Below, piece by piece: positions 1 through 64,000 of a stretch of DNA of 64,000 nucleotides. Under the pieces are notes generated by a model. That model saw only the letters and a list, made by a program, of their open reading frames with translations, ran no database searches and was not told the origin of the DNA. The position numbers were made by a program, and so were the translations under genes. This DNA is from Pachysolen tannophilus NRRL Y-2460 (Eukaryota): contig KV454011.1 of assembly GCA_001661245.1 (NCBI GenBank), forward strand, positions 2,282,987 to 2,346,986. Direction: 5' to 3'. How positions within the stretch are numbered: position 1 is the first letter of the stretch; every line of letters begins with the position of its first letter.

Positions 1-230
1 TTTTTTTTTTTTTTTTTTTTTTTAGCTTTCTTGGGTTATTGGGTTTTCTAATACTTTTAAGTCACTCGTTAGTGTACGTGCTAGGTTAGAAAGTTGAGAA
101 ATAAGTTTGGGAAACTGTGTTTTTTTTTTTTTTTGGAACTGGAGATATTTGGTTGATAATTTGTGTTTCAAGAGACTTTCATTTTTTTTTTTTTTTTTTG
201 TTTTAAAAAATTTGGTTATTTGGGCCAATC

Positions 231-1628
231 ATGACATCATATCAATCTTATGGCGGGACAGGGAATGGACATCATACTCATCATAAACGCTCTTCGATGA
301 GCGTATCGGTGGCTCCGTATTCGATACCGGTAAGGCCAAATTTAAACGGTAATGGTATTAGTCAACATAATTCAGTTAGTTTTGGGAATAGTCCATTTTC
401 ACCACCTCCTCCACCTCCTCCACCACCACACACGCTGTTGCAGCTGCCACTGCAACTGCTGCAACTGCTGCCACTGCTGCCACTGCCGCTGATACAGCAT
501 ACCGGCGGACCGTTGCCCACATATAGACACGGGCATAATATAGAACAAGTTTCATCTTCAGTTCCTTTACTTTCTAGGGAATTTGTGGTGAGAAGAATTT
601 CTGAAGGTGAAACAGGGAGATTAAAAGAAGAATTAAAATGTGAAGCATGTGGGAAAGGTTATAAACATATCTCATCATTGGCAAAGCATTTATGGGAGCA
701 CACTCCTGAGTGGAACGTTACAAAGAAGTTGTTGATTTCAAAACATCAGCAGGTACAATTGTTGGAAGCTGCAAGTATATTGTGCAGTATGAATGAACCT
801 CCGTTGTTCCCATTACCTCCTTCATCTGCTTGCTCTTCAACTTTCTCCTCACAGGAACATAGTCATAGTATTCATCATCATAATCATCATCAGCAGCAGC
901 AGCAGCAATTTAATCTGCAACAGGGACAAGCAGGAGAAGCAGGACAAACACCACCATTACCACCAAGTTTTGGAGGAGCAAGTTATAAATTGATGAATAC
1001 TACCGAAGATAATGTTGATCCGTCCACATCGTTATCATCAAATTCGCCCTCACCCTTTGATGTCAATTCTCCACAATACGCTTCATCATCAACGAATACA
1101 TCTCAGCTTTCAAATGGATTTGCACAACTGCCACAGAATATGCCTGCTGAAACAACAATTAAATTCCGTCATAATTCAATCTCACAGTACCCACCAATAT
1201 CTTCTTCTTATGGAAATGCTAATAATTCAATGGGATCACCTTTTCCAGGAAATAAACAATCATTATCAAATGGTGGATATTTAGATACTGCACAAATTAA
1301 ATATCAAAAATTTTCACATATATCAATTTCAAATAATAATGGGAAAAAAGAGGCTGAAGATGGTTTATTAAATACAACAAGTCCTAATATGAAAAACTCT
1401 TTTATCAATAGTAATGCTGGTAGTTACCTTGAAAGAAATACCAATAATAATCATAAAAATAGTGTTTCCACTTTAAATAGTGAACAAACCATTAAAGGCA
1501 CTACATTATTAGGTAAGGACCAACAAGAAATTGATGAAGAAGCAATTGAAGAGGAAGACGACGATGAGGATATCGATGAGAACATTGAAGAGGACGAAGA
1601 CGAAGGAGTTTTTGGTGAAATGGATTAA
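231..1628 (+). CDS. Fungal C2H2 zinc-finger protein (single finger plus conserved SKHQQVQLLEAA block), putative transcription factor
   Basis: CEACGKGYKHISSLAKHLWEH zinc finger followed by TPEW..TKKLLISKHQQVQLLEAASIL; low-complexity P/Q/H/S tracts; acidic C-terminus; CTG-rich tract at 435-491. Confidence 0.8.
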   Translation: MTSYQSYGGTGNGHHTHHKRSSMSVSVAPYSIPVRPNLNGNGISQHNSVSFGNSPFSPPPPPPPPPHTLLQLPLQLLQLLPLLPLPLIQHTGGPLPTYRHGHNIEQVSSSVPLLSREFVVRRISEGETGRLKEELKCEACGKGYKHISSLAKHLWEHTPEWNVTKKLLISKHQQVQLLEAASILCSMNEPPLFPLPPSSACSSTFSSQEHSHSIHHHNHHQQQQQQFNLQQGQAGEAGQTPPLPPSFGGASYKLMNTTEDNVDPSTSLSSNSPSPFDVNSPQYASSSTNTSQLSNGFAQLPQNMPAETTIKFRHNSISQYPPISSSYGNANNSMGSPFPGNKQSLSNGGYLDTAQIKYQKFSHISISNNNGKKEAEDGLLNTTSPNMKNSFINSNAGSYLERNTNNNHKNSVSTLNSEQTIKGTTLLGKDQQEIDEEAIEEEDDDEDIDENIEEDEDEGVFGEMD

Positions 1629-2479
1629 ACACTATCAAAATTCAAAAGAAAAACCCCTCACTGGAGTTTTTTCTTTCTTTTTACTTTGTTCATATGTTAT
1701 CATACTTTTGTTTTAATTTTTCTGATTTTATATCTAATTTTTAATCTTTTTTTTTTCTATTTTTTTTTTTATCTTGGGTTTAACAGAGATTGGTTTCCGT
1801 TACTTCTGTGAATATTAGTTATAAAATTTTTCCAAAAAAAAATTTTTCAAAAGTATATTCGTTTTTTGTTTTCTTTTAATTTTATCAATTTTTTTAATTT
1901 TTTTTGGCAAATAAGGAGAAAAAAAAAAGTTATTTTCTTATAATCAGGTATATCATGATATTTTCTAGTTGGTCTATAGTTATTGAAATATAATTTACAT
2001 ATAATTTAAACTCATAAATTCATAAATTCATCAACTCTTTATCTATTAAACTGGTTAAAGTCAAACCAAATTATCTTCAGTTCTCAGTTTTTTCCCCCAA
2101 AAAGAGGGAAAAAAATTTTTACACCCCCAAAATAGCCAAATTGGGGAAGTTTGAAGTAAATTACTTAATTAGGAAACCTGAATTTGTCTCTTTCCTAATT
2201 TGATTTTTGTTTACCTTTTTTTCCATTAATTTTTTTTTTAACGTGTTTCAACCGCCATATCTTAATGACCTCTATAAAACAACTTATAATAGTAAGAAAC
2301 TAGAAGAATAATTAATTGAATCAACTTTTTTTTTCTTTGTTTGGCCAGCTATTTTTTGCATTGTTATTCAAGTGATCTGTTGAGCTGTTGTGGTTTGGTT
2401 TGGTTTTGGTTTTTTTTTTCTAATTTTTTATCTTTTTTTTTTGTTTTTTTTTTCTTTCGCTTTTTTGACTTTGTGAAAT

Positions 2480-3583
2480 ATGATTGGAGAATCAAGGACT
2501 GATTTATTAAATTGGTTGAATTCAACTTTAGATTTGAAATATACCAAGATCGAGCAATGTGGTAGTGGTGCAGCTTATTGTCAAATATTTGATTCTATTT
2601 TCCAAGACATGCCGATGTCCAAGGTTAAATTTAATTCGAATTCAGAGTATACTCATGCAAGTAATTTTAAAATACTTCAATCTGGTTTTGTAAAGCATAA
2701 AATTGAAAGAAATATTCCAGTGGATAAATTGGTTAGATGTAGGTTTCAAGATAATTTAGAATTTTTGCAATGGATGAAAAAATTTTGGATGGAGAATAAA
2801 GATGAAACATTTTATGATCCAAATATTAGAAGAAATTCTAATGTTGTTAGTGCACCAGTTTCTGGAAATTTTTCTGGAACAACTACAGCAAATACAAATA
2901 CAAATACAAATGGACATGGACAGGGGCATGGACACGGAAAAGAGCAGTTTTCGTTATCATCAGCCAATGGCTCAAGGGTATCTTCGTTGGGGAATTCTAG
3001 AAGAGTTAGTAGCGTACAAAATTCTATTAATAAACCATTACAAGTGAAATCTAAATCTCCTTCTTCCTCAGATGGAGCTGCTAAAAAACGTGTTTCGTCA
3101 ATTGGAATCAATAGCACTTTGTCTTCGTCATCATTGCCATCATCAGCCTCGTTGTCTTCGTCGTCAGCAACAACGACTCAAGCACAATTCCAACATCAAA
3201 TCAATAACTTGACAAATGAATTAAATCATACCAAAGATATCTTGGATGGAGTAAATTCAGAATTAGAAGAATATAAAATCGCAGGAGAAGGTCTAGAGAC
3301 AGAGAGAAACTTCTACTTCAACAAATTAAGAGAAATTGAAATCTTGACTCAATCAATAAAAGAATTACTTGCATCAAATCCTGAAGATCAAGAAAATAAA
3401 ATTCAAGATCAACAGATAACAATCAATAGTTTGATTTCAAGCGTTGAAAGCATATTATACTCCACAGAAGAAGGTTTCCAAGTACCGGATACAGAAGAAG
3501 AATCTCAACAACAACAACAACAACAACAAAATAACCTCAAAGAGAACAACCAAGGAATGGTTATCGATGAAGAAATGTTCTGA
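2480..3583 (+). CDS. BIM1: EB1-family microtubule plus-end binding protein
   Basis: N-terminal CH domain (MIGESRTDLLNWLN, CGSGAAYCQIFD, FQDNLEFLQW); EBH motif LETERNFYFNKLREIEIL; C-terminal EEMF tail. Confidence 0.95.
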   Translation: MIGESRTDLLNWLNSTLDLKYTKIEQCGSGAAYCQIFDSIFQDMPMSKVKFNSNSEYTHASNFKILQSGFVKHKIERNIPVDKLVRCRFQDNLEFLQWMKKFWMENKDETFYDPNIRRNSNVVSAPVSGNFSGTTTANTNTNTNGHGQGHGHGKEQFSLSSANGSRVSSLGNSRRVSSVQNSINKPLQVKSKSPSSSDGAAKKRVSSIGINSTLSSSSLPSSASLSSSSATTTQAQFQHQINNLTNELNHTKDILDGVNSELEEYKIAGEGLETERNFYFNKLREIEILTQSIKELLASNPEDQENKIQDQQITINSLISSVESILYSTEEGFQVPDTEEESQQQQQQQQNNLKENNQGMVIDEEMF

Positions 3584-3936
3584 ATACTTTTTATAGTGTG
3601 GTTACAATTGTGTAGTTTGCTGAACGACCTTTTATTTTCGACCATTAAAATAAAATAAAATAAAACGTATTTATAATTTATATATATATAATATAATATA
3701 TTAATTAATTAATTATTTAATTAATTAATTAAATATCTTAAAAAGAAGTTTAGAAGTTTTAATCTTTGATTTTGTATTGTTTTAGTTGATGATATAGTTG
3801 GAAATTGGATTGGATTTTTAATTGAAGAGAAAGAAAAAACGATAAATTTTTTTTTATTTTTTTTGAATGAAAATAGTGGCAAGTTTGGAAAGTTTGGAAA
3901 ATTTGGAGAGATTTTTAAATTAGAAAAAGTCTTCTG

Positions 3937-6234
3937 ATGTCTTTGATGCTAGTAAAGACTTTGCCGGTGAAGCACCGTATGGTGCCTTTTTTGTTGACAA
4001 ATCAGTTGAAGTTGTCAACTTGCAGACCTATAATAGGGAAATTGAATCCTATAATATCAAATATAGGGTATAAAAACCCTGTTCGATTTAATTTTATTAA
4101 AAGTAATAGTAGTATACGGTCATTTTCAACAACTTCAACGTTATTGTTTCAAAAATCGAAATTTGTATTTGAATCTGAAGATAAAGATGATAAGAAGAAG
4201 AAGAAAGATGATAAGGATAAGAAAGAGTTCAATTTTAATGATTGGGTTAAATCAAAAGAGTTTAGAAATACAATGATTGCATCTTTTATCTTGACATTTT
4301 TATGGTCTTTACTACAACCAGTAGATACTACAAATCAAATGACTTTCCAAGATTTTAAATCTAAATATTTGGAAAAAGGTTTAGTTAAAAAAATTTATGT
4401 TATTAACAAATCTTTTGTTGAAGCTGAATTAATTACTTCAGGTAATGATAACCAAGTTGGTATGAACAATGGTGCTTTGAACTTTTTTGGTCAACAAGTA
4501 GTTGGCTTTACCATTGGATCAGTTGATTTTTTTGAAGAACAGTTGGATTTGATTCAAGATAATTTAGGAATTCCTCAAAATGAAAGAATCCCAATTGCTT
4601 ATGTTGAAAAAGTAAGTATATTTAGTTATATCTTACCTTTCGTTCCTACATTTGTATTATTGGGTGGTCTTTATTGGCTTACTTTCAAAATGAGAGGTGC
4701 TGGTGGTAAAGGTGCCGGTGGAGGTGGTATGGGAGGAATTTTCAATGTTGGGAAATCAAAGGCTAAACTATTTAACCAAGAAACCGCTGTTAAAGTTAAA
4801 TTTAAAGATGTTGCTGGATGTGATGAAGCTAAAGAGGAAATTATGGAATTTGTACAATTTCTTAAAAATCCTAAAAAATATGAAAAATTAGGTGCAAAAA
4901 TTCCAAGAGGTGCAATCTTATCTGGTCCACCAGGTACTGGTAAAACTTTATTAGCAAAAGCTACAGCTGGTGAAGCTAATGTTCCATTTTTATCAGTTTC
5001 AGGATCTGAGTTTGTTGAAATGTTTGTTGGTGTTGGTGCTTCAAGAGTTAGAGATTTATTTCAACAAGCAAGAAAGATGGCACCAGCAATCATCTTTGTA
5101 GATGAAATCGATGCTATTGGTAAAGAACGTAGTAAAGCAGGCGCAATGGGTGGTAATGACGAAAAAGAAGCTACTTTAAACCAATTATTAGTTGAAATGG
5201 ATGGTTTTGAAAGTTCAGATCATGTTGTCGTACTTGCTGGTACCAATAGACCTGATGTATTGGATAAAGCTTTATTAAGACCTGGTAGATTTGATAGGCA
5301 TATTTCAATTGATAGACCAGATATTGAAGGTAGAAAAGATATTTATAAAGTTCATTTGAAACAAATTACTTTGAAAGAACCTTTGACTGATAATTTTGCA
5401 GGTAAATTAGCTGCTTTAACACCAGGTTTTGCAGGTGCTGATATAGCAAATGCATGCAATGAAGCTGCTTTAATAGCTGCTAGAAATGATTGCAACTATG
5501 TCGAATTGAAACATTTTGAAATGGCAATTGAAAGGGTTATTGCAGGTTTGGAAAGAAAATCTAGAATATTATCACCAGAGGAGAAAACTACAGTTGCTTA
5601 TCATGAAGCTGGTCATGCTATTTGTGGTTGGTACTTACAATATGCAGATCCTCTTTTGAAAGTTTCAATTATTCCAAGAGGTCAAGGTGCGTTGGGTTAT
5701 GCTCAATATTTACCAGGTGATCAATATTTGATTTCTAAAGAACAATTCATGCATAGAATGATTATGGCATTAGGTGGTAGAGTCAGTGAAGAATTACATT
5801 TCCCCACTGTTACTACTGGTGCCTCTGACGATTTCAAGAAAGTAACTCAAATGGCAACCTCGATGATAACAAGGTTAGGTATGTCTCCAAAATTGGGTAC
5901 AATTGTTTTTGAAAATAATAAAAATAGTGGTGGTTTCCAAATCCATAAGCCTTTTAGTGAAAAGACAGCAGAATTGATTGACAATGAAGTTAAAGGTTTA
6001 GTTGATCATGCTTATACCAAGTGTAAGGAAATCTTGACTGCAAAATTGGACGAAGTCGATCTTGTTGCTAAAGAATTATTAAGCAAAGAGGTTATGACAA
6101 GGGACGATATGATTAGATTATTAGGCGAAAGACCATTTAAAGAAAGAAACGATGCTTTTGAAAAGTATTTAATGCCTCCTAAATTTTCTGGTGGAAAATC
6201 TGCTCCTCCTCCGCCTCCACAAGAAACCGCATAG
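3937..6234 (+). CDS. AFG3: Mitochondrial m-AAA protease subunit (FtsH family)
   Basis: Presequence, two TM segments, Walker A GPPGTGKT, Walker [17 protein letters not shown] zinc motif; [14 protein letters not shown] and the C-terminus resemble Afg3 more than Yta12. Confidence 0.9.
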
Positions 6235-6584
6235 ATTTTTTTTTTCATTACAGAATTTTTTTTTTCTTTATATATAACTTGATTTATGTTTGTTTTCCTG
6301 TATATATCTTCCATCAATGACATTTAAAAAAATGTATTAACTTTTACAATATTAATTACTTTTTTCCTAGTTTGCTTTTGTCTATTGTCGTTATTGATCA
6401 TAGTTCTGTTAGTTTTTATGTATTTCACTTTTTTTTTCTTTTTTTTTTTTTTTTTTTTTTGTTTATCGTTTTATAAATGTAATTATCTTTATAAGCATGT
6501 CAAGTTATTCATGATTAATGAAGGGTCTTCGAAAGAATAGGGAAGAGTAAATAAAGAGAACACAAGCCAGACTCAAGCTAATTT

Positions 6585-8699
6585 TTAACCAGAACCAATA
6601 GTAAAATCTGAATAATTCAATTGGAATCCAGGTTGTTCTTGAATAATCCATTTGGTGGCATCAAATACTTTATAGTTACCAATCTCATGAGTTTGAAATA
6701 CTGCTGGTTGAGAAATTTCTTGTAACCAAAATATTTTGCTCTTGTGCAATTTCCAGTTTCTTTGGAACAATACACTTTGAACAATTTTTTTCTCCAATGG
6801 TAATATACTATAGTAGTAAATGAAAAAAAGAGTTAGATCATCTACTGCTTGGATTGATTCAAAGTATGTACCATTAGATTTAATTTCCATCCAAGCACTA
6901 TAAGCTCTTTGACTTTCTAAAGGTTGCGGTACAACTTTATCAGGCAATGGCGAAAAATTTCTATAACCTCTTAATAAAGTGGTGATATTATTTATCGATT
7001 TAGGTTGCTCTCTATTTACTCCCTTTCTGACCGAAACAAAAGAAGTTATAATATCTTGAAGACCTGGAGGGAGTATCAATAGACTTTGATCTTCTGAAAC
7101 AAGTTTTTCAGCTTCACTTTGAGATTGAGGTTCGGATACAGATAAAGTAGCTGATTTGATGGTTGAAGATAAAGTTTGGGGATGTGTTTCTTCTCTTTTC
7201 GCGGTTGAAATTGCAGTTGTGGACTCAGAGTCTGTCTTGTCAAGTGCTACCTTACTCAATGTAGATGAATTAGGTGCGGTATCATTGTTAGTTGTTGATG
7301 TTGATGGTGGGGTTAATGAAGGTGCATTTATGGTGGCCGTCTTATTCAAAGGTGATGGTGTTGCCTGTATAGATGAATTATTTGAAACTTCATGATTAGT
7401 GTGCACGCCTCCATTCAAAGAATTACTTGTTCCAGGGGCTGCTCCTGCTACAACTCCTCCTGCTGCCGCTACCGCTGCTGCTGCTGCTGCTGCTGCCTCT
7501 GACCATGATAATTCACCTGCTGGTCTAACTGGCACTGGAGCTGGTTTCAACGTTGTGGCAGAAGGGACTGGAGTCGTTATAGTGGAAGCAGATACGAACG
7601 CATTCGACAGAGACACTTTTCTTCCCACTGGTGTCTTTCCTAATGCAGGAAGTTTTGACGAAGTTATAGATGATGCTGATGTTGATGTTGTCATCGTTGT
7701 AGACTGCTCTCCTGGGTGAGGGTGCTGTGGTTCATTAACGTTTTCGTCACCTCCATTACTTACTATACCATTCGATGCCTTTGTAGCAGATGGTGAAGAA
7801 ATAGAAGATTGTTTTGATCTTGTAGGTGCTCCTGCTTCTACTGCATTTTCCTCTTCTTTTTCAGCGGCAGCTGCGGCCAATGATATTGTAACTTCATTCA
7901 CCAAATCACTTGCATCCAAATTCAATTCATCGTATATTGTGTCATCTTCATAATATTCCGGATCTTGATTTGCTTCCAAGAAATACTCTATACTATCTTT
8001 AATATCCATAATCTGTTGAGGATGTAAGACATCATTTTCTAATAATCTTAGTATTTTTTCCAATTTTTCTTGATGAAACCTATCAACTCTTAAGAAATTT
8101 TCAACTTCAGATTTTCTTTCTCCATCAGCATTACTTCCACTTTTTTTACCTTTTTTAGAATTCACCTGTAATTTATCCTTTTCAGCTTCTAGTGCTTCAA
8201 TTTGACGCTCTATTTCATCCAATGAATTTTGAAGAAAATCACCAGCTACAATTCTTTCTTTCTCTTCAGGATCCAATTCTTTTGGCTTATTATTCATCAA
8301 AGATTGATCCGAATAAGCTTTCTGCTTCGAACCTTTTTCAACAATTTTATACTGTTCCATAGCATGTTCCACCAACCTTCGATTTTCCAACAATCTGGCC
8401 TTATCTTTTATTTCATTTGTAGATTGCCAAGTCTTGATCTGTTCTCTAAACCGCTGTAATTTCTTGATTTCCTTTTTCAAATCTGCCTCCAATTTCTCCT
8501 TCTGAGATCCATTCGTACAATTACCATGTCTCTCATATAAACTATCAAATACTTCTAACCCTTCTGATATTTTCTTGAAAACACGATCAATCTCCCTATA
8601 ACAAAAAATTTTCAAACGTTAGTAATTGATCCAAAACCACTTATCACCCAAAAAGATAAAAAAATACAATACTCACTGTTGTAACTTCCTATGAGCCAT
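6585..8699 (-). CDS. NOT3: CCR4-NOT subunit Not3 (Not3/Not5 family); exons 8699-8677 and 8595-6585
   Basis: Intron 8676-8596 (GTGAGT...TACTAAC...TAG) restores the canonical start MAHRKLQQEIDRVFKKI; Not3 N-terminal domain; diverged NOT-box C-terminus. Confidence 0.88.
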
Positions 8700-9017
8700 C
8701 TTCTTCCGTTGTTTCCCTTCACCTCAAATTCTTCTTAACTATTCTTTCGTCAACTTCTCTAGCAAAAAAAAAAAAAAAATTTTAATTTTTTAAAAAATTT
8801 TAATTTTTTTTTCTTTATAATATATAGCAAATAAATACGTTGAATCTTCTCAAGTTCCAATCCAAACAATAATAGCCAACAATCTAATGAACGGTTTCTC
8901 TAATTTAAGAGTTTCAACCTGTTATTACTGGGTTTCGTTTTCTACAGAAAGAAAGCTGGTTTTGTGTTGGTCAGAGTTTTGCGATGTAATTACCAAAAAA
9001 AAATTTAACGCTGTACA

Positions 9018-11061
9018 CTACTGGCGAAAGATATATACCAGAGCGACGACGACATATAATGAAAAGACCGCTAAAAGAGCTATAAACAAGGATCTATATA
9101 AGTTTGCATAGGCTTTCAAGAGCTCGATGGAGCTGTTGGAAGATGCTTGATTTTGCAGTGTTAGTGTCAGGTTAATGGAGGATGTAAAAGTTACTGTGAG
9201 TTGCTGCGGCTGGTCCAGGTTAGCGGCAAGGTCGGTTAGTTTCACCATTAGATGGGAGTTGATATCACTTTTCATGAAACTTGAGAATGGTTCAGTGAGA
9301 GCAGTTAATGGGATTTTCTGGTGGTTATTAGTTAGTATAAAAGTGTCATTTGTGTTTTTTTGTTTTGCTTTGGCAATTTTGGCAATTTTGGTAATTTTGG
9401 CTCTTGCATTAGGATATATGTATACTTACATAGATGGAGAGGTCTGGCTCAAATGGGAATGATTCTAGCATAGGATCAGTTATCAACTCTTGTACTTGCT
9501 CAATTTCTTCGTCAAAGATATTTTCAAGTTGTTGGAGGGCTTCTTCAAAGCAATTAGTAGCGTAATCATTTATTTCCACTTGATAGTTTTCCAAACTATT
9601 ATAATAATTACTGCTGCTGCTGCTGCTGTTATTGATATCTATATCTAAACTGTACTCTGAATTTCTCTTATACACATCACTTGCTGGTTGACTTGTCAGA
9701 CCACTATTTTCGAAAGAATCCAAGAGACTTTGAAGACAAAGGTAAGTTAAAATACAGAAAAATGCAATTTTTAAAAGGTTGGTCAAATAAGAATTCATGC
9801 CAAACATAAATGAATTGAACCAATGAAATTTAACTCCTTCATCACCTTGAGCTGTTTTTCTTTTGAAAACTTCAATTTGTAGTCTGGCAAATAAATCCAC
9901 CAACGGATTCAAAATATGATGGATTGGTGATAACGTATCTCTTGTAAATTTCAAATCTTTAGTAAGATTTTTGACAGCTTCTTGCTCATATCGAAATTCT
10001 ATCCATTTCCATGTGAATAAACAAACTAAGCAAATTAATATCAATATTGATATTGTTATATATTGTAGCCTTGTTGACTTGTTTGATTGTTGTTTGAAAT
10101 ATTTATCTATGTTGCTTATTTGCTTAGAATCATAATTTGACTCAGTTTCATTACTCGATAGAAGGTTAATACTAAAAATTGTACCTTTACTATAATTTTC
10201 TTCTTCAGAGTAATCACTTAAATTTGTAGAACTTAAACTTGAGATATCTGTTAAATTTTCTTTTAAATTTTGGAAAATCTCAACTGCACTGTTATAAGAA
10301 TTCTCATAAATAGTTGTTAAATTATCTAAAATTTCAATTCGTAAATCATCTAAATTCTCTTGCTCCAGATTTACATTATCCGATTCCTTTCTAATTTTAT
10401 CTTGTTGCTCATCTATGATACTAGATATCCAAGTATAGTTTATCTTTAAATCTTGCAAAACCGTGTCAGAAGTAGTTCCAACGAAAACAGCAGTATCATT
10501 GATTTTTTCTGAAATTTCTAGTATTTTTTTATTTTGCTCCAGTAAGCTGCTGTTTATCTCACTTGCTAAGCTAGTTAATATTTGAGGAAACATCTCGTTC
10601 AAGAATTCATCAGAAAAATTGCTCATTGTATTAATTTTTGTCTCAAAAGTTGAATTTAATAAATCCATTTGAAGTGTATGTGTTATATTCATTGTACTCA
10701 ATGTCTGGAATGACAAAGTCTCTGTTATATTTATCAAGCTGTCTATTAAACTTTCTTTTGAATTTTCTAACAAATCAGAAGAGTCTTCACTGTTATAATT
10801 TGTGATCTCATAAGTTGCATCAGAAATATTATAAACTATTTCGCTTGGATCAATACCCATAGAAATTGTGGAACTATCATCCATATCTTTTGATAAAGAG
10901 TTGACAATACATTTCTTTGTCAGACTCACTATAAGTAAACTTAAAATACAAAAAATTATTACTTCATGTATAAAAATCTGAGTTAATCTCGCTCTTAAAC
11001 ATAAATATGGTGTAGGATGGTCTATTCTATTTTCTGAAGTTGTCCATTTTGAATAATACAT
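9018..11061 (-). CDS. PRM1: Prm1-like plasma-membrane fusion protein; exons 11061-9430 and 9317-9018 (~643 aa)
   Basis: PYLCLRARLTQIFIHE matches the Prm1 N-terminal motif; multiple TM segments and N-glycosylation sites; intron 9429-9318 (GTAAGT, TACTAAC at 9337-9331, CAG) joins ORFs 9409..11121 and 9018..9275 in frame. Confidence 0.7.
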
Positions 11062-11944
11062 TATGAAGAATATACAGCAACAGGTTTCGAGAATTGCAAA
11101 TTTCGATAAAACCCATCTCAATTAACACTATTCATTACACACACACATATATATATATATAACCCAGAGTATTAAGCTTCAAGATAAATCTAAGATAAAT
11201 CTGCTTCTAATATGTCTGTAGAATGTTTTGAAAGTGCAAAGTAAAAAAAAAAAAGGTTGAGCCGCAGGAAGTGCGAATCAATCATTAATACCTCTTTCGA
11301 TTGAAACCTATGGAAAGCAGAATATAAAGAAGAAAAGTTTTCATCTAGTAAACAGCTCGATGAAAGTAGAATATTGGTCCAAATTAGTCACTAGTAAGAT
11401 TCTGTTTATAATTTGTAATTTTATTGTAGTGCGATTGAAAGTTGATATTATTTCCTAACTTCCCTATTTGCATGTGATGATCATTTTCAGTTTTCCTTTC
11501 TTTCTTTTAGGAAAGCAAATCGTTCAATTGGAAACTAAAGTTACATTTGAAACCTGAGCTGTATGTGTGATTACCAATAGTTCATAAGCGATCCATTGAT
11601 CTACTTCTTTTCCTATTGAAAATCTTTCACTGGGACATACTAATTTTAGAATAATATTGGTTTACCATTACAAGTTTATATCTTTTCACTAAATCATATT
11701 ACTGTAAAAAATGAATAAAGTATTAAATAAACATTTATACAATAGAAAAGAAAATTAAAAATAAAAATAAAATAAGATGAAAATAAAAGTTTTCAGTATC
11801 AAACCGTTCGAATTTCTTACAAAAATAAAAGACATATAAAAGCAAAAAAGCTGTAACAACAAATGAAAAAGCACAATATTACAAAACCAGATATCAAGAA
11901 GAAGGAGGAAAAAGAAAAAAGAAGAAAGCAGAATCCAAATAAAT

Positions 11945-13861
11945 TTACTCGATATGTTCTGCTTCTCCCTTTTCTTCCCAAACCGTATTAGTAACAGCCA
12001 TTCTTTGGTGCTTATACAATGGTGGCAATGGTTCAACGTTCTTTCTTCTCAAGATATAAACTTTGAAGTTTCGAAGAATGTTTTTAGTTTGATAAAGAGC
12101 ATGTTCATAAGTTGGTATAGAAAAGACATCATCTAATTCTTCAAGAGTTAAACCTTTTGTCTCTGGTAAGAACCATAAAACTAAAAAGAATCCAACTATA
12201 TTCCATGCAGCGTACCAACCAAATCCACCTTGAGATTTGAAAGCAACTAACATTGATGGCCATGTTAAAGATAAGATAAAGTTAAAGAACCAACAAGTTG
12301 CTGTGGCAAATGACATACCAACATCTCTGACTGCTAATTGATGACATTCTGCAGAATAAGTGAAAGGAACAGGACCTTCTGAAAAGGAGTAAACAATTGA
12401 AAATAAGTAAATACCTAAAGAAATAACTCCGACTCTAGCACTTTTATGATCTTCTGGAATCCAAAAGGCAAAACCTGCCATTAATAAGAATCCAGACATG
12501 AGTGGGAATCCAAATAACAACAAATTACGACGACCAAATCTATCAATTGAGAAAACTGCTGGAAGTGCAAAGACAAAATTTACCATACCAAATCCCCAAG
12601 ATGCAATCATAGCATGAAGTGTTGAGAAATCTGAATCAACAAAGATAGAAGAAGAGTAATAAGCAATAACGTTAATACCACAGAATTGTTGCATAAACAT
12701 AACAATCCATGAACCTAAAGCTGCATTTCTATTTCTTCTAACTTTGAATAACTCTTTAACTTTTTGAAGATAAGATAATCCATAAGATTCTTCTTCTAAA
12801 AACAAAACGTATTGATAGAAACAATCTCTTGCAGCTTGAAGTTCATGATTTCTTAAAATTTTTAAAGAATTAAAGGCATCTTGGTGTCTATCTCTTCCCA
12901 TCAACCATCTTGGAGATTCTGGACATGGTGGAATTTGAGCACAACATAATACAGCAGGTATCATTGCACTTCCTAACATCAATCTCCAATTTAAGTCATC
13001 ACCAATACCTCTTCCAGGTACGTAGTAAAATGCTAATGATAAAGCATAACCAAACATAATACCAAATGCAGTCCACATTTGCCACATCATAACCAATGCA
13101 CCTCTAATTCTTGCAGGTGCACATTCTGCAGCATAAACAGGAATGGTTGCACTTTTAGGACCAATACCGAATCCCAAAAAAAAACGAGCAATGAATAAAT
13201 GCCACCAAGTATTAACAAAACCTTGCCAAAAACATGCAGCAGCAGAAATAAAACATGTAATGAAAATAGTCCATTTTCTACCAAAAGCTTTATTTAAAGG
13301 ATCTGCTAACCAACAAGAAATACAAGAACAAGCCAAATAAGGAGCAGAATTAACTAAACCTTCCAACCAAGTATCTCTTTGAGAATCAGAACCAATACCA
13401 AAATGGTCTGGCCAAAATAAATCTGCACCATTAATAACAGATTCATCCATACCTTGTACTGCAGCACCCATAGAACAAACAATTATTAAATACCACATCT
13501 TAAATGGTAACCTAAAAGGGTGCTCCCTTTCATGATGTAATGCTTCTTTTTCTTCTTGAGATAAAAATGGCATTCTATTGAAACCTATAGGATTTCTTGC
13601 AACAGCTGCGGCTTTAGCAAACAAATCTTGATCCATACCGTTTTTTCTAGCATAATTCCTACCCATATCCATAACTTGTTCTTCATTATATTGTGTTAAA
13701 ATGTTATCACGATCAAGTTCTTCATTACTATCAACATTCTCAGCTGATAATTTTTCATCATCTGTAGAACTATTTGAACCGTCTTCAAAGAAACCAGCCG
13801 CTTGTGGAGTTGCACTGGTTTCATCATCTTTTAAAGTTTTCAAATCTTTTTCGTCAGACAT
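11945..13861 (-). CDS. MFS sugar-porter family transporter (polyol/inositol/pentose-type, HGT19-like)
   Basis: GMDESVING, PVYAAECAPARIRG, PESPRWL, MQQFCGINVIAYYS, DRFGRR and PETKGLTLEELD motifs; start placed at MSDEK (13861); an in-frame upstream ATG also exists at 13879. Confidence 0.9.
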   Translation of the reverse strand: MSDEKDLKTLKDDETSATPQAAGFFEDGSNSSTDDEKLSAENVDSNEELDRDNILTQYNEEQVMDMGRNYARKNGMDQDLFAKAAAVARNPIGFNRMPFLSQEEKEALHHEREHPFRLPFKMWYLIIVCSMGAAVQGMDESVINGADLFWPDHFGIGSDSQRDTWLEGLVNSAPYLACSCISCWLADPLNKAFGRKWTIFITCFISAAACFWQGFVNTWWHLFIARFFLGFGIGPKSATIPVYAAECAPARIRGALVMMWQMWTAFGIMFGYALSLAFYYVPGRGIGDDLNWRLMLGSAMIPAVLCCAQIPPCPESPRWLMGRDRHQDAFNSLKILRNHELQAARDCFYQYVLFLEEESYGLSYLQKVKELFKVRRNRNAALGSWIVMFMQQFCGINVIAYYSSSIFVDSDFSTLHAMIASWGFGMVNFVFALPAVFSIDRFGRRNLLLFGFPLMSGFLLMAGFAFWIPEDHKSARVGVISLGIYLFSIVYSFSEGPVPFTYSAECHQLAVRDVGMSFATATCWFFNFILSLTWPSMLVAFKSQGGFGWYAAWNIVGFFLVLWFLPETKGLTLEELDDVFSIPTYEHALYQTKNILRNFKVYILRRKNVEPLPPLYKHQRMAVTNTVWEEKGEAEHIE

Positions 13862-16365
13862 TTTTTTTTTTTTTTGCAAAAAAAAGAATAAAACTTGGAA
13901 AAAGTAAAGAAACTAAAATGCAAAAAAGAAAAAAAAAAAAAAGACAGAGAGAAACGTCTCTATTTATGGACATAAAGAATCATCAAACATTGGCTTTTTT
14001 TTTTTTTTTTACTTTATTTAACTTTTTCACCACCATCATGTACATGTAGACAGTTGCAAAATTAGGCGTAAACGAAAAGATAATAAAATACGGGGAAACT
14101 GTACTTGATGAAAAAAAAAAATACTACGTCATGCATATTCCATTGATGATATGCATAAGAAATTGTTTGGTCATAAAAATTTTAACCTAGGTTACAAAAC
14201 AAATTTATTATTTATTTATTTATTATATTGTCTTTGAGTAATAATAGATTAGTTTTGGAGGGGCAAATTTTTGAAAACATGTCAATTTATGCAGCGGAAA
14301 AAAGTAAAACCGGGGATACTTACTCTACTTTATTCTTCCAAGATTTAATTGTGACAATACGGATACGGACTCCACTGTAAATCCTTGGACATTTGACCTA
14401 GAAGAGGAAAACAAAGAAAAGAAAAAAAGACAAACAAAAATAAACACATTACGTAATTTTGTCTATTCAAATGTCATATTTACTCTGACGTATATTTATC
14501 TCTCTATCTATTTACCGTGTCATATTTAAGTCATATTTGGGTCATAGTCACGGTAGGCAAATGTAAAGATTTAGTTAGGTAATAAATATTTTCTAAAGCT
14601 TACATAAAGAAAAAGTAAGATGACCAACCCTACCTTTTTCCAAAACTAGGGATAGATGGATAGATGGACGGCTTGACGACATATAACAGATAAATTCTCT
14701 TATTATACAAGTATTACCGAAAACAAATGTGTTTCTTTATTACTCTATTACTCTCTAGAACGAAAAAATAAAGAGTAAAAAAATGCAAAACAACAAGCGG
14801 CAGAGATCCGGAATTCCTAGATTGAACTTTAAATCGCCTCTCCCAAAACTTTTTTTTTTTTTTTTACATGTTAAAGAAATAAATCAAGAACGGGATTGGA
14901 TAACCAACCAGTACCAGTACCAGCAGTACCAAAGTTTAAAATGTCCTTTGATAACTTTGTGTTTAAATTAAAAGTAAAGTAATGCTGTCACATGCAAGAG
15001 CTAAAAATGGAAAGAAAGTAAAAAAAATTTTTTTTTTTCTTTGTTGTTCTTCTTCTTCTTTGTTAACGCAACTACTACTTCCAGCAAGCGCAGTTCCGTC
15101 ATATTTCTCTCTATGCCTATTATATATTATTATTTGCTTATACGTGGATTTGAAGTTGCGGTTTTCTCCCTTTTCCCTCCCCCCCAAAAAAAAACACCTA
15201 AAACTTTAGTTACAGCAAGTATGGTAAGATTATCGATGGGAAAAGTTCATCATTATTATTTGGTAAGACTTTGATGCAATGACTAGTGAGTGAGAGTGAG
15301 AGTGTGAATGTATGAGAATGTGTGAATGAATGGCGGTCGTTGAAGAAAGGTTGAAGAAAGTTTTTTTTTTTTTACTTCGAAGGAAAAAAAATTTATACGT
15401 ATATGAGGGGAGCAAAGGAGCAACCGCGTTAGGCACGGCCGAGATTTAGCCCTTCCCCCTCCTTTTCCTCGATTTCTTCCTGTATCTAACCCAAATACTA
15501 ATATACAAATAAAATTTAAAGTTAGGTACTAGAAGGGCTGAACAGTTTTTTTACTCCGAAAAACTGAATGGAATTTGCCCTTTTTCTTATCATCATTTGA
15601 AAGTCTTAATTCAATTATTAACTACTAGGGATTATTTTTTTATTTTTTTTTCTTTTTGCTTTTTCTTGGCTGAATCATTTTGCTCTTATTCTTAGATTTC
15701 AAAGGTATTATCCATTTTGTGTTGTAAGTAAGAAATTGATAACTAAGAGAACCCAACTAACTTCATATTGCTCTTGGTCTTGTACAAGAAGGGAAACCTG
15801 GGGTAAAATGTGGGTGGGATCAAGTTTTAAAGTTTATTTGATACTTTGTATGTACGTGACGTGACCTAAAAGAAAATTTGACTAAGCTTAAAAAATATTT
15901 TTTGGTATTATTTATTTAGCGGCTGAAATTGTAAACTGTTATTGAAGAACGGAATACCTTTTACCTTATGTCTTTTCTTTTACTTGTAGTTGAAAAAATA
16001 ACAAATTCGCTTAAAATTACACAATTGTACTGTAGCTCATCGATTTGTTCATTCAGCTCTATTGTTGTGTTGGAATTTGAAATGGAAGGTTTGGGGAAAC
16101 ATGGGGAACTTCTTGCAGGTAGAAAAGCGTTTGATTTAGAGATTTACAATAACAAATGATATAACAAGAATTGAAAAAAAATTTTTTTTTTTATTATTTA
16201 CTACTTACAAAGTTGGTTCAACCTATTAATTCATGATTTAGTTACGGTACCATCCCACTTATGAAACACATTTCTGAAACTTATATCTGATACCTGCTTC
16301 GGATACCCCTTTCCGTGTTTTTCCTCCCCCCCTTCCAACTATTTGCTGAAGTAATATTGATTCAA

Positions 16366-16383
16366 CTACTACTACTACTACTA
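16366..16383 (-). repeat. (TAG)6 microsatellite forming six tandem in-frame stop codons
   Basis: Plus-strand (cta)6 at 16366-16383, starting at the stop codon of ORF 16381..18240. Confidence 0.9.
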
Positions 16384-18240
16384 CTTGTTTGCCTTTAATT
16401 CCGATACTCTTGTATTCAAATCTTCCAAATTTTTCTTTGTAGTCTTTATTTGTTCAACTAGGTCTTTATTTAACCGTTCAATTTCATCATTTCTGTTATT
16501 ATTTTTATTTAATATTTCCAAACTTGAATCTATTGAAATTTGCTTTTTAATTAAATCATTTAATTCATTTTGTAACTTAATCTTTTCATTTTTCAAATTT
16601 TTGATTAAAGTTTCATTATTAAAAATTTCTTGATTTAACTGTTGATAATTATTTAAAATATCTTGATAATTTTTTTTAATTGTGGATTTTTTAGTTAATA
16701 ATTTTTCATTACTTTCTTTTAAAACTTTCACATTATGATTTGATTTAGCAGAAAATTTACAAGAAACTGATTCATTTTTATTAAGAACTTTTAATTCCTT
16801 TTTATAATTGTAAAAATTAATTATTATTTTTAAATTATAAAAAGATAAATCATCCAATGGTTTTAAAAATTCTTGTGTTTTGAAAAAATTGAAAATATCA
16901 GTTTTTAATAATTTTAAATTTTCTAAAATTTTGGATTCATTATATTTTATTAATTTCACAAATATTACAATTAAAATTTCAAAACCTTTTAATATAAAGC
17001 TATCGAGTAGTTTTAATGAAATTGAATCATCAGTTCTGTGGAAAAAATTAATCCAAAATTCCGAATCATTGAATAGAGTAATTAATTTATCATAAAAATC
17101 TTTAAATGGAACATATTCAAGAATTGAAAATAAAACTTTTAAACAATTATCCTCTAAAGCTCTTGATAATTGGAAATAAAATAATAAATTAGATGATTCT
17201 TTTGAAGGTGAAATTAAAGTATTAATCTGATAATTTAATGAAAGAGTAATATTGAAAATTTCATTATTGGTTATAATTTTATCATTTAAAACATCATTTT
17301 TTTGTAAAATTAATTTAATAAATTCTAAAATATATTGATGAGGTAAAACATTTTTCAAATTGATAAAATTTTTAATAATTTCCCTTTCATTTTCATTTTC
17401 CAATCCATTAATAAAATCATTATGATTTTCAAGCTTAACAATTTCTGTTTCTGTTTGGTATAATTCATCTTTAATTTCAACAGACTTCGATAAAGATAAA
17501 TAAACCACAAACCTTAACCTGTTATTTGACAACGAACTGAACTCTAAATTAATCTTATCATTGAAAAATTTCAAATCTTCGATATTGGCTACATCATTAT
17601 AATTCTTTATTAAATATTCCCAAAACCTTAAATCTACTTCTTTCTTTGCATCCTTTAATTCAATTCTTATTTGTTCAAATCTGTTATCTATAATCAAATC
17701 ATTATTTCTTTCAGTATCAATCAAATCTTCATTCTTTAAATATAAAAAATATAAATCCATCATCTTACAATGATTCGTTATTAAAAACCCATTTAAATCA
17801 TTAGCTACCAATAACCTATACGAAATTGGTACTATTTTCACATTCTTATGATTATGATGATGCTGATGCTGATGATTCGAACGATTAAAGGAACGCTGAC
17901 GTTGATGTGAATGAACTTTCTCTCCTTTATCTGTATTATGTAACCTAGAAGAATTTGGTGATCTTGGAGGTAATGGCGGTAACGATTTATCATCCTCATC
18001 CTCATCTCCATTTTTAACAACAATAGAATTCATCCCTGAAGAAACACTCTCATACGAAGGTAGCTGATTACTCTTATCCGAAACAGTAGCAGTATTTGAC
18101 CTGGGAGGCAATTCTGGTAATTTCTTAATAGGTGACGAAGTTACAATAGCTTCACCTTCCGAACCAATAATCGGTTCAATCGGTTCACTCAATTCATCAC
18201 CTAATTCACTTATATCATTTTTCACAGTTTCTTCAGTCAT
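16381..18240 (-). CDS. Gyp5/Gyl1-like protein: Pro-rich SH3 ligands, degenerate TBC (Rab-GAP) domain, C-terminal coiled coil
   Basis: LPELPPR and LPPLPPR motifs; VDLRFWEYLIKNY resembles the Gyp5 pre-TBC motif; LLDSFILKGFEILIVIFVKLIKYNE resembles the TBC C-terminal helix; long coiled coil. Confidence 0.55.
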   Translation of the reverse strand: MTEETVKNDISELGDELSEPIEPIIGSEGEAIVTSSPIKKLPELPPRSNTATVSDKSNQLPSYESVSSGMNSIVVKNGDEDEDDKSLPPLPPRSPNSSRLHNTDKGEKVHSHQRQRSFNRSNHQHQHHHNHKNVKIVPISYRLLVANDLNGFLITNHCKMMDLYFLYLKNEDLIDTERNNDLIIDNRFEQIRIELKDAKKEVDLRFWEYLIKNYNDVANIEDLKFFNDKINLEFSSLSNNRLRFVVYLSLSKSVEIKDELYQTETEIVKLENHNDFINGLENENEREIIKNFINLKNVLPHQYILEFIKLILQKNDVLNDKIITNNEIFNITLSLNYQINTLISPSKESSNLLFYFQLSRALEDNCLKVLFSILEYVPFKDFYDKLITLFNDSEFWINFFHRTDDSISLKLLDSFILKGFEILIVIFVKLIKYNESKILENLKLLKTDIFNFFKTQEFLKPLDDLSFYNLKIIINFYNYKKELKVLNKNESVSCKFSAKSNHNVKVLKESNEKLLTKKSTIKKNYQDILNNYQQLNQEIFNNETLIKNLKNEKIKLQNELNDLIKKQISIDSSLEILNKNNNRNDEIERLNKDLVEQIKTTKKNLEDLNTRVSELKANK

Positions 18241-18437
18241 TATAATTCCATACCATAAGAATCAATCAATTCCTTCTCTCAATTAAATTGATAACTTCCA
18301 GTTAATTGCTTTAATTAATATTTAATTTATGTTTTATTTGTCAATTTTAATAATTTCAACTTTTTTTTTATTTTTTTATTTTTTTTTATTTTTTATTTTT
18401 AAAACTGTATACAAATTATATATTTCTAATTAATTAA

Positions 18438-19832
18438 CTAACTATCTAAATTGACAAAGAAATCTTTCATGGAGTTAGCAATGCCTAATGGCAATCCGAA
18501 TATTGGGTCAATACTGTTCAATTGGTTTTCACTTTTTATTTCAATTATGTTTAAATTGTTTATAGTATTACAATTGTAACAATATGCAGCACTATCAATG
18601 GTACCTTTATCTAAGTTTGAATTAAAGAAATATTTGTGTTGAAGTATGCTTAAACCACACAAGACGTAATTTGTGTGATAGAAATCTACTGATTTCCCAG
18701 GTTTATCTCTTAGTCCACCAGATTCGTTTTCTAATTGACAACAATTTAAAATATAATTTTGTAAAGCTGCTCTTGAAATTAATTCTTTATTAACACCCTT
18801 TATTGTCATTTCCAAGAATGGTACTATAGAGCCTACCCAATGACTATAGCAACCATCTACCAACTTATTAGTTCTTCCACTAAGACCACCTTCTAGTTGA
18901 TATTGTCTCATACATGTCCATCTAATTAAAGAATCCAAATTACAATATTTGGGTAAAATCATAGATGGTTCACCCAAGATACAAAAAGAAGCCACTGCAC
19001 AAAAAGTATAACCACCATGAGCTTCATCTTGTGGAGTTCCTGCAAAACCTCCTTCAAAAGTTTGACATGAAGATAGCCAATTTGCAGTATTCTCTATTAA
19101 TTCTGGTGTTATGATGTTTAATAATGAAGCTACACAAAGTGTACAATAAACAGCTCTTGTATCTTTTTCTCCACCAATGGACATTATAAAAGATCCATCA
19201 GGTTGTTTTAAATGATTCATAATCCAATTATAAATGGACTTTCTATCAATTTTCAACCAACTCTCCTCATCTTCAGATAAAGCTAAAGAACATACAGAGG
19301 CATAAGTAGCAGCAATATGTCCCAATTGATTTAAACCACCTCCAATACCTCCAGTTTCAGTATTTACAAAAGATAAAACAGTGTTCGAAATTGCCCTCTT
19401 GGTTTCCAATGTTAAATCTTGATCCAACATTTTTATCGAGTTACAACACCAATAAATTAACCAAGGATGTGAAGCATCCAACACAGTATAACCTTCTGGA
19501 AGTGGACTGGATATTACATAATTTAAAAATTTTAAATGTGCTTTTTTCTTCAAAGTTGGTAATGGTTCACCTTTTTCTAATACTTTCTCATATATTTCCC
19601 TTACCAAATTCTCAGTATTATCCTGATCAATTGAAGTTTTAGTAACCAAAGAATCTTTTAAAACTGTTTCTTTATCCAACATCTCAATTAATGTATCAAA
19701 ATTGATTGATTTATAATTATCTTGAACAAAATTATCCCGCTCCATCATTGATATATCAGTTTTCCCTATTAGATTCAACAAGAAGTCCAACTTAGCAACG
19801 GAGGCAGCACCAGAAGTAGCACCATAAGCCAT
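18438..19832 (-). CDS. RAM1: Protein farnesyltransferase beta subunit
   Basis: LDASHPWLIYW, EAHGGYTFCA, GRTNKLVDGCYSHW, LRDKPGKSVDFYHTNY prenyltransferase motifs. Confidence 0.93.
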   Translation of the reverse strand: MAYGATSGAASVAKLDFLLNLIGKTDISMMERDNFVQDNYKSINFDTLIEMLDKETVLKDSLVTKTSIDQDNTENLVREIYEKVLEKGEPLPTLKKKAHLKFLNYVISSPLPEGYTVLDASHPWLIYWCCNSIKMLDQDLTLETKRAISNTVLSFVNTETGGIGGGLNQLGHIAATYASVCSLALSEDEESWLKIDRKSIYNWIMNHLKQPDGSFIMSIGGEKDTRAVYCTLCVASLLNIITPELIENTANWLSSCQTFEGGFAGTPQDEAHGGYTFCAVASFCILGEPSMILPKYCNLDSLIRWTCMRQYQLEGGLSGRTNKLVDGCYSHWVGSIVPFLEMTIKGVNKELISRAALQNYILNCCQLENESGGLRDKPGKSVDFYHTNYVLCGLSILQHKYFFNSNLDKGTIDSAAYCYNCNTINNLNIIEIKSENQLNSIDPIFGLPLGIANSMKDFFVNLDS

Positions 19833-20040
19833 CGAATTTCAAAACCTCTCTTTTTCTATTTCTTTCGTTCTTTCTATTTCTTTTAATAATGAAGTATTAA
19901 ACTCCTATTATCTTGACTGGATCAGGAAATAACCCGTTAAAAATACTAGCCGCAAACCGTTTTTCTACTTCATCATTTAGAAATGAACAGTTGACTTGAA
20001 CAAGGGCAGTTTGCTGGTAAGGACGGGAAATATAGTTATA

Positions 20041-22350
20041 ATGGAAGATGAGGGCAGAGTTGCAGTATTAGATCGGTGTCAAAGACTTTTAGAGCAAGTT
20101 TATTTTGAGTATTCTTTGAATAAATTGGAAAATTTACAAAAAAAATGTATTGATGTGATTAACTTGTTGAATATTCAATTGAAGACAATAGATAAGAATG
20201 ACAAAGATTTTCAATCTGTCAAGAGATTGTCCCAGCTTGGTCTTGATGTTTATGAATGCTTACAAACTAATGGTAAGCTTTTAAGTTTGGAGCAGAAGTT
20301 GCAATGGATAAGTTCAAAGATGAACCAACATTGTTTTCCTCCTGTTGGTTTATTTGATAAGATACATATAGATAGCAATGATTTGGGTTTTGAAGAAAAA
20401 AGTTTCCCAATTCCTTCAAATGTTAATGTTGAGAAATTTGAAAAAATTGGGAACTTAGTTTCGTCAAATGAATGGTCTAATGAAGGCTTAACTGGGTTAT
20501 ATCAAGACACTTTATCAAATTGTTCTTTTGTATCTGCCTTATTATCTATTAGTGGAAATGATAAGATTAATTTGATGGATTCGATACATCCACACAATTA
20601 CAAATCATCCAAGTTTGGAGTTGAGTTATTTGTAAATGGAACGAAAAGATTAGTTATAATAGATGATAAATTACCAATTTTGCAAAACGAAAATTCTTCA
20701 TTGTTTGTTAAATCACTTGATAATAATCAGCTTTATTGGCCTGCGATAATAGAGAAAGCTTACTTGAAAATCTTTAATAGAGGCTACGATCATCAAGGAT
20801 CAAATTTTGGTGTTGATGTTTATATGTTAACTGGTTGGCTATTGGATTACTATTACGCAAAAGATTTAAATAATTCTATCTTGAAGAATTTACAATATTT
20901 CCTCCGAAAGAAACAGATTTTGGTAGGTATAGGAACTGGGAACCTTACAAGGGAAGAATGTAATTTTTACAACTTGGTATCTAATCATGATTATAGTGTA
21001 CTTGATATTCTTGAAGAAGATGAAAATCAGTTTAAATTTATTATTAAAAATCCTTTAAACATCAATGGCCAACGACAAGATAGAATTTTAGAAATTAAAA
21101 ATTTTAATTTATTCACTATACTATACATTAATTGGAATCGTCAATTATTTAAAATTTCCAAATCAATTGAGTTTATGTGGAGTGATAGTCTATATGATGA
21201 TGACTTGTCATTTTATTATAATCAACAATTTACTGTCCAAAATAAATCTGAAAATCCTCATATTGAAATATGGCTAATATTGGAAAGAAGTTTGATGGAT
21301 GGGTCTCTTGAAGAAAATGGATATCTCAATATAAACATTTTTAAAACAAATGGTGAAAAATTATGGGATAGAGATTCCAATTGTCTTTTGAAAAGGGGAA
21401 TAGAAAATAATTCAAGATATTTTGCAACAAAGTTTAAATTAACAGAAAAATGTTGTACAGTTGTTGTTTCATATAACAAGTCTGAAAAGTTGAAAACACC
21501 ACGTTCTTTTAATTTACAAGCATTTAGTAATGATAATTTTTCAATTTGCAAATCAACAAATAGATTTACAAAACTAATTGAAATTAACAATGTATGGAAT
21601 GTTACAAATAGTTTTGGCAATTTTTCAAACAAAAATTATATCAGAAATCCTCAATATGAATTGATAATAAATAGTTGCAATGATGAAGAAATCCCAGTTG
21701 ATATCGGATTATTTTCAAATAAGTTACCATTGAACATTGATGTTTTTTTAACAGAGAAGAATGATTTTAATGGAGTCATAACATATAATCCCAAATTGCT
21801 TGTCAATATTGAAAATAACTCTAATGAATATAACGTTGCCAGAAAGATATTGCATGACTTGAAATTGAAAACTAATTTGAAATACGTTTTGGTAGTTTCA
21901 ACTTACGATCCTGGCATATTCTCTCCTTATACGTTAGCTTTAAATTACAATGAAACCAATGACTTGAAGTTGAACATTAACAAGGTAAATTCCCAATTGG
22001 GATTGTTCAATAAAAGCATCGAACTTGGTCAAGATGGTGATAATTCAATTAAAAAAATAACTTTGTCTTTTCCAAAAAATAATTCGTATTTAAAGCTAAG
22101 ATTTTATAATACAGACAGAAACTCAAACTCCACTTTTAATTACTCATTATCACAAGTTCATGAAAATAATAATCTAATCCGAGAGATCTCAATGGTCAAA
22201 ACTGAAAGTTATCACGGATCCTTTGCTGTAATTAAAAATTTGACCAAAGGGAAATACTTATTAGTAGTACAGAGGCTGGTCCCTGATGAGAAATGTAATA
22301 TAGAAATTGGATCCAATAATGAATTCAAAACCATTGGAACCGACACATAG
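20041..22350 (+). CDS. RIM13: Calpain-like protease of the Rim101/PacC pH pathway (PalB)
   Basis: Catalytic triad contexts QDTLSNCSFVSAL, NHDYSV, IKNP; WPAIIEKAYLK; calpain domain III NPQY motif; first ATG at 20041; possible frameshifted acidic tail to 22436. Confidence 0.85.
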   Translation: MEDEGRVAVLDRCQRLLEQVYFEYSLNKLENLQKKCIDVINLLNIQLKTIDKNDKDFQSVKRLSQLGLDVYECLQTNGKLLSLEQKLQWISSKMNQHCFPPVGLFDKIHIDSNDLGFEEKSFPIPSNVNVEKFEKIGNLVSSNEWSNEGLTGLYQDTLSNCSFVSALLSISGNDKINLMDSIHPHNYKSSKFGVELFVNGTKRLVIIDDKLPILQNENSSLFVKSLDNNQLYWPAIIEKAYLKIFNRGYDHQGSNFGVDVYMLTGWLLDYYYAKDLNNSILKNLQYFLRKKQILVGIGTGNLTREECNFYNLVSNHDYSVLDILEEDENQFKFIIKNPLNINGQRQDRILEIKNFNLFTILYINWNRQLFKISKSIEFMWSDSLYDDDLSFYYNQQFTVQNKSENPHIEIWLILERSLMDGSLEENGYLNINIFKTNGEKLWDRDSNCLLKRGIENNSRYFATKFKLTEKCCTVVVSYNKSEKLKTPRSFNLQAFSNDNFSICKSTNRFTKLIEINNVWNVTNSFGNFSNKNYIRNPQYELIINSCNDEEIPVDIGLFSNKLPLNIDVFLTEKNDFNGVITYNPKLLVNIENNSNEYNVARKILHDLKLKTNLKYVLVVSTYDPGIFSPYTLALNYNETNDLKLNINKVNSQLGLFNKSIELGQDGDNSIKKITLSFPKNNSYLKLRFYNTDRNSNSTFNYSLSQVHENNNLIREISMVKTESYHGSFAVIKNLTKGKYLLVVQRLVPDEKCNIEIGSNNEFKTIGTDT

Positions 22351-22592
22351 AATTCGATGAGAACGATAATGATACTGACGAAGAAGAAGAAGACGAAAAT
22401 GAAGCCGAAGATGAAGATGAAGATGAAGATGATTAAGACCGTTTCGCTGTATTTTAGACCTGCGTTACGCAAATGTGTATATAATCTGTTTTTACCGTTT
22501 GTTGAAAATTTACCTGTAATCAGTACTGTATTATATATAAATTAGAGATTGTAACAAATTGACGAGTTTATCTACTATATCTGGAGCCTAAG

Positions 22593-23603
22593 ATGCTGTC
22601 ATCAGAATCTGACTATAACAGTGACTCTTCCAATTCATCGTTACCACCATCACCATCGTCACCTAGCGGGAATGGAGGACTAAACAATGAACAATCGTTG
22701 AAATCAAGAATTTTGTCCTATCCATTCGATGTGACAATGCATTTAAGTGAAAGTTTACAATTAATAGAATGGGATTTTTATGTTGAACAGTATGGCAAAC
22801 AATTGATTTGTTTCTTAAACCTTGTGTTTGTATGTTGCTCTTTTTATTTGGATTGTTACTATGAAGAGTCGTTGCATCAAAAATACAATTACATAAATAC
22901 CGACAATAATGAAGTTTTTGCAAAATATGGAATACCTAAAAGACAGAAATCACCTCCATATATATTGGTTCCTATTAGTCTAGTCTATTATGGATTAATA
23001 GTGTTAAGTTTTGCAAATCTGGTTTTATGTTTGACCAATGTTAAAAATTATGATTTGATTAATAGAGATATTAGCAAGGTGCCAAATACGCCATCTGCCT
23101 ACAAGATTGATTTTCAAAAACCATTGATTGTTGTTGATCAAAATGAAGATTCTTTCTTCATAAAGAGGTTTTCAATAATGATAATTAAGCTTATTTTTTA
23201 TAGAATTTTCCCCAAGGAACAGGAGAATGTAAATGATACAAATACTTCAATATGGAGACTATCAATGTGGGCTCCTTCCTTATTACAATTATACCTTTTG
23301 TCGTTGTTTTCACCTCTTAATGTGTTGTTCTTGACCTTGAATAAGCCAATTACTTTTAATGGCTTGGTTTTCTTAGTTTTATTAATGTCCTTTCAGTACA
23401 TGTTAATTTTCAATAAATATGAAGTATTAATTAAGGACAAAGAATTGGTTTTTAAAGAATTTTTACAAGACTATCAAGAAAATTATTTGAATCCAAGGTT
23501 AAGTAAAAAGTTTAGAGATGCTTCTGTTGATGCCACTAGGAGTAAGTTTGCTAATAATACAGTAAAATTTTATTTGAATGATAAAAGGACTAAAGTCTAT
23601 TAA
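22593..23603 (+). CDS. NUR1: Nur1/Mug154-family nuclear rim membrane protein
   Basis: RILSYPFD..LSE..IEWD; KNYDL..R...PNTPSA; WRLSMWAP..LQLYLLSLFSP; TM helices; KDKELVFKEFLQDY. Confidence 0.75.
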   Translation: MLSSESDYNSDSSNSSLPPSPSSPSGNGGLNNEQSLKSRILSYPFDVTMHLSESLQLIEWDFYVEQYGKQLICFLNLVFVCCSFYLDCYYEESLHQKYNYINTDNNEVFAKYGIPKRQKSPPYILVPISLVYYGLIVLSFANLVLCLTNVKNYDLINRDISKVPNTPSAYKIDFQKPLIVVDQNEDSFFIKRFSIMIIKLIFYRIFPKEQENVNDTNTSIWRLSMWAPSLLQLYLLSLFSPLNVLFLTLNKPITFNGLVFLVLLMSFQYMLIFNKYEVLIKDKELVFKEFLQDYQENYLNPRLSKKFRDASVDATRSKFANNTVKFYLNDKRTKVY

Positions 23604-23836
23604 TGAATATATTTTATAGTACTAAATAATATAATTTGATTAATTTTTCCAAAAGAAAAAAAAAAAAAACAACTTTTTACAATTTCCTCAATAATCCATT
23701 TCATCATCATCTGTCTTGACAATTTTTCTTTTCTTTCTTGGAGTTCCATCATCGTTATCGTTGTCTTGGGCAACGTCTTCATTTTTTCCAATTTTTTCTT
23801 CTTCACTTGCCTCTTCTTTCTTTAATTTGGCTAATC

Positions 23837-25741
23837 TCAGTTCTTCTTTCTTTTTTTTTCATCCTCCTGAAATTTTTCAATCAAAGTATGATCCATTAGG
23901 CCTTCAATACCTATTTGATAATTTGTCTTGTCAAAGTCCATCCAATAACCTAATTCTCTAGCTAATCTCAAACTTTTGAAATTCAAAACTTCTTTTCTGT
24001 TTTGTAAATCTTCTAATTCATCAACAGTTAAGGTAGAATTTTTATTTTCTAATAAATCAGTTACTTCCAGAATTTCCTTTTTAAAATTTTCCAATTGAAC
24101 ATTTCTTGATGATCTTGCTTTTATTTTTTCTTCCAATTGATTTAAACCAGATGGATAATTTTCAAAAATATTTGTTAATTCTCTAGCTCCATAGCGGAAT
24201 TGAAATTTTGGTCTATATTTAGAATTTTTTTCAATGGTTTCAATTGATTTAATAATCTTATCTTGTGTGATACCATTATTTTTGTTAAAAATTTCAATAT
24301 CAAAACCAGATTTTTTCCATTGAAACCAAATTTTATTACCATCAACAATATTACTAATGGTGAAAAAAAATTGTTCATCCATATTTTTATAATGTCTTTG
24401 AATTTCTTTTTTATATCTGAAAAAAAACCCCATTGTTGGTCTATTATCTATATGAGTTGTAAATGGGTATTTCACTGGTAATGAATCATCTTTTGATATT
24501 TTAATATGATCATTACTTTGTCTTGAACTTTCTTTTTCAAAAGTTTCCGAGTTTAAATCCATATATATGGATACAATGAAAAAAATGTTCACCATTATAT
24601 ATTGTCTAAATTTAAAAGTTTGAAAATATTTGTTGAATAAAGTTTCTGATGTGGTGATACTTGGATCAAACATAAAATTACTACAAATATGGATAACTTC
24701 TTCAAGTTCTATATCTGATTTAATTTTAGATTCTTTTATTTCAAACAAATCATTTTTTGGTGTTTTCCTTTTTTTACGATCATAAAGATCTTCTTTAATA
24801 ACAAGTTCAATTAAATCAGCAATAGCATCTTTATATTTATCAAATTGTTTATGATTAACTTTAATATTTTTCAATCTTTCATATGGATCAACAAATAATT
24901 CTCTTAATGTATAAAATAAGAAAAAAGGATCTTTCTTATATCTTCCCTTTAATTCTTGTTTTAATTTTAATTCAAAATTTTCATGTTTATTACATTCATA
25001 ATTTTTATTATTTAATGATTCATCACTCCATTTAAAACAATCACTTATAAAAATTCTTAATGAACCCAAAAATTTTAAAGTTTCTTCTTCATAATTAATT
25101 TTTAATAATTGTATTAATTCATTATACATTGTTATTAGTACAATTCCTGGTCTTGTTATACTTCTCATTGGAATATTATGATTACAATTATTTTTCAATC
25201 TTAATCTTCTAAAAGCTGAAGATTTATTAACAAATAAATCATATCCAAAAAATTTTATAAGAAATGATTTATTTGTTTTTAAAGAAATATTTGAAATGAT
25301 TTCATAAGGTAAATCATTCAGGGAATGATCATTTGTAGTTGAATAAATACTTAAATCTAACAAGATAAATAATTTTAAATTCAATTCCATTAAAGATTTA
25401 TTATTATTATCTTTATCATTTTCAATTCCATGAAAATATTCATCAATTATACATGTTATTGAATGTAAAAATGAAACCTCCAACAACAATTTTTTATGTT
25501 CAACTAAATTTTCTGCATCTAAGGGACTAATAATGTTCATGAATTCACCATTGGTTATATCTTCATTATCAAAAATTGGTTCAGAAATAATTGTATTTGT
25601 TAAATCTTTATAAGAATTTTCAACCAATGTCCTTAATTGACTAACCAAAGAATCTCGTACTGGAGTTAACAGAACAAGCACACTAGACGATTTAACACTT
25701 GAATAAGCCTCTGGAGGCACCGGAGTAGCAGTCTTGGACAT
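23837..25741 (-). CDS. HPR1: THO complex subunit Hpr1/THOC1; C-terminus probably extends to 23688 through a -1 frameshift in an A9 run
   Basis: FLGSLRIFISDCF, F.FRQYIMVNIFFI, WFQWKKSG, YGARELTNIF and FKSLRLAR resemble THOC1 motifs. Confidence 0.7.
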   Translation of the reverse strand: MSKTATPVPPEAYSSVKSSSVLVLLTPVRDSLVSQLRTLVENSYKDLTNTIISEPIFDNEDITNGEFMNIISPLDAENLVEHKKLLLEVSFLHSITCIIDEYFHGIENDKDNNNKSLMELNLKLFILLDLSIYSTTNDHSLNDLPYEIISNISLKTNKSFLIKFFGYDLFVNKSSAFRRLRLKNNCNHNIPMRSITRPGIVLITMYNELIQLLKINYEEETLKFLGSLRIFISDCFKWSDESLNNKNYECNKHENFELKLKQELKGRYKKDPFFLFYTLRELFVDPYERLKNIKVNHKQFDKYKDAIADLIELVIKEDLYDRKKRKTPKNDLFEIKESKIKSDIELEEVIHICSNFMFDPSITTSETLFNKYFQTFKFRQYIMVNIFFIVSIYMDLNSETFEKESSRQSNDHIKISKDDSLPVKYPFTTHIDNRPTMGFFFRYKKEIQRHYKNMDEQFFFTISNIVDGNKIWFQWKKSGFDIEIFNKNNGITQDKIIKSIETIEKNSKYRPKFQFRYGARELTNIFENYPSGLNQLEEKIKARSSRNVQLENFKKEILEVTDLLENKNSTLTVDELEDLQNRKEVLNFKSLRLARELGYWMDFDKTNYQIGIEGLMDHTLIEKFQEDEKKRKKN

Positions 25742-26346
25742 ATCCTTCTATCGTTAAGAAGTATTAATAATTTTAAATGAATATATTAAATAATATAATC
25801 TTCAGCTCCCTCGTCTATTTTTCTATATTTCAATTTTTCTATTTTTTTGCACGGGCAAAAAATGTCCAAGTTGGACCAAAGGCTCCGCTGGAAATCCCAT
25901 TAGGATCTTAGCTAGAGTCCCCGCCGAAAACTCAGGTGAGAATTCAATCACTAAAAAATGGTTAAATTATGTGAATTCAAAACCCACAATCCATAATTTG
26001 GGAGACGAATATAAGGTTCCATTTACTGTAGAGAAAGAGAATTAATATTGAAAAAAATTACATGTAAAAGTCATAATGGTATCTAGAAGGTTTTTTTCTA
26101 ATCACTAAGATCAAGCTGGTAAGCGCAGTGTTAACTGTAAACAGCAGCAGCAGCAACACTAATAAAACCATGATTCTCTGTAGTTACAGATATTGGAATT
26201 ACTTCAATCCAACACCGGCACCATCACCAGTACTATTAGTACAATAATGGTGGTGGTGGTGAACTGAAAAATTGACATGAGCGAGCGTGGTACTTAATAG
26301 CTACATCAGAATGTCGCTGTTCTGATTAAAAAAATAAAAAAACAAT

Positions 26347-26420
26347 TTGACACTTGACACATGTGACATATGGCACTTGACACTTGACACTTGACACTTG
26401 AGACTTGACACTTGTGACAC
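26347..26420. repeat. Tandem TTGACAC heptamer array in the HPR1/ELO divergent intergenic region
   Basis: About 10 perfect or degenerate copies (ttgacac ttgacac atgtgac... ttgacac ttgacac ttgacac ttgagac ttgacac ttgtgacac). Confidence 0.85.
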
Positions 26421-26865
26421 CCAAGAATGTCCAAGTTGACAGTGACGCCATTTTTGTCATGTTTGTCACTTCTTGTTGTGTCACTTGATTCCCTTTTTAG
26501 ACATTTGAGCACTTCAACACTACTTTGCGGTGTTTGGAAGTTTTTCCGGTGAAAAATTTTTTTTTTTTTCTGTTTTTTTTTTTGGTGAAAAAGATAAACA
26601 GAAAAACGATGTCTGTGAGAAGAAGGTAAACATTGGGGAAAGTTCAAGATTCTTTATAAATATAAAATATATATTTAAATTTAAATTGAATTGAAGAAAA
26701 ATAAATTTAATTTTTTCCATTGTGGGTTTTTCTTTTTGTTGTTGTTGTTGTTATTGTTATTGTTGTTGTTATTGCTGGTTTTGTTTGGTGATTTATTATA
26801 GATATCCGGTAATATAAGTTGATTTTAATTTATTATTTAAACGCGCTTAAAGAAAGAAAAAAAGA

Positions 26866-27882
26866 ATGCTGTCATTTTCAATTGATTCATTACCAATTCC
26901 ATCTGTTGAAAGACCATTTGGTATTTACTTATGGGATCATTTCAATTTAATTGTTTCTTATTTGAGTGGGAATAAGTTTGTTCCTGCAAATTTTCAATTT
27001 GATGAAGGAAAATTACCATTTTCAACTTTAAAACCTGTTATTATTATAATATCTATATATTATTTATTGGTATTTGGTGGTAATTTTATTTTTAAAAAAT
27101 TTAATATTAAGCCATTTGTATTGAATGAACTTTTCCAACTTCATAATTTTGTCTTGACAAGTTTATCATCAACTTTACTTTTATTAATGGTTGAACAATT
27201 AATTCCAATTATTTATCAAAATGGAATTTTTTATGCAATTTGTTCACCAGATGCTTGGACTCAAGAATTAGTTACATTATATTATTTAAATTATTTAACT
27301 AAATATTTTGAATTTTTAGATACAATTTTTTTAGTTGTTAAACAAAAAAAATTAACTTTTTTACATACTTATCATCATGGTGCAACTGCTTTACTTTGTT
27401 ATACTCAATTAGTTGGTCAAACTTCTATTAGTTGGGTTCCAATCGTTTTAAACTTGGCCGTTCATGTCATTATGTATTTTTATTATTTCTTAGCTGCAAG
27501 AGGTATTAGAGTTTGGTGGAAAGAATGGGTTACAAGATTTCAAATTTTACAATTTGTTTTAGATTTAGGATTTGTTTATTTTGCAACATATCAAAAAATG
27601 GCTTTCACTTTTTTACCAGATACTTTACCTTATTGTTCAGATTGTGCTGGTAGTATGACTGCTGCTTATAGTGGATGTGCAATCTTATCTTCTTATTTGG
27701 TCTTATTCATTGCTTTCTATATCGAAGTTTATAAAAAGAAAGGATCAAGAAAGGCAAAAGCAGTTAAAGCTGTTAGAGGTGGTTTCTCTGCAAAAGTTAA
27801 CGAATACGTTAATTTAGAAGGTGTCAAATTAGCAAGTGCTACTCCAACTCCAAGTCCAGCTCCAAGAAACAGAAAACGTTAA
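26866..27882 (+). CDS. Fatty acid elongase, ELO family (Elo1/Elo2-like)
   Basis: KYFEFLDTIFLV, FLHTYHHGAT histidine box, HVIMYFYY, VTRFQILQF; multiple TM segments. Confidence 0.93.
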   Translation: MLSFSIDSLPIPSVERPFGIYLWDHFNLIVSYLSGNKFVPANFQFDEGKLPFSTLKPVIIIISIYYLLVFGGNFIFKKFNIKPFVLNELFQLHNFVLTSLSSTLLLLMVEQLIPIIYQNGIFYAICSPDAWTQELVTLYYLNYLTKYFEFLDTIFLVVKQKKLTFLHTYHHGATALLCYTQLVGQTSISWVPIVLNLAVHVIMYFYYFLAARGIRVWWKEWVTRFQILQFVLDLGFVYFATYQKMAFTFLPDTLPYCSDCAGSMTAAYSGCAILSSYLVLFIAFYIEVYKKKGSRKAKAVKAVRGGFSAKVNEYVNLEGVKLASATPTPSPAPRNRKR

Positions 27883-27937
27883 AGAAAAAAAATAAAAAAA
27901 TTTTTCTTCCTTTGAAAACTTATAGATACCCTTTGAA

Positions 27938-27972
<35 letters not shown>

Positions 27973-28160
27973 AAAATAAAAAGTAAAAGAAACAAACGAG
28001 ACCTGACCTTTTACCCAATAGCTGGCCAGTATATATATAATTTTTTTTTTTTTTTTTTTGATTACTTTTTATCATCATCATTATTACTATTATCTTATGT
28101 TTTATATGGGAAACCTTTATATTAAATATACATAAAATTCTTGTGCTTTATTTTTTTATA

Positions 28161-29189
28161 CTAATTGAGGATATTATTAACTCTGTTTTTAGCTAATTGT
28201 ACTGTTTTCAAAACTATATTTTCATCAATTATAACATTCTCATCACCTCCAACAATATTCAAATATCTCATTTTCAAATTTTTATCAATTATAACATTTA
28301 TCAATGATTTACAACATGTTTCTTCAGCATGACCTTCTAAATCACACAAGATTATAGTTTCCTTACCATCATCATTATTAACCAACCCAAAAGTTAAAGA
28401 CCAATTTATATTTTCTTCATTTATCTTCAATTGGTTATACAGTTCAGAATCACATATAATTTCAGGTTTAACATTACCTCCATTTTTCCTATTATCATTG
28501 ATAATAAATTCTTCATCTGTAAAATGGATAAAAGGTAATTTTACCGTTTGTAATGATTTCACCAATGAACCATAACAATAATCAAATAATGGACCTTCTC
28601 TTGAAAAAACTTGAATATTAGCATACAATACAAAAGCATATCTTTTCCTATTATTATTATTATTATTAGTATCATCATTTGTCTTTAACAGTATATTATC
28701 TATAATTAAAGATTTTTTTGGCAAGATTTTAGAATGTAACAACGTCTCATATAATTGCTGAGATAATATCATCTCCTCATCTGTTGGTGCCCCATTCAAC
28801 TTGCCCCTAGATATTTCCACAACAGGGTATATACTGGTATATTCCATAGAATCATCATGATCGTCACTAGTAGTAGTAGTACTAACGTTAGCAATTTCCA
28901 CTATACCTCCAGTAATCCCACATATCACCGTTGTATTCCCACTCTTGATCACTGAAGACCCCAACACTGGAGAATCAGTTACAGACTCTCCATCCACATC
29001 CCCATCATACCTCGATAACCCAGATTTGACATTCAAAGTCAAATTTTTAAACTCATGAAATTTCCGAAGACATGGTCTTAAACCCAAATCTAAATGTCTT
29101 TTCAACGATAAATCAGGAGCAACAACAGACAATATTTCAGCTGGAAACCGAATTGACCCCATCTCCTCTTGACCATTACCCTCAGACAT
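28161..29189 (-). CDS. RRP43: Exosome RNase PH-like subunit
   Basis: FPAEILSVVAPDLSLKRHLDLGLRPCLRKFHEF, IYPVVEISRG..GAPTDEEMILSQ, VFSREGPLFD; first ATG at 29189. Confidence 0.9.
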   Translation of the reverse strand: MSEGNGQEEMGSIRFPAEILSVVAPDLSLKRHLDLGLRPCLRKFHEFKNLTLNVKSGLSRYDGDVDGESVTDSPVLGSSVIKSGNTTVICGITGGIVEIANVSTTTTSDDHDDSMEYTSIYPVVEISRGKLNGAPTDEEMILSQQLYETLLHSKILPKKSLIIDNILLKTNDDTNNNNNNRKRYAFVLYANIQVFSREGPLFDYCYGSLVKSLQTVKLPFIHFTDEEFIINDNRKNGGNVKPEIICDSELYNQLKINEENINWSLTFGLVNNDDGKETIILCDLEGHAEETCCKSLINVIIDKNLKMRYLNIVGGDENVIIDENIVLKTVQLAKNRVNNILN

Positions 29190-29429
29190 CTCCGACAAGC
29201 TTATAATCTCCTATAATACCCCAAGTTGATTAATATAATAGTATAATGACCAAATATTAAAATGAAGAAAAATAGCTACAAAAAATAGCTACAAAAAATG
29301 GAAAATGAAAAATAAAGAAAAAAAAAATTTTCAGTTTGCCTTTTAATATATAGATTTCAACAAGTTTTTGTTATTTCTTTATGAAAGATAATAGAACAAG
29401 GATTGAAGGTATAGGAACTATATATGTGA

Positions 29430-32400
29430 ATGATGGAGGTCCATGGTACAGGCGGGAATGTCAATGAGCTGTTATTACAACAACTTCAGCCGAGTGGTGG
29501 TACGATTGGGTTGAACAATTTGGGTAATACATGTTTTATGAATAGTGCTCTTCAATGTATTCTTCATATTCCGGAATTAAATTATTATTTCTTGAGTAAT
29601 TATTATAAGAAAGAGATCAATTTACAAAATCCTTTAGGAAATAATGGGAAGATATCTGAAGTTTTTGCTAAATTGGTTCATGAATTGTTTCTGCTGAGAA
29701 CAAATAAGATTGACAAATTTTCCCCTCGTGAGTTTAAATATACAATTGGTAAATTCAATTCGATATTTGCTGGATATCATCAACAGGATTCTCAAGAATT
29801 TCTTAGTTATGTGCTAGATGGGTTACATGAGGATTTAAATAGGATCATTAATAAGCCATACACTGAAAAACCAGAATTGAGAGATACTAAAAATGTTAAT
29901 TTAAACGATGTTGCAGAATTAGCTGCAAAAAGTTGGGAAGTTCATAAGTTAAGAAATGATTCGATAATAAATGATTTGTTTGTTGGATTATACAAATCCA
30001 CGTTAATTTGTCCAATTTGTAATAAGATAAGTATTACTTTTGATCCATATAATGAATTAACTTTACCATTACCAACTAATAAGACTTGGAATCATAATAT
30101 AATTTTATTTGATGAATGTGGATACCCAAAGAAATTTGAAGTTGAATTGAATAAATGTTCAACTTTTAACGATTTGAAATCATATGTTTCTGGACATTTG
30201 AATATACCAATCAATGAACTTATTTGTATGGAAGTTTTCAATTCTCAATTTTACAAAAATTATGAATCAAAGGATTCTGATATTAATTACATGCCAATTG
30301 GCGATTTAATAGGAGATAATGATTATATCATTTTTTACCACATTCGTCACAAACCTGGAGATTTAATTGTACCCGTTTTGAATACATTATCAAATTCGAC
30401 TCCAAATTTGAAAAATAAACCTTTTGGAATCCCATTTTTTATAACTCTTTCCGAAGAAGAAAGATATTCATTTGGTTCAATAAGAGAAAAATTAGAGAAA
30501 AGATATGATCAATTATCTACTTATAGCTATTTTTCAAGGATAAGAACACATCAAAAGAAAGATTATCATACTTTAAATGATTTCCCATATTTGGAACAAA
30601 AATTTGGTGAGTATTACCGTAAGACAAATGGTAGTATTGATGAAGAAGACGATATGATTGAAGGATATCAGTCTGATATTTCTTTAGCAAATCCAGATAT
30701 TCCTGGTAATTATGCATTTGAAATTAAAACTTTCGACAGTTCTAGAGAGATTAAGAAAAAATATCCAGGTTATTTTTCGATACAGAATGAAAACAATATT
30801 GGTACAGAAGATGATGAGGATGACGAACTATGGGTTCCTCAATCTTACAATAATTTTGAGAATTTACCTAGATTATTGGATAGATTGAGCGATAAGAAAA
30901 AAGAGTTTTATACTTATAATCATGAAGAAGAAGAAGAAGAAGAAAACCAAAAGGAACAGCAATATCAACCACAACCACAACAAGAACAAGAACAAGAACA
31001 AGAACAAAAACAAGAACAAGAACAAGAAGCAAAAACACATCAAAAGGAAAAAAGGGATAGCGTCGCAGATGATACTTTACAAACGATTGAAATTTCGTCG
31101 TCATCTTCTGAAGACGATTTCCCAGGTTTAAACAAAGCATTAAAAGAAATTGACGATTCTGAGAATGGTGATACAAAAATGGACATTTTACCTTTGTTAT
31201 GTGATAATCTGGGCCTTAATGGAAATGATACCGTTAATTCACTGGAAATGCAAGGAAATCAACAACAAGTTCCTGGGAAAGCATTGATCTCAGAAAAAAT
31301 GGCCATTGTTTGCGAATGGGACAGCGACTCATTTGATATTTTTTTTACAGGATTAGAAGAAGATGATGAGGGTGGAAAGGAAACTTGGTCAAATCCAGAA
31401 GTTATACCTAACGAAGAATTGGTTCTTAAAAGGCAGCAACAAGAAGAAGAGCAAGCTCTGAATAATTTTAAATCGAAAAAAAAAGCAATTACCTTGGACG
31501 ATTGTTTAAAGTTATTTGAAGAACCTGAAGTTTTAACAGATCAAGATTTGTGGTACTGTCCATCTTGCAAAAAACATACTCAAGCTACAAAGGCTCTAGA
31601 GCTTTGGTCTTTACCAGATATTTTAACAATTCATCTAAAAAGATTTGAAAATCAGAGATCATTAAGTGATAAGATTGATGATCTTGTTGAGTTTCCAATA
31701 ACGGCTTTAGACATGTCTCCATATATAGTATCACAAAATGGTAGGACTGAAGAACAACCAATCTACGATTTGTTTGCAGTTGATAACCATTACGGTGGTA
31801 TAGGAGGTGGCCATTACACTGCATTTGTTAAAAACTTTGTTGATGATCAATGGTATTATTATGCTGACAGTGTTGTTCACAAGGCTGATCCTAAAGAATC
31901 AGTTAAAGGTTCTGCCTATTTATTGTTTTACAGGAGAAGAACATCTAATGGCCGTTACCTTGGTGGTGATTACATCAATGAAATCATTCGTGATACAAAA
32001 TTGAAACAGGAAGAAGAATTGAAGCTGGACTTTGAAAGAGTTACCCGTTTGAAAGAGGAATTGGCATTGTCTGAAGCGAGGGAGAAGAAGAATAACGAAT
32101 CACAAAAGCAACAAGAAACCGGAGTAGTAGTAGAAGAAGAAGAAGAGGAGGAGGATAACAGCCAAGAGGTTCATTTGGGAGATACAGAAATGAGTGATAC
32201 GGGTGATGTGTTTGGTGATCCTTCTAATGCTCCAGCAAATGCGAGTTTAGTTAAAGTATCATCAGTGCCACCATTAAGGAAGAAACGGAAATCAAATGGA
32301 AATAAACCTTTATCTTCTCCAACAGATTCATCGTCATCTGCATCTTCTAATATCCTGCCAAGCATGGCTCTGTCCACTTCCAACAGTAACGGAGTGAATC

Positions 32401-32768
32401 TTCCTATGCAAAACTCACAGTTATTATCTTTAGATCAATCTTTGATCACAAATATAACCAATCATATTGAAAGCAATAGCAACAATAACAATGCAATAAG
32501 TACAGACAATTCAAATATTGGCTCACCTATTAATAGCAACGATGTTATTGGAAGCGATGTCGAAACATCTTCCGTCTATTCCTCCTCCATAGTTCCAAGA
32601 GAAGAACTTTTTGACGGCTCAAGATTGAATTCACCAAAACTCCCACCTGTCATTCCTGCTGGGACTAACAAATATGTTAGCTCTGGGTTAGTTGATGTTT
32701 CTATTTCTATTTCCAACGATGACGATCAACAAAATGAAGGTAATGATGAACATGTTGGTGACGAATAA
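29430..32768 (+). CDS. UBP12: Ubiquitin-specific protease, Ubp12/USP15-like, without the N-terminal DUSP region
   Basis: Cys box GLNNLGNTCFMNSALQC, QQDSQEF, split catalytic domain, WYCPSCK, His box DNHYGGIGGGHYTAF. Confidence 0.85.
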   Translation: MMEVHGTGGNVNELLLQQLQPSGGTIGLNNLGNTCFMNSALQCILHIPELNYYFLSNYYKKEINLQNPLGNNGKISEVFAKLVHELFLLRTNKIDKFSPREFKYTIGKFNSIFAGYHQQDSQEFLSYVLDGLHEDLNRIINKPYTEKPELRDTKNVNLNDVAELAAKSWEVHKLRNDSIINDLFVGLYKSTLICPICNKISITFDPYNELTLPLPTNKTWNHNIILFDECGYPKKFEVELNKCSTFNDLKSYVSGHLNIPINELICMEVFNSQFYKNYESKDSDINYMPIGDLIGDNDYIIFYHIRHKPGDLIVPVLNTLSNSTPNLKNKPFGIPFFITLSEEERYSFGSIREKLEKRYDQLSTYSYFSRIRTHQKKDYHTLNDFPYLEQKFGEYYRKTNGSIDEEDDMIEGYQSDISLANPDIPGNYAFEIKTFDSSREIKKKYPGYFSIQNENNIGTEDDEDDELWVPQSYNNFENLPRLLDRLSDKKKEFYTYNHEEEEEEENQKEQQYQPQPQQEQEQEQEQKQEQEQEAKTHQKEKRDSVADDTLQTIEISSSSSEDDFPGLNKALKEIDDSENGDTKMDILPLLCDNLGLNGNDTVNSLEMQGNQQQVPGKALISEKMAIVCEWDSDSFDIFFTGLEEDDEGGKETWSNPEVIPNEELVLKRQQQEEEQALNNFKSKKKAITLDDCLKLFEEPEVLTDQDLWYCPSCKKHTQATKALELWSLPDILTIHLKRFENQRSLSDKIDDLVEFPITALDMSPYIVSQNGRTEEQPIYDLFAVDNHYGGIGGGHYTAFVKNFVDDQWYYYADSVVHKADPKESVKGSAYLLFYRRRTSNGRYLGGDYINEIIRDTKLKQEEELKLDFERVTRLKEELALSEAREKKNNESQKQQETGVVVEEEEEEEDNSQEVHLGDTEMSDTGDVFGDPSNAPANASLVKVSSVPPLRKKRKSNGNKPLSSPTDSSSSASSNILPSMALSTSNSNGVNLPMQNSQLLSLDQSLITNITNHIESNSNNNNAISTDNSNIGSPINSNDVIGSDVETSSVYSSSIVPREELFDGSRLNSPKLPPVIPAGTNKYVSSGLVDVSISISNDDDQQNEGNDEHVGDE
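30981..31028 (+). repeat. Coding (CAAGAA)n repeat encoding a QE tract in Ubp12
   Basis: caagaacaagaacaagaa... translated QEQEQEQEQKQEQEQE. Confidence 0.8.
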
Positions 32769-32996
32769 TTTATTTTTTTTTACTTAGATTTGGTTATGGT
32801 CTTTAATCTTTAGCTTTCATTTTTTCGTTGATATAAACAAATATCTTTTCAGTTCTTTATAATATTTAATAATATCCGTATTTTATTTAAGAAGGTTTTT
32901 AAATGGCTACTTGTAGAAATATATTAAAAAATACATTGATAATTTTTTATATAAAGCAAACAATTGAAAACGAAACAAAAAGCTTACATCCACCAC

Positions 32997-34040
32997 CTAA
33001 TCTTTGAGCAACTTGGCAACATCCTCGTAGACAGGAATTGTTTCAGCAGCACCTTTTTTTTGAACTGTTAAGGAACTTGCGTAGATTGCAAACTTCATAG
33101 CACTATCAATTGAATTTCCAAGACTTAATTGAGAAACAATAGCACCCAAGAAAGTATCACCAGCACCTGTTGTATCTTTAACTTTGTCTTTTGGTATCTT
33201 GTTGGACTTGAAAAATTTCAAATCATCACCACTTTCTTTACTTGAATATAAAGATCCCGTTGAACCCAAGGTAATGATAACCAAATTTAATTTGTCCAAA
33301 TTTATAAGTTGCCTTAAAGTTGTAGCAAGTTTATGGAACCCTGAAATCTTATCTTTGGCAATTTCTTCTTTGAAATCCCTTAATTTTTCATCTTTCAACA
33401 TATCATTCAGACTCATCAAGGCTTCTGTTTCATTCACAACCAAGACATCAATTTTTTTGTAAATTTCACTAGGTAGATCAATGAAAGGAGAAGGATTATA
33501 AATAATATTGATATTTGGTCTATTTGTATGCAACCAATTGATAGTCTCCACGGTGTTTGGAGTTTCATTTTGCAAGATAACATATTGCTTAATATCCTTA
33601 TCTGTAATATTGAACAATTTTTCATATTCTTCATTTGTAGGCAAAGTCTTTGCATTAGCACCTGGTGTAATCAAAATTCTGTTTTCACCATTGCTATCTT
33701 CTTCTACAATAATAACCGCAACACCTGTGTTGGTACCAGTAAGATTCTTGACATTTTCAATATTGATTGTGTTTTTAACCAAATATTTTTCTAGATCCAT
33801 TCCAAATGAATCGTCACCAACATTACCACACATTTGAATCTTGATCCGAGTCTTCTCTAAACGAGGAATCAACTTGGAAGTGGAAATTGCTTGATTCAAA
33901 CCCTTACCACCAAAATGAGTTTCAAACGAATTCGATTGCTTCGTCTCACCTGCATCTGGAATGCTGCTGATATAAGTAACTAAATCATAGTTGATTGAAC
34001 CAACAATTGTAATGACACTATTAATGATTTCGTCTTCCAT
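32997..34040 (-). CDS. RBK1: Ribokinase (PfkB family)
   Basis: VGSINYDLV, GGKGLNQA, YNPSP, VVNETEA, DTTGAGDTF anion-hole motif. Confidence 0.93.
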   Translation of the reverse strand: MEDEIINSVITIVGSINYDLVTYISSIPDAGETKQSNSFETHFGGKGLNQAISTSKLIPRLEKTRIKIQMCGNVGDDSFGMDLEKYLVKNTINIENVKNLTGTNTGVAVIIVEEDSNGENRILITPGANAKTLPTNEEYEKLFNITDKDIKQYVILQNETPNTVETINWLHTNRPNINIIYNPSPFIDLPSEIYKKIDVLVVNETEALMSLNDMLKDEKLRDFKEEIAKDKISGFHKLATTLRQLINLDKLNLVIITLGSTGSLYSSKESGDDLKFFKSNKIPKDKVKDTTGAGDTFLGAIVSQLSLGNSIDSAMKFAIYASSLTVQKKGAAETIPVYEDVAKLLKD

Positions 34041-34359
34041 TCTTTTTGACTACCAAATACCTTAATAACCAATTTTTAAGATTAAGTTATGAGATGAGAT
34101 TTATAATGAAAATTTTTTCCTTTCCAAAATTATCGTCGAAGAAGACCTTGGCTTCCATAAAATAGCAAGTATAACTTGTATTTTACTCGACCACTATACT
34201 CCGTTACCATATACGGTTGGTTTAAAAAAAGAAAAGAATGCATTTAAATGCGAATGCATCTAAATGCAACATCTACAGCTGAAGGTGCTAAATAAAACCC
34301 AATAAAATACAATACAACGTTATACTATACATTAATAATAGCAGAAACCAACAAAATCT

Positions 34360-37300
34360 TTAATGCCAATTAATAACTCTACCTCTATTATCACCACAAA
34401 CTATTTCTGCGCTACCAACTTTGGTTCCATCACCGTCCAATTCTGTGGTTAGTTTCATCTTAACGGTTGTAATAATTGTAGTACCTGACGCATTTTCAGA
34501 TGTCAAATTGAAAGTACGGAAATTTGTTAAATTCCATTTGCCAGCAAAAACTTTCAATTCCAAGACTTCAACTTTGTTTATACCACCTACAACGATTATT
34601 GAAGATTTTTCCCAATATTCATGATGAGGAGATGAATTTATAAATGACCAATTTGGTTGAGCAAAATCAATAGCAGAGATTTTATTTTCAATGTTACTGG
34701 TTGCTGGATCATATTCATATAAATTTTGAGATATTATTAAAGTTCCATTAATTGTGAAAACCTCAATCCACGTCAGTGATGCCAGTACTATATTACCTGT
34801 ATCATTTGCTATGGCAATGTTTTGCACTTTTTCCTTATTGTTGGTTTTAATTTTTCTAACGACATTTAATCTTACCAAGTCCAATAGCCAAACATTTCCC
34901 CTTTCATCTAAACTTAAAGCTGAATTAAAAGCAGGTGCAACTTTTATATCAATTACAGAAGAATTATGTGCTCTTAAAACACCCAAGAAATTCAACGAAT
35001 TATTGCTGTTTCTTCCATCTTTTGAATCGCCAAAGGAATCTTTTCTCCCAATAGTCACAGAACTGCTTGAATTAAAAGATGATTTTATTATGTACTTCCA
35101 AGAATGAATAGTCCCATCAGATGAGCCCGTTAAAAACATACGATTACCATACGGAACCAATGCGTTGATTTTGGAGTTATGCAACTGCTCAAAAACAACT
35201 CCGTTCACTGATAAAGATCCAATGATTCCCGTTCCTCTGATTAATATTTTCTCTGCATTGCAATAAAGACTAGAATGGCCTTTCCAATGGTCATCTTTTA
35301 ATTCTATATTTTTAATCGGTAATTTTAAGTTAGATTCTGATATCGATATCGGAATATCTAACATTTTTTTGATGTCCAATTTTGGAGATTGAAGTTCATC
35401 TCTGGCTGGATGCAGCTTTGTGAAAATTTGCAAAGGAGTTTGACCAAAATTGTGAATTATTCCAGTCATTGCTCTACGTTCAATCTCATCATCAATTTTG
35501 TCTAGGTCAATAGCACCATTGTAACTTAAATGATGGAAAACATTTGTAGCCTCAACAGCTGATTGACCTCTTTGCTTATATCCAAATATTAAATCAATCC
35601 ATTCATGTAAATGAGATGATGCATATGGACTTTCCAAAGCTTCTCTATTTTTTTGAATGAAAATAGTTGGATCATTTTTGGCCCATGGTGGTAATTCAAC
35701 ATCCTTTACAGGAGTTCCATCTTGTAATTTACCAAAATTGTAATTATTCTCATTGGTCAAAAATTCTGGTAAGTAGAAAAATTCTGGAATCAATTCTCTA
35801 ACATCTGTGGTATTTTCCTTGGAAGCAGAATTCCAAGCTTTTGCAATTGAATAAAATAGCCTGTCTGCATGATCAAACTTACCTCCTTGCAAAAGCAAAT
35901 ATGATTGAACATAAGGCTCCAACCTAATCAAGTATGACGTTACAATCATAGCCGAAGAATAATGGGTTCCGTAATGAAATGGAGGAGCATCAGGATCTTC
36001 AAGACTAGCTAAAGCTTCATATCTCTCTTTAAAAGTATTTTCTCTATTCTCTCCTTGTCCACCCATGGGTCTAGTTAAATCACGATAAATATTTGGATCA
36101 CTCAAATCCAATTCTTCACTAGAATAATCTGCAATAACCCACGGGAATACAGGGTATTGAGTCAAATCATTAAAAGTCCTTCCAGCTAGCGTGTTAATGA
36201 TCATTAAATAATAGAAGTTAGACATTTCTCCTCTTTGCCACTTTTTAGTTATTTGGGAAAAATTAATGGAATTACTATTAAACGCATTTGATAATTTGTT
36301 AAAAAACTTATTGCTTGTACTAGCGCCATTTCCATTATTATTATTATGCGCTGAAAAACTAGCAGCTGCAAATTTAAAAGCTTGTGACAAGTCTTTATCA
36401 ATACCTTTACCAGTGGCAAGATGTGACACTTTAGAATAAATGGTGTCTCGTTCTTTTGTAGTTTTGCACGTTATCAAAAAGCTACTTCCATCGACAAAGA
36501 AAAACTCCAAAGCCACGTCTCTGAATAAAAATTGCCTTTTTGAAACTGATGTCAACTTTTCCAACTCCCAAGATTTCGTTTGATGATCCTTTTTGAGCTT
36601 GGTCTCCTGGGAACTGCCATTTGTGTTATTTCCATTAGTCGCTAGATTGTTGTTATTTTTTTTCTTGGGTCCAATAATCAACTGCATATAAGGATCGCGC
36701 TCTTCAGCTGGTGCATCATCAATATCAACTATTTCACCATTGTTACTGCAATGGAAATAATTTTTAATTAGATATAGATGTGTATTTCCCATAATTAAAA
36801 TGGATTCTATTGCTTCTAAACCTAAAATTTGGCTCGTATTCCATAAATCGATTATTTTGTCTCCAATATATAAACTCCTCAAAACTTTTCTATTTTTGTC
36901 TTCTTGAATTAGATCTATTTCTTCTGCAGTAGAAGACTGATCAATATCAATAAGTTCAAAACCTTCAGTCAATTCAGCATTCTTTGATGAAGACGACGAT
37001 AAATCACTTAAAGTTGAAGTTAATATTTCTCTGTTATTAGAGTCTCCTTCTTCATTGTTATTTCCATTTTCATTATTGCTCTCATTAAGTTTCAGCGAAT
37101 TGCTATCAGCTAATAATAGTACGCTAGAATCATTCTTATCAAATTCTGGAATAAGTCTTTTTCTCATTCTGTTGGCGCCTTCTATGGAATCAACGTACCA
37201 TTGAAAACTCAATGTATTTTCACCGTACAATACCCGGGTAGATTCTATTCTCATATTGTTATAAATACTGATATAGAACTGTACATTATCTTGATGATCT

Positions 37301-40300
37301 TGGATATGACGATAATACTTTGACAACTCCGATGATACTATAGATTTTTTCCAGTTTCTGTTATCCTTTTCAAAATTATTAATAAAATCCTCATTTGCGG
37401 TGAAACCGTTATTGCTTATCTGAACCAACTTATCATCTAATTTTGGTAATTGTAGATATGTTGAATTTTCTTCGATAATTATCTTAAAATTTTCGGAGAA
37501 GACGTTCGACACATTAGAATCATTGAAAATTTTATTTTCAACTTCCTCATCACTTGAAACTAGAAGAGCGTTAAAGAAATTTGCGGTAATTGTAAATTTG
37601 TTATCTAATTTCGCTGAAATCAATTCAACAATTTTCTCAATATCATTCTGACGGTACAAAAGCAACATTCTTAATGCGTTTATCGATAAACTTGAAATTT
37701 CGACATCTTCTATTTCCAATTCACAATTTTTAATCAATAATGTAATTAAAGTTGATATTTTCTTATTATCCAAAACATCATTTCCAAAATAAATCGTTTG
37801 ATGAAATAGTAAATGGTTAATTAACAACTTTTTCACGGTTTCAAAATCACTGAGATGTATGCTTTCAATAAAACATTTCAAATAAACATCTCCTAGGATG
37901 TCTTTGAATTTTGAAACGTATTTTTCATTAATTCTTTTCAATTCACTAAATTCTGCGACATTGCTTATAACTTCAATGAATCGTAATAGTTCGTCAGTAT
38001 TCCATTTATGGCTGTTTAATGACTCATAACAGCTTTCAAAAAATTTTAAAGAACAAACAAGAAATACTGGTGATTTATCTCCATTAATTATCAAATCAGG
38101 TAAAACATCTTTGAAATTTTGCATATGCTCTAAAATCTTAGGGTAAATTAAACGATGTAATACTAATGATGACTCCTGATTCTGCATATTATCAATGACT
38201 TTAACAAAATCGACAGAGCCTTCATTGCCAGGAAATTTGCCGTTACCAGCATCATTGTTAAACAATAATTCAATAAAATTATGGCTGAGGATTCTAATAA
38301 AATTATGGTACAGATTAATTATCTCAATCGTTTTCACATTATATGACAAGCAATCCAATTTATTCAATATTGTCAAATTGTCACTCAACCATTTAATATC
38401 ACTTCTAAAAAAGTTTTTCAAACTTATTATATTTTCGTAGGAGGTTTCTGAAGCAATGATATAAGAATTCAATAATGAGGTCAAATTTAAAGTTATGTCA
38501 TCAAATTTTTCATTATTACCATTTTTATTCAACTGATTTTTGCCATAACTATCAAGTTCTTCAATCCCATATATAATTAAACTGTTAATTAAATACAAAA
38601 AAGAAGGCATCGCAATTTGTAATTTATTGCCTCTCTTACTTAGTCTTTTCAGGAACTGCACTAAATCTGAACCAAGATCTTGACTTTGGGATATTCCAAA
38701 TACCCCACTATATAACAACACTACAATTTCATTATCGAACCACCATTTGTTCAATGTTGTCGCTAATATATCAAGACCATTATGCAGAATAAAATTATTA
38801 TAAAATTTTAGTCCTAAAATCGCTAGCATTCGGATTAAAAGCCTTAAAGATAATTTGACAACTTTTGGATTTGAATCATCTAGCAATAACAATATCCAAC
38901 GAACAGTAATGGATTTCGATAATTTTTTATAAAATACAGCAGTCATACTACTTTCATTATGATGGTTAGAAGATGATGTAAGACTTGAAGAAATCAATGA
39001 AGGGTCACATATAAATGAGACCAATACATCCAAAGCGCATATTCCACAACATTTTTGTAGTGATTCTTCTTTATTATCTTCAGTTTCAGCATTTTTTTCA
39101 TTCAAGGCATAAACAATATACAATGATAAAGATCTCATAATTTCAGCTGTTGGATTAGCTTTGATCAAGATTAACAAAGAATTATGTACAACGGGGAGAA
39201 TATCTTTTCCAAAAGACTCATATTTTAAAGCTTGAATAAATCTTTTGATTATTCTCATTTTCACCAATTTGTTGATATTATATAAGTTATATTTGCTTTC
39301 TTGAAAGAAAACAGTGAATTGGAATAATAGAAACTTGAATGTCTCTTTACCTTCAGCATTATTTATGCGCTTGTCATTTGTTTTCCAAATATCAAAATCT
39401 AATATCAATGATCTGTAGGCTAGAGGGTTAAGTAGTATAGAATCTATAGGAGAATTGTAATTGTATCCAATAAATTGTAAAATTAAGTCCAATATTTTAA
39501 GATTTAACAAATTTTTTTTAGTTTTCAATATTGTAGCTACCAAGTCATAACCATTTTTCATTTCAAATTCTCTTAAATTTCTCCAATTTTTGGATATTAA
39601 TTCAAATAATAAATTTAATGATAAATGGAGATGATCATTTGTTTGTGCATTTTCTATAATTCTGAAAATTATTGTTATTCCTCCAATAGAATAAAAAGTT
39701 GACTGTATAGGATAAGAAGACCACAATGAAGGATTATTATGAATCGTAGCTGATTTGTCCTTAAAAGGTATTATTAAACCTTTATTACTTTTAATTATAT
39801 TTTTAGCATGGAAATTTAATAAAATTGAGTTTAATTCCAAATTTAATTTACCATTTCTAACTAATAATTTATGAATTTGATCAAATTTTAGTAATTCTTT
39901 TCTTGAAATATCTTCAACTTTCATATTATCACTATTTCTATATTTACTATGTAAATATAATTCTCTTAATTTAAATTCAAATGAGTTTTTTGATTGATAA
40001 CTTAAAAACTCAACCAAATTAGAATCTTGATAATTACTTGAATAACCAGGAAGTAAATAATAGGAAAGTAAAATCCATTCTAAAGGTTCTACTTCATTTA
40101 TCAATAACAAATTCAGGACATCAATTGTCTTTGTATTGTTTTCATTTTTTGAGATATTACCAATTCTAACTTGGAAATCATTATTGTTATTGATATCACC
40201 ATTATCATAACTAGTATTAAAATTTGTACTTGAATTTGTTATCTGTAATGATTGTATAAACTCTCCATCTACATATAAATTAAATTTTGAAATAGTTTTT

Positions 40301-40920
40301 GAATTAGTTAAAGCATGAGTTATTACAACATGATATGGAACTTTATTAACAAAATTAAAACTTTCAAAAGCTTCTAGTTCCAATTCATCATCATTTGATA
40401 TTTCTATGGACAATTGATTATTTATAATATATATTTTCAAGAATGTAGATATTTCTAAAAAAATAATTTTATGATCTTTACCTTCATTTTCATCTTCATC
40501 ATTTATTTGTACCCAAGTTTGTAAAGTAAAATTTTTTTTCAATTTCCCATTTAAATCAGTAAATTCAATATAATCTTCTTGGTGAAATGTAAGATAATAT
40601 GAAGCAATTGGATAATTATTAATCAATTTAAATAAAATATTTAACCAATCTATCGAATCCGCTGATAATTTACACAATTTTAACAATTGTTTCTGATTCA
40701 AATTCAAATCTTTCAAAGTAATATTATTCAATTTTTCTAATAAAATTATATCATTTTCTTCAATGCTTTTCTTATCTGATATTAACAATTGTTGTAAATT
40801 ATAAACCGTCTTGTCTATATCAAGTAAATCTTCATCTTCCTCCTCTTCAATTTCTTGTTCGTTACCACTATTATTATATTCACTATTACTCAAATTTTTG
40901 GAAACCGCTGACTCATCCAT
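34360..40920 (-). CDS. BPH1: BEACH-domain protein (PH-BEACH-WD40)
   Basis: KWQRGEMSNFYYLMIINTLAGRTFNDLTQYPVFPWV, FHYGTHYSSA, DVRELIPEFFY, HEWIDLIFGYKQ; C-terminal WD repeats; first ATG at 40920. Confidence 0.93.
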   Translation of the reverse strand: MDESAVSKNLSNSEYNNSGNEQEIEEEEDEDLLDIDKTVYNLQQLLISDKKSIEENDIILLEKLNNITLKDLNLNQKQLLKLCKLSADSIDWLNILFKLINNYPIASYYLTFHQEDYIEFTDLNGKLKKNFTLQTWVQINDEDENEGKDHKIIFLEISTFLKIYIINNQLSIEISNDDELELEAFESFNFVNKVPYHVVITHALTNSKTISKFNLYVDGEFIQSLQITNSSTNFNTSYDNGDINNNNDFQVRIGNISKNENNTKTIDVLNLLLINEVEPLEWILLSYYLLPGYSSNYQDSNLVEFLSYQSKNSFEFKLRELYLHSKYRNSDNMKVEDISRKELLKFDQIHKLLVRNGKLNLELNSILLNFHAKNIIKSNKGLIIPFKDKSATIHNNPSLWSSYPIQSTFYSIGGITIIFRIIENAQTNDHLHLSLNLLFELISKNWRNLREFEMKNGYDLVATILKTKKNLLNLKILDLILQFIGYNYNSPIDSILLNPLAYRSLILDFDIWKTNDKRINNAEGKETFKFLLFQFTVFFQESKYNLYNINKLVKMRIIKRFIQALKYESFGKDILPVVHNSLLILIKANPTAEIMRSLSLYIVYALNEKNAETEDNKEESLQKCCGICALDVLVSFICDPSLISSSLTSSSNHHNESSMTAVFYKKLSKSITVRWILLLLDDSNPKVVKLSLRLLIRMLAILGLKFYNNFILHNGLDILATTLNKWWFDNEIVVLLYSGVFGISQSQDLGSDLVQFLKRLSKRGNKLQIAMPSFLYLINSLIIYGIEELDSYGKNQLNKNGNNEKFDDITLNLTSLLNSYIIASETSYENIISLKNFFRSDIKWLSDNLTILNKLDCLSYNVKTIEIINLYHNFIRILSHNFIELLFNNDAGNGKFPGNEGSVDFVKVIDNMQNQESSLVLHRLIYPKILEHMQNFKDVLPDLIINGDKSPVFLVCSLKFFESCYESLNSHKWNTDELLRFIEVISNVAEFSELKRINEKYVSKFKDILGDVYLKCFIESIHLSDFETVKKLLINHLLFHQTIYFGNDVLDNKKISTLITLLIKNCELEIEDVEISSLSINALRMLLLYRQNDIEKIVELISAKLDNKFTITANFFNALLVSSDEEVENKIFNDSNVSNVFSENFKIIIEENSTYLQLPKLDDKLVQISNNGFTANEDFINNFEKDNRNWKKSIVSSELSKYYRHIQDHQDNVQFYISIYNNMRIESTRVLYGENTLSFQWYVDSIEGANRMRKRLIPEFDKNDSSVLLLADSNSLKLNESNNENGNNNEEGDSNNREILTSTLSDLSSSSSKNAELTEGFELIDIDQSSTAEEIDLIQEDKNRKVLRSLYIGDKIIDLWNTSQILGLEAIESILIMGNTHLYLIKNYFHCSNNGEIVDIDDAPAEERDPYMQLIIGPKKKNNNNLATNGNNTNGSSQETKLKKDHQTKSWELEKLTSVSKRQFLFRDVALEFFFVDGSSFLITCKTTKERDTIYSKVSHLATGKGIDKDLSQAFKFAAASFSAHNNNNGNGASTSNKFFNKLSNAFNSNSINFSQITKKWQRGEMSNFYYLMIINTLAGRTFNDLTQYPVFPWVIADYSSEELDLSDPNIYRDLTRPMGGQGENRENTFKERYEALASLEDPDAPPFHYGTHYSSAMIVTSYLIRLEPYVQSYLLLQGGKFDHADRLFYSIAKAWNSASKENTTDVRELIPEFFYLPEFLTNENNYNFGKLQDGTPVKDVELPPWAKNDPTIFIQKNREALESPYASSHLHEWIDLIFGYKQRGQSAVEATNVFHHLSYNGAIDLDKIDDEIERRAMTGIIHNFGQTPLQIFTKLHPARDELQSPKLDIKKMLDIPISISESNLKLPIKNIELKDDHWKGHSSLYCNAEKILIRGTGIIGSLSVNGVVFEQLHNSKINALVPYGNRMFLTGSSDGTIHSWKYIIKSSFNSSSSVTIGRKDSFGDSKDGRNSNNSLNFLGVLRAHNSSVIDIKVAPAFNSALSLDERGNVWLLDLVRLNVVRKIKTNNKEKVQNIAIANDTGNIVLASLTWIEVFTINGTLIISQNLYEYDPATSNIENKISAIDFAQPNWSFINSSPHHEYWEKSSIIVVGGINKVEVLELKVFAGKWNLTNFRTFNLTSENASGTTIITTVKMKLTTELDGDGTKVGSAEIVCGDNRGRVINWH

Positions 40921-41259
40921 ATCCTCAGCTAGCCAATTAACAATCACAACAAAAACAGAATGACCAAAACTTGAATCAATCTATTTGTTATTCTAAAACT
41001 AATCAATTAATACATCTTTTACATTTGTTAACAAGTACCATAGTAAGGAAAAAAACAAAAATTTCCTAATATGGAAAGTGAAGCTCCAAAACTGGAAATT
41101 GCAATAAATTTCCTAAAAGGGAAATTAAATTTAGAAATAGATTTACTTTTTAAGTACAAATTGAACTTAACTAACTCATCACAGTAATATAGATAGATGA
41201 ATTGAATAATATATATATTATATATATTTATATATATATATGGATATATAGATATCATT

Positions 41260-41930
41260 ATGGGGAGTGTTTTTCTACCGCATTTGAAGTCTGGATGGTG
41301 AGTATGAATTTTTATGTCTTTTTTTTTTAGTTTTACATTATTTGGAGAGAAGTACTAACTAATGAATAGGCATGTTGACCAAGCTATACTATCTGAGGAT
41401 GAAAGATTGGTAATTATAAGATTTGGTGTGGATTGGGATAAGGAATGCATGTTAATGGATGAACTTTTGTATAGTATTGCTGAAAAAGTTAAAAACTTTG
41501 CAGTTATCTATCTATGTGATATAAATCAAGTTCCTGATTTTAATCAAGTAAGTATTGTTAAACTGAACAATTATTTTTGTAATTATACTAGTTAAATTCA
41601 ATTACTAACTGATTTTTAAGATGTATGAGTTATATGATCCAATGACTATAATGTTTTTCTTCCGAAATAAACATATGGTAGGTTATCCTGGGTTTTTTAT
41701 TTTTTTCAGATATACATATTAGTTTTTACAATTTACATACTAACAGTTTCTAGATGTGTGATTTTGGTACTGGTAATAATAACAAATTGAATTTTGTATT
41801 GAAGGATAAACAGGAACTAATAGATATAATCGAAACCATTTACAGAGGTGCAAGGAAGGGTAAAGGTTTAGTTGTTAGTCCCAAAGATTATAGCAGTATT
41901 ATGAAGAATAGAGGAGGCACCGAGATATAA
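41260..41930 (+). CDS. DIB1: U5 snRNP protein Dib1/Dim1; exons 41260-41297, 41370-41547, 41621-41677, 41754-41930
   Basis: Spliced product MGSVFLPHLKSGWHVDQAILSE...VPDFNQMYELYDPMTIMFFFRNKHMMCDFGTGNNNK...YRGARKGKGLVVSPKDYS; introns GTGAGT..TAG, GTAAGT..AAG, GTAGGT..TAG, each with TACTAAC. Confidence 0.93.
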
Positions 41931-42136
41931 TTTCTATATAGATGATTTTAATTGTAATACTATATGTTTTTGGTTTTGTCCACTTTTATTATGTAAGTAG
42001 AAAACCTTGCTGAAAAAAAAAAAAATGAAAAATGAAAAAATGCAAAAAAAAGCAAAAACAACGATTTTCAAGTTTTATTTATACGAGAGTTTTTATTTTT
42101 TTCTTTTTGCTTTCTAGTTCAAAAGTGTTTTTTAAA

Positions 42137-42859
42137 ATGATAATTGACGATAAGAAAGGGATTGAGCTTGCTCTTGAAGAAGCAAAGAAAGGTGCGTAAT
42201 ATCTATTCTTTGTTAGGCTCTTTTACTTTTTTGCTCTTTTGCTTTTTAGCATTTTTATATGACTATTCAAGTTTTTGTGTACTAACAACTATCAAACAGG
42301 TTATGCTGAAGGAGGAGTTCCTATCGGTAAGTAAGCCATATTGAAAACTCATTATCTTTTTAATTTCCAACTAACATCTAATTTTGTGATTGCAGGTGCC
42401 TTGTTAGTGAGTGGTGATGGCCAAATCTTGGGCAGAGGCCATAATATGAGATTTCAAAAAAACTCTGCCATCCTACATGCTGAAATGTCAGCTTTAGAAA
42501 ATGCGGGAAGAATGAAGGGAAACGTTTACAAAGATTGTACAGTAAGTAACAGAATCTGAAGAAAAGGCAAAAAAAAAAAATATTTCACCAGCTTTACTAA
42601 CGATAGTCATTTTTCATTTCATTTCTAGATGTATACCTCGTTAAGTCCTTGTGATATGTGTACTGGAGCATGTATTATGTACGGTATTAAAAGAGTAGTA
42701 TTAGGTGAAAATACAACACTTGTTGGAGGAGAAGGCTACTTGAAGTCTAGAGGTGTTGAAGTTGTCAATATGGACAATCAGGATTGTAAAGACATTATGG
42801 CAAAATTTATCAAGGAAAGACCAGATGACTGGTATGAAGACATTGGTCAAGAAAAGTGA
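42137..42859 (+). CDS. FCY1: Cytosine deaminase; exons 42137-42191, 42300-42326, 42396-42541, 42629-42859 (152 aa)
   Basis: Spliced MIIDDKKGIELALEEAKKGYAEGGVPIGALL...GRGHNMRFQ...LHAEMSALENAGR...TMYTSLSPCDMCTGA; HAE and PCxxC zinc motifs; introns GTGCGT..CAG, GTAAGT..CAG, GTAAGT..TAG. Confidence 0.93.
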
Positions 42860-43008
42860 AAAATTCTTTAATACCGCTTCTCGCTCGCTACAAAGTAAAT
42901 AAAAAATTATTTTAGCGAGATCAGCGGGTAGTGCATGTCGGACCTAAGTATTTTTTTTCTCTTATCTAAAGCTTTTAGCCGTTCTGATTCAGAACAAGTG
43001 AAAAATAG

Positions 43009-43013
43009 CCAAT
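43009..43013 (+). promoter_or_regulatory. CCAAT box (candidate Hap2/3/4/5 site) upstream of the D-lactate dehydrogenase gene
   Basis: tagCCAATga about 160 bp upstream of the ATG; plausible for a respiratory gene, but a short motif. Confidence 0.35.
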
Positions 43014-43170
43014 GAGCCGCTTCCCGATAAGCATTTTGGGACATAATGTTGTATACATCTTTGTATTTTATATAATTGTAAAATTGAACAAGAAAAAAAA
43101 AAAAATAAAAATTGAAGAATTCGAATTCATTGTCTCAGTTTTCAATTTGATTTTGGTTGTAGTCTTGTAA

Positions 43171-44907
43171 ATGTTTGCTCGATATTTCGGTTTTGTCTGG
43201 CAAAAAGGGCTGCATACGTTTAAGAGACCTGTGAAATTTGTTAGTTTACGGTTACCGAAATATACTAAGTGCTTAAGTTATTCCACTGCACCACCTAACG
43301 CGAGAAGAAATAATTCCTCTACAAGATTATTAGTTGTTAGTGTATTGTTGAGTACATCGGTTGGTTGGTTTGCATGTGATTATTATACCAAGAAAATTGA
43401 TCCACCAGAGTATTTATTTCCTTTATCTTCAACTACAGATGTCAAATCTTTGAAGCCTCCAATATATGCTTCAAAAGATGAAGTTAAATTAGCAATTGAT
43501 GAAATTGAAAAAATTTTAGGCCCAGAAAATATAACATCATCAGCTGGTGAATTATTAGATCATTCAGATAATTCGTCAAATTTTCATAAACCTCATGAGT
43601 CAGAAAGACCTTATTTAGTTTGTTATCCAACATCAATTGAAAAAGTTCAAGCAGTGGTGAAAGTATGTTTTAAATATAGAGTTCCAATGATACCAATAGG
43701 TGGTAAGACTTCAATTGAAGGTCATATGATTCCAACGCATCGTGGGATAGCTATAGATATTAGCCGAATGGATAAGATTGTAGAATTTCATGAAGATGAT
43801 TTAGATATTGTAGTACAGCCTGGAATTGGATGGGTAGAATTGAATGAATTTTTAGCTCCATATAATTTGTTATTTGGTCCTGATCCTTGTAAAGGTGCTC
43901 AATGTGGTGGGATCTGTGCAACAAATGCATCAGGGACCAATGCTTCAAGGTTTGGTGCAGCAAAGGATAATGTTATATCATTAACCGTAGTTCTTGCTGA
44001 TGGCTCAATAATAAAAACAAAACAAAGACCAAGAAAATCTTCTGCTGGTTATAATTTAACAAATTTATTTATTGGTTCAGAAGGTACTTTGGGTATAATT
44101 GTTGAGGCAACTTTAAAATTACATGTTAAACCAAAACATGAAATTGTTGCAATGATGAATTTTAATAGCTTATCAGAGGCAACTCATGCAGTGACTGATA
44201 TTTTTAAGAAAGGAATTCAAGTAAATGCTTGTGAACTACTAGATTCAAGACAAATGAAAGTAATTCAAGAAATGGATGTTACAACGAGAAAATATTCTGA
44301 TAAGAATTTATTACTTTTCAAGTTTGGTTCAGGTTCAGACAAATCTTTAAAAGAAATTGTATCACAAGTTAAAGGAATATGTTTTGCAAATGGAGGTTTC
44401 AATTATGAAGTGGCATATACTGAAGAACAGAAAGAAAATATTTGGGATATTAGAAAATCACAATTATGGATCACCATTGATTGGGCCAAAAGTTTAAATC
44501 CAAAGATGAAATTTTGCCCAACAGATTCTGCTGTCCCAGTTTCGTCATTACCTCAAGCAATCGAAGATACTGTTAAGGACATTGAAGAAAATGGATTATT
44601 AACAACAGTTGTTGCTCATGCAGCCGATGGGAATTTCCATGCATTGGTAATATTCCCACCTGAAAAGTTAGAAGTTGCACAACAAGTAATCAAACGAATG
44701 GCATCCAGAGCAATTCAATATGGTGGAACTTGTAGTGGTGAGCATGGTATAGGTATTGGTAAAAGAGAATTTTTAGTGGAAGAATTAGGTCTGAATAGTA
44801 TTGACTTGATGAGGAAATTAAAGATGGCTATGGACCCATTACGGTTGCTTAATCCTGATAAAGTATTTATCACTGATCCCAGCGAGAATCGAACTGAATG
44901 TTTCTAA
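43171..44907 (+). CDS. DLD1: Mitochondrial D-lactate dehydrogenase (cytochrome), FAD-linked oxidase
   Basis: Presequence plus TM segment; TSIEGH, TNASGTNA, RPRKSSAGYNLTNLFIGSEGTLG, HAADGNFH, SGEHGIG, LNPDKVF. Confidence 0.85.
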   Translation: MFARYFGFVWQKGLHTFKRPVKFVSLRLPKYTKCLSYSTAPPNARRNNSSTRLLVVSVLLSTSVGWFACDYYTKKIDPPEYLFPLSSTTDVKSLKPPIYASKDEVKLAIDEIEKILGPENITSSAGELLDHSDNSSNFHKPHESERPYLVCYPTSIEKVQAVVKVCFKYRVPMIPIGGKTSIEGHMIPTHRGIAIDISRMDKIVEFHEDDLDIVVQPGIGWVELNEFLAPYNLLFGPDPCKGAQCGGICATNASGTNASRFGAAKDNVISLTVVLADGSIIKTKQRPRKSSAGYNLTNLFIGSEGTLGIIVEATLKLHVKPKHEIVAMMNFNSLSEATHAVTDIFKKGIQVNACELLDSRQMKVIQEMDVTTRKYSDKNLLLFKFGSGSDKSLKEIVSQVKGICFANGGFNYEVAYTEEQKENIWDIRKSQLWITIDWAKSLNPKMKFCPTDSAVPVSSLPQAIEDTVKDIEENGLLTTVVAHAADGNFHALVIFPPEKLEVAQQVIKRMASRAIQYGGTCSGEHGIGIGKREFLVEELGLNSIDLMRKLKMAMDPLRLLNPDKVFITDPSENRTECF

Positions 44908-44986
44908 TACATACGTTTAAATTAATAGTGATTACGTTTGAATAACGTTAAATGTAGTATACACACTTTTTTTTTTGTTTTTTTTT

Positions 44987-45499
44987 TCAACTACTTAAAA
45001 CTTTGGAAACAGTCTCTGTAACAGCAGATGCTACTGAAGTAGCAGTTTCAACAGCACTTTTCTTAGTGCTAGTTCCTGGACCAGCTGTTGGAAAAACAAC
45101 ATCCATGTAGCAAGTCAGCAAAGAAATTATTGAAAATAATACCTTTATCAACGGCGGTTGAGAACCCAATGGGTTGGAATCATTAGAAGGATCAGCAAGT
45201 ACATCTGGTTTATTATAAGGCTCATTCAAATATGACTGAACCGACAAGAAAAAAGCAGACCAAGCAAGCGCCTTATTTTTCATAAACATAGCTGCCATTG
45301 GTAAAGATTGGGTAACGAAACCAGTGGCTTCAACACGAGGTTGAGCTGGTATATGATGGTATCTATTAAAAAAAAAAAAATAAAAACGAAAAAAACCTTA
45401 AAGTTAGCAATTTGAAAACTAAACAAATCATTTTAATACTTAAATTTTAAATACTTACGGAACAACAAGTTCCTCACGGATTTTATTTGATGGAGCCAT
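44987..45499 (-). CDS. Small ER membrane protein, Asterix/YPR063C-like (PAT complex); exons 45499-45459 and 45362-44987 (138 aa)
   Basis: Intron 45458-45363 (GTAAGT, branch TGCTAAC, TAG) gives MAPSNKIREELVVPYHH...QSLPMAAMFMKNKALAW, typical of this family. Confidence 0.8.
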
Positions 45500-45727
45500 T
45501 ATCAATATTATCAATATTATCAATTAATTTAATTAATTTAATTATTGTTAATATAATATAATTTAATATAATATAGTTATCTTCAACTAATTTAGGTGTT
45601 GAAGATTGTTTTAGGGCGAAAAAAAAAATATTGGCACAAAATTTTCTGACAGAGGCCATAATTGTGGGAAATAATTGAATTATAGATCAATATATTGATA
45701 ATTGTTTGTAACATTGAGCTTTCAAGC

Positions 45728-46852
45728 ATGGATGAAATAGCAGATAGGGTATTTCAGCTGGATGATGTTTCTATAGCTGCTGGGAGTTCTTCGACTTTGC
45801 AGCTGTTTGACGAATCACCTTCGTCGTTGTCATTAATAATAGATATTAATCCACTTCAATGGTTTCGATTAAAAGATCAGATAGATTTAAAAGATTTGAG
45901 TAGATCGATTTGTATTTATTTGAACTGTCACTTATCTTTGAACTCATCGAATAAGGTGAATGTGTTGGTGGCGAACAATTTTAGTGATGGTGAAGAGAAT
46001 GGTGGGTCTAAGATATTATTCCCATCAATACATACCAAGACAGATGAGCATGGTTCATCTTTTGGGAATTCTCAAGGAAAGAATTTAGTAAATCCAAATA
46101 TGTATAGACAATTTAGATTTGTTGATGAGATATTCTTGGAAGAATTACATAGCATATTACAAAAAGAACCAACAGAGTTAAATATTAAAAATTTTAAAAA
46201 TACACTTTCAGGTGCTTTATCAATATCATTAAGCTATATAAATAAATTAAATTTATCTAATGATGGGTTATTAAAATCAAGGATATTAATAATAAGTGTG
46301 ACAGATGATGACTCATTACCTTATATATCAACTATGAATTGTATATTTGCGGCACAAAAGATGAAAGTTCCAATTGATGTCCTTAAATTGGATAGTGATT
46401 ATATAAGATCATCATTACTGAAGGACAATGAAAATAATAAAGATAATAATAATGATCAAGAAAAGGATGGAGTAAATAACTCTATTTTCTTACAACAAGC
46501 AACAGATGCAACTAATGGTATATTTCAAAAAATCACACATCCAAAAGGATTGGTACAATATTTATCCACTTCTTTTTTAATAGATTCAAATTTACGTTCT
46601 ATATTAATATTACCAACAAATTTTAAAATTGATTTTAGGTCATCATGTTTCTTAACTAAAAAAATTATAGATATAGGTTATGTGTGTTCTGTTTGCTTAT
46701 GTATCTTGAGTTTGATTCCAAAAAATCATAGGTGTCCCGTATGTGATTCTAAATTTGATGATAAGGTTATTGAAAAATTACTTAAAAAACCAGTTGTTGG
46801 CGTTAGTAATACCAATGGGAAAAAGAAACGAAAAATCAATTCAGTTATGTAA
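45728..46852 (+). CDS. TFB4: TFIIH subunit Tfb4 (p34)
   Basis: ESPSSLSLIIDINP vWA-like start, YISTMNCIFAAQKMKVPIDV, FLQQATDATNG, DFRSSCF, GYVCSVCLCI and CPVC zinc finger; ATG at 45728. Confidence 0.93.
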   Translation: MDEIADRVFQLDDVSIAAGSSSTLQLFDESPSSLSLIIDINPLQWFRLKDQIDLKDLSRSICIYLNCHLSLNSSNKVNVLVANNFSDGEENGGSKILFPSIHTKTDEHGSSFGNSQGKNLVNPNMYRQFRFVDEIFLEELHSILQKEPTELNIKNFKNTLSGALSISLSYINKLNLSNDGLLKSRILIISVTDDDSLPYISTMNCIFAAQKMKVPIDVLKLDSDYIRSSLLKDNENNKDNNNDQEKDGVNNSIFLQQATDATNGIFQKITHPKGLVQYLSTSFLIDSNLRSILILPTNFKIDFRSSCFLTKKIIDIGYVCSVCLCILSLIPKNHRCPVCDSKFDDKVIEKLLKKPVVGVSNTNGKKKRKINSVM

Positions 46853-47160
46853 ATGATAATTAAAATTAATATATAAATATTATTATTAGTATTGTACAAC
46901 GTTACTGAATTTAAAATTTGACATATAAAAAAAAAAAATAAAAATAAAATAAAATAAAATAAAACAAAACACATCAATATAACCTTTATATCACTTCATC
47001 ATAAACTATCAGCAGTAAACTAAAAACAATTAAAAAAAAATATTCAATAGTTTAAAAAAAAATAAAAAATAAAATTACAATCTAATTTAAAAGAAAAGAC
47101 AGAGACAAAAAGAAAGAAAAATCAACGAAATTGTATATATCTATTCTTCCAATAACCTCT

Positions 47161-48891
47161 TTAAATGCATAATATAACACTATCAATTTCACTATATGAA
47201 ATTGCTATTTTTTTACAATCATTACTCCAACTAATACAATTAATAAAGTTCTTCTTCTTTTGATCAGTTAAATGACTCAAATCAGGTTGATATTGTGAAA
47301 TGGATTTGATATTTCCTATAAATTCATCATTCTCTGTACCATTACTATTATTACTTCCAATAAGATGATTACTATTATTGTCAATTTTTGATGATTTTTG
47401 TTGATTATGTCTTTGAATTCTTTCTGATTTCTTTTGGTACATTTTCTGTAAAGATTTTTCAGACACATCCCATATTGTTACAGTTCCATCTAAATCCCCT
47501 GTAGCATAATAATTTTCATCTGGGGATAATTCTCCAGTGAAAATAGGGGCCCCACCATCATTTATTGCATGGAACAATATGTTACCTGTATAAACGTTCC
47601 ATATTCTTATTGAACCATCTAATGAGGAACTTAATAACATAATTTTAGTATCAGATATTAAACCATTTAACCATTGTATAGAAGTTATAGGCTGTGAATG
47701 ACCATACAAGACTTGTGATGCGTTATAAGAATTTCCTCTCCAAATTCTAATGGTATTATCATCTGAACCAGATGCCAATAATTTAAAAGAATTAGAGTAT
47801 TGTAAACAACTTATAGAATTTTGATGTCCTTGTAAAGTACCGATAGGTAAATCTTCACCAACTTGATAAATCATTATAGAAAATTTATTACCAGGTATCA
47901 CGAATTTATTATTTTCAATAAAACATGAATCCAATATTAAAGTATCTTGGTCACTATCTATATGTTGTGTTGCGAGACCAGTGTTTATATCCCATATTAT
48001 TGTCTTTGAGGATGAATCTGAAGTTAATAAATACTGTCCACTTTCATTCCATCTCATATTAATTATTGGTTGATGATGTAAAATCATAACATTTCTTAAT
48101 TTACCGTCAGCAGACCATAATCTCAATTCACCATTTTCAGAACCTGATACTAATAACCCACCATTTGAAGACCAAGCCAAATTCGTTATATCTTGTTCAG
48201 TATTTTGGAAATTATTATTAGTGGTTGTATTTGAAGTATTATTATTGTTTTTCAAAAAATTTGAAGTTGTAGTATTTAATGGGTGTTCTAATTTTAAAGT
48301 ACTCAAAGTTTTCAACGAATTGGCAACTGAGTCATCCAATACAGATATTACAGCTTTCGAATCCTTTTGCCCCCATGATATCACAGAAGAATGTTTTGGA
48401 TTAAATTTATTTGTTTCAGAAGAAGGAAATGTTAAAGTCTTATTAAGTATAGTTGTAAAATCATTAGATTCGGGACTATCTTCTTTCTTTTCAATATCTT
48501 CAAATCCCACCCCACTATTCTGGCCACCTATTTTATCATTCTTATCTTTATCCCTTAATAATACAAAATCATTCAGATTATTTTCAATTTCATTTGATAC
48601 CACTGGTGGATTAATTAATTTATCATTTTCTAAAGCTGTAAATAAATTAAACTTATTTTCTTCAGATAATATCTTTCCCTCATCATCAATCAAACTATCT
48701 TCCTGACAATATAATATACCTTTCTGCACCAAATTAACTAAACAACCCAAAGGAACTTTATCTTTGAAAACTTTATCCAATTTACTAAAATCCGAATATT
48801 CTTTATTCAATGAAAAAGCACTCAACTCTAGTCCTTGTTCCTGTAGATACCTCCATATGAGATAATTCACTTCATCACTTGTTATTGTCAT
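47161..48891 (-). CDS. SIF2: LisH/WD40 subunit of the Set3 HDAC complex (TBL1 homologue)
   Basis: MTITSDEVNYLIWRYLQEQGLELSAF LisH, VPLGCLVNLVQKGILY, multiple WD40 repeats; ATG at 48891. Confidence 0.9.
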   Translation of the reverse strand: MTITSDEVNYLIWRYLQEQGLELSAFSLNKEYSDFSKLDKVFKDKVPLGCLVNLVQKGILYCQEDSLIDDEGKILSEENKFNLFTALENDKLINPPVVSNEIENNLNDFVLLRDKDKNDKIGGQNSGVGFEDIEKKEDSPESNDFTTILNKTLTFPSSETNKFNPKHSSVISWGQKDSKAVISVLDDSVANSLKTLSTLKLEHPLNTTTSNFLKNNNNTSNTTTNNNFQNTEQDITNLAWSSNGGLLVSGSENGELRLWSADGKLRNVMILHHQPIINMRWNESGQYLLTSDSSSKTIIWDINTGLATQHIDSDQDTLILDSCFIENNKFVIPGNKFSIMIYQVGEDLPIGTLQGHQNSISCLQYSNSFKLLASGSDDNTIRIWRGNSYNASQVLYGHSQPITSIQWLNGLISDTKIMLLSSSLDGSIRIWNVYTGNILFHAINDGGAPIFTGELSPDENYYATGDLDGTVTIWDVSEKSLQKMYQKKSERIQRHNQQKSSKIDNNSNHLIGSNNSNGTENDEFIGNIKSISQYQPDLSHLTDQKKKNFINCISWSNDCKKIAISYSEIDSVILCI

Positions 48892-49053
48892 AGCTGAGCA
48901 TGTAAACAGCAACTTGTCCCATACACAAATATCTTCAATCAAGCAGTATTTCTAATAATAAATTTTTTAAAAAAATAAGTTAATATTTTTTCTGAATTCA
49001 ATTATTATTATTAGTTTTAGTTTGAAGGTGGTTGGACTGAGCGAGCGAAATCC

Positions 49054-49093
<40 letters not shown>

Positions 49094-49369
49094 AAAATGT
49101 GCGCAAATGAAAATTAATTGCGGACACAACTGTGCACATTTATAAAATCAAATGTGGTACGCGGTTTGATTTTATTTTGCGCTAGCATAATGCAAAACGT
49201 GTGCACGCAAGTGCGGGCAGTTTATTTTTATTTTTTTTTCCTTTTTTGTTTTTGTTAATTAAGCAGGTTTGTTTACATATGTTATTATATATATATATTT
49301 ATTCTGAGAATTTAACCGCTGATTGAATGTGAAGGAAGGTGGGAAGAAGTTTTAAGGTTTGGGAAGGTT

Positions 49370-51490
49370 ATGGGTTCTCAAAGTGAGAGGAGCATAATAG
49401 TGTTGTCTTCTCCTGTGTGCTGTAACAGCAATTGGAAGAATAAGCAGCCTGTATATTTGACTTTATCGAGTGAAGATGATAAAGAGAATAGTCATATTTC
49501 TTTGATAAGTTCTGAACAAAATATAGATAACAGCGGTATCAGTAGGAATAAGGAGAATGTGTTGGGAGACTTGTCGAATGTTATGGCAGATGATGAGGAA
49601 GACAGTTGTGGTGATGTTAAAGCAAGTCGGTTTAGGAGAAGAGCGGCGGTACCATTATCATCTGGGGATGATTTTATTGGGAATACAATTGTTAACCGCC
49701 CATTGAGTTCATCACCCATTAAGGAGAATATACAACCTTTGTTTGTTGAGCAATCGAATGATGGTATTTTTTCATCATCTCAGCCAACTCCAGTGGCGTA
49801 TAATAGGAATGAAAATAAAAAAATTGATTTGGTTTCAAAATCAACATCTTTATTTAATCTTGATGATTTGAATTTAAAAAATAGTGACATTGTAGAAATT
49901 ACCGATGAAGATATAATGATGGTTTCTTCTCCAAAATTACATAAGAAATGTTCTGATACTAAAAATAATAATAATTGTTTACATTCATCTTCTTTTATTT
50001 CAGATATTACAGATGTGGATTTATCAGCAAATTTGAGAAAAAAATCAAAAAGAAAATTAACAACAACTCCAACAAAGAGTGGGAATAATAATAAGAATAA
50101 TAGTAACAACAATAATAACAAGGCGCATATTTTTTCATCTGATGATGATGGTAATGAAACTGCCGATATTGATATTGAACGAATACTTGGATTCCCTTCA
50201 AGAGAGAATTCAAATACGAATCCTGCCATTAAATTGAGCTCATTAAATCCAAAATCATCTTTAATTTCCTTTTCATTTCAAACTGAAATTGAGGCAAGAA
50301 CTGCTTCAAGGTCAAAGACTTTACCTTCGAATAATTTGAAATCATCAAAATCATCAAAATCATCAAAAAAGATAACGAAAAGATCAAAATCAGAAGTGAA
50401 AAATCCTCCTCAACTTCCTCCTTCATTTCATTTGAAAAATATTATACCTACTTCAGAACAAGAAAAATGTCAACTCCTAGCATATGTCAAGGAATATAGA
50501 TCAAAAGAATTGCAATTGGCAAACAAGATAAATAGAGTCAAAGAAGATTATTTATCAGAAATGATAATGGTTTTAGAAGATTCGTTATATGATGAATTTT
50601 CTATGGATAAAGAATTACGTAAAAAATTTAATTTATTACAATTGAAAAAAGAAACAAAATCGTTACCTTTAATTTCATTTCAAAGAAAGATGAAATCAAT
50701 TTACTATAAGAAAGAGGATGTTTTTGTACCTTTAATTTTAGAAGGAGACATTGATTTTAGATTGGTTGATGAAAAGTTAATAATATTGTATTGTAAAGCA
50801 CCATATTTATCAGAATTAATGTTTGGAAATGATGAAGAAAATAATTTAATGAAAATTGTGGAAACTTTAAGAAAAACTTATAAAGACAACATACTTATGA
50901 TAATGATTGAAGGATATGAACAATTTTTAACTAAATTAAAAAATCAACAAAATAAAGAATATACAAATAAAATACGACAACAGATGATGCTTGATGAAGA
51001 ACAAGAGACCTCTTCGAAGAGGAAAAATTCCAAAAAATCAAAAGACGACGATAATCCAATAATATCATCAATTTGTTTTGAAAAATATTTAGTCAATTTG
51101 ACAATAGATCACCGTATTCATATATTTCCAACAAAATCAATCTTAGATTCAGTTGATTGGTTAATAAATTTATCATATACATTGGCAACATCGATTTATG
51201 ACAAGTCTGAAAGGTTAAAAGAGTTATCTTCGATCGGTATAATTAGATCTGGTCAGGATAATAAAGATTGTTTTTTAAAATCGTTACAGCAATTGAAATT
51301 TATGACCCAGACACTGTCTACTAAAATTTATGAAAATGGTTTAACGACAATACCTGAATTATTTGAACGTTTTGAAAAAAATGGGAAATTGGGTAATGAT
51401 CAAGACGGAAAGAAATTAGTTAGAGATACGCTTGAAACAAGTTTGAAAACTTTTTTCACTAGTGATAATCCAAATGATTTTTTAAATTGA
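49370..51490 (+). CDS. MMS4: Mus81 partner Mms4/Eme1 (inactive ERCC4 domain)
   Basis: Disordered S-rich N-terminus; ANKINRVKEDYLSEMI, LPLISFQRKMKSIY...DVFVP, MIEGYEQF..KLKNQQNKEY, IRSGQDNKDCFLKSLQQ, LKTFFTSDNPND. Confidence 0.8.
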   Translation: MGSQSERSIIVLSSPVCCNSNWKNKQPVYLTLSSEDDKENSHISLISSEQNIDNSGISRNKENVLGDLSNVMADDEEDSCGDVKASRFRRRAAVPLSSGDDFIGNTIVNRPLSSSPIKENIQPLFVEQSNDGIFSSSQPTPVAYNRNENKKIDLVSKSTSLFNLDDLNLKNSDIVEITDEDIMMVSSPKLHKKCSDTKNNNNCLHSSSFISDITDVDLSANLRKKSKRKLTTTPTKSGNNNKNNSNNNNNKAHIFSSDDDGNETADIDIERILGFPSRENSNTNPAIKLSSLNPKSSLISFSFQTEIEARTASRSKTLPSNNLKSSKSSKSSKKITKRSKSEVKNPPQLPPSFHLKNIIPTSEQEKCQLLAYVKEYRSKELQLANKINRVKEDYLSEMIMVLEDSLYDEFSMDKELRKKFNLLQLKKETKSLPLISFQRKMKSIYYKKEDVFVPLILEGDIDFRLVDEKLIILYCKAPYLSELMFGNDEENNLMKIVETLRKTYKDNILMIMIEGYEQFLTKLKNQQNKEYTNKIRQQMMLDEEQETSSKRKNSKKSKDDDNPIISSICFEKYLVNLTIDHRIHIFPTKSILDSVDWLINLSYTLATSIYDKSERLKELSSIGIIRSGQDNKDCFLKSLQQLKFMTQTLSTKIYENGLTTIPELFERFEKNGKLGNDQDGKKLVRDTLETSLKTFFTSDNPNDFLN

Positions 51491-51689
51491 AATTATTTAT
51501 AAAAAAACAAAAAAAAAAAAAAAAAACAAACCCCATATAAATATTTTATCTTTTTGATTTAGATTCTGAATGTAACTTCTTCACGTATTGAACTTTTGAA
51601 AAAGACCTGTATTTTTTTTTTTAATATTTTATCTACATGTTAGTAAGGAAGAAAACCTTTGTAAAAAAAAAAAAAAAAACTTTTCTTTA

Positions 51690-52547
51690 TTAAGATATTA
51701 CTTGCTTTAAAACTTTGAAATCATCTTCATTTAAACGATCTTTGATCGGTTCCAAATTCTTTAAATTTTTCGTAAGGGAATCACACTCTTGGTCATTTAA
51801 CTTGTAGTTACCACTAATCAATTCAGTTAAAATGTGAATAATCTTATCAAGTATTGAAATACTTTGATCAACGGTTAATAATTCAATCAATTCAAGAAGA
51901 ATTTTTTTCTCTTGAATAATCTGTCTTTTTTCGCTGCTAACACCAGTTGATAATAAGGAAGAAAATAACGAGAGCATTCTTAACTTCAACTTGTCCGATA
52001 AAAGAGTAGGAGATGAAGCTATCAAATCCCAACCTTTTAAATCGTTAAATTTACCATATGCATCTTCATTATGTCTTAACAATGAAGATAACGCATAAAA
52101 CGATTTTAATTTCACTTCTTCTGGTTCATCAGCATCTTTTGATATTTCTATCAAAGTCTTTAATCCATCTTCATATTTTAAAAAATCTTCCTGGGACTTT
52201 GTATTATTTTGAATCGCAGTACCTATACATGAACATGTTTGACTTTTAAACTCATCATTGCTACGTAACAATTCTATCAAAGGTTTCCAAAGTTTTAAAT
52301 TCTCAATATTGTTAGCATTATCCAAATTCTCAATCAACATCTCAAAGTTCTCAAACGCAACCTCTTTACTCTTCAGCTCCAGTTCCTCATCCATAATTAT
52401 CGCCATGCTCTGCTTCATCAATGTTGGATCATCAACTTTCCCACCAAATAACTGCGCAAGTAACTCAGGATCAGGAGTACCTATCTTCTTCTTGGCCTCC
52501 TCATCATTCGTAGAATTGGCCACAGACCACTTCAAAAGCTTTTCCAT
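51690..52547 (-). CDS. FES1: Hsp70 nucleotide exchange factor
   Basis: MEKLLKWSVAN, PDPELLAQLFGG, AFENFEMLIENLDNANNIENLKLW, IGTAIQNN; ATG at 52547. Confidence 0.95.
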   Translation of the reverse strand: MEKLLKWSVANSTNDEEAKKKIGTPDPELLAQLFGGKVDDPTLMKQSMAIIMDEELELKSKEVAFENFEMLIENLDNANNIENLKLWKPLIELLRSNDEFKSQTCSCIGTAIQNNTKSQEDFLKYEDGLKTLIEISKDADEPEEVKLKSFYALSSLLRHNEDAYGKFNDLKGWDLIASSPTLLSDKLKLRMLSLFSSLLSTGVSSEKRQIIQEKKILLELIELLTVDQSISILDKIIHILTELISGNYKLNDQECDSLTKNLKNLEPIKDRLNEDDFKVLKQVIS

Positions 52548-52642
52548 CTTCTTATATCGTTTATTGCTATTCCCTGTTGGAACTCTCAATCACAATAACC
52601 AAGATTATATTTAATATATATTCTTTATAATTAAATAAAACC

Positions 52643-52657
52643 TTCTGGAAAGTTTTC
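52643..52657. promoter_or_regulatory. Heat-shock element-like motif upstream of FES1
   Basis: TTCtgGAAagTTTtc (two perfect inverted nGAAn units plus one imperfect unit) about 100 bp upstream of an Hsf1-regulon gene. Confidence 0.5.
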
Positions 52658-52714
52658 ACCTTTTCATATGCTTCAACAGAAGGTCGTGCGCACCATACGA
52701 ATCGAACAATGTTT

Positions 52715-52745
<31 letters not shown>

Positions 52746-52826
52746 ACAAATATATATATATATATATATATATATTTATGTGTGATTTAAGTGTTATTGG
52801 TGTTGTGGAATCAATTGAAGTTTGTG

Positions 52827-55800
52827 ATGAGTGGTAATGTGCATTCGTCGCTTGATGAAGCGTCTGAGTTAATTTTTATCGTTGAGTCGGAATGGGCGAA
52901 ATTGGATAAGCTGGAACCTAATCCATTAGAGATTGTTTTACCGCTATTGGATAATACATCTGTTGGTTTAGCTCATAAATATTCGAGTTTCCAAAATTTG
53001 CATTCTAAAATTTCACAGAACTTGTCTAGGTGTTTAAACGAAAATAAGGATTCATTTATCAATAGTTTGAATTATTATGATCAGGCATTATCTACTTTTA
53101 ATGAATCTTATAATTTAATCAAGACAATAAAGAAAAATTTGATGGAGACAAATAATTCGATTATGGATAGTGATAATAAGATTTACCTTAGGGATATCAA
53201 TAGTAATTCGTTGTTATATTCTCAATTGATAGATACTGTTGATGCAATTGAGTTTTTAAAACATTCTACTGAATCTTTAAGTGATTTAATATTAAATGAA
53301 AAAAATTATGTGAATGCAACTAATATTATTAAAAAATGTAAAGAATTAATTCTTATTTATGATTTGAATAATGTTAAATCATTGAAACCAACTATTACTT
53401 CGTTAAATGATCAAGAAAATTCTTTAGTTGAGATTATTATCGAAGAATTAAACAATATAATTTATTTGAATTTTAGTGCAGATTGTAATAATAGAGATGA
53501 TACCATAAATGTTAATGGAAATCCTGATCTTATTGATGGGGATGATATCAGTTCCAAAATCATGTCCATAAATAGTAGCTTGGCAGATTTTTTAAATTAT
53601 TTGGAGGATCAAGAAGATGATGATGATAAATTAAGTATTGATGAAGAATTAGTTATAACAGAACAAGAACAAAATAATAATAGTAATAGTACTAATTTTT
53701 TCAATAAGATTAAACTATTATTACTTGTCTTGTTAAAACTAAATATCTTGGATAAAGTACAAGAAATATTTGTATCGAGAACTAATAGAGAGTTAAACAA
53801 ATTATTTAATCAAACAATAGATGATATTAAATTGAAAAATCCAAAAAGTTCCCAAAGTCAATTACAAAATAAGACAACAACAGAAATTTCAGATGAATTG
53901 GAATTCTTCCCTTCAAATAAAGAATCTGATATATTAACTGAGTTTTTCAACAACATTTTCAGTAAATGTCTTACTGTACTACAATATCATAGGTTAATTT
54001 ATGAAATTTCCAATAAATATAATACTAATGGTCATGTGATTTATCCAATTGACAAAATATGGAAAATAATGACAGGTGAATTATATAATTTATTGTACAA
54101 TTATCTTGTTGATGAAAATATGAAAAAAGATGTTTCAGATACTGCAAATAAAAATAACAAGACTAATAACGATAATGATAGTGTTATTAAAAGAACAAAT
54201 AATGAAGTTAAAAAAAGTAAAAAATTGTTTGAATTCCAAAAAATAGAAGATTTAAACTCAGCTCATGATTTATCCCAATTAACAACCTATTTGCAAGAAT
54301 GTTTCCCTAGTTTTTCAGTATCTTCAAAACAAAGTCCATCAATTTATTTAGCAAATAAGGAAGCTTTCACTAACTTGGAAATTTTAACTTCACCAAATTG
54401 TTTTAATATGAAATTTATTTTGAATCCTTTTTTACTATTTATCGAAGGTTCTAAAACCTGTATACCATTTTCTTCAAAATTATTGATCAATAGCAATGAC
54501 TATGAAATTGATGGTAAAATTAAGACCCCAACAGAATTTTTTATTGACTTTATGAGAAATGTATTCTTGGCAAATTTTAACGACACTTTACTATATTACT
54601 ATGATTCTATGGTTAACGATGAATTTCTAAATATTAATAGTCAATTGAGCTCCATAACTTCAAACAACACACAAACTAATGACTCTTCTTTCAATGAATT
54701 GGTTAATATAAATGGTAATATTTTTGTTTTCAAAAATTTTTTCAATTTCCAAAAGTTTTTGGTTGCTATATTGCAAGTCTTAAACACATCTACAATTTTT
54801 AAAAAAGAATATTTAAATTTGATCTTCCAGATTTTCCACATCTTTCAACTGAAAGTTTCCAACTACTATAAAGAGTTGATTTCAGAGGACAACGATGATA
54901 TTGGAGAGAAATCGCAATTGGTAAAATGGCTTTCATCACCTGATATAACCGCAGTTTCACTAAAAATATTAACCGAAAACAAGTATGAGTTAATAGTCAA
55001 GGAAATTGGATTATTGATTGATGAATCATTGATAAGTAAGGTCAATTTGAGTGTTGATATCTTGAATTCAGAGACTTTTGGAAATTTAGCACAGTTGTTA
55101 GCTAGTGTGAGCTGGATACTAAGCTGGCTTCCAGATTTACGTAAAGTTGATAGTAGTAAGGAAACCAGCAATAACGATGTTTCAGAAGTTGATAAATTTA
55201 AAGACATGTGGGAATTGTCAGACATTGGATATGGTAGTTATCGTCTAAACCATAATACTCATAGTAAGATTAATGTTTCAATAATAATGCGCGATGAATA
55301 CTTATCAAGATTTGATGCTTTTGTAAGATTTTTCCAAGATATGAACTTCAAAATTATTCTCATATTAAGATACAACTTAATTTTAAATTTAGTTTGTTAT
55401 ACCTTCAAATTTTTTAATAAGAATGATTTTACAAATGATGTACCGAACGAAAACGACATAAACATCAAAAAGTTGAATTCGATAATATTGAATTCTTTTA
55501 AAGTCTTGGTGCAAGAAAATGACCAAGGTAAACAGGCCAGAACCATTTTCCGAGGTTTATCAAAATATTTGGACAAGTTACTAATCTTGAACTCTTTTAA
55601 CATAAAAACGTTGAATCAATTGGGTTTAAATAAGATTTTCAAAAACATTTTAATATTACAGCAACTGTTCAAAATTTTAAGCATTGATCTCCATGATGAT
55701 GATGAAGTTTATGATCACGATCTGGACAATTATTTCTTCCAAGATTCATTGAAGTATTTCGAAAATTTCAAGATTACAGATAAGGGAATAATTGAACAGA

Positions 55801-56063
55801 TACTGAGTAACAGGAATCAATTTACATTACTGGAAAATAAAAATATGGTCAGGTTAATATTCAGTGAAGAACTTGCGAGCCATAACACACTAACAATGAC
55901 TTCAAACTCGACAAACAGTAACGGGTTAGGATTTGTCACTGGAAATGCTAATTCTAATAGCAATGGTCATCGTAAGACACCATCAGTCACTGCTGGAGCT
56001 GTAAAAAGATACCATGATGCTTTAAAGAAACTAGAAGATGCATATAAAAATAGGAAAAAGTAA
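52827..56063 (+). CDS. SEC8: Exocyst subunit Sec8
   Basis: NPLEIVLPLLDNTSVGLAH N-terminal motif, PNCFNM..ILNPFLLF, C-terminal KNILILQQ and RLIFSEE; ATG at 52827. Confidence 0.88.
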   Translation: MSGNVHSSLDEASELIFIVESEWAKLDKLEPNPLEIVLPLLDNTSVGLAHKYSSFQNLHSKISQNLSRCLNENKDSFINSLNYYDQALSTFNESYNLIKTIKKNLMETNNSIMDSDNKIYLRDINSNSLLYSQLIDTVDAIEFLKHSTESLSDLILNEKNYVNATNIIKKCKELILIYDLNNVKSLKPTITSLNDQENSLVEIIIEELNNIIYLNFSADCNNRDDTINVNGNPDLIDGDDISSKIMSINSSLADFLNYLEDQEDDDDKLSIDEELVITEQEQNNNSNSTNFFNKIKLLLLVLLKLNILDKVQEIFVSRTNRELNKLFNQTIDDIKLKNPKSSQSQLQNKTTTEISDELEFFPSNKESDILTEFFNNIFSKCLTVLQYHRLIYEISNKYNTNGHVIYPIDKIWKIMTGELYNLLYNYLVDENMKKDVSDTANKNNKTNNDNDSVIKRTNNEVKKSKKLFEFQKIEDLNSAHDLSQLTTYLQECFPSFSVSSKQSPSIYLANKEAFTNLEILTSPNCFNMKFILNPFLLFIEGSKTCIPFSSKLLINSNDYEIDGKIKTPTEFFIDFMRNVFLANFNDTLLYYYDSMVNDEFLNINSQLSSITSNNTQTNDSSFNELVNINGNIFVFKNFFNFQKFLVAILQVLNTSTIFKKEYLNLIFQIFHIFQLKVSNYYKELISEDNDDIGEKSQLVKWLSSPDITAVSLKILTENKYELIVKEIGLLIDESLISKVNLSVDILNSETFGNLAQLLASVSWILSWLPDLRKVDSSKETSNNDVSEVDKFKDMWELSDIGYGSYRLNHNTHSKINVSIIMRDEYLSRFDAFVRFFQDMNFKIILILRYNLILNLVCYTFKFFNKNDFTNDVPNENDINIKKLNSIILNSFKVLVQENDQGKQARTIFRGLSKYLDKLLILNSFNIKTLNQLGLNKIFKNILILQQLFKILSIDLHDDDEVYDHDLDNYFFQDSLKYFENFKITDKGIIEQILSNRNQFTLLENKNMVRLIFSEELASHNTLTMTSNSTNSNGLGFVTGNANSNSNGHRKTPSVTAGAVKRYHDALKKLEDAYKNRKK

Positions 56064-56417
56064 AACTGACAGTATATTTTGTTATATTATAATTTTATGA
56101 TTTTTATGACTACTTTTCGTTATCTTTAATATTTCTTTAATACTTAGTGTGTCTCGTCTCGTTCGCATCTAGTTTCGAGTTTTGCCTTAATTGAACAAAA
56201 GTTCGCTTATTTATCTTTTTCGGTAATGATAAATACCGCTGTAAAAGCTGCATAAAGATATGTCCAGTACAAATGAATCGGCAAAAAATACTGAAATCAA
56301 TAGTTTTAAAGAAATAAGTAAATGGATCCTTTCAACCATGTACAGACTTTCAGAACTACTCAATTGTTGCTTCATTAATGACTTAGAAGGCTGTTTTTTT
56401 TTTGAAGATTGCGAAAA

Positions 56418-58157
56418 ATGATTGAAGCGTTTCGTTTGAACGTGTTAAGATTTAAATCAAAATCTCAGATCTCATTTAGCAGAGTGGTAAACTCTTTTCA
56501 GAATACTAGAAGCTACCACTATAGTAAAAACGGAAATGACAACAGTAGTGGCAACAGCAATGGTAACAGCAATGGTAGCCAGTATAAATATCATGAATAT
56601 TTCAGAATAACTGATAAGTATAGAATGAAAATCTCACTGTCGGTCGCAATTGGTGTTAATTACTATGTATTCAGTTCCTTTTCTTTAATTGAGAACCAGA
56701 CTTTTCAAACTAAGTTGTTCACTCCAGAACAAGTTTCAAGACATAATAAAAAGGAAGATTGTTGGATAGTGATCGACAACAAAATTTATGATATCACTGA
56801 GTTTTTAGGAAACCATCCTGGAGGAGCATCTGTATTATTGAAGTATGCAGGCCGTGACGCAACTGAAATCTTTAGCAAGATTCATTCAATGGACGTAATC
56901 GCTAGAAGACTATCTACTAGTGATTGTATAGGTGAATTGGTCGGCAGTTTTCCTAAAGTTGAAGAAGAAGAAGAAACAGTAAAAGAATTTATTGGAACCC
57001 GGAACCTAGAAAATGGTGTTCCACCAATATCTCTGATTTTTAATCTTTCTGATTTTGAGTTTATTGCCAAAAAGGTTCTTCCAAAGACGGCTTATACTTA
57101 TTATGCTACAGGATCCGATGATGAATTTACACTAAGAGAAAATCATCATGCTTACAGTAGGGTTTACTTTCGTCCCAAGATCTTGACAGATGTCACCAAT
57201 GTCGATATTTCTACAAAATTTCTTGATACTGAGGTTCAAGTTCCAATTTATATTACTGCTTTCGCTGGTTCGAGAATGGCACATCCAGATGGGGAATTGA
57301 ATTTGTTGAAAGCCGCAGAAAAGGAAGGTATTATTCATATGGTGCCATATCAGTTATCTTTCCCATTTACCGATTACATGAAAGAAGTTAAATCAGGTCA
57401 AGATCAATGGTGTCAGTTACATTTTTACTCAAGAGAAGAAATTGAAAACATAGGTGAGCAGCTTGCCAAGTATGAAAAGTACAAAACAGTCAAGGCTATT
57501 TGTATCAATGTAGATTTAGCATCATTGGGGAATAGAGAAAGAGACGACAAAGTTAGGTATGAATTTGATAAAGATGGTTCATTGGACGAATTTACCAGTG
57601 CTAGCGATAACAGACCTTGCTTGACTTGGACTGACATTGACAGGATTAAAAAATTGACCAATATTCCTATTATTTTGAAAGGTGTTCAAAGAGCAGAAGA
57701 TGTTATCTTAGCTCTGGAACATGGTTTAAATGGTGTTATCTTATCAAATCATGGTGGAAGGCAGTTAGATTTCTCCAAGGCACCTCTTGAAGTTCTTTCC
57801 GAAGTTCATAGAGCCACCAAAGGCGGAATTTTGCTTCCTACTAATTTCAATATATTTATTGATGGAGGTATAAGGCGTGGAAGTGATATAATTAAAGCTT
57901 TATGTTTGGGAGCTACTGGGGTTGGCTTGGGCAGACCTTTTTTATTCAGTATCTCTGGTTATGGAGAAGAAGGAGCTATTAAAGTGATACAAATTTTGAA
58001 AAACGATATGATTAGAAGTATGAAGTTATTAGGTGTTTCCAAGATATCAGAATTGAATGCAGACTTGATAGATACAAATATGTTAACTTTTAGAAATAGA
58101 CATGCTGATAAATTGTACGATCAAGTTTATGAGCAATTGCCCTTTCCAACATGCTAA
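56418..58157 (+). CDS. CYB2: Flavocytochrome b2-like alpha-hydroxy-acid dehydrogenase (cytochrome b5 plus FMN barrel) with a diverged active site
   Basis: HNKKEDCWIVI, HPGG heme domain; TLRENHHAYSRVYFRPKIL, LGNRE, ILKGVQ, SNHGGRQLD, DGGIRRGSDIIKALCLGA, GRPFL. Confidence 0.8.
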   Translation: MIEAFRLNVLRFKSKSQISFSRVVNSFQNTRSYHYSKNGNDNSSGNSNGNSNGSQYKYHEYFRITDKYRMKISLSVAIGVNYYVFSSFSLIENQTFQTKLFTPEQVSRHNKKEDCWIVIDNKIYDITEFLGNHPGGASVLLKYAGRDATEIFSKIHSMDVIARRLSTSDCIGELVGSFPKVEEEEETVKEFIGTRNLENGVPPISLIFNLSDFEFIAKKVLPKTAYTYYATGSDDEFTLRENHHAYSRVYFRPKILTDVTNVDISTKFLDTEVQVPIYITAFAGSRMAHPDGELNLLKAAEKEGIIHMVPYQLSFPFTDYMKEVKSGQDQWCQLHFYSREEIENIGEQLAKYEKYKTVKAICINVDLASLGNRERDDKVRYEFDKDGSLDEFTSASDNRPCLTWTDIDRIKKLTNIPIILKGVQRAEDVILALEHGLNGVILSNHGGRQLDFSKAPLEVLSEVHRATKGGILLPTNFNIFIDGGIRRGSDIIKALCLGATGVGLGRPFLFSISGYGEEGAIKVIQILKNDMIRSMKLLGVSKISELNADLIDTNMLTFRNRHADKLYDQVYEQLPFPTC

Positions 58158-58314
58158 TAGGTGTAGAGAGAGATAGAGAGAGATTACTAGACATAGAAAT
58201 TATTCATCTTTTGCTTTTATTCTTTTTTTTTATTTTTTATTTATCTTCAACTTCTGTTGAATAAATCAATAAAAAACTCATTTGCTGTTTTTTCTTTTCC
58301 TTTTTTACTTTTTC

Positions 58315-58431
58315 AATTTGTAGTCAGGCTCCACGGTCTGTCAGGACCGATATTATCATCAACGTCTTATATATTTTATATAAGACACAGTTGACCGTCG
58401 TGAGTTGTGGAAAAATCATCATTTACAAATT
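58315..58431 (-). ncRNA. snR73: Box C/D snoRNA snR73 (25S Cm2959 guide)
   Basis: Box C ATGATGA 58422-58416; guide CTCACGACGGTC antisense to 25S GACCGUCGUGAG; C' TGATGA 58361-58356; D CTGA 58327-58324; 8-bp terminal stem AATTTGTA/TACAAATT. Confidence 0.9.
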
Positions 58432-58530
58432 CAAAAAATAAAAAAAGAATCAAAAAACAAAAATTAAATCATCTTTTGTCACCAAAAAAAATCCTTTCTT
58501 TTTGATACTAAAAAGTTGAATAAAATAATA

Positions 58531-58613
58531 AACATCAGACTTGAAAAGGTTTCGTTTCATAGAAAATCTCAGACATATGCTTGTCATTTTAAATTTCAAA
58601 TTCATCCTCTGTA
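58531..58613 (-). ncRNA. snR74: Box C/D snoRNA snR74 (18S Am28 guide)
   Basis: Box C variant AGGATGA 58608-58602; guide GACAAGCATATG antisense to 18S CAUAUGCUUGUC; D' CTGA 58572-58569 (the +5 rule gives A28); D CTGA 58538-58535. Confidence 0.9.
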
Positions 58614-58761
58614 AATAAAGAAAAAAAAGAAAGAAAAAAGAAAAAAAAAAAAAAGACATCTATATTGAATAAAATTAGTTAGTAAATGAATTCAAATTTT
58701 CATCATTATTATTGAGCTCTAGAGATAAAAAATTTGTGAAACCATATAGAGAGGAATAATA

Positions 58762-58849
58762 AGTTTCAGATAGGCATGAATGGTTATTGTAAAGAATGTA
58801 TCCTTCATATAAAATCGGACTCGTCATCTATTTGGATCATCTTCAAGTG
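58762..58849 (-). ncRNA. snR75: Box C/D snoRNA snR75 (25S Gm2288 guide)
   Basis: Box C variant TGAAGA 58845-58840; guide TAGATGACGAG antisense to 25S CUCGUCAUCUA; D' CCGA 58818-58815; second antisense element CCATTCATGC to 25S GCAUGAAUGG; D CTGA 58769-58766; flanking GAGGAAT/ATTCCTC stem; within intron 58915-58660. Confidence 0.9.
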
Positions 58850-59028
58850 TATAATTCCTCTTTCGTTTTATAAATTCTTCTCTTCTTTGAGCCCAATAAA
58901 CACACTGATACTTACGAGTTATTCATTTTTGATATCAAAAATAACATTATTTTATGATACCAAAAAAAAAAGAACCACAAAATAAAGAAAGAGAAAAGAA
59001 ATAAAGCAAAAAAGAAAAAAAGGTAAAA

Positions 59029-59120
59029 TAAATCAGTCACGGCGAGTTTCTGAGGCTCGCCTTTAATGCATTGTCACTCATCAAATTATTCAGTGCCCAG
59101 TGCAATGTTTCCTCATATTT
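59029..59120 (-). ncRNA. snR76: Box C/D snoRNA snR76 (25S Cm2197 guide)
   Basis: Box C variant ATGAGGA 59116-59110; guide GCACTGGGCA antisense to 25S UGCCCAGUGC; D' CTGA 59093-59090; C' TGATGA; internal GGCGAG/CTCGCC hairpin; D CTGA 59036-59033. Confidence 0.88.
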
Positions 59121-59277
59121 TAAATAAAATCAAAAAAAAAAAAAGAAAAACAAGAGTAAAAATAGCAATAATAAACTGTGAATTATAAGTTAGTACAATT
59201 TAGCCTTTTTAAATATATCAAGGTTCTATGTTAGCAAAAAAAGAAGAAAATTGATTCTGTTGAATAGTTATCATTAA

Positions 59278-59360
59278 TAATCAGTCTTGGTGCAAAAACT
59301 TATCAACATCTGAAATTCAGCCAGTAATTCCAGCTTTGTTTTTGTAAAATCATCACTGTA
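59278..59360 (-). ncRNA. snR77: Box C/D snoRNA snR77 (18S Um578 guide)
   Basis: Box C GTGATGA 59356-59350; guide AGCTGGAATTACTG antisense to 18S CGGUAAUUCCAGCU (one G-U pair); D' CTGA 59320-59317; D CTGA 59284-59281; inside a GTATGT...TACTAAC...CAG intron. Confidence 0.92.
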
Positions 59361-59625
59361 AATGATAAATATAAAATATGAATTCAACTTTTGTTGTTTG
59401 CTAACAAAATAACTAAAGAATAAATAAATAAATAAAAAAAAAAAAAAAAAAAAAAACATACCAATTATTACCATAACTCAGAACTCTGAATTAAACTCTC
59501 CTATCATTAAAAGACTTATTACTTATTAGAATTTTCAGCTTTAAAGAAAGAAATAAAATAAAATAAAATAAATAAAAATAAAAAAAAATTAACGGATATT
59601 ACTATATCATCGATAATATATTTTC

Positions 59626-59707
59626 AACTTCAGCGATTAATGTTCAGATCATTTTAAAATGTCATAAACTCTAGTTTGTAATTTATTAATTGAAGTCATC
59701 AGCAGTC
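59626..59707 (-). ncRNA. snR78: Box C/D snoRNA snR78 (25S Um2421 guide, S. cerevisiae numbering)
   Basis: Box C TGATGA 59701-59696; guide CAAACTAGAGT antisense to 25S ACUCUAGUUUG; D' ATGA 59665-59662; D CTGA 59633-59630; the +5 rule hits the U of ACU. Confidence 0.85.
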
Positions 59708-59790
59708 TAACAATATATTATTTCTGACAATATATCTAGAACTAACTTACATATTAAATTAATACAAAACAAAAATTTAAATCGTTTATT

Positions 59791-59865
59791 ATATTTATAA
59801 AGATGATATTTCCAATTAACCAACCTTTTATACCTCTTTTGGTGAAAAATTTTTTTTCACCAAAA
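59791..59865 (-). promoter_or_regulatory. Promoter of the snoRNA host gene: TATA box plus RRPE within an inverted repeat
   Basis: Minus-strand TATAAATAT 59799-59791; TGAAAAATTTT at 59843-59853 inside the 13-bp inverted repeat TTTTGGTGAAAAA-ttt-TTTTTCACCAAAA (59837-59865). Confidence 0.6.
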
Positions 59866-59934
59866 AAAAAAAATTAGAAAAAATTGAAAAAAAAAAAAAA
59901 AAAAATTTCAATTTACCCTCTTTTAAATGCTATT

Positions 59935-62900
59935 TTAAGAGGAAGCGGCAATAGCAGCGGCAGCAGCAGCAACTTGTTTGTGTTCTTTTTTCAAGTCTTT
60001 GAGTGTGACGACTGCTCTATGGCCATTGATATTGGTAAGTAACCACCTATCGTCATCTTCTTCGATAACATTGAGTGTATTTTCTACTATTAGGTATAAA
60101 TCTTGAATTTCTTTTCTTTGGGCTGCGTTGAGAGTGGTAAGGTCAGAATTGATATAAAATCTATTGATGTATTGATATAATGCTTGACTAGCACCTCTAT
60201 AATCATCATTGTTTAATCTCCATGAGTATAAGATTTTGTGATATTTCAATGATCGTTTTTGAATTGATTCTTCTTCTGTTAAATTTGATAAAATAGTATC
60301 CATGGCAAAAATTAATCCCTTACTTGTAAATAAATTTTTGAAACTAACAATTAAATTTATTTTATTTTTTTCTAATAAAGTTAATACCAATAGATTTAAT
60401 GATTTTTCAACTAAATTCATTGCTTTAAAATTGTTAAGAGCAGTAATTGAATTCTCATAATTATTCAACGATAAGGAAATTTGAAAAAAATTCCAGTAAA
60501 CAATATCATTATATTTTGTAATATTATCTCCAATTAATTCATCAATTGTTAATTTTGTTAATTTAAAAGATTGGTTTAAAGAGTTTGGAACTTCTTTAAA
60601 AAAATTCACCAATAAAAGATAATATTTGATTTTAGATTCAGCATCAAATAAGATTAAAAATCTAGAAATATCTGATAAATTTTTCAAATCTTGTTTTCCC
60701 AATTGATAATTTATAATATTATCACAATTTGATACAAATAATTCATATGCTATTTCTTGATTATTACTATTTAAAAAGACTAAACCTTTTAAAAAATTAT
60801 CAATAACATTGTCTTTTAAATAATCAATTATTTTTTTCTTAACAATTAATTCCGAATGTTTTAAAGATATTAAAGATGAAATCAATGATTGAAGTAAAAA
60901 ATCAGTCTGAACAACTCTGTTTACTATTAATTGATTTAATTTGTTTAATGAATTACCATTGAGGTTAAATCCACTATAATTAAATTCTTTATTAATGATT
61001 TTTAAAAAAAATGATGATGAATCTATATTAATGTTTAAAATTACATCAATATGTTTTAATTTTTTAAAAATATGATTCAAATCTTGGAAAATTTTTAAAA
61101 TTTTATCATTTGAATTAAGAATTAATAATACAATGCATGTGTTAATTAAAATTGCTTCATCCACTAATAATTTTGATTTAAAAGTATTTATAAAAAATTC
61201 AGAACCTAAATTTCCAAATTTTTCATTTATTGGAATGAATTGTTCTTCAGAATAATTTGTAAAATAATTTACTATAAATTCCAAAATTTCAATTAAATTT
61301 GGAATTAAATTCAAATTTATTAATAGTTGATTAACTATTTCTTCAGTTAAATATTTGGATAATAAATTATCAAATATAAAAACCATTTTTGATTCCACAT
61401 CATCATCTTTAATTTGTAAAAGTTGTCTTTTAAATTCATAAATAGTTATACTATTAAAATTCAATCCAAATCCATTAATTACATCAAGATATCTTGAAAG
61501 TTTTTCTTCATCTTTATTATAAATCGAATTTTCAATTAAATCACATGGTTTATATATCGAATAATGTAAATTTTTCAAAACTAAAACCAAATTTTTTTTC
61601 AAATCATAATCTATTGCAATAGGTTCAAGGCATTGTTTCAATAATTCTTTACATGATCCATCAAATCGCAGCCATTGATTTTTTAACCGTTTAAAATTAT
61701 TAGTGTCGTCATCTTTAGCTGCAAAATTATTTATAGCTAATATTCTTTGTTGAAGTGATAATTTTAATTCAGGGTGATAATCATAATATGATTCAAAAAT
61801 TGATGAGATTGTTTCCAAGATTGATTTATTGTAAATTCTCAATACTTTATCTATATAATAAGTATTGATTGAATCTTTTGAATTTAAATATTTTTCCCAA
61901 AGTGGGAATTCATCATCTCTATCTATTACATGCTGATTTTGATGTTGTTGTTGTTGTGAAAATTGTTGTTGCAGCAAATGTTGTTCTATCAAAGTATACC
62001 ATTCATAATTAAAAGTATCTAATTGTAACTTATTCATTTGAATTTTTTTAAAATAATTTGATTTTGACATTAAAAAAATTTTTAAAAAATTTTTACCATC
62101 TTTATAAATTTTTAAAGATTGTATTACCCAATTTAATTTTTTATTTTGATCAATTGGTAAATCAATAATTTTTAACATTTTAATTGTTAATTCATAATCA
62201 TTTTTTTTATTTTCAATTATTTGTAAAATATTTAATTTTGAATGATTAGCTATGATTATAAATTTATCATGATCAATAAATTCAATCAGATTTGATAAAT
62301 TTAAACTTAAAAAATCATTGTTATTATTATTATTATTTTCAATTCCATCATTAGTTATTATTTTTTCTAAATTTTTTTCAAATACAATTGTATGATTTAA
62401 TAATGACCAAATTCTTAAAATTTTATTAATTGATAAAGTTACAAGATAAATCTTGTTAAAAATTTTCATATCTAATATTGTATTAATATTAATATTATCA
62501 ATTAAATCTTGATTTTTCCCCTTATTTAAGAAAAACAATTTTTTAGCTAAATTATTAAAATATGAAGAATCATTAAAATTTAAAGCACCAATTGAACTAA
62601 ACATTGATTCTCTTTTAAATTCTAATAATCCACCATCTATTAAAGGAACAATAATCAAATTTTCACTTAATGAATGAATTGAAAAAGCATTTCTTAATTC
62701 AAAAGAATAAGGAACATCATAATGACACCATTTTTCAATTGGAACCAAATTTTTTTCATTACCAATACCATTTTCTGATTTTTTAATAAAATCTTCTATA
62801 TGGAAATAAAGAGATATAAGTAATCCATTTAAAGTTAATAAATCAATTATAATACCATCTTTTTTAACAAAAACCGATAAACAATTTTCATTATATACAG

Positions 62901-63264
62901 TATCTGGTAATTTTAAATGGAAATTGTTTAATGTAAAATTTAAATGATTATTGAAAAGTAATGGAGTTAAAACTAATGTTGTACAATCATTTAATAATTT
63001 TAAACAAACTCGATCAATCAACCAACTTGAAGTTTCCAGTCCATTAATTTCATCGTAATCTGAAAAATCCACAAAGCGCCCAGTCTTTGTTAACTCATTT
63101 TCAAATTTAAAACGTGCATGTTCTCTACTTGTATCTTTACCGCCATCATCTTCATTATTAATTTCTACCTTGTTATAAATAGGCAAATTTATCCAAACAT
63201 CTTCAACTTCAGTTCCCAAAGCGTCATTGTTTATCACAACTTCCGAAAACGCTGCTGTCATCAT
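59935..63264 (-). CDS. NUP120: Nucleoporin Nup120/Nup160
   Basis: About 1110 aa; WCHYDVPYSFELRNAF, PLIDGGLL, YLVTLSINKILRIWSL beta-propeller; YHKILYSWRL..DDYRGASQALYQYI C-terminal motif; ATG at 63264 (the ORF-track extension is microsatellite). Confidence 0.8.
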   Translation of the reverse strand: MMTAAFSEVVINNDALGTEVEDVWINLPIYNKVEINNEDDGGKDTSREHARFKFENELTKTGRFVDFSDYDEINGLETSSWLIDRVCLKLLNDCTTLVLTPLLFNNHLNFTLNNFHLKLPDTVYNENCLSVFVKKDGIIIDLLTLNGLLISLYFHIEDFIKKSENGIGNEKNLVPIEKWCHYDVPYSFELRNAFSIHSLSENLIIVPLIDGGLLEFKRESMFSSIGALNFNDSSYFNNLAKKLFFLNKGKNQDLIDNININTILDMKIFNKIYLVTLSINKILRIWSLLNHTIVFEKNLEKIITNDGIENNNNNNNDFLSLNLSNLIEFIDHDKFIIIANHSKLNILQIIENKKNDYELTIKMLKIIDLPIDQNKKLNWVIQSLKIYKDGKNFLKIFLMSKSNYFKKIQMNKLQLDTFNYEWYTLIEQHLLQQQFSQQQQHQNQHVIDRDDEFPLWEKYLNSKDSINTYYIDKVLRIYNKSILETISSIFESYYDYHPELKLSLQQRILAINNFAAKDDDTNNFKRLKNQWLRFDGSCKELLKQCLEPIAIDYDLKKNLVLVLKNLHYSIYKPCDLIENSIYNKDEEKLSRYLDVINGFGLNFNSITIYEFKRQLLQIKDDDVESKMVFIFDNLLSKYLTEEIVNQLLINLNLIPNLIEILEFIVNYFTNYSEEQFIPINEKFGNLGSEFFINTFKSKLLVDEAILINTCIVLLILNSNDKILKIFQDLNHIFKKLKHIDVILNINIDSSSFFLKIINKEFNYSGFNLNGNSLNKLNQLIVNRVVQTDFLLQSLISSLISLKHSELIVKKKIIDYLKDNVIDNFLKGLVFLNSNNQEIAYELFVSNCDNIINYQLGKQDLKNLSDISRFLILFDAESKIKYYLLLVNFFKEVPNSLNQSFKLTKLTIDELIGDNITKYNDIVYWNFFQISLSLNNYENSITALNNFKAMNLVEKSLNLLVLTLLEKNKINLIVSFKNLFTSKGLIFAMDTILSNLTEEESIQKRSLKYHKILYSWRLNNDDYRGASQALYQYINRFYINSDLTTLNAAQRKEIQDLYLIVENTLNVIEEDDDRWLLTNINGHRAVVTLKDLKKEHKQVAAAAAAIAASS

Positions 63265-63272
63265 AGACTCAA

Positions 63273-63352
63273 TCTCTCTCTCTCTCTCTCTCTCTCTATG
63301 TATGTATATATCAATTCCCCAGTTACAACACACACACACACACACACACACT
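63273..63352. repeat. (TC)n and (CA)n dinucleotide microsatellites just upstream of NUP120
   Basis: Visible tctctc... and cacaca... runs. Confidence 0.85.
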
Positions 63353-63948
63353 TTTATTTATATATATAGATAATTTTGTTTTACAAAAAAAAATTTTGAA
63401 ACTAGAATTATTCAAGAGCCTAAAACGAAAACAAAAAAAAAAAAAAAAAAAATCAACATAAAAAGTAGTGTTTTAATTACTAAAAGTTACAAATTTTCAA
63501 AAAGTAGTGTTTGGAAATTCTAGTGTATCCAAAAGAGGAAATATGATAGAAGTTGAGATAACAGGGGCTGTATCGTTTTTTTTTTTGCTTCTTTTTTTCG
63601 TCTCCCGTTTTTGGCAGATGAAAAGTGCAAATTCGATGGAGTTATAATTAAAAGAAGAGCAAAGACGTTATTGGGTCATGATATGGACCAAATGGGTCAC
63701 TGGATGTTGCTCAATAAGAGAAAGAAAGAAGGTCGAAGCTAAGTGTTTAAACTGAAATTTAAAGAAACTCAGGGTCCCTTGAATGGTACTCACCATTGAA
63801 AGGATCTAAATCTTTATTTTAATCGGGTAGCAAGCGGGCTTTTTTTTTCAGATCTATCCTTTCGCTATATAGCTACTAAAAAATAAAGTTGGTTTCTGCC
63901 GATATATGTAAGACTCATATTAGGATAATTGAGTACTTGCTTACCGCC

Positions 63949-63989
<41 letters not shown>

Positions 63990-64000
63990 CTTTTATATTA

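Follow-up and report, generated by a model that had tools for sequence, protein, structure and literature searches.

CTG avoids leucine positions and is most probably read as alanine in 64 kb of yeast nuclear DNA

In the 64-kb stretch of DNA analysed here as a whole (hereafter the window), alignment-column statistics prove that the codon CTG does not stand for leucine. We read it as alanine (NCBI table 26) and assign the window to the nuclear genome of a budding yeast in the order Alaninales, the CUG-Ala clade, with Pachysolen tannophilus as the most probable species; we give this reading a probability of about 0.93. The public annotation of the window's ORFs uses CTG = Ala, and alanine decoding itself, together with the tRNA mechanism that would underlie it, we infer from the literature. 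The choice of Ala over Ser is decided by evidence from outside the window, because its columns alone do not separate the two. Nuclear sense-codon reassignments are very rare. The alanine reading of CUG is, according to PMC5951914, one of only three known yeast CUG reassignments; it has already been published for Pachysolen and its relatives and is built into public annotation, and the analysis adds nothing new in biology. For annotation, table 26 is needed for every protein of the genome; without it, wrong residues would enter 19 of the window's 24 long ORFs, at 67 sites in total. For calibration, 64 kb in which ARAGORN and Rfam found no tRNA gene suffice for 'not Leu' at very high confidence but not for Ala vs Ser, as codons that have changed meaning occupy young sites with little conservation, which do not show the new meaning.

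Across the 24 ORFs with a length of 200 amino acids or more, 67 of the 15,808 codons are in-frame CTG (4.2 per 1000, or 2.8 per ORF), and the GC content of the window is 29.5%. Counted as alanine codons, the 67 CTG stand beside 589 GCN and make up about 10% of the alanine codons. This density of about 3 per protein resembles that reported for P. tannophilus, with 16,824 CUG codons in 5288 predicted proteins, or 3.2 per protein (PMC4937558). All seven CTG codons named in the first-pass annotation that we looked up were confirmed, each in frame in a long ORF (435, 57714, 55665 and 57033 on the plus strand; 35415, 34785 and 34776 on the minus strand). A further example given there, an 'Hpr1 tail' reading EE[CTG]RLAKLK, is out of frame with the long Hpr1 ORF, lying in the +1 frame just beyond its stop codon.

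Four proteins (Bph1, Ubp12, Sec8 and Cyb2) were each aligned with 68-120 homologues, and 24 CTG sites in these alignments were usable. Codons were scored by background-normalised profile log-odds, with smoothing calibrated on true residues. This score assigned the right residue to 42 of 42 control codons, each time in 94% or more of 1000 subsamples (21 sites per codon); in the same alignments it read CTA, CTT, TTA and TTG as Leu in 998 or more of 1000 subsamples, CTC having too few sites. The normalised log-odds replaced an un-normalised sum of log column probabilities, since the latter mis-decoded control codons (ATG, TGT and the Ile codons as Leu, CAA as Glu); the discarded score had placed Ser first, 7.9 log units over Ala.

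In the columns of the 24 CTG sites Leu has a mean frequency of 0.050, compared with 0.482 at 483 sites of the other five Leu codons. It is the most frequent residue in 2 of the 24 CTG columns and in 321 of the 483 others (Fisher p = 1.1e-8). The total log-odds of Leu at the CTG sites is -34.7, 33 log units below that of Ala; sets of 24 true Leu sites drawn at random reach +24.2 +/- 5.1, and even sets of 24 Leu sites at which Leu is not the column consensus, with -4.1 +/- 4.3, stay far above the CTG value. These statistics refute the standard code, under which CTG would be a rare Leu codon of an AT-rich genome, occupying odd positions by chance or misalignment. Such a yeast would be expected to show the same low GC content and rare CTG, and some CTG columns are indeed hydrophobic, namely Bph1 codon 757 (L35 V28 I20) and Sec8 codon 947 (M31 V8 L5). 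Against it, besides the column totals, stand the four other Leu codons that are decoded as Leu and the absence of table-1 translations from public databases for four of four ORFs, and we regard it as vanishingly improbable.

Solved structures agree in this respect: the ten residues opposite seven CTG sites are A, N, P, T, V, T, T, A, Q and K, none of them Leu, although these are single alignments with no power for Ala vs Ser. A fourth solved ribokinase chain, a near-duplicate of the second, also has T at codon 211. A search for mistranslated CTG in the closest relative, visible as 'odd Leu' in Leu-free columns, gave 26 cases against 10-29 in four comparison sets, and hence no excess.

At the best-calibrated smoothing, the 24 CTG sites score -1.5 for Ala, -3.1 for Ser and -9.1 for the next residue, Thr. 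With Leu at -34.7, profile likelihood thus returns the order proposed from the sequence alone, in which Ala fitted best, Ser was possible and Leu fitted worst. Over 20 smoothing settings Ala ranked first in 16, Ser in 2 and Pro in 2; heavier smoothing brought the totals to P 0.3, S 0.1 and A -0.2, with Pro or Ser marginally first. The A-minus-S margin at CTG sites is only about +1.5 to +1.6 log units and falls between the references obtained from lineage-specific Ala sites (+5.1 +/- 6.2) and lineage-specific Ser sites (-3.1 +/- 5.6); the window alone does not prove Ala over Ser. The Ala score of the CTG set also lies far under that of random sets of 24 GCN sites (+23.5 +/- 6.2). The CTG totals are, however, inside the range of Ala sites at which Ala is not the consensus (A 1.1 +/- 3.9, S -4.0 +/- 4.9, L -29.8 +/- 4.4), and the Ser total is likewise inside that of the corresponding Ser sites (-1.3 +/- 3.9).

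Proline was rejected as the meaning of CTG: it came first only under heavy smoothing, with a total of +0.3 to +2.3 vs +38.9 +/- 4.9 for true Pro sets, and it did so because 4 of the 24 sites lie in Pro-dominated columns, where CTG probably arose from CCG by point mutation. A conserved Ala column is found at 1 of the 24 sites. This is Cyb2 codon 433, the only strongly conserved CTG column that is neither Pro nor Asp, and it holds 0 Ser (Table 1).

Table 1. Location of CTG codons discussed in the text, with the residues found at the aligned positions of homologues or solved structures.
Feature	Position	Strand	Aligned residues and remarks
CTG-rich low-complexity tract in ORF 231-1628	435..491	+	11 CTG in 19 codons; table 26 reading ...HTALQAPAQAAQAAPAAPAPAIQ
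Ubp12 codons 88-89 (CTG CTG)	29691..29696	+	D84 G14 S7 N5 of 119; N20 K17 S16 P10 of 118; inside UCH domain
Ubp12 codon 594	31209..31211	+	P38 S9 G8 D5 A5 of 74; Pro-plurality column
Ribokinase codon 211	33408..33410	-	V, T, T in three distinct solved ribokinases; gap in fifth chain
Bph1 codons 2046 and 2049	34774..34785	-	T45 I30 V20 L14 A4; S38 G26 N7 T7; C-terminal WD40-like region
Bph1 codon 1836	35413..35415	-	P100 S9 G4 A3 Q1 L1 T1 of 119; near BEACH domain end
Bph1 codon 1276	37093..37095	-	P101 A3 G2 S2 T2 L1 of 111; Pro-dominated
Dld1 (D-lactate dehydrogenase) codon 541	44791..44793	+	Pro in best-matching solved chain ('Probable D-lactate dehydrogenase, mitochondrial'); Thr in LctD chain
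Fes1 codons 56 and 58	52374..52382	-	Ala and Gln in HspBP1; weak match, E = 1e-5
Sec8 codon 947	55665..55667	+	M31 V8 L5 T5 N5 S4 I4 A2 of 66
Sec8 codon 966	55722..55724	+	P40 S5 G4 E4 of 64; Pro-dominated
Cyb2 codon 206	57033..57035	+	Q31 H15 K14 R13 A11 E10 T9 S6 of 119; polar, variable
Cyb2 codon 433	57714..57716	+	A83 I24 V10 L1 C1 S0 of 119; Ala in S. cerevisiae Cyb2

Several of these sites had been singled out in the first-pass annotation, and most of its descriptions hold. The Cyb2 CTG at 57714 does stand opposite Ala of the S. cerevisiae protein, the residue of 83 of the 119 homologues, and the one at 57033, described as a polar site, faces Asn in S. cerevisiae in a column led by Q31 H15 K14 R13. 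The Bph1 codon at 35415-35413, close to the end of the BEACH domain (residues 1559-1840), occupies what had been called the usual Pro, which 100 of 119 homologues carry. Of two Bph1 positions proposed as small-residue sites, codon 2049 (S38 G26) fits the description, but codon 2046 (T45 I30 V20 L14) is not simply small. The Sec8 codon at 55665 makes a weak example of an Ala site, as Ala does occur there but is rare (2 of 66, with M31 leading).

Public records carry the alanine reading, a choice of translation made by depositors and not an independent measurement. Table-26 translations were found letter for letter in NCBI/UniRef for 11 of 17 ORFs; the other 6 of the 17 had no exact table-26 match there, presumably because the public gene models differ. 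For four ORFs present as table-26 translations, the table-1 and table-12 versions were matched in 0 of 4 cases each, and all 6 CTG sites of Sec8 carry Ala in its public record. Two named Cyb2 paralogues of Pachysolen tannophilus NRRL Y-2460 match the window's Cyb2 at 45% identity, the best match being the window's own record. Among named relatives, the closest are Kuraishia, Komagataella and Ogataea, with 40-52% identity; they belong to the Leu2 clade, reported to split from the Ala clade deep within Pichiaceae (PMC5951914). In a single-protein tree of Bph1, with clade labels taken partly from PMC5951914, five Ser1 species group together with an SH-aLRT of 100, and the window falls outside that group, where it shares a polytomy with Leu2, Leu1 and Saccharomycopsis. 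Exact table-26 records, the named paralogues and the tree position outside Ser1 place the organism in the Ala clade (Pachysolen, Nakazawaea, Peterozyma).

These data bear on the possibility that CTG encodes serine, either as in CUG-Ser1 yeasts (Candida, Debaryomyces; table 12) or as in CUG-Ser2 yeasts (Ascoidea, Saccharomycopsis). The column totals of the two residues are close, Ser edges ahead in 2 of the 20 settings and was favoured by the un-normalised score, and it is the commonest residue by raw count at several CTG columns (Bph1-870, Bph1-2049, Ubp12-605 and Ubp12-981); moreover, the Bph1 tree does not separate the window from Saccharomycopsis. Yet the Ala/Ile/Val column of Cyb2-433 holds no Ser among 119 homologues, the window falls outside the strongly supported Ser1 clade, and table-12 translations are absent for the very four ORFs that public databases hold as table 26. 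Together with the named paralogues, which indicate a species in which LC-MS/MS found Ala at 97.2% of 907 CUG positions (PMC4937558), this makes serine an improbable reading.

The window resembles the table-26 code of Pachysolen, Nakazawaea and Peterozyma in that CTG avoids Leu columns, public records carry Ala and the nearest named relatives are Leu2-clade Pichiaceae, and we found no demonstrable difference from it. PMC4937558 describes Pachysolen CUGs as sitting 'mainly at conserved alanine positions', whereas this holds for 1 of the 24 sites analysed in the window. With CUG-Ser1 it shares the departure of the same codon from leucine and the presence of rare CTG at polar, variable sites, and column statistics from the window alone cannot tell an Ala from a Ser code; it differs from that code in its place in the Bph1 tree, at Cyb2-433 and in its public translations. 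CUG-Ser2 represents an independent CUG reassignment in a neighbouring yeast lineage, with stochastic Ser/Leu decoding reported for Ascoidea asiatica, and the Bph1 proteins of Saccharomycopsis and Kuraishia are equally similar to that of the window (41% each). Unlike CUG-Ser2, however, the window gives no evidence of Ser or dual decoding, the placement of that clade being taken from the literature (PMC5951914).

That P. tannophilus uses table 26, as the first-pass annotation had noted, is borne out by published LC-MS/MS and tRNA analysis: Ala was found at 97.2% of 907 fully supported CUG positions, and the tRNA(CAG) is described with G3:U70 and A73 (PMC4937558). Under the published mechanism, which we favour, the ancestral tRNA-Leu(CAG) would have been lost and CUG then captured by an anticodon-mutated tRNA-Ala(CAG). 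The capturing tRNA would retain G3:U70 and A73 as alanine identity elements and would be charged with alanine regardless of its anticodon, which is not part of the region recognised by the synthetase. Most present CTGs would be new, created by point mutations where a small residue is tolerated, and this recent origin would explain why they occur in variable, polar or Pro-dominated columns and not in Leu columns.

The same pattern could reflect ambiguous decoding of CTG (Ala plus Ser or Leu), or poor or slow decoding, with selection excluding the codon from conserved positions. The CTG sites are like the typical sites of no amino acid: their best total is about 0, while sets of true Ser, Ala and Leu sites reach +14 to +24. 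Stochastic CUG decoding is also known from Ascoidea asiatica (PMC6041473). However, young codons following a clean reassignment would leave the same pattern, the CTG totals are within the range of non-consensus Ala sites, and the high proportion of Ala at fully supported Pachysolen CUG positions (PMC4937558) also argues against it; we give this explanation only a slight chance, smaller than that of serine.

Under the alanine reading, one further feature is a CTG-rich tract in ORF 231-1628, whose product is a protein with a C2H2-like motif. The tract (63% GC, against 29.5% for the window) contains a 9-bp tandem repeat at 450-486 (4.1 copies, 96% matches), and all 11 of its alanines are encoded by CTG. 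Being largely tandem-repeated, these 11 of the 67 CTGs are not independent events, and 0 of the 11 entered the statistics. The ancestral code would turn the tract into a hydrophobic, Leu-rich stretch in an otherwise polar-looking protein. We tentatively suggest, as an idea more likely wrong than right, that it is a repeat expansion that followed the reassignment and built a region rich in Ala, Pro and Gln with the captured codon as nearly its sole material. Such tracts could then 'lock in' the new code, since going back to CUG = Leu would become costly; bolder still, some residual Ala/Ser ambiguity at CUG might be envisaged. For the whole ORF, table-1 and table-12 versions are absent from public databases, and its table-26 translation is present there as an exact match.

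The window is AT-rich, with a GC content of 29.5%, and holds 24 open reading frames (ORFs) of at least 200 aa, which are ordinary budding-yeast genes according to Pfam, including an AFG3-type protease, Not3/5, a sugar transporter, a Ram1-type prenyltransferase, calpain, Hpr1/THOC1, ELO, Rrp43, a UCH-type ubiquitin hydrolase (Ubp12-like), ribokinase, the BEACH protein Bph1, D-lactate dehydrogenase, Tfb4, a WD40 protein, an ERCC4 protein, Fes1, Sec8, Cyb2 and Nup120. Neither ARAGORN nor Rfam found a tRNA gene in the 64 kb. In-frame CTG makes up 67 of the 15,808 codons of the 24 ORFs (4.2 per 1000) and occurs at least once in 19 of them. All seven checked coordinates at which the first-pass annotation had placed a coding CTG do carry that codon, in frame within long ORFs (Table). 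Much of a CTG-rich tract near the start of the window is tandemly repeated, and its CTGs are thus not independent and were excluded from the statistics. The GC content of this tract is 63%, compared with 29.5% for the window, and its +1 frame would read as an Ala/Thr-rich peptide (GCT GCC ACT...) from standard alanine codons, so that two of its three frames are alanine-rich when CTG is translated as alanine (table 26).

Table. Positions of the features discussed, in window coordinates unless residues are given.
Feature	Position	Strand	Remark
Checked CTG codons	435, 55665, 57033, 57714	+	
Checked CTG codons	34776, 34785, 35415	-	
CTG-rich tract	435-491		in ORF 231-1628; 11 of the 67 CTGs
Tandem repeat	450-486		inside the tract; 9-bp unit, 4.1 copies, 96% matches
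Second-codon CTG, DUF2418 protein	22596-22598		
Second-codon CTG, ELO	26869-26871		
Hpr1 3' end	23690-23860	-	ORF stops at TGA soon after a nine-A run
Ubp12 ORF	29430-32768		
Bph1 ORF	34360-40920		
C/D-box snoRNA genes snR73, snR75, snR76, snR77, snR78	58322-59706	- (all)	Rfam
Odd leucines of the closest relative	P0393 residue 186; P0244 residue 181; P0004 residues 1921 and 1592		

For the column analysis, four CTG-containing ORFs were translated with X for every CTG, so that the test sites were unable to bias the alignment, and homologues were then collected and aligned by MAFFT. The alignments comprised 119 homologues for Bph1, 120 for Ubp12, 119 for Cyb2 and, for Sec8, the first 68 (P0244-P0311) of 150 listed proteins; public records of the window itself, such as P0243 for Sec8, were excluded from all four. 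Judged by column occupancy, 24 of the 26 CTG sites were usable, while Ubp12-677 and Ubp12-866 (numbers denote the CTG codon in the protein) were discarded as lying in insertions. Simply adding up the log column probabilities put serine on top (Ser -52.4, Ala -60.3, Leu -64.7), but this score was rejected since it decoded several control codons wrongly, because common residues are favoured when no normalisation is applied. In its place we used a likelihood normalised by background, which is the approach of Codetta; at 21 sites per codon, each of the 42 control codons was assigned its correct residue in 94% or more of 1000 subsamples. The pseudocount weight was chosen by how well it predicted the true residue at every other site, and a ratio of observed counts to pseudocounts of 5:1 did best (mean log P -1.7754).

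Leucine is excluded as the meaning of CTG, and the window alone proves this much. Mean leucine frequency was 0.050 in the CTG columns, as against 0.482 at 483 sites of the other five leucine codons and 0.114 across the 4240 sites as a whole, and by weighted count leucine ranked first in 2 of the 24 CTG columns versus 321 of the 483 (Fisher p = 1.1e-8). The leucine score of the CTG set lay 16-53 log units under zero in all 20 smoothing settings. Its total of -34.7 compares with +24.2 +/- 5.1 for sets of 24 true leucine sites and -4.1 +/- 4.3 for 24 leucine sites with a non-leucine column consensus. Solved structures, compared in single alignments at seven sites, place A, N, P, T, V, T, T, A, Q and K opposite CTG, with leucine at none of these ten residues. 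The CTG observation is real and far above chance.

Between alanine and serine the window discriminates less sharply. At the best smoothing the 24 CTG sites scored A -1.5, S -3.1, T -9.1, G -10.9, P -11.1, Q -15.2 and L -34.7, which is the order of the first-pass annotation (alanine best, serine possible, leucine worst), and alanine was the top residue in 16 of the 20 settings, with serine and proline leading in two each. Unlike the CTG set, typical alanine and serine sites scored +23.5 +/- 6.2 and +14.3 +/- 5.3, respectively. The CTG set agrees with sites that are lineage-specific and non-consensus, both those of alanine (A 1.1 +/- 3.9, S -4.0 +/- 4.9, L -29.8 +/- 4.4) and those of serine (A -4.4 +/- 4.8, S -1.3 +/- 3.9, L -28.0 +/- 5.4). 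The alanine-minus-serine difference of about +1.5 falls between the expectations for the two (+5.1 +/- 6.2 and -3.1 +/- 5.6), and the window by itself thus favours alanine over serine weakly. The clearest single alanine site is Cyb2-433 (A83 I24 V10 L1 C1, n=119), where serine occurs in none of the 119 homologues.

Four of the other columns are dominated by proline, namely Bph1-1276 (P101/111), Bph1-1836 (P100/119), Ubp12-594 (P38/74) and Sec8-966 (P40/64), one by aspartate (Ubp12-88, D84/119), and three are partly hydrophobic: Bph1-757 (L35 V28 I20), Bph1-2046 (T45 I30 V20 L14) and Sec8-947 (M31 V8 L5). The remainder are mostly mixed polar. Reassignment would lead to the loss of old CTG codons, and new ones would arise by point mutation from the neighbours CCG, CAG, CGG, GTG, ATG, TTG and CTN where the new residue is tolerated; such a history may explain where CTG is placed. 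The four proline columns and the general weak conservation would fit with the single transition from CCG to CTG and with young sites, the excess of proline-plurality columns (4 of 24 CTG versus 9 of 143 GCN sites) being not significant (p = 0.10).

That CTG means alanine is already known for P. tannophilus, with a second report in 2016 attributed to Riley et al. (PNAS), and the public annotation of the window ORFs uses alanine. This meaning comes from proteomic and tRNA studies published on what is most probably the same species as the window. As described in PMC4937558, the P. tannophilus tRNA(CAG) is of tRNA-Ala origin and carries G3:U70 and A73, the 5288 predicted proteins contain 16,824 CUG codons, and of the 907 CUG positions with full support LC-MS/MS placed alanine at 97.2%. 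In the route proposed there, tRNA-Leu(CAG) was lost and CUG was then captured by a tRNA whose anticodon lies outside the synthetase identity elements (PMC4937558). In practice, the P. tannophilus genome needs to be translated with table 26.

When ORF translations were looked up as exact sequences in the public protein collection (NCBI, UniRef, nr), the table-26 version matched for 11 of 17 ORFs, all from one contig of 2,514,465 bp: Cyb2, Dld1, ORF 231-1628, ribokinase, Fes1, Rrp43, Nup120, the WD40 protein, ELO, the DUF2418 protein and the ERCC4 protein. CTG is the second codon of the DUF2418 and ELO ORFs, giving Met-Ala N-termini under table 26, and both translations are identical to public records. 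Translations by table 1 (standard) and table 12 (CTG as serine) each matched for none of four ORFs (Cyb2, Dld1, ELO and ORF 231-1628), and the window's own Sec8 record has alanine at six of six CTG sites. Such records are the depositors' choice of translation and not an independent measurement of CTG. No exact table-26 match was found for Tfb4, ORF 9409-11061, calpain, Not3/5, Hpr1 and Ubp12, for which the deposited gene models presumably differ from the plain ORFs. For Bph1, the public record of the window has 1632 aa, compared with 2186 aa in the open ORF. The homologue search with the Ubp12 ORF returned no record of the window itself; its relatives have about 1200-1300 aa and an N-terminal DUSP domain (PF06337), which the ORF lacks. 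This suggests that the model is split or that an exon lies upstream.

The Hpr1 tail EE[CTG]RLAKLK, listed by the first-pass annotation among its coding CTGs, proved to be out of frame with the long Hpr1 ORF, lying in the +1 frame immediately past its stop. This frame continues for about 50 codons as a Lys/Glu-rich tail (…KKEE[CTG]RLAKLKKEE…PRKKRKIV…DDDEMDY, then a stop) and, from its sequence, resembles a natural C-terminus that includes a nuclear-localisation motif. An error in homopolymer length, a true frameshift and a gene model unlike the plain ORF are all possible explanations.

The nearest named relatives are Kuraishia capsulata, Komagataella phaffii, Ogataea, Brettanomyces and Candida arabinofermentans (40-52% identity), and the closest relative in the homologue sets has 52-56% identity. 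Cyb2 matched its own record best and also two P. tannophilus NRRL Y-2460 proteins on other large contigs (45% identity), most simply read as paralogues from the same genome. NCBI taxonomy places Pachysolen in the order Alaninales. In a tree of the single protein Bph1, the window paired with its closest relative and was excluded from the CUG-Ser1 clade (SH-aLRT 100 each), and it fell in a polytomy with Leu2, Leu1 and Saccharomycopsis. According to PMC5951914, a deep split in Pichiaceae separates the Ala clade (Pachysolen, Nakazawaea, Peterozyma) from the Leu2 clade (Kuraishia, Komagataella, Ogataea, Pichia, Citeromyces). The closest relative has leucine in odd columns with 95% (Cyb2), 58% and 45% alanine and 92% serine. 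These may be mistranslated CTGs of another CUG-reassigned species; odd leucines were not in excess in this relative (26 versus 10-29 in comparison sets).

Between Cyb2 and Nup120 lies a cluster of five snoRNA genes, with Rfam bit scores of 46.8-85.2, each over the gathering score. The cluster is similar to the snR72-78 array of S. cerevisiae, which is polycistronic.

Follow-up and report, generated by a model that had tools for sequence, protein, structure and literature searches.

The minus strand of the gap between a CYB2-like gene (56418-58157, plus strand; FMN_dh and Cyt-b5 domains) and Nup120 (63264-59935, minus strand) of the AT-rich budding yeast Pachysolen tannophilus raises the question of how one locus can deliver six box C/D snoRNAs when only some of them lie in recognisable introns. 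The gap between these convergent genes is 1777 nt long and belongs to a 64-kb window, by which we mean the whole stretch of DNA analysed. The snoRNAs follow one another on one strand in the order snR78-77-76-75-74-73 and span 1385 nt (59706 to 58322). Judged by its sequence features, this minus-strand locus is orthologous to the host gene of the fungal 'cluster I' snoRNAs. We consider that the P. tannophilus genome should be annotated with this gene and its six snoRNAs.

With Rfam gathering thresholds as the criterion for family membership, five members are at or above threshold on the minus strand: snR78 (59628..59706; RF01176, 51.9 bits, gathering 48), snR77 (59279..59360; RF01181, 85.2 bits, gathering 50), snR76 (59029..59121; RF01209, 77.4 bits, gathering 55), snR75 (58764..58845; RF01185, 62.8 bits, gathering 40) and snR73, the last member (58322..58426; RF01207, 46.8 bits, gathering 37). 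The sixth, snR74 (58531..58613, minus strand; C box GGAUGA), is matched only as SNORD27, at 43.9 bits (E 1.7e-5) and below the gathering threshold of 52; its C box, its 17-nt guide with the D' box, and its D box are invariant in 7/7 aligned yeast loci, namely this locus and six others. Through its D' guide, snR78 would direct methylation at the position of S. cerevisiae Um2421, and the others would direct Um578 (snR77), Cm2197 (snR76), Gm2288 (snR75, whose D' box reads CCGA), Am28 (snR74) and Cm2959 (snR73), all of them among the methylated sites tabulated in PMC5199042. Read from the Rfam alignments, all six guides have, five positions upstream of D or D', a base that would pair with the nucleotide methylated in S. 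cerevisiae. The longest ATG-initiated open reading frame is 69 aa across the four modelled unspliced and spliced minus-strand RNA forms. An earlier sequence-only reading of this DNA had named the same six snoRNAs in the same order, the nucleotides they would reach and a non-coding host, and had proposed an Rfam search; that search places snR73, 75, 76, 77 and 78 where it had put them, snR74 rests on the sub-gathering match together with its invariant boxes and guide, the non-coding host is supported, and the guides agree with the nucleotides that had been named.

Orthologous loci for comparison came from metagenome contigs. One, L030, was assigned to Brettanomyces bruxellensis through a 100% identical Nup120 fragment; three Candida-like loci (L032, L045, L063) show the CTG-clade cluster I layout; and three Saccharomyces-like loci (L007, L039, L043) are intronless. 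The snR77 guide word had 71 metagenome matches; 60 of these, on unrelated contigs, were set aside, since they have no C box and are probably fortuitous. The snR78 guide word is common to all seven comparison loci. As for snR72, neither the Rfam search for snoZ122/snR72 nor the guide word from L007, L039 and L043, allowed up to 3 mismatches, found a match within the 64-kb window. The C. parapsilosis cluster is also reported without snR72 (PMC5033589), so its absence does not disqualify the locus from cluster I. In Yarrowia and Pezizomycotina, snR78 is reported to be a double guide that replaces snR72; we rejected this role here, the 3' guide being unrelated to that of snR72. A separate tRNA scan of the 64-kb window for the CUG decoder returned no tRNAs.

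The rule by which we recognised introns was derived from six coding introns in the window, whose donors are GTGAGT, GTAGGT, GTGCGT and, three times, GTAAGT, and all of which carry the branch site (T/A)ACTAAC; one coding intron in the window ends in AAG. By the budding-yeast rule of a GTRNGT donor, (T/A)ACTAAC and a YAG within ~30 nt, two introns are predicted on the minus strand: one of 286 nt around snR77 (59176..59461; GTATGT donor at 59461, TACTAAC at 59195-59189, CAG at 59176) and one of 256 nt around snR75 (58660..58915; GTAAGT donor at 58915, TACTAAC at 58684-58678, TAG at 58660). Both had been proposed as complete in the sequence-only reading, and each carries its full set of signals. 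The two window strands together (128 kb) contain TACTAAC 13 times, and two occurrences downstream of the snoRNAs compare with ~0.07 expected in six 120-nt stretches. Likewise GTATGT or GTAAGT is seen three times upstream of the snoRNAs against ~0.2 expected for all six stretches together, GTAAGT itself occurring 20 times in 128 kb. Could these signals be dead relics, with all six snoRNAs cut from an unspliced polycistron? We give this hardly any credence: two full donor/TACTAAC/YAG sets stand in the correct order and in excess of expectation, the snR77 and snR75 introns are without stem-loops, and both intron positions are conserved in L030 and the Candida-like loci, that of snR77 being common to L030 and all three of the latter.

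The situation of snR78 is less clear. A putative donor, GTAAGT (59745..59750, minus strand), lies 44 nt upstream of it, but no CTAAC is found between snR78 and the next donor (59627 to 59462). The sole branch-site-like word after snR78 is TTCTAAT (59525..59531, minus strand), followed by AAG (59517-59515) and then TAG (59503-59501), in keeping with the earlier description of a perfect donor with only a weak branch point. The cluster might nevertheless have three working introns, as in B. bruxellensis, with snR78 spliced from 59750 and the spacer stem-loops described below serving only snR76, 74 and 73; splicing would then either pair the degenerate TTCTAAT with an acceptor at 59515 (AAG) or 59501 (TAG), or skip to the 59176 acceptor by way of the TACTAAC at 59195. 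The donor is a perfect one and contributes to the excess of donor words, the distance of ~96 nt from snR78 to TTCTAAT is comparable with the 83 and 79 nt of the two sure introns, the snR78 intron of L030 is complete, an AAG acceptor has its precedent in the coding intron of P. tannophilus, and in C. parapsilosis a minor form of the cluster I transcript reportedly arises by exon skipping (PMC5033589). Set against this, TTCTAAT is two positions off the (T/A)ACTAAC of all six calibrating introns and both sure cluster introns, and the would-be exon 2 holds an AGUU-capped stem, as do the 78-77 spacers of intronless loci. Moreover, the donor at 59750 may precede the transcription start, because it lies only ~75 nt downstream of a TATA-like element, TATAAAAG (59825..59832, minus strand), the putative promoter of the host gene. 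We therefore regard a third working intron as unlikely, although it retains appreciable weight.

For snR76, snR74 and snR73, no GT[AG]NGT donor occurs upstream even by the looser donor rule of this yeast, which adds only GTGTGT at 58905, inside the snR75 intron; the lack of donors reported in the sequence-only reading thus persists under a wider scan. CTAAC was not found downstream of snR76, nor any splice signal for snR74 and snR73 at the locus, and we treat all three as exonic. A CAG before snR74 was considered as a distal acceptor and rejected, since L007 and L039, both intronless, also have it ahead of the C box, which makes it part of the snoRNA end. The poly-U tracts that had been taken for intron remnants need not be such relics: the two U-richest (76% and 83% U) lie directly 3' of the two acceptors. 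The corresponding spacers of L030 are without them. Yeast promoters often contain poly(dA:dT) tracts, and the poly(dT) runs of 13-14 nt before snR76 and snR74 might hint that snR76, 74 and 73 are independent genes with promoters in the T-rich spacers, leaving only snR77 and snR75 in a spliced host. The spacers before snR76 and snR74, however, start from the intron acceptors and measure just 54 and 46 nt, an acceptor without downstream exon RNA would make no sense, and the cluster is reported as one transcript wherever tested (PMC5033589, PMC4138321), all of which makes separate genes very improbable.

Each non-intronic spacer contains one stem-loop, and three of the four loops are of the AGNN type. 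On the minus strand, folding places an 8-bp stem with an AGUU tetraloop (59474..59493) after snR78 and ahead of the donor of the snR77 intron. After snR76 there is a long imperfect hairpin (58917..58976; AUGU loop, 25 pairs in all, with a single bulge in the 18-bp core), which ends 2 nt before the snR75-intron donor. Between snR74 and snR73 lies a stem-loop with an AGGA tetraloop (58469..58519; 12 uninterrupted bp, or 20 pairs when internal loops are included). The whole window has 34 AGNN-capped stems of at least 6 bp, and this one is the longest. Downstream of snR73 follows a stem-loop with an AGAA tetraloop (58232..58277; 6 bp plus a 10-bp outer stem). The spacer after snR76 (58916-59028) folds at -15.4 kcal/mol (z -4.9), with 0/200 shuffles as good; the whole-spacer folding energies of the snR74-73 (z -0.66) and post-snR73 (z -0.62) spacers are ordinary. 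AGNN-capped stems of at least 6 bp number three in the 645 nt of non-intronic spacers against 0.17 expected from dinucleotide shuffles, a count reached in 1/2000 of them and indicative only, as the test was devised after the folds had been inspected. None was found in the 422 nt of intron flanks. The Saccharomyces-like loci, our positive control, have AGNN stems in their 78-77, 77-76 and 73-72 spacers.

In S. cerevisiae, Rnt1p cuts at roughly 14-16 bp along the stem. The 8-bp stem after snR78 is shorter than this, and the loop after snR76 is AUGU instead of AGNN; both points count against an RNase III reading. As a group, the AGNN stems fit RNase III release operating alongside splicing.

We consider it likely that one non-coding transcript is processed by two routes, with splicing for snR77 and snR75 and RNase III at the stems for snR78, 76, 74 and 73. 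That all members share one transcript, that it is in fact spliced and that RNase III cuts it are inferences from sequence. The locus would be a single ~1.5-kb non-coding Pol II unit on the minus strand, with the delivery of six box C/D guides as its sole role. From it snR77 and snR75 would be freed via splicing, debranching and exonucleolytic trimming, and removal of their introns would leave a polycistron of four members, snR78, snR76, snR74 and snR73, each followed by a stem. The spacer stem-loops would then act as entry sites for a Rnt1-type RNase III, and 5'-3' and 3'-5' exonucleases would trim the products back as far as the snoRNP, in the manner of the SNR72-78 polycistron of S. cerevisiae. 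The snR78 intron, without a TACTAAC here, would probably be weakly spliced or unspliced.

The comparison with B. bruxellensis bears on the age of this arrangement. Its locus has the same layout, with snR78, 77 and 75 intronic and 76, 74 and 73 exonic, and likewise has GTAAGT donors, a Nup120 neighbour and a stem-loop directly upstream of the snR75-intron donor. It differs in its complete snR78 intron (GTATGC ... TACTAAC ... CAG), of which the branch site is lost here, in an exon 2 without an AGNN stem where this locus has the AGUU-capped one, and in AGGA-capped stems on both sides of the exonic snR76, where this locus has an AUGU loop after it. Nup120 is in divergent orientation there, and the poly-U tracts present here are missing from the corresponding spacers.

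The sequence-only reading had seen in the locus a snapshot of de-intronisation, in which the introns of snR76, 74 and 73 were lost recently through splice-site decay and left poly-U remnants. The loss of splice signals with the order and spacing of the snoRNAs retained agrees with this, as does signal decay being the published model (PMC3596301), and the Candida-like loci have an snR76 intron, so that in an ancestor snR76 was intronic. Yet the same three snoRNAs are exonic in B. bruxellensis, whose Nup120 in L030 is only 26% identical to that of the window, so their loss long predates P. tannophilus. In addition, splice signals around snR74 and snR73 are absent in 6/6 comparison loci that reach them (a weak, unconfirmed snR73 candidate in L043 aside), including the Candida-like loci as far as these extend, and L030 is without the U-rich tracts. 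We hence judge recent and ongoing loss improbable. Because L030 has the same layout and the Candida-like loci also have exonic snR74 and snR73, the mixed exonic and intronic state is old and stable, and most of the 'de-intronised' state ancient and shared. What survives of the snapshot is snR78, whose branch site alone looks lineage-specifically decayed.

Beyond two routes acting on one transcript, we put forward more tentatively, as plausible although short of probable, that these alternate strictly, with one RNase III stem-loop per spacer of the Saccharomyces-style polycistron that splicing leaves, and the snR78 intron midway from one route to the other. Any one stem would then supply, across an exon junction, the 3' end of an exonic snoRNA as well as the 5' end of its successor. 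The snR78 intron would have kept its donor and lost its branch site, and an AGNN stem would have been gained in the former downstream exon. If so, the gain of an RNase III site accompanying splice-signal loss during de-intronisation would be directly shown.

The contrast that the sequence-only reading had drawn, between an S. cerevisiae polycistron free of introns and the intron-borne clusters of other fungi, agrees with the published series, in which the snoRNAs are all intronic in filamentous fungi, four introns occur in Candida and none in Saccharomyces (PMC5033589, PMC3596301). The locus extends this series to the Pichiales side of the budding-yeast tree. As mixed cluster I hosts are described in the same two papers, the example, though real, is a fairly ordinary one, and no principle is changed, de-intronisation by splice-signal decay and mixed clusters being already in print. 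Literature pairing Pachysolen with snoRNA yielded no account of the cluster (one review, silent on it). New here is the presence of one stem-loop per non-intronic spacer, three of them AGNN-capped, a pattern that offers a testable account of how a snoRNA survives intron loss, namely that an RNase III entry site takes over. Together with B. bruxellensis, the locus shows that an intermediate state can stay stable over long times.

In mammalian UHG/GAS5-type hosts, to our knowledge, every snoRNA is intronic, one per intron, and we know of no description of exonic members released by RNase III. These hosts, to which PMC3596301 and PMC4138321 draw an analogy, resemble the present locus in combining a non-coding spliced RNA with intronic box C/D snoRNAs. 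Closer is Candida cluster I (C. albicans, C. parapsilosis and C. orthopsilosis, as well as L. elongisporus), with the same snoRNAs in the same order on a non-coding transcript, for which Donovan et al. (2016) describe snoRNAs in both exons and spliced introns (PMC5033589). The Candida-like loci have four introns (snR78, 77, 76 and 75), compared with two sure and one doubtful here, where snR76 is exonic, and they use GTATGT donors, whereas two of the three here are GTAAGT. They contain no AGNN-capped stem in the cluster in any of the three, against three here, so exonic snoRNAs can evidently mature without such stems. The S. cerevisiae SNR72-78 polycistron has no introns and seven members including snR72, unlike this locus with its two canonical introns and no snR72 in the window, but it shares these snoRNAs and their order, with spacer stem-loops as RNase III entry sites that are cut by Rnt1p before trimming by Rat1p and Xrn1p (PMC5033589).

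A gap of 1777 nt separates the CYB2-like gene (56418–58157, plus strand), which has FMN_dh and Cyt-b5 domains, from the Nup120 gene (63264–59935, minus strand). The sequence-only reading had described this gap as devoid of a real open reading frame; indeed, no frame longer than 69 amino acids was found in any of the unspliced and spliced forms of its minus-strand RNA. On this strand, Rfam detects five box C/D families at or above the gathering score, namely snR78 (59706–59628), snR77 (59360–59279), snR76 (59121–59029), snR75 (58845–58764) and snR73 (58426–58322). The remaining member of the proposed snR73–78 set, snR74 (58613–58531, minus strand), has SNORD27 as its sole Rfam match, at 43.9 bits and below the gathering score of 52. 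We accept this sixth unit as snR74 on alignment evidence, because its C-box core, its 17-nt guide with the D' box, and its D box are all invariant compared to the counterparts from six other yeast loci. The S. cerevisiae methylation targets named for the six guides in the sequence-only reading (Am28, Um578, Cm2197, Gm2288, Um2421 and Cm2959) match the table published in PMC5199042, and the Rfam alignments show that the guide base lying five positions 5' of each D or D' box complements the methylated S. cerevisiae nucleotide, as predicted by the D/D'+5 rule.

The neighbouring CYB2-like gene has CTG at codon 433, where 55 of 58 aligned homologues have alanine; its two other CTG codons align to variable columns, and the codon does not occur in AFG3. 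This one informative site is a hint that CUG may be read as alanine in P. tannophilus; no tRNA genes were found in the 64-kb window.

Splice signals in the window (29.5% G+C) were judged by a rule calibrated on six coding introns from two small genes, a DIM1/DIB1-like gene (41260–41930) and a cytosine-deaminase-like gene (42140–42860), both on the plus strand and each with three short introns. Pfam profile continuity across exons fixes three of the six, and the remaining three are supported by open frames. In these introns, donors are loose (GTGAGT, GTAAGT, GTAGGT, GTGCGT, GTAAGT, GTAAGT) and branch sites strict (TACTAAC in five, AACTAAC in one), with TAG, AAG, TAG, CAG, CAG and TAG as acceptors. 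The number of introns per gene exceeds that usual for Saccharomyces-type yeasts.

Two complete introns are predicted in the cluster by this rule, both on the minus strand, one around snR77 (GTATGT 59461, TACTAAC 59195, CAG 59176) and one around snR75 (GTAAGT 58915, TACTAAC 58684, TAG 58660). Counting both strands (128 kb), the window has 13 copies of TACTAAC; the six stretches downstream of the snoRNAs contain two, against ~0.07 expected. Upstream of snR78 there is a donor-like GTAAGT at 59750, but the stretch from snR78 to the following donor contains no CTAAC, and its best match to a branch site is TTCTAAT (59531–59525). A scan for GT[AG]NGT upstream of snR76, snR74 and snR73 returned zero donors, and no CTAAC lies downstream of them, in line with the earlier description of complete introns around snR77 and snR75, a donor with only a weak branch point at snR78, and no recognisable donor at the other three, which is therefore accurate.

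The 18-base snR77 guide word was found at 71 loci in a scan of metagenome contigs, and at eight of these a C box lies just upstream of the word; seven were analysed, L059 being left out as a duplicate of L007. The cluster was recognised by Rfam and guide words in all seven, with the snR78 guide present in each and the snR74 guide in six (the L032 contig stops short of snR74). Separately, three very AT-rich contigs (L009, L064, L065; 18–25% G+C) carry the guide word between an ATGATGT box and CTGA, and these units probably represent snR77/U578-guide homologues from eukaryotes other than yeasts.

The splice-signal map shows zero introns in L007, L039 and L043, a Saccharomyces-like state, and GTATGT...TACTAAC introns around snR78, snR77, snR76 and snR75, with none around snR74 and snR73, in the Candida-like L032, L045 and L063. 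L045 also has GACTAAC in its snR75 intron and GTATGT inside snR78, both of which are described for C. parapsilosis by Donovan et al. in passages of PMC5033589. In L043 (~3627–3881, cluster orientation), snR73 has GTATGT 55 nt upstream and GGCTAAC 76 nt downstream; these signals may mark a weak intron or the relic of one, the cluster having none elsewhere.

In the remaining locus, L030, snR78, snR77 and snR75 are intronic and snR76, snR74 and snR73 exonic. A Nup120 fragment with 100% identity assigns L030 to Brettanomyces bruxellensis. The Nup120 proteins of L030 and the window share only 26% identity. Among named proteins, the window's AFG3 is closest to that of Komagataella phaffii (77%), which places this yeast on the Pichiales side of the budding-yeast phylogeny. 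The sequence-only reading had taken the locus for a snapshot of de-intronisation. The layout is as it described, but is common to two distantly related yeasts, with snR74 and snR73 exonic even in Candida, and so is probably not a fleeting snapshot; judged from the predicted signals, what sets this lineage apart is solely the absence of a branch site from the snR78 intron.

Nup120 adjoins the cluster in both yeasts (59935–63264 in the window, 1–1278 in L030), tail-to-head in the window and head-to-head in L030, so an inversion occurred in one of the two. Just upstream of the host-gene TATA-like element lies a 21-nt palindrome (59841–59861, minus strand; GGTGA, A/T core, TCACC), which appears to resemble RRPE, a promoter element of ribosome-biogenesis genes. 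In B. bruxellensis, too, a comparable word with an A/T core precedes the cluster (L030, ~2008–2025).

The spacer right after snR76 folds into a strong hairpin of 25 pairs with an AUGU loop (-15.4 kcal/mol, z -4.9; equalled by 0 of 200 shuffles), ending 2 nt before GTAAGT 58915, and spacer folding gave further stem-loops after snR74 and after snR73. At 58961, where the hairpin after snR76 has its 5' arm region, all four sequencing runs, which are DNA-like contigs containing no joints, have a homopolymer longer by two A on the plus strand; one of the assemblies probably has its length wrong. A mechanical scan of 128 kb for uninterrupted stems of at least 6 bp capped by AGNN, proposed as RNase III (Rnt1-type) entry sites, returned 34, three of them in the cluster and on its strand: an 8-bp AGUU stem between snR78 and the next donor, a 12-bp AGGA stem between snR74 and snR73, the longest AGNN stem in the window, and a 6-bp AGAA stem with a 10-bp outer stem after snR73. 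Three in 645 nt of non-intronic spacers compares with 0.17 expected from dinucleotide shuffles (1 of 2000 reaches three), a count that is indicative only, as the test was framed after the folds were seen; the 422 nt of intron flanks contain none.

As a control, the same scan finds AGNN stems in the spacers of the intronless L007, L039 and L043, and AGGA stems flanking the exonic snR76 of B. bruxellensis on either side. The B. bruxellensis locus also contains a 10-bp stem with an AGUA loop (L030, 3346–3369) whose AG doubles as the snR75-intron acceptor; because this stem exists only in unspliced RNA, it suggests that cleavage and splicing compete. The three Candida-like loci have zero AGNN stems, which fits the inactivation of RNT1 and use of DCR1 instead reported for C. 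albicans in passages of PMC5499181.

With both introns spliced out, the window's RNA would run snR78–stem–snR76–stem–snR74–stem–snR73–stem, and these exonic members would be released via RNase III stem-loops, with the introns serving the others. Such release is putative, and the proposal has weak points: an AUGU loop replaces AGNN in one case, another stem has only 8 bp, and two spacers overall fold no better than shuffles (z -0.66 and -0.62).

According to passages of PMC3596301, PMC5033589 and PMC5824354, this cluster I is conserved across Ascomycota, being intronic in most fungi, intronless in Saccharomyces and mixed in Candida, and de-intronisation via splice-signal decay is credited there to Mitrovich et al. 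2010. A literature search at the level of article text returned no paper on cluster I in the clade of P. tannophilus. The original observation is confirmed and its interpretation partly supported. The cluster type itself being already known, the modest new and testable point is that introns and RNase III stem-loops would complement each other. The predicted post-splicing RNA has the same arrangement as the S. cerevisiae cluster, where, according to passages of PMC5033589, such alternating stems and snoRNAs are cut by Rnt1p and trimmed by Rat1p/Xrn1p.
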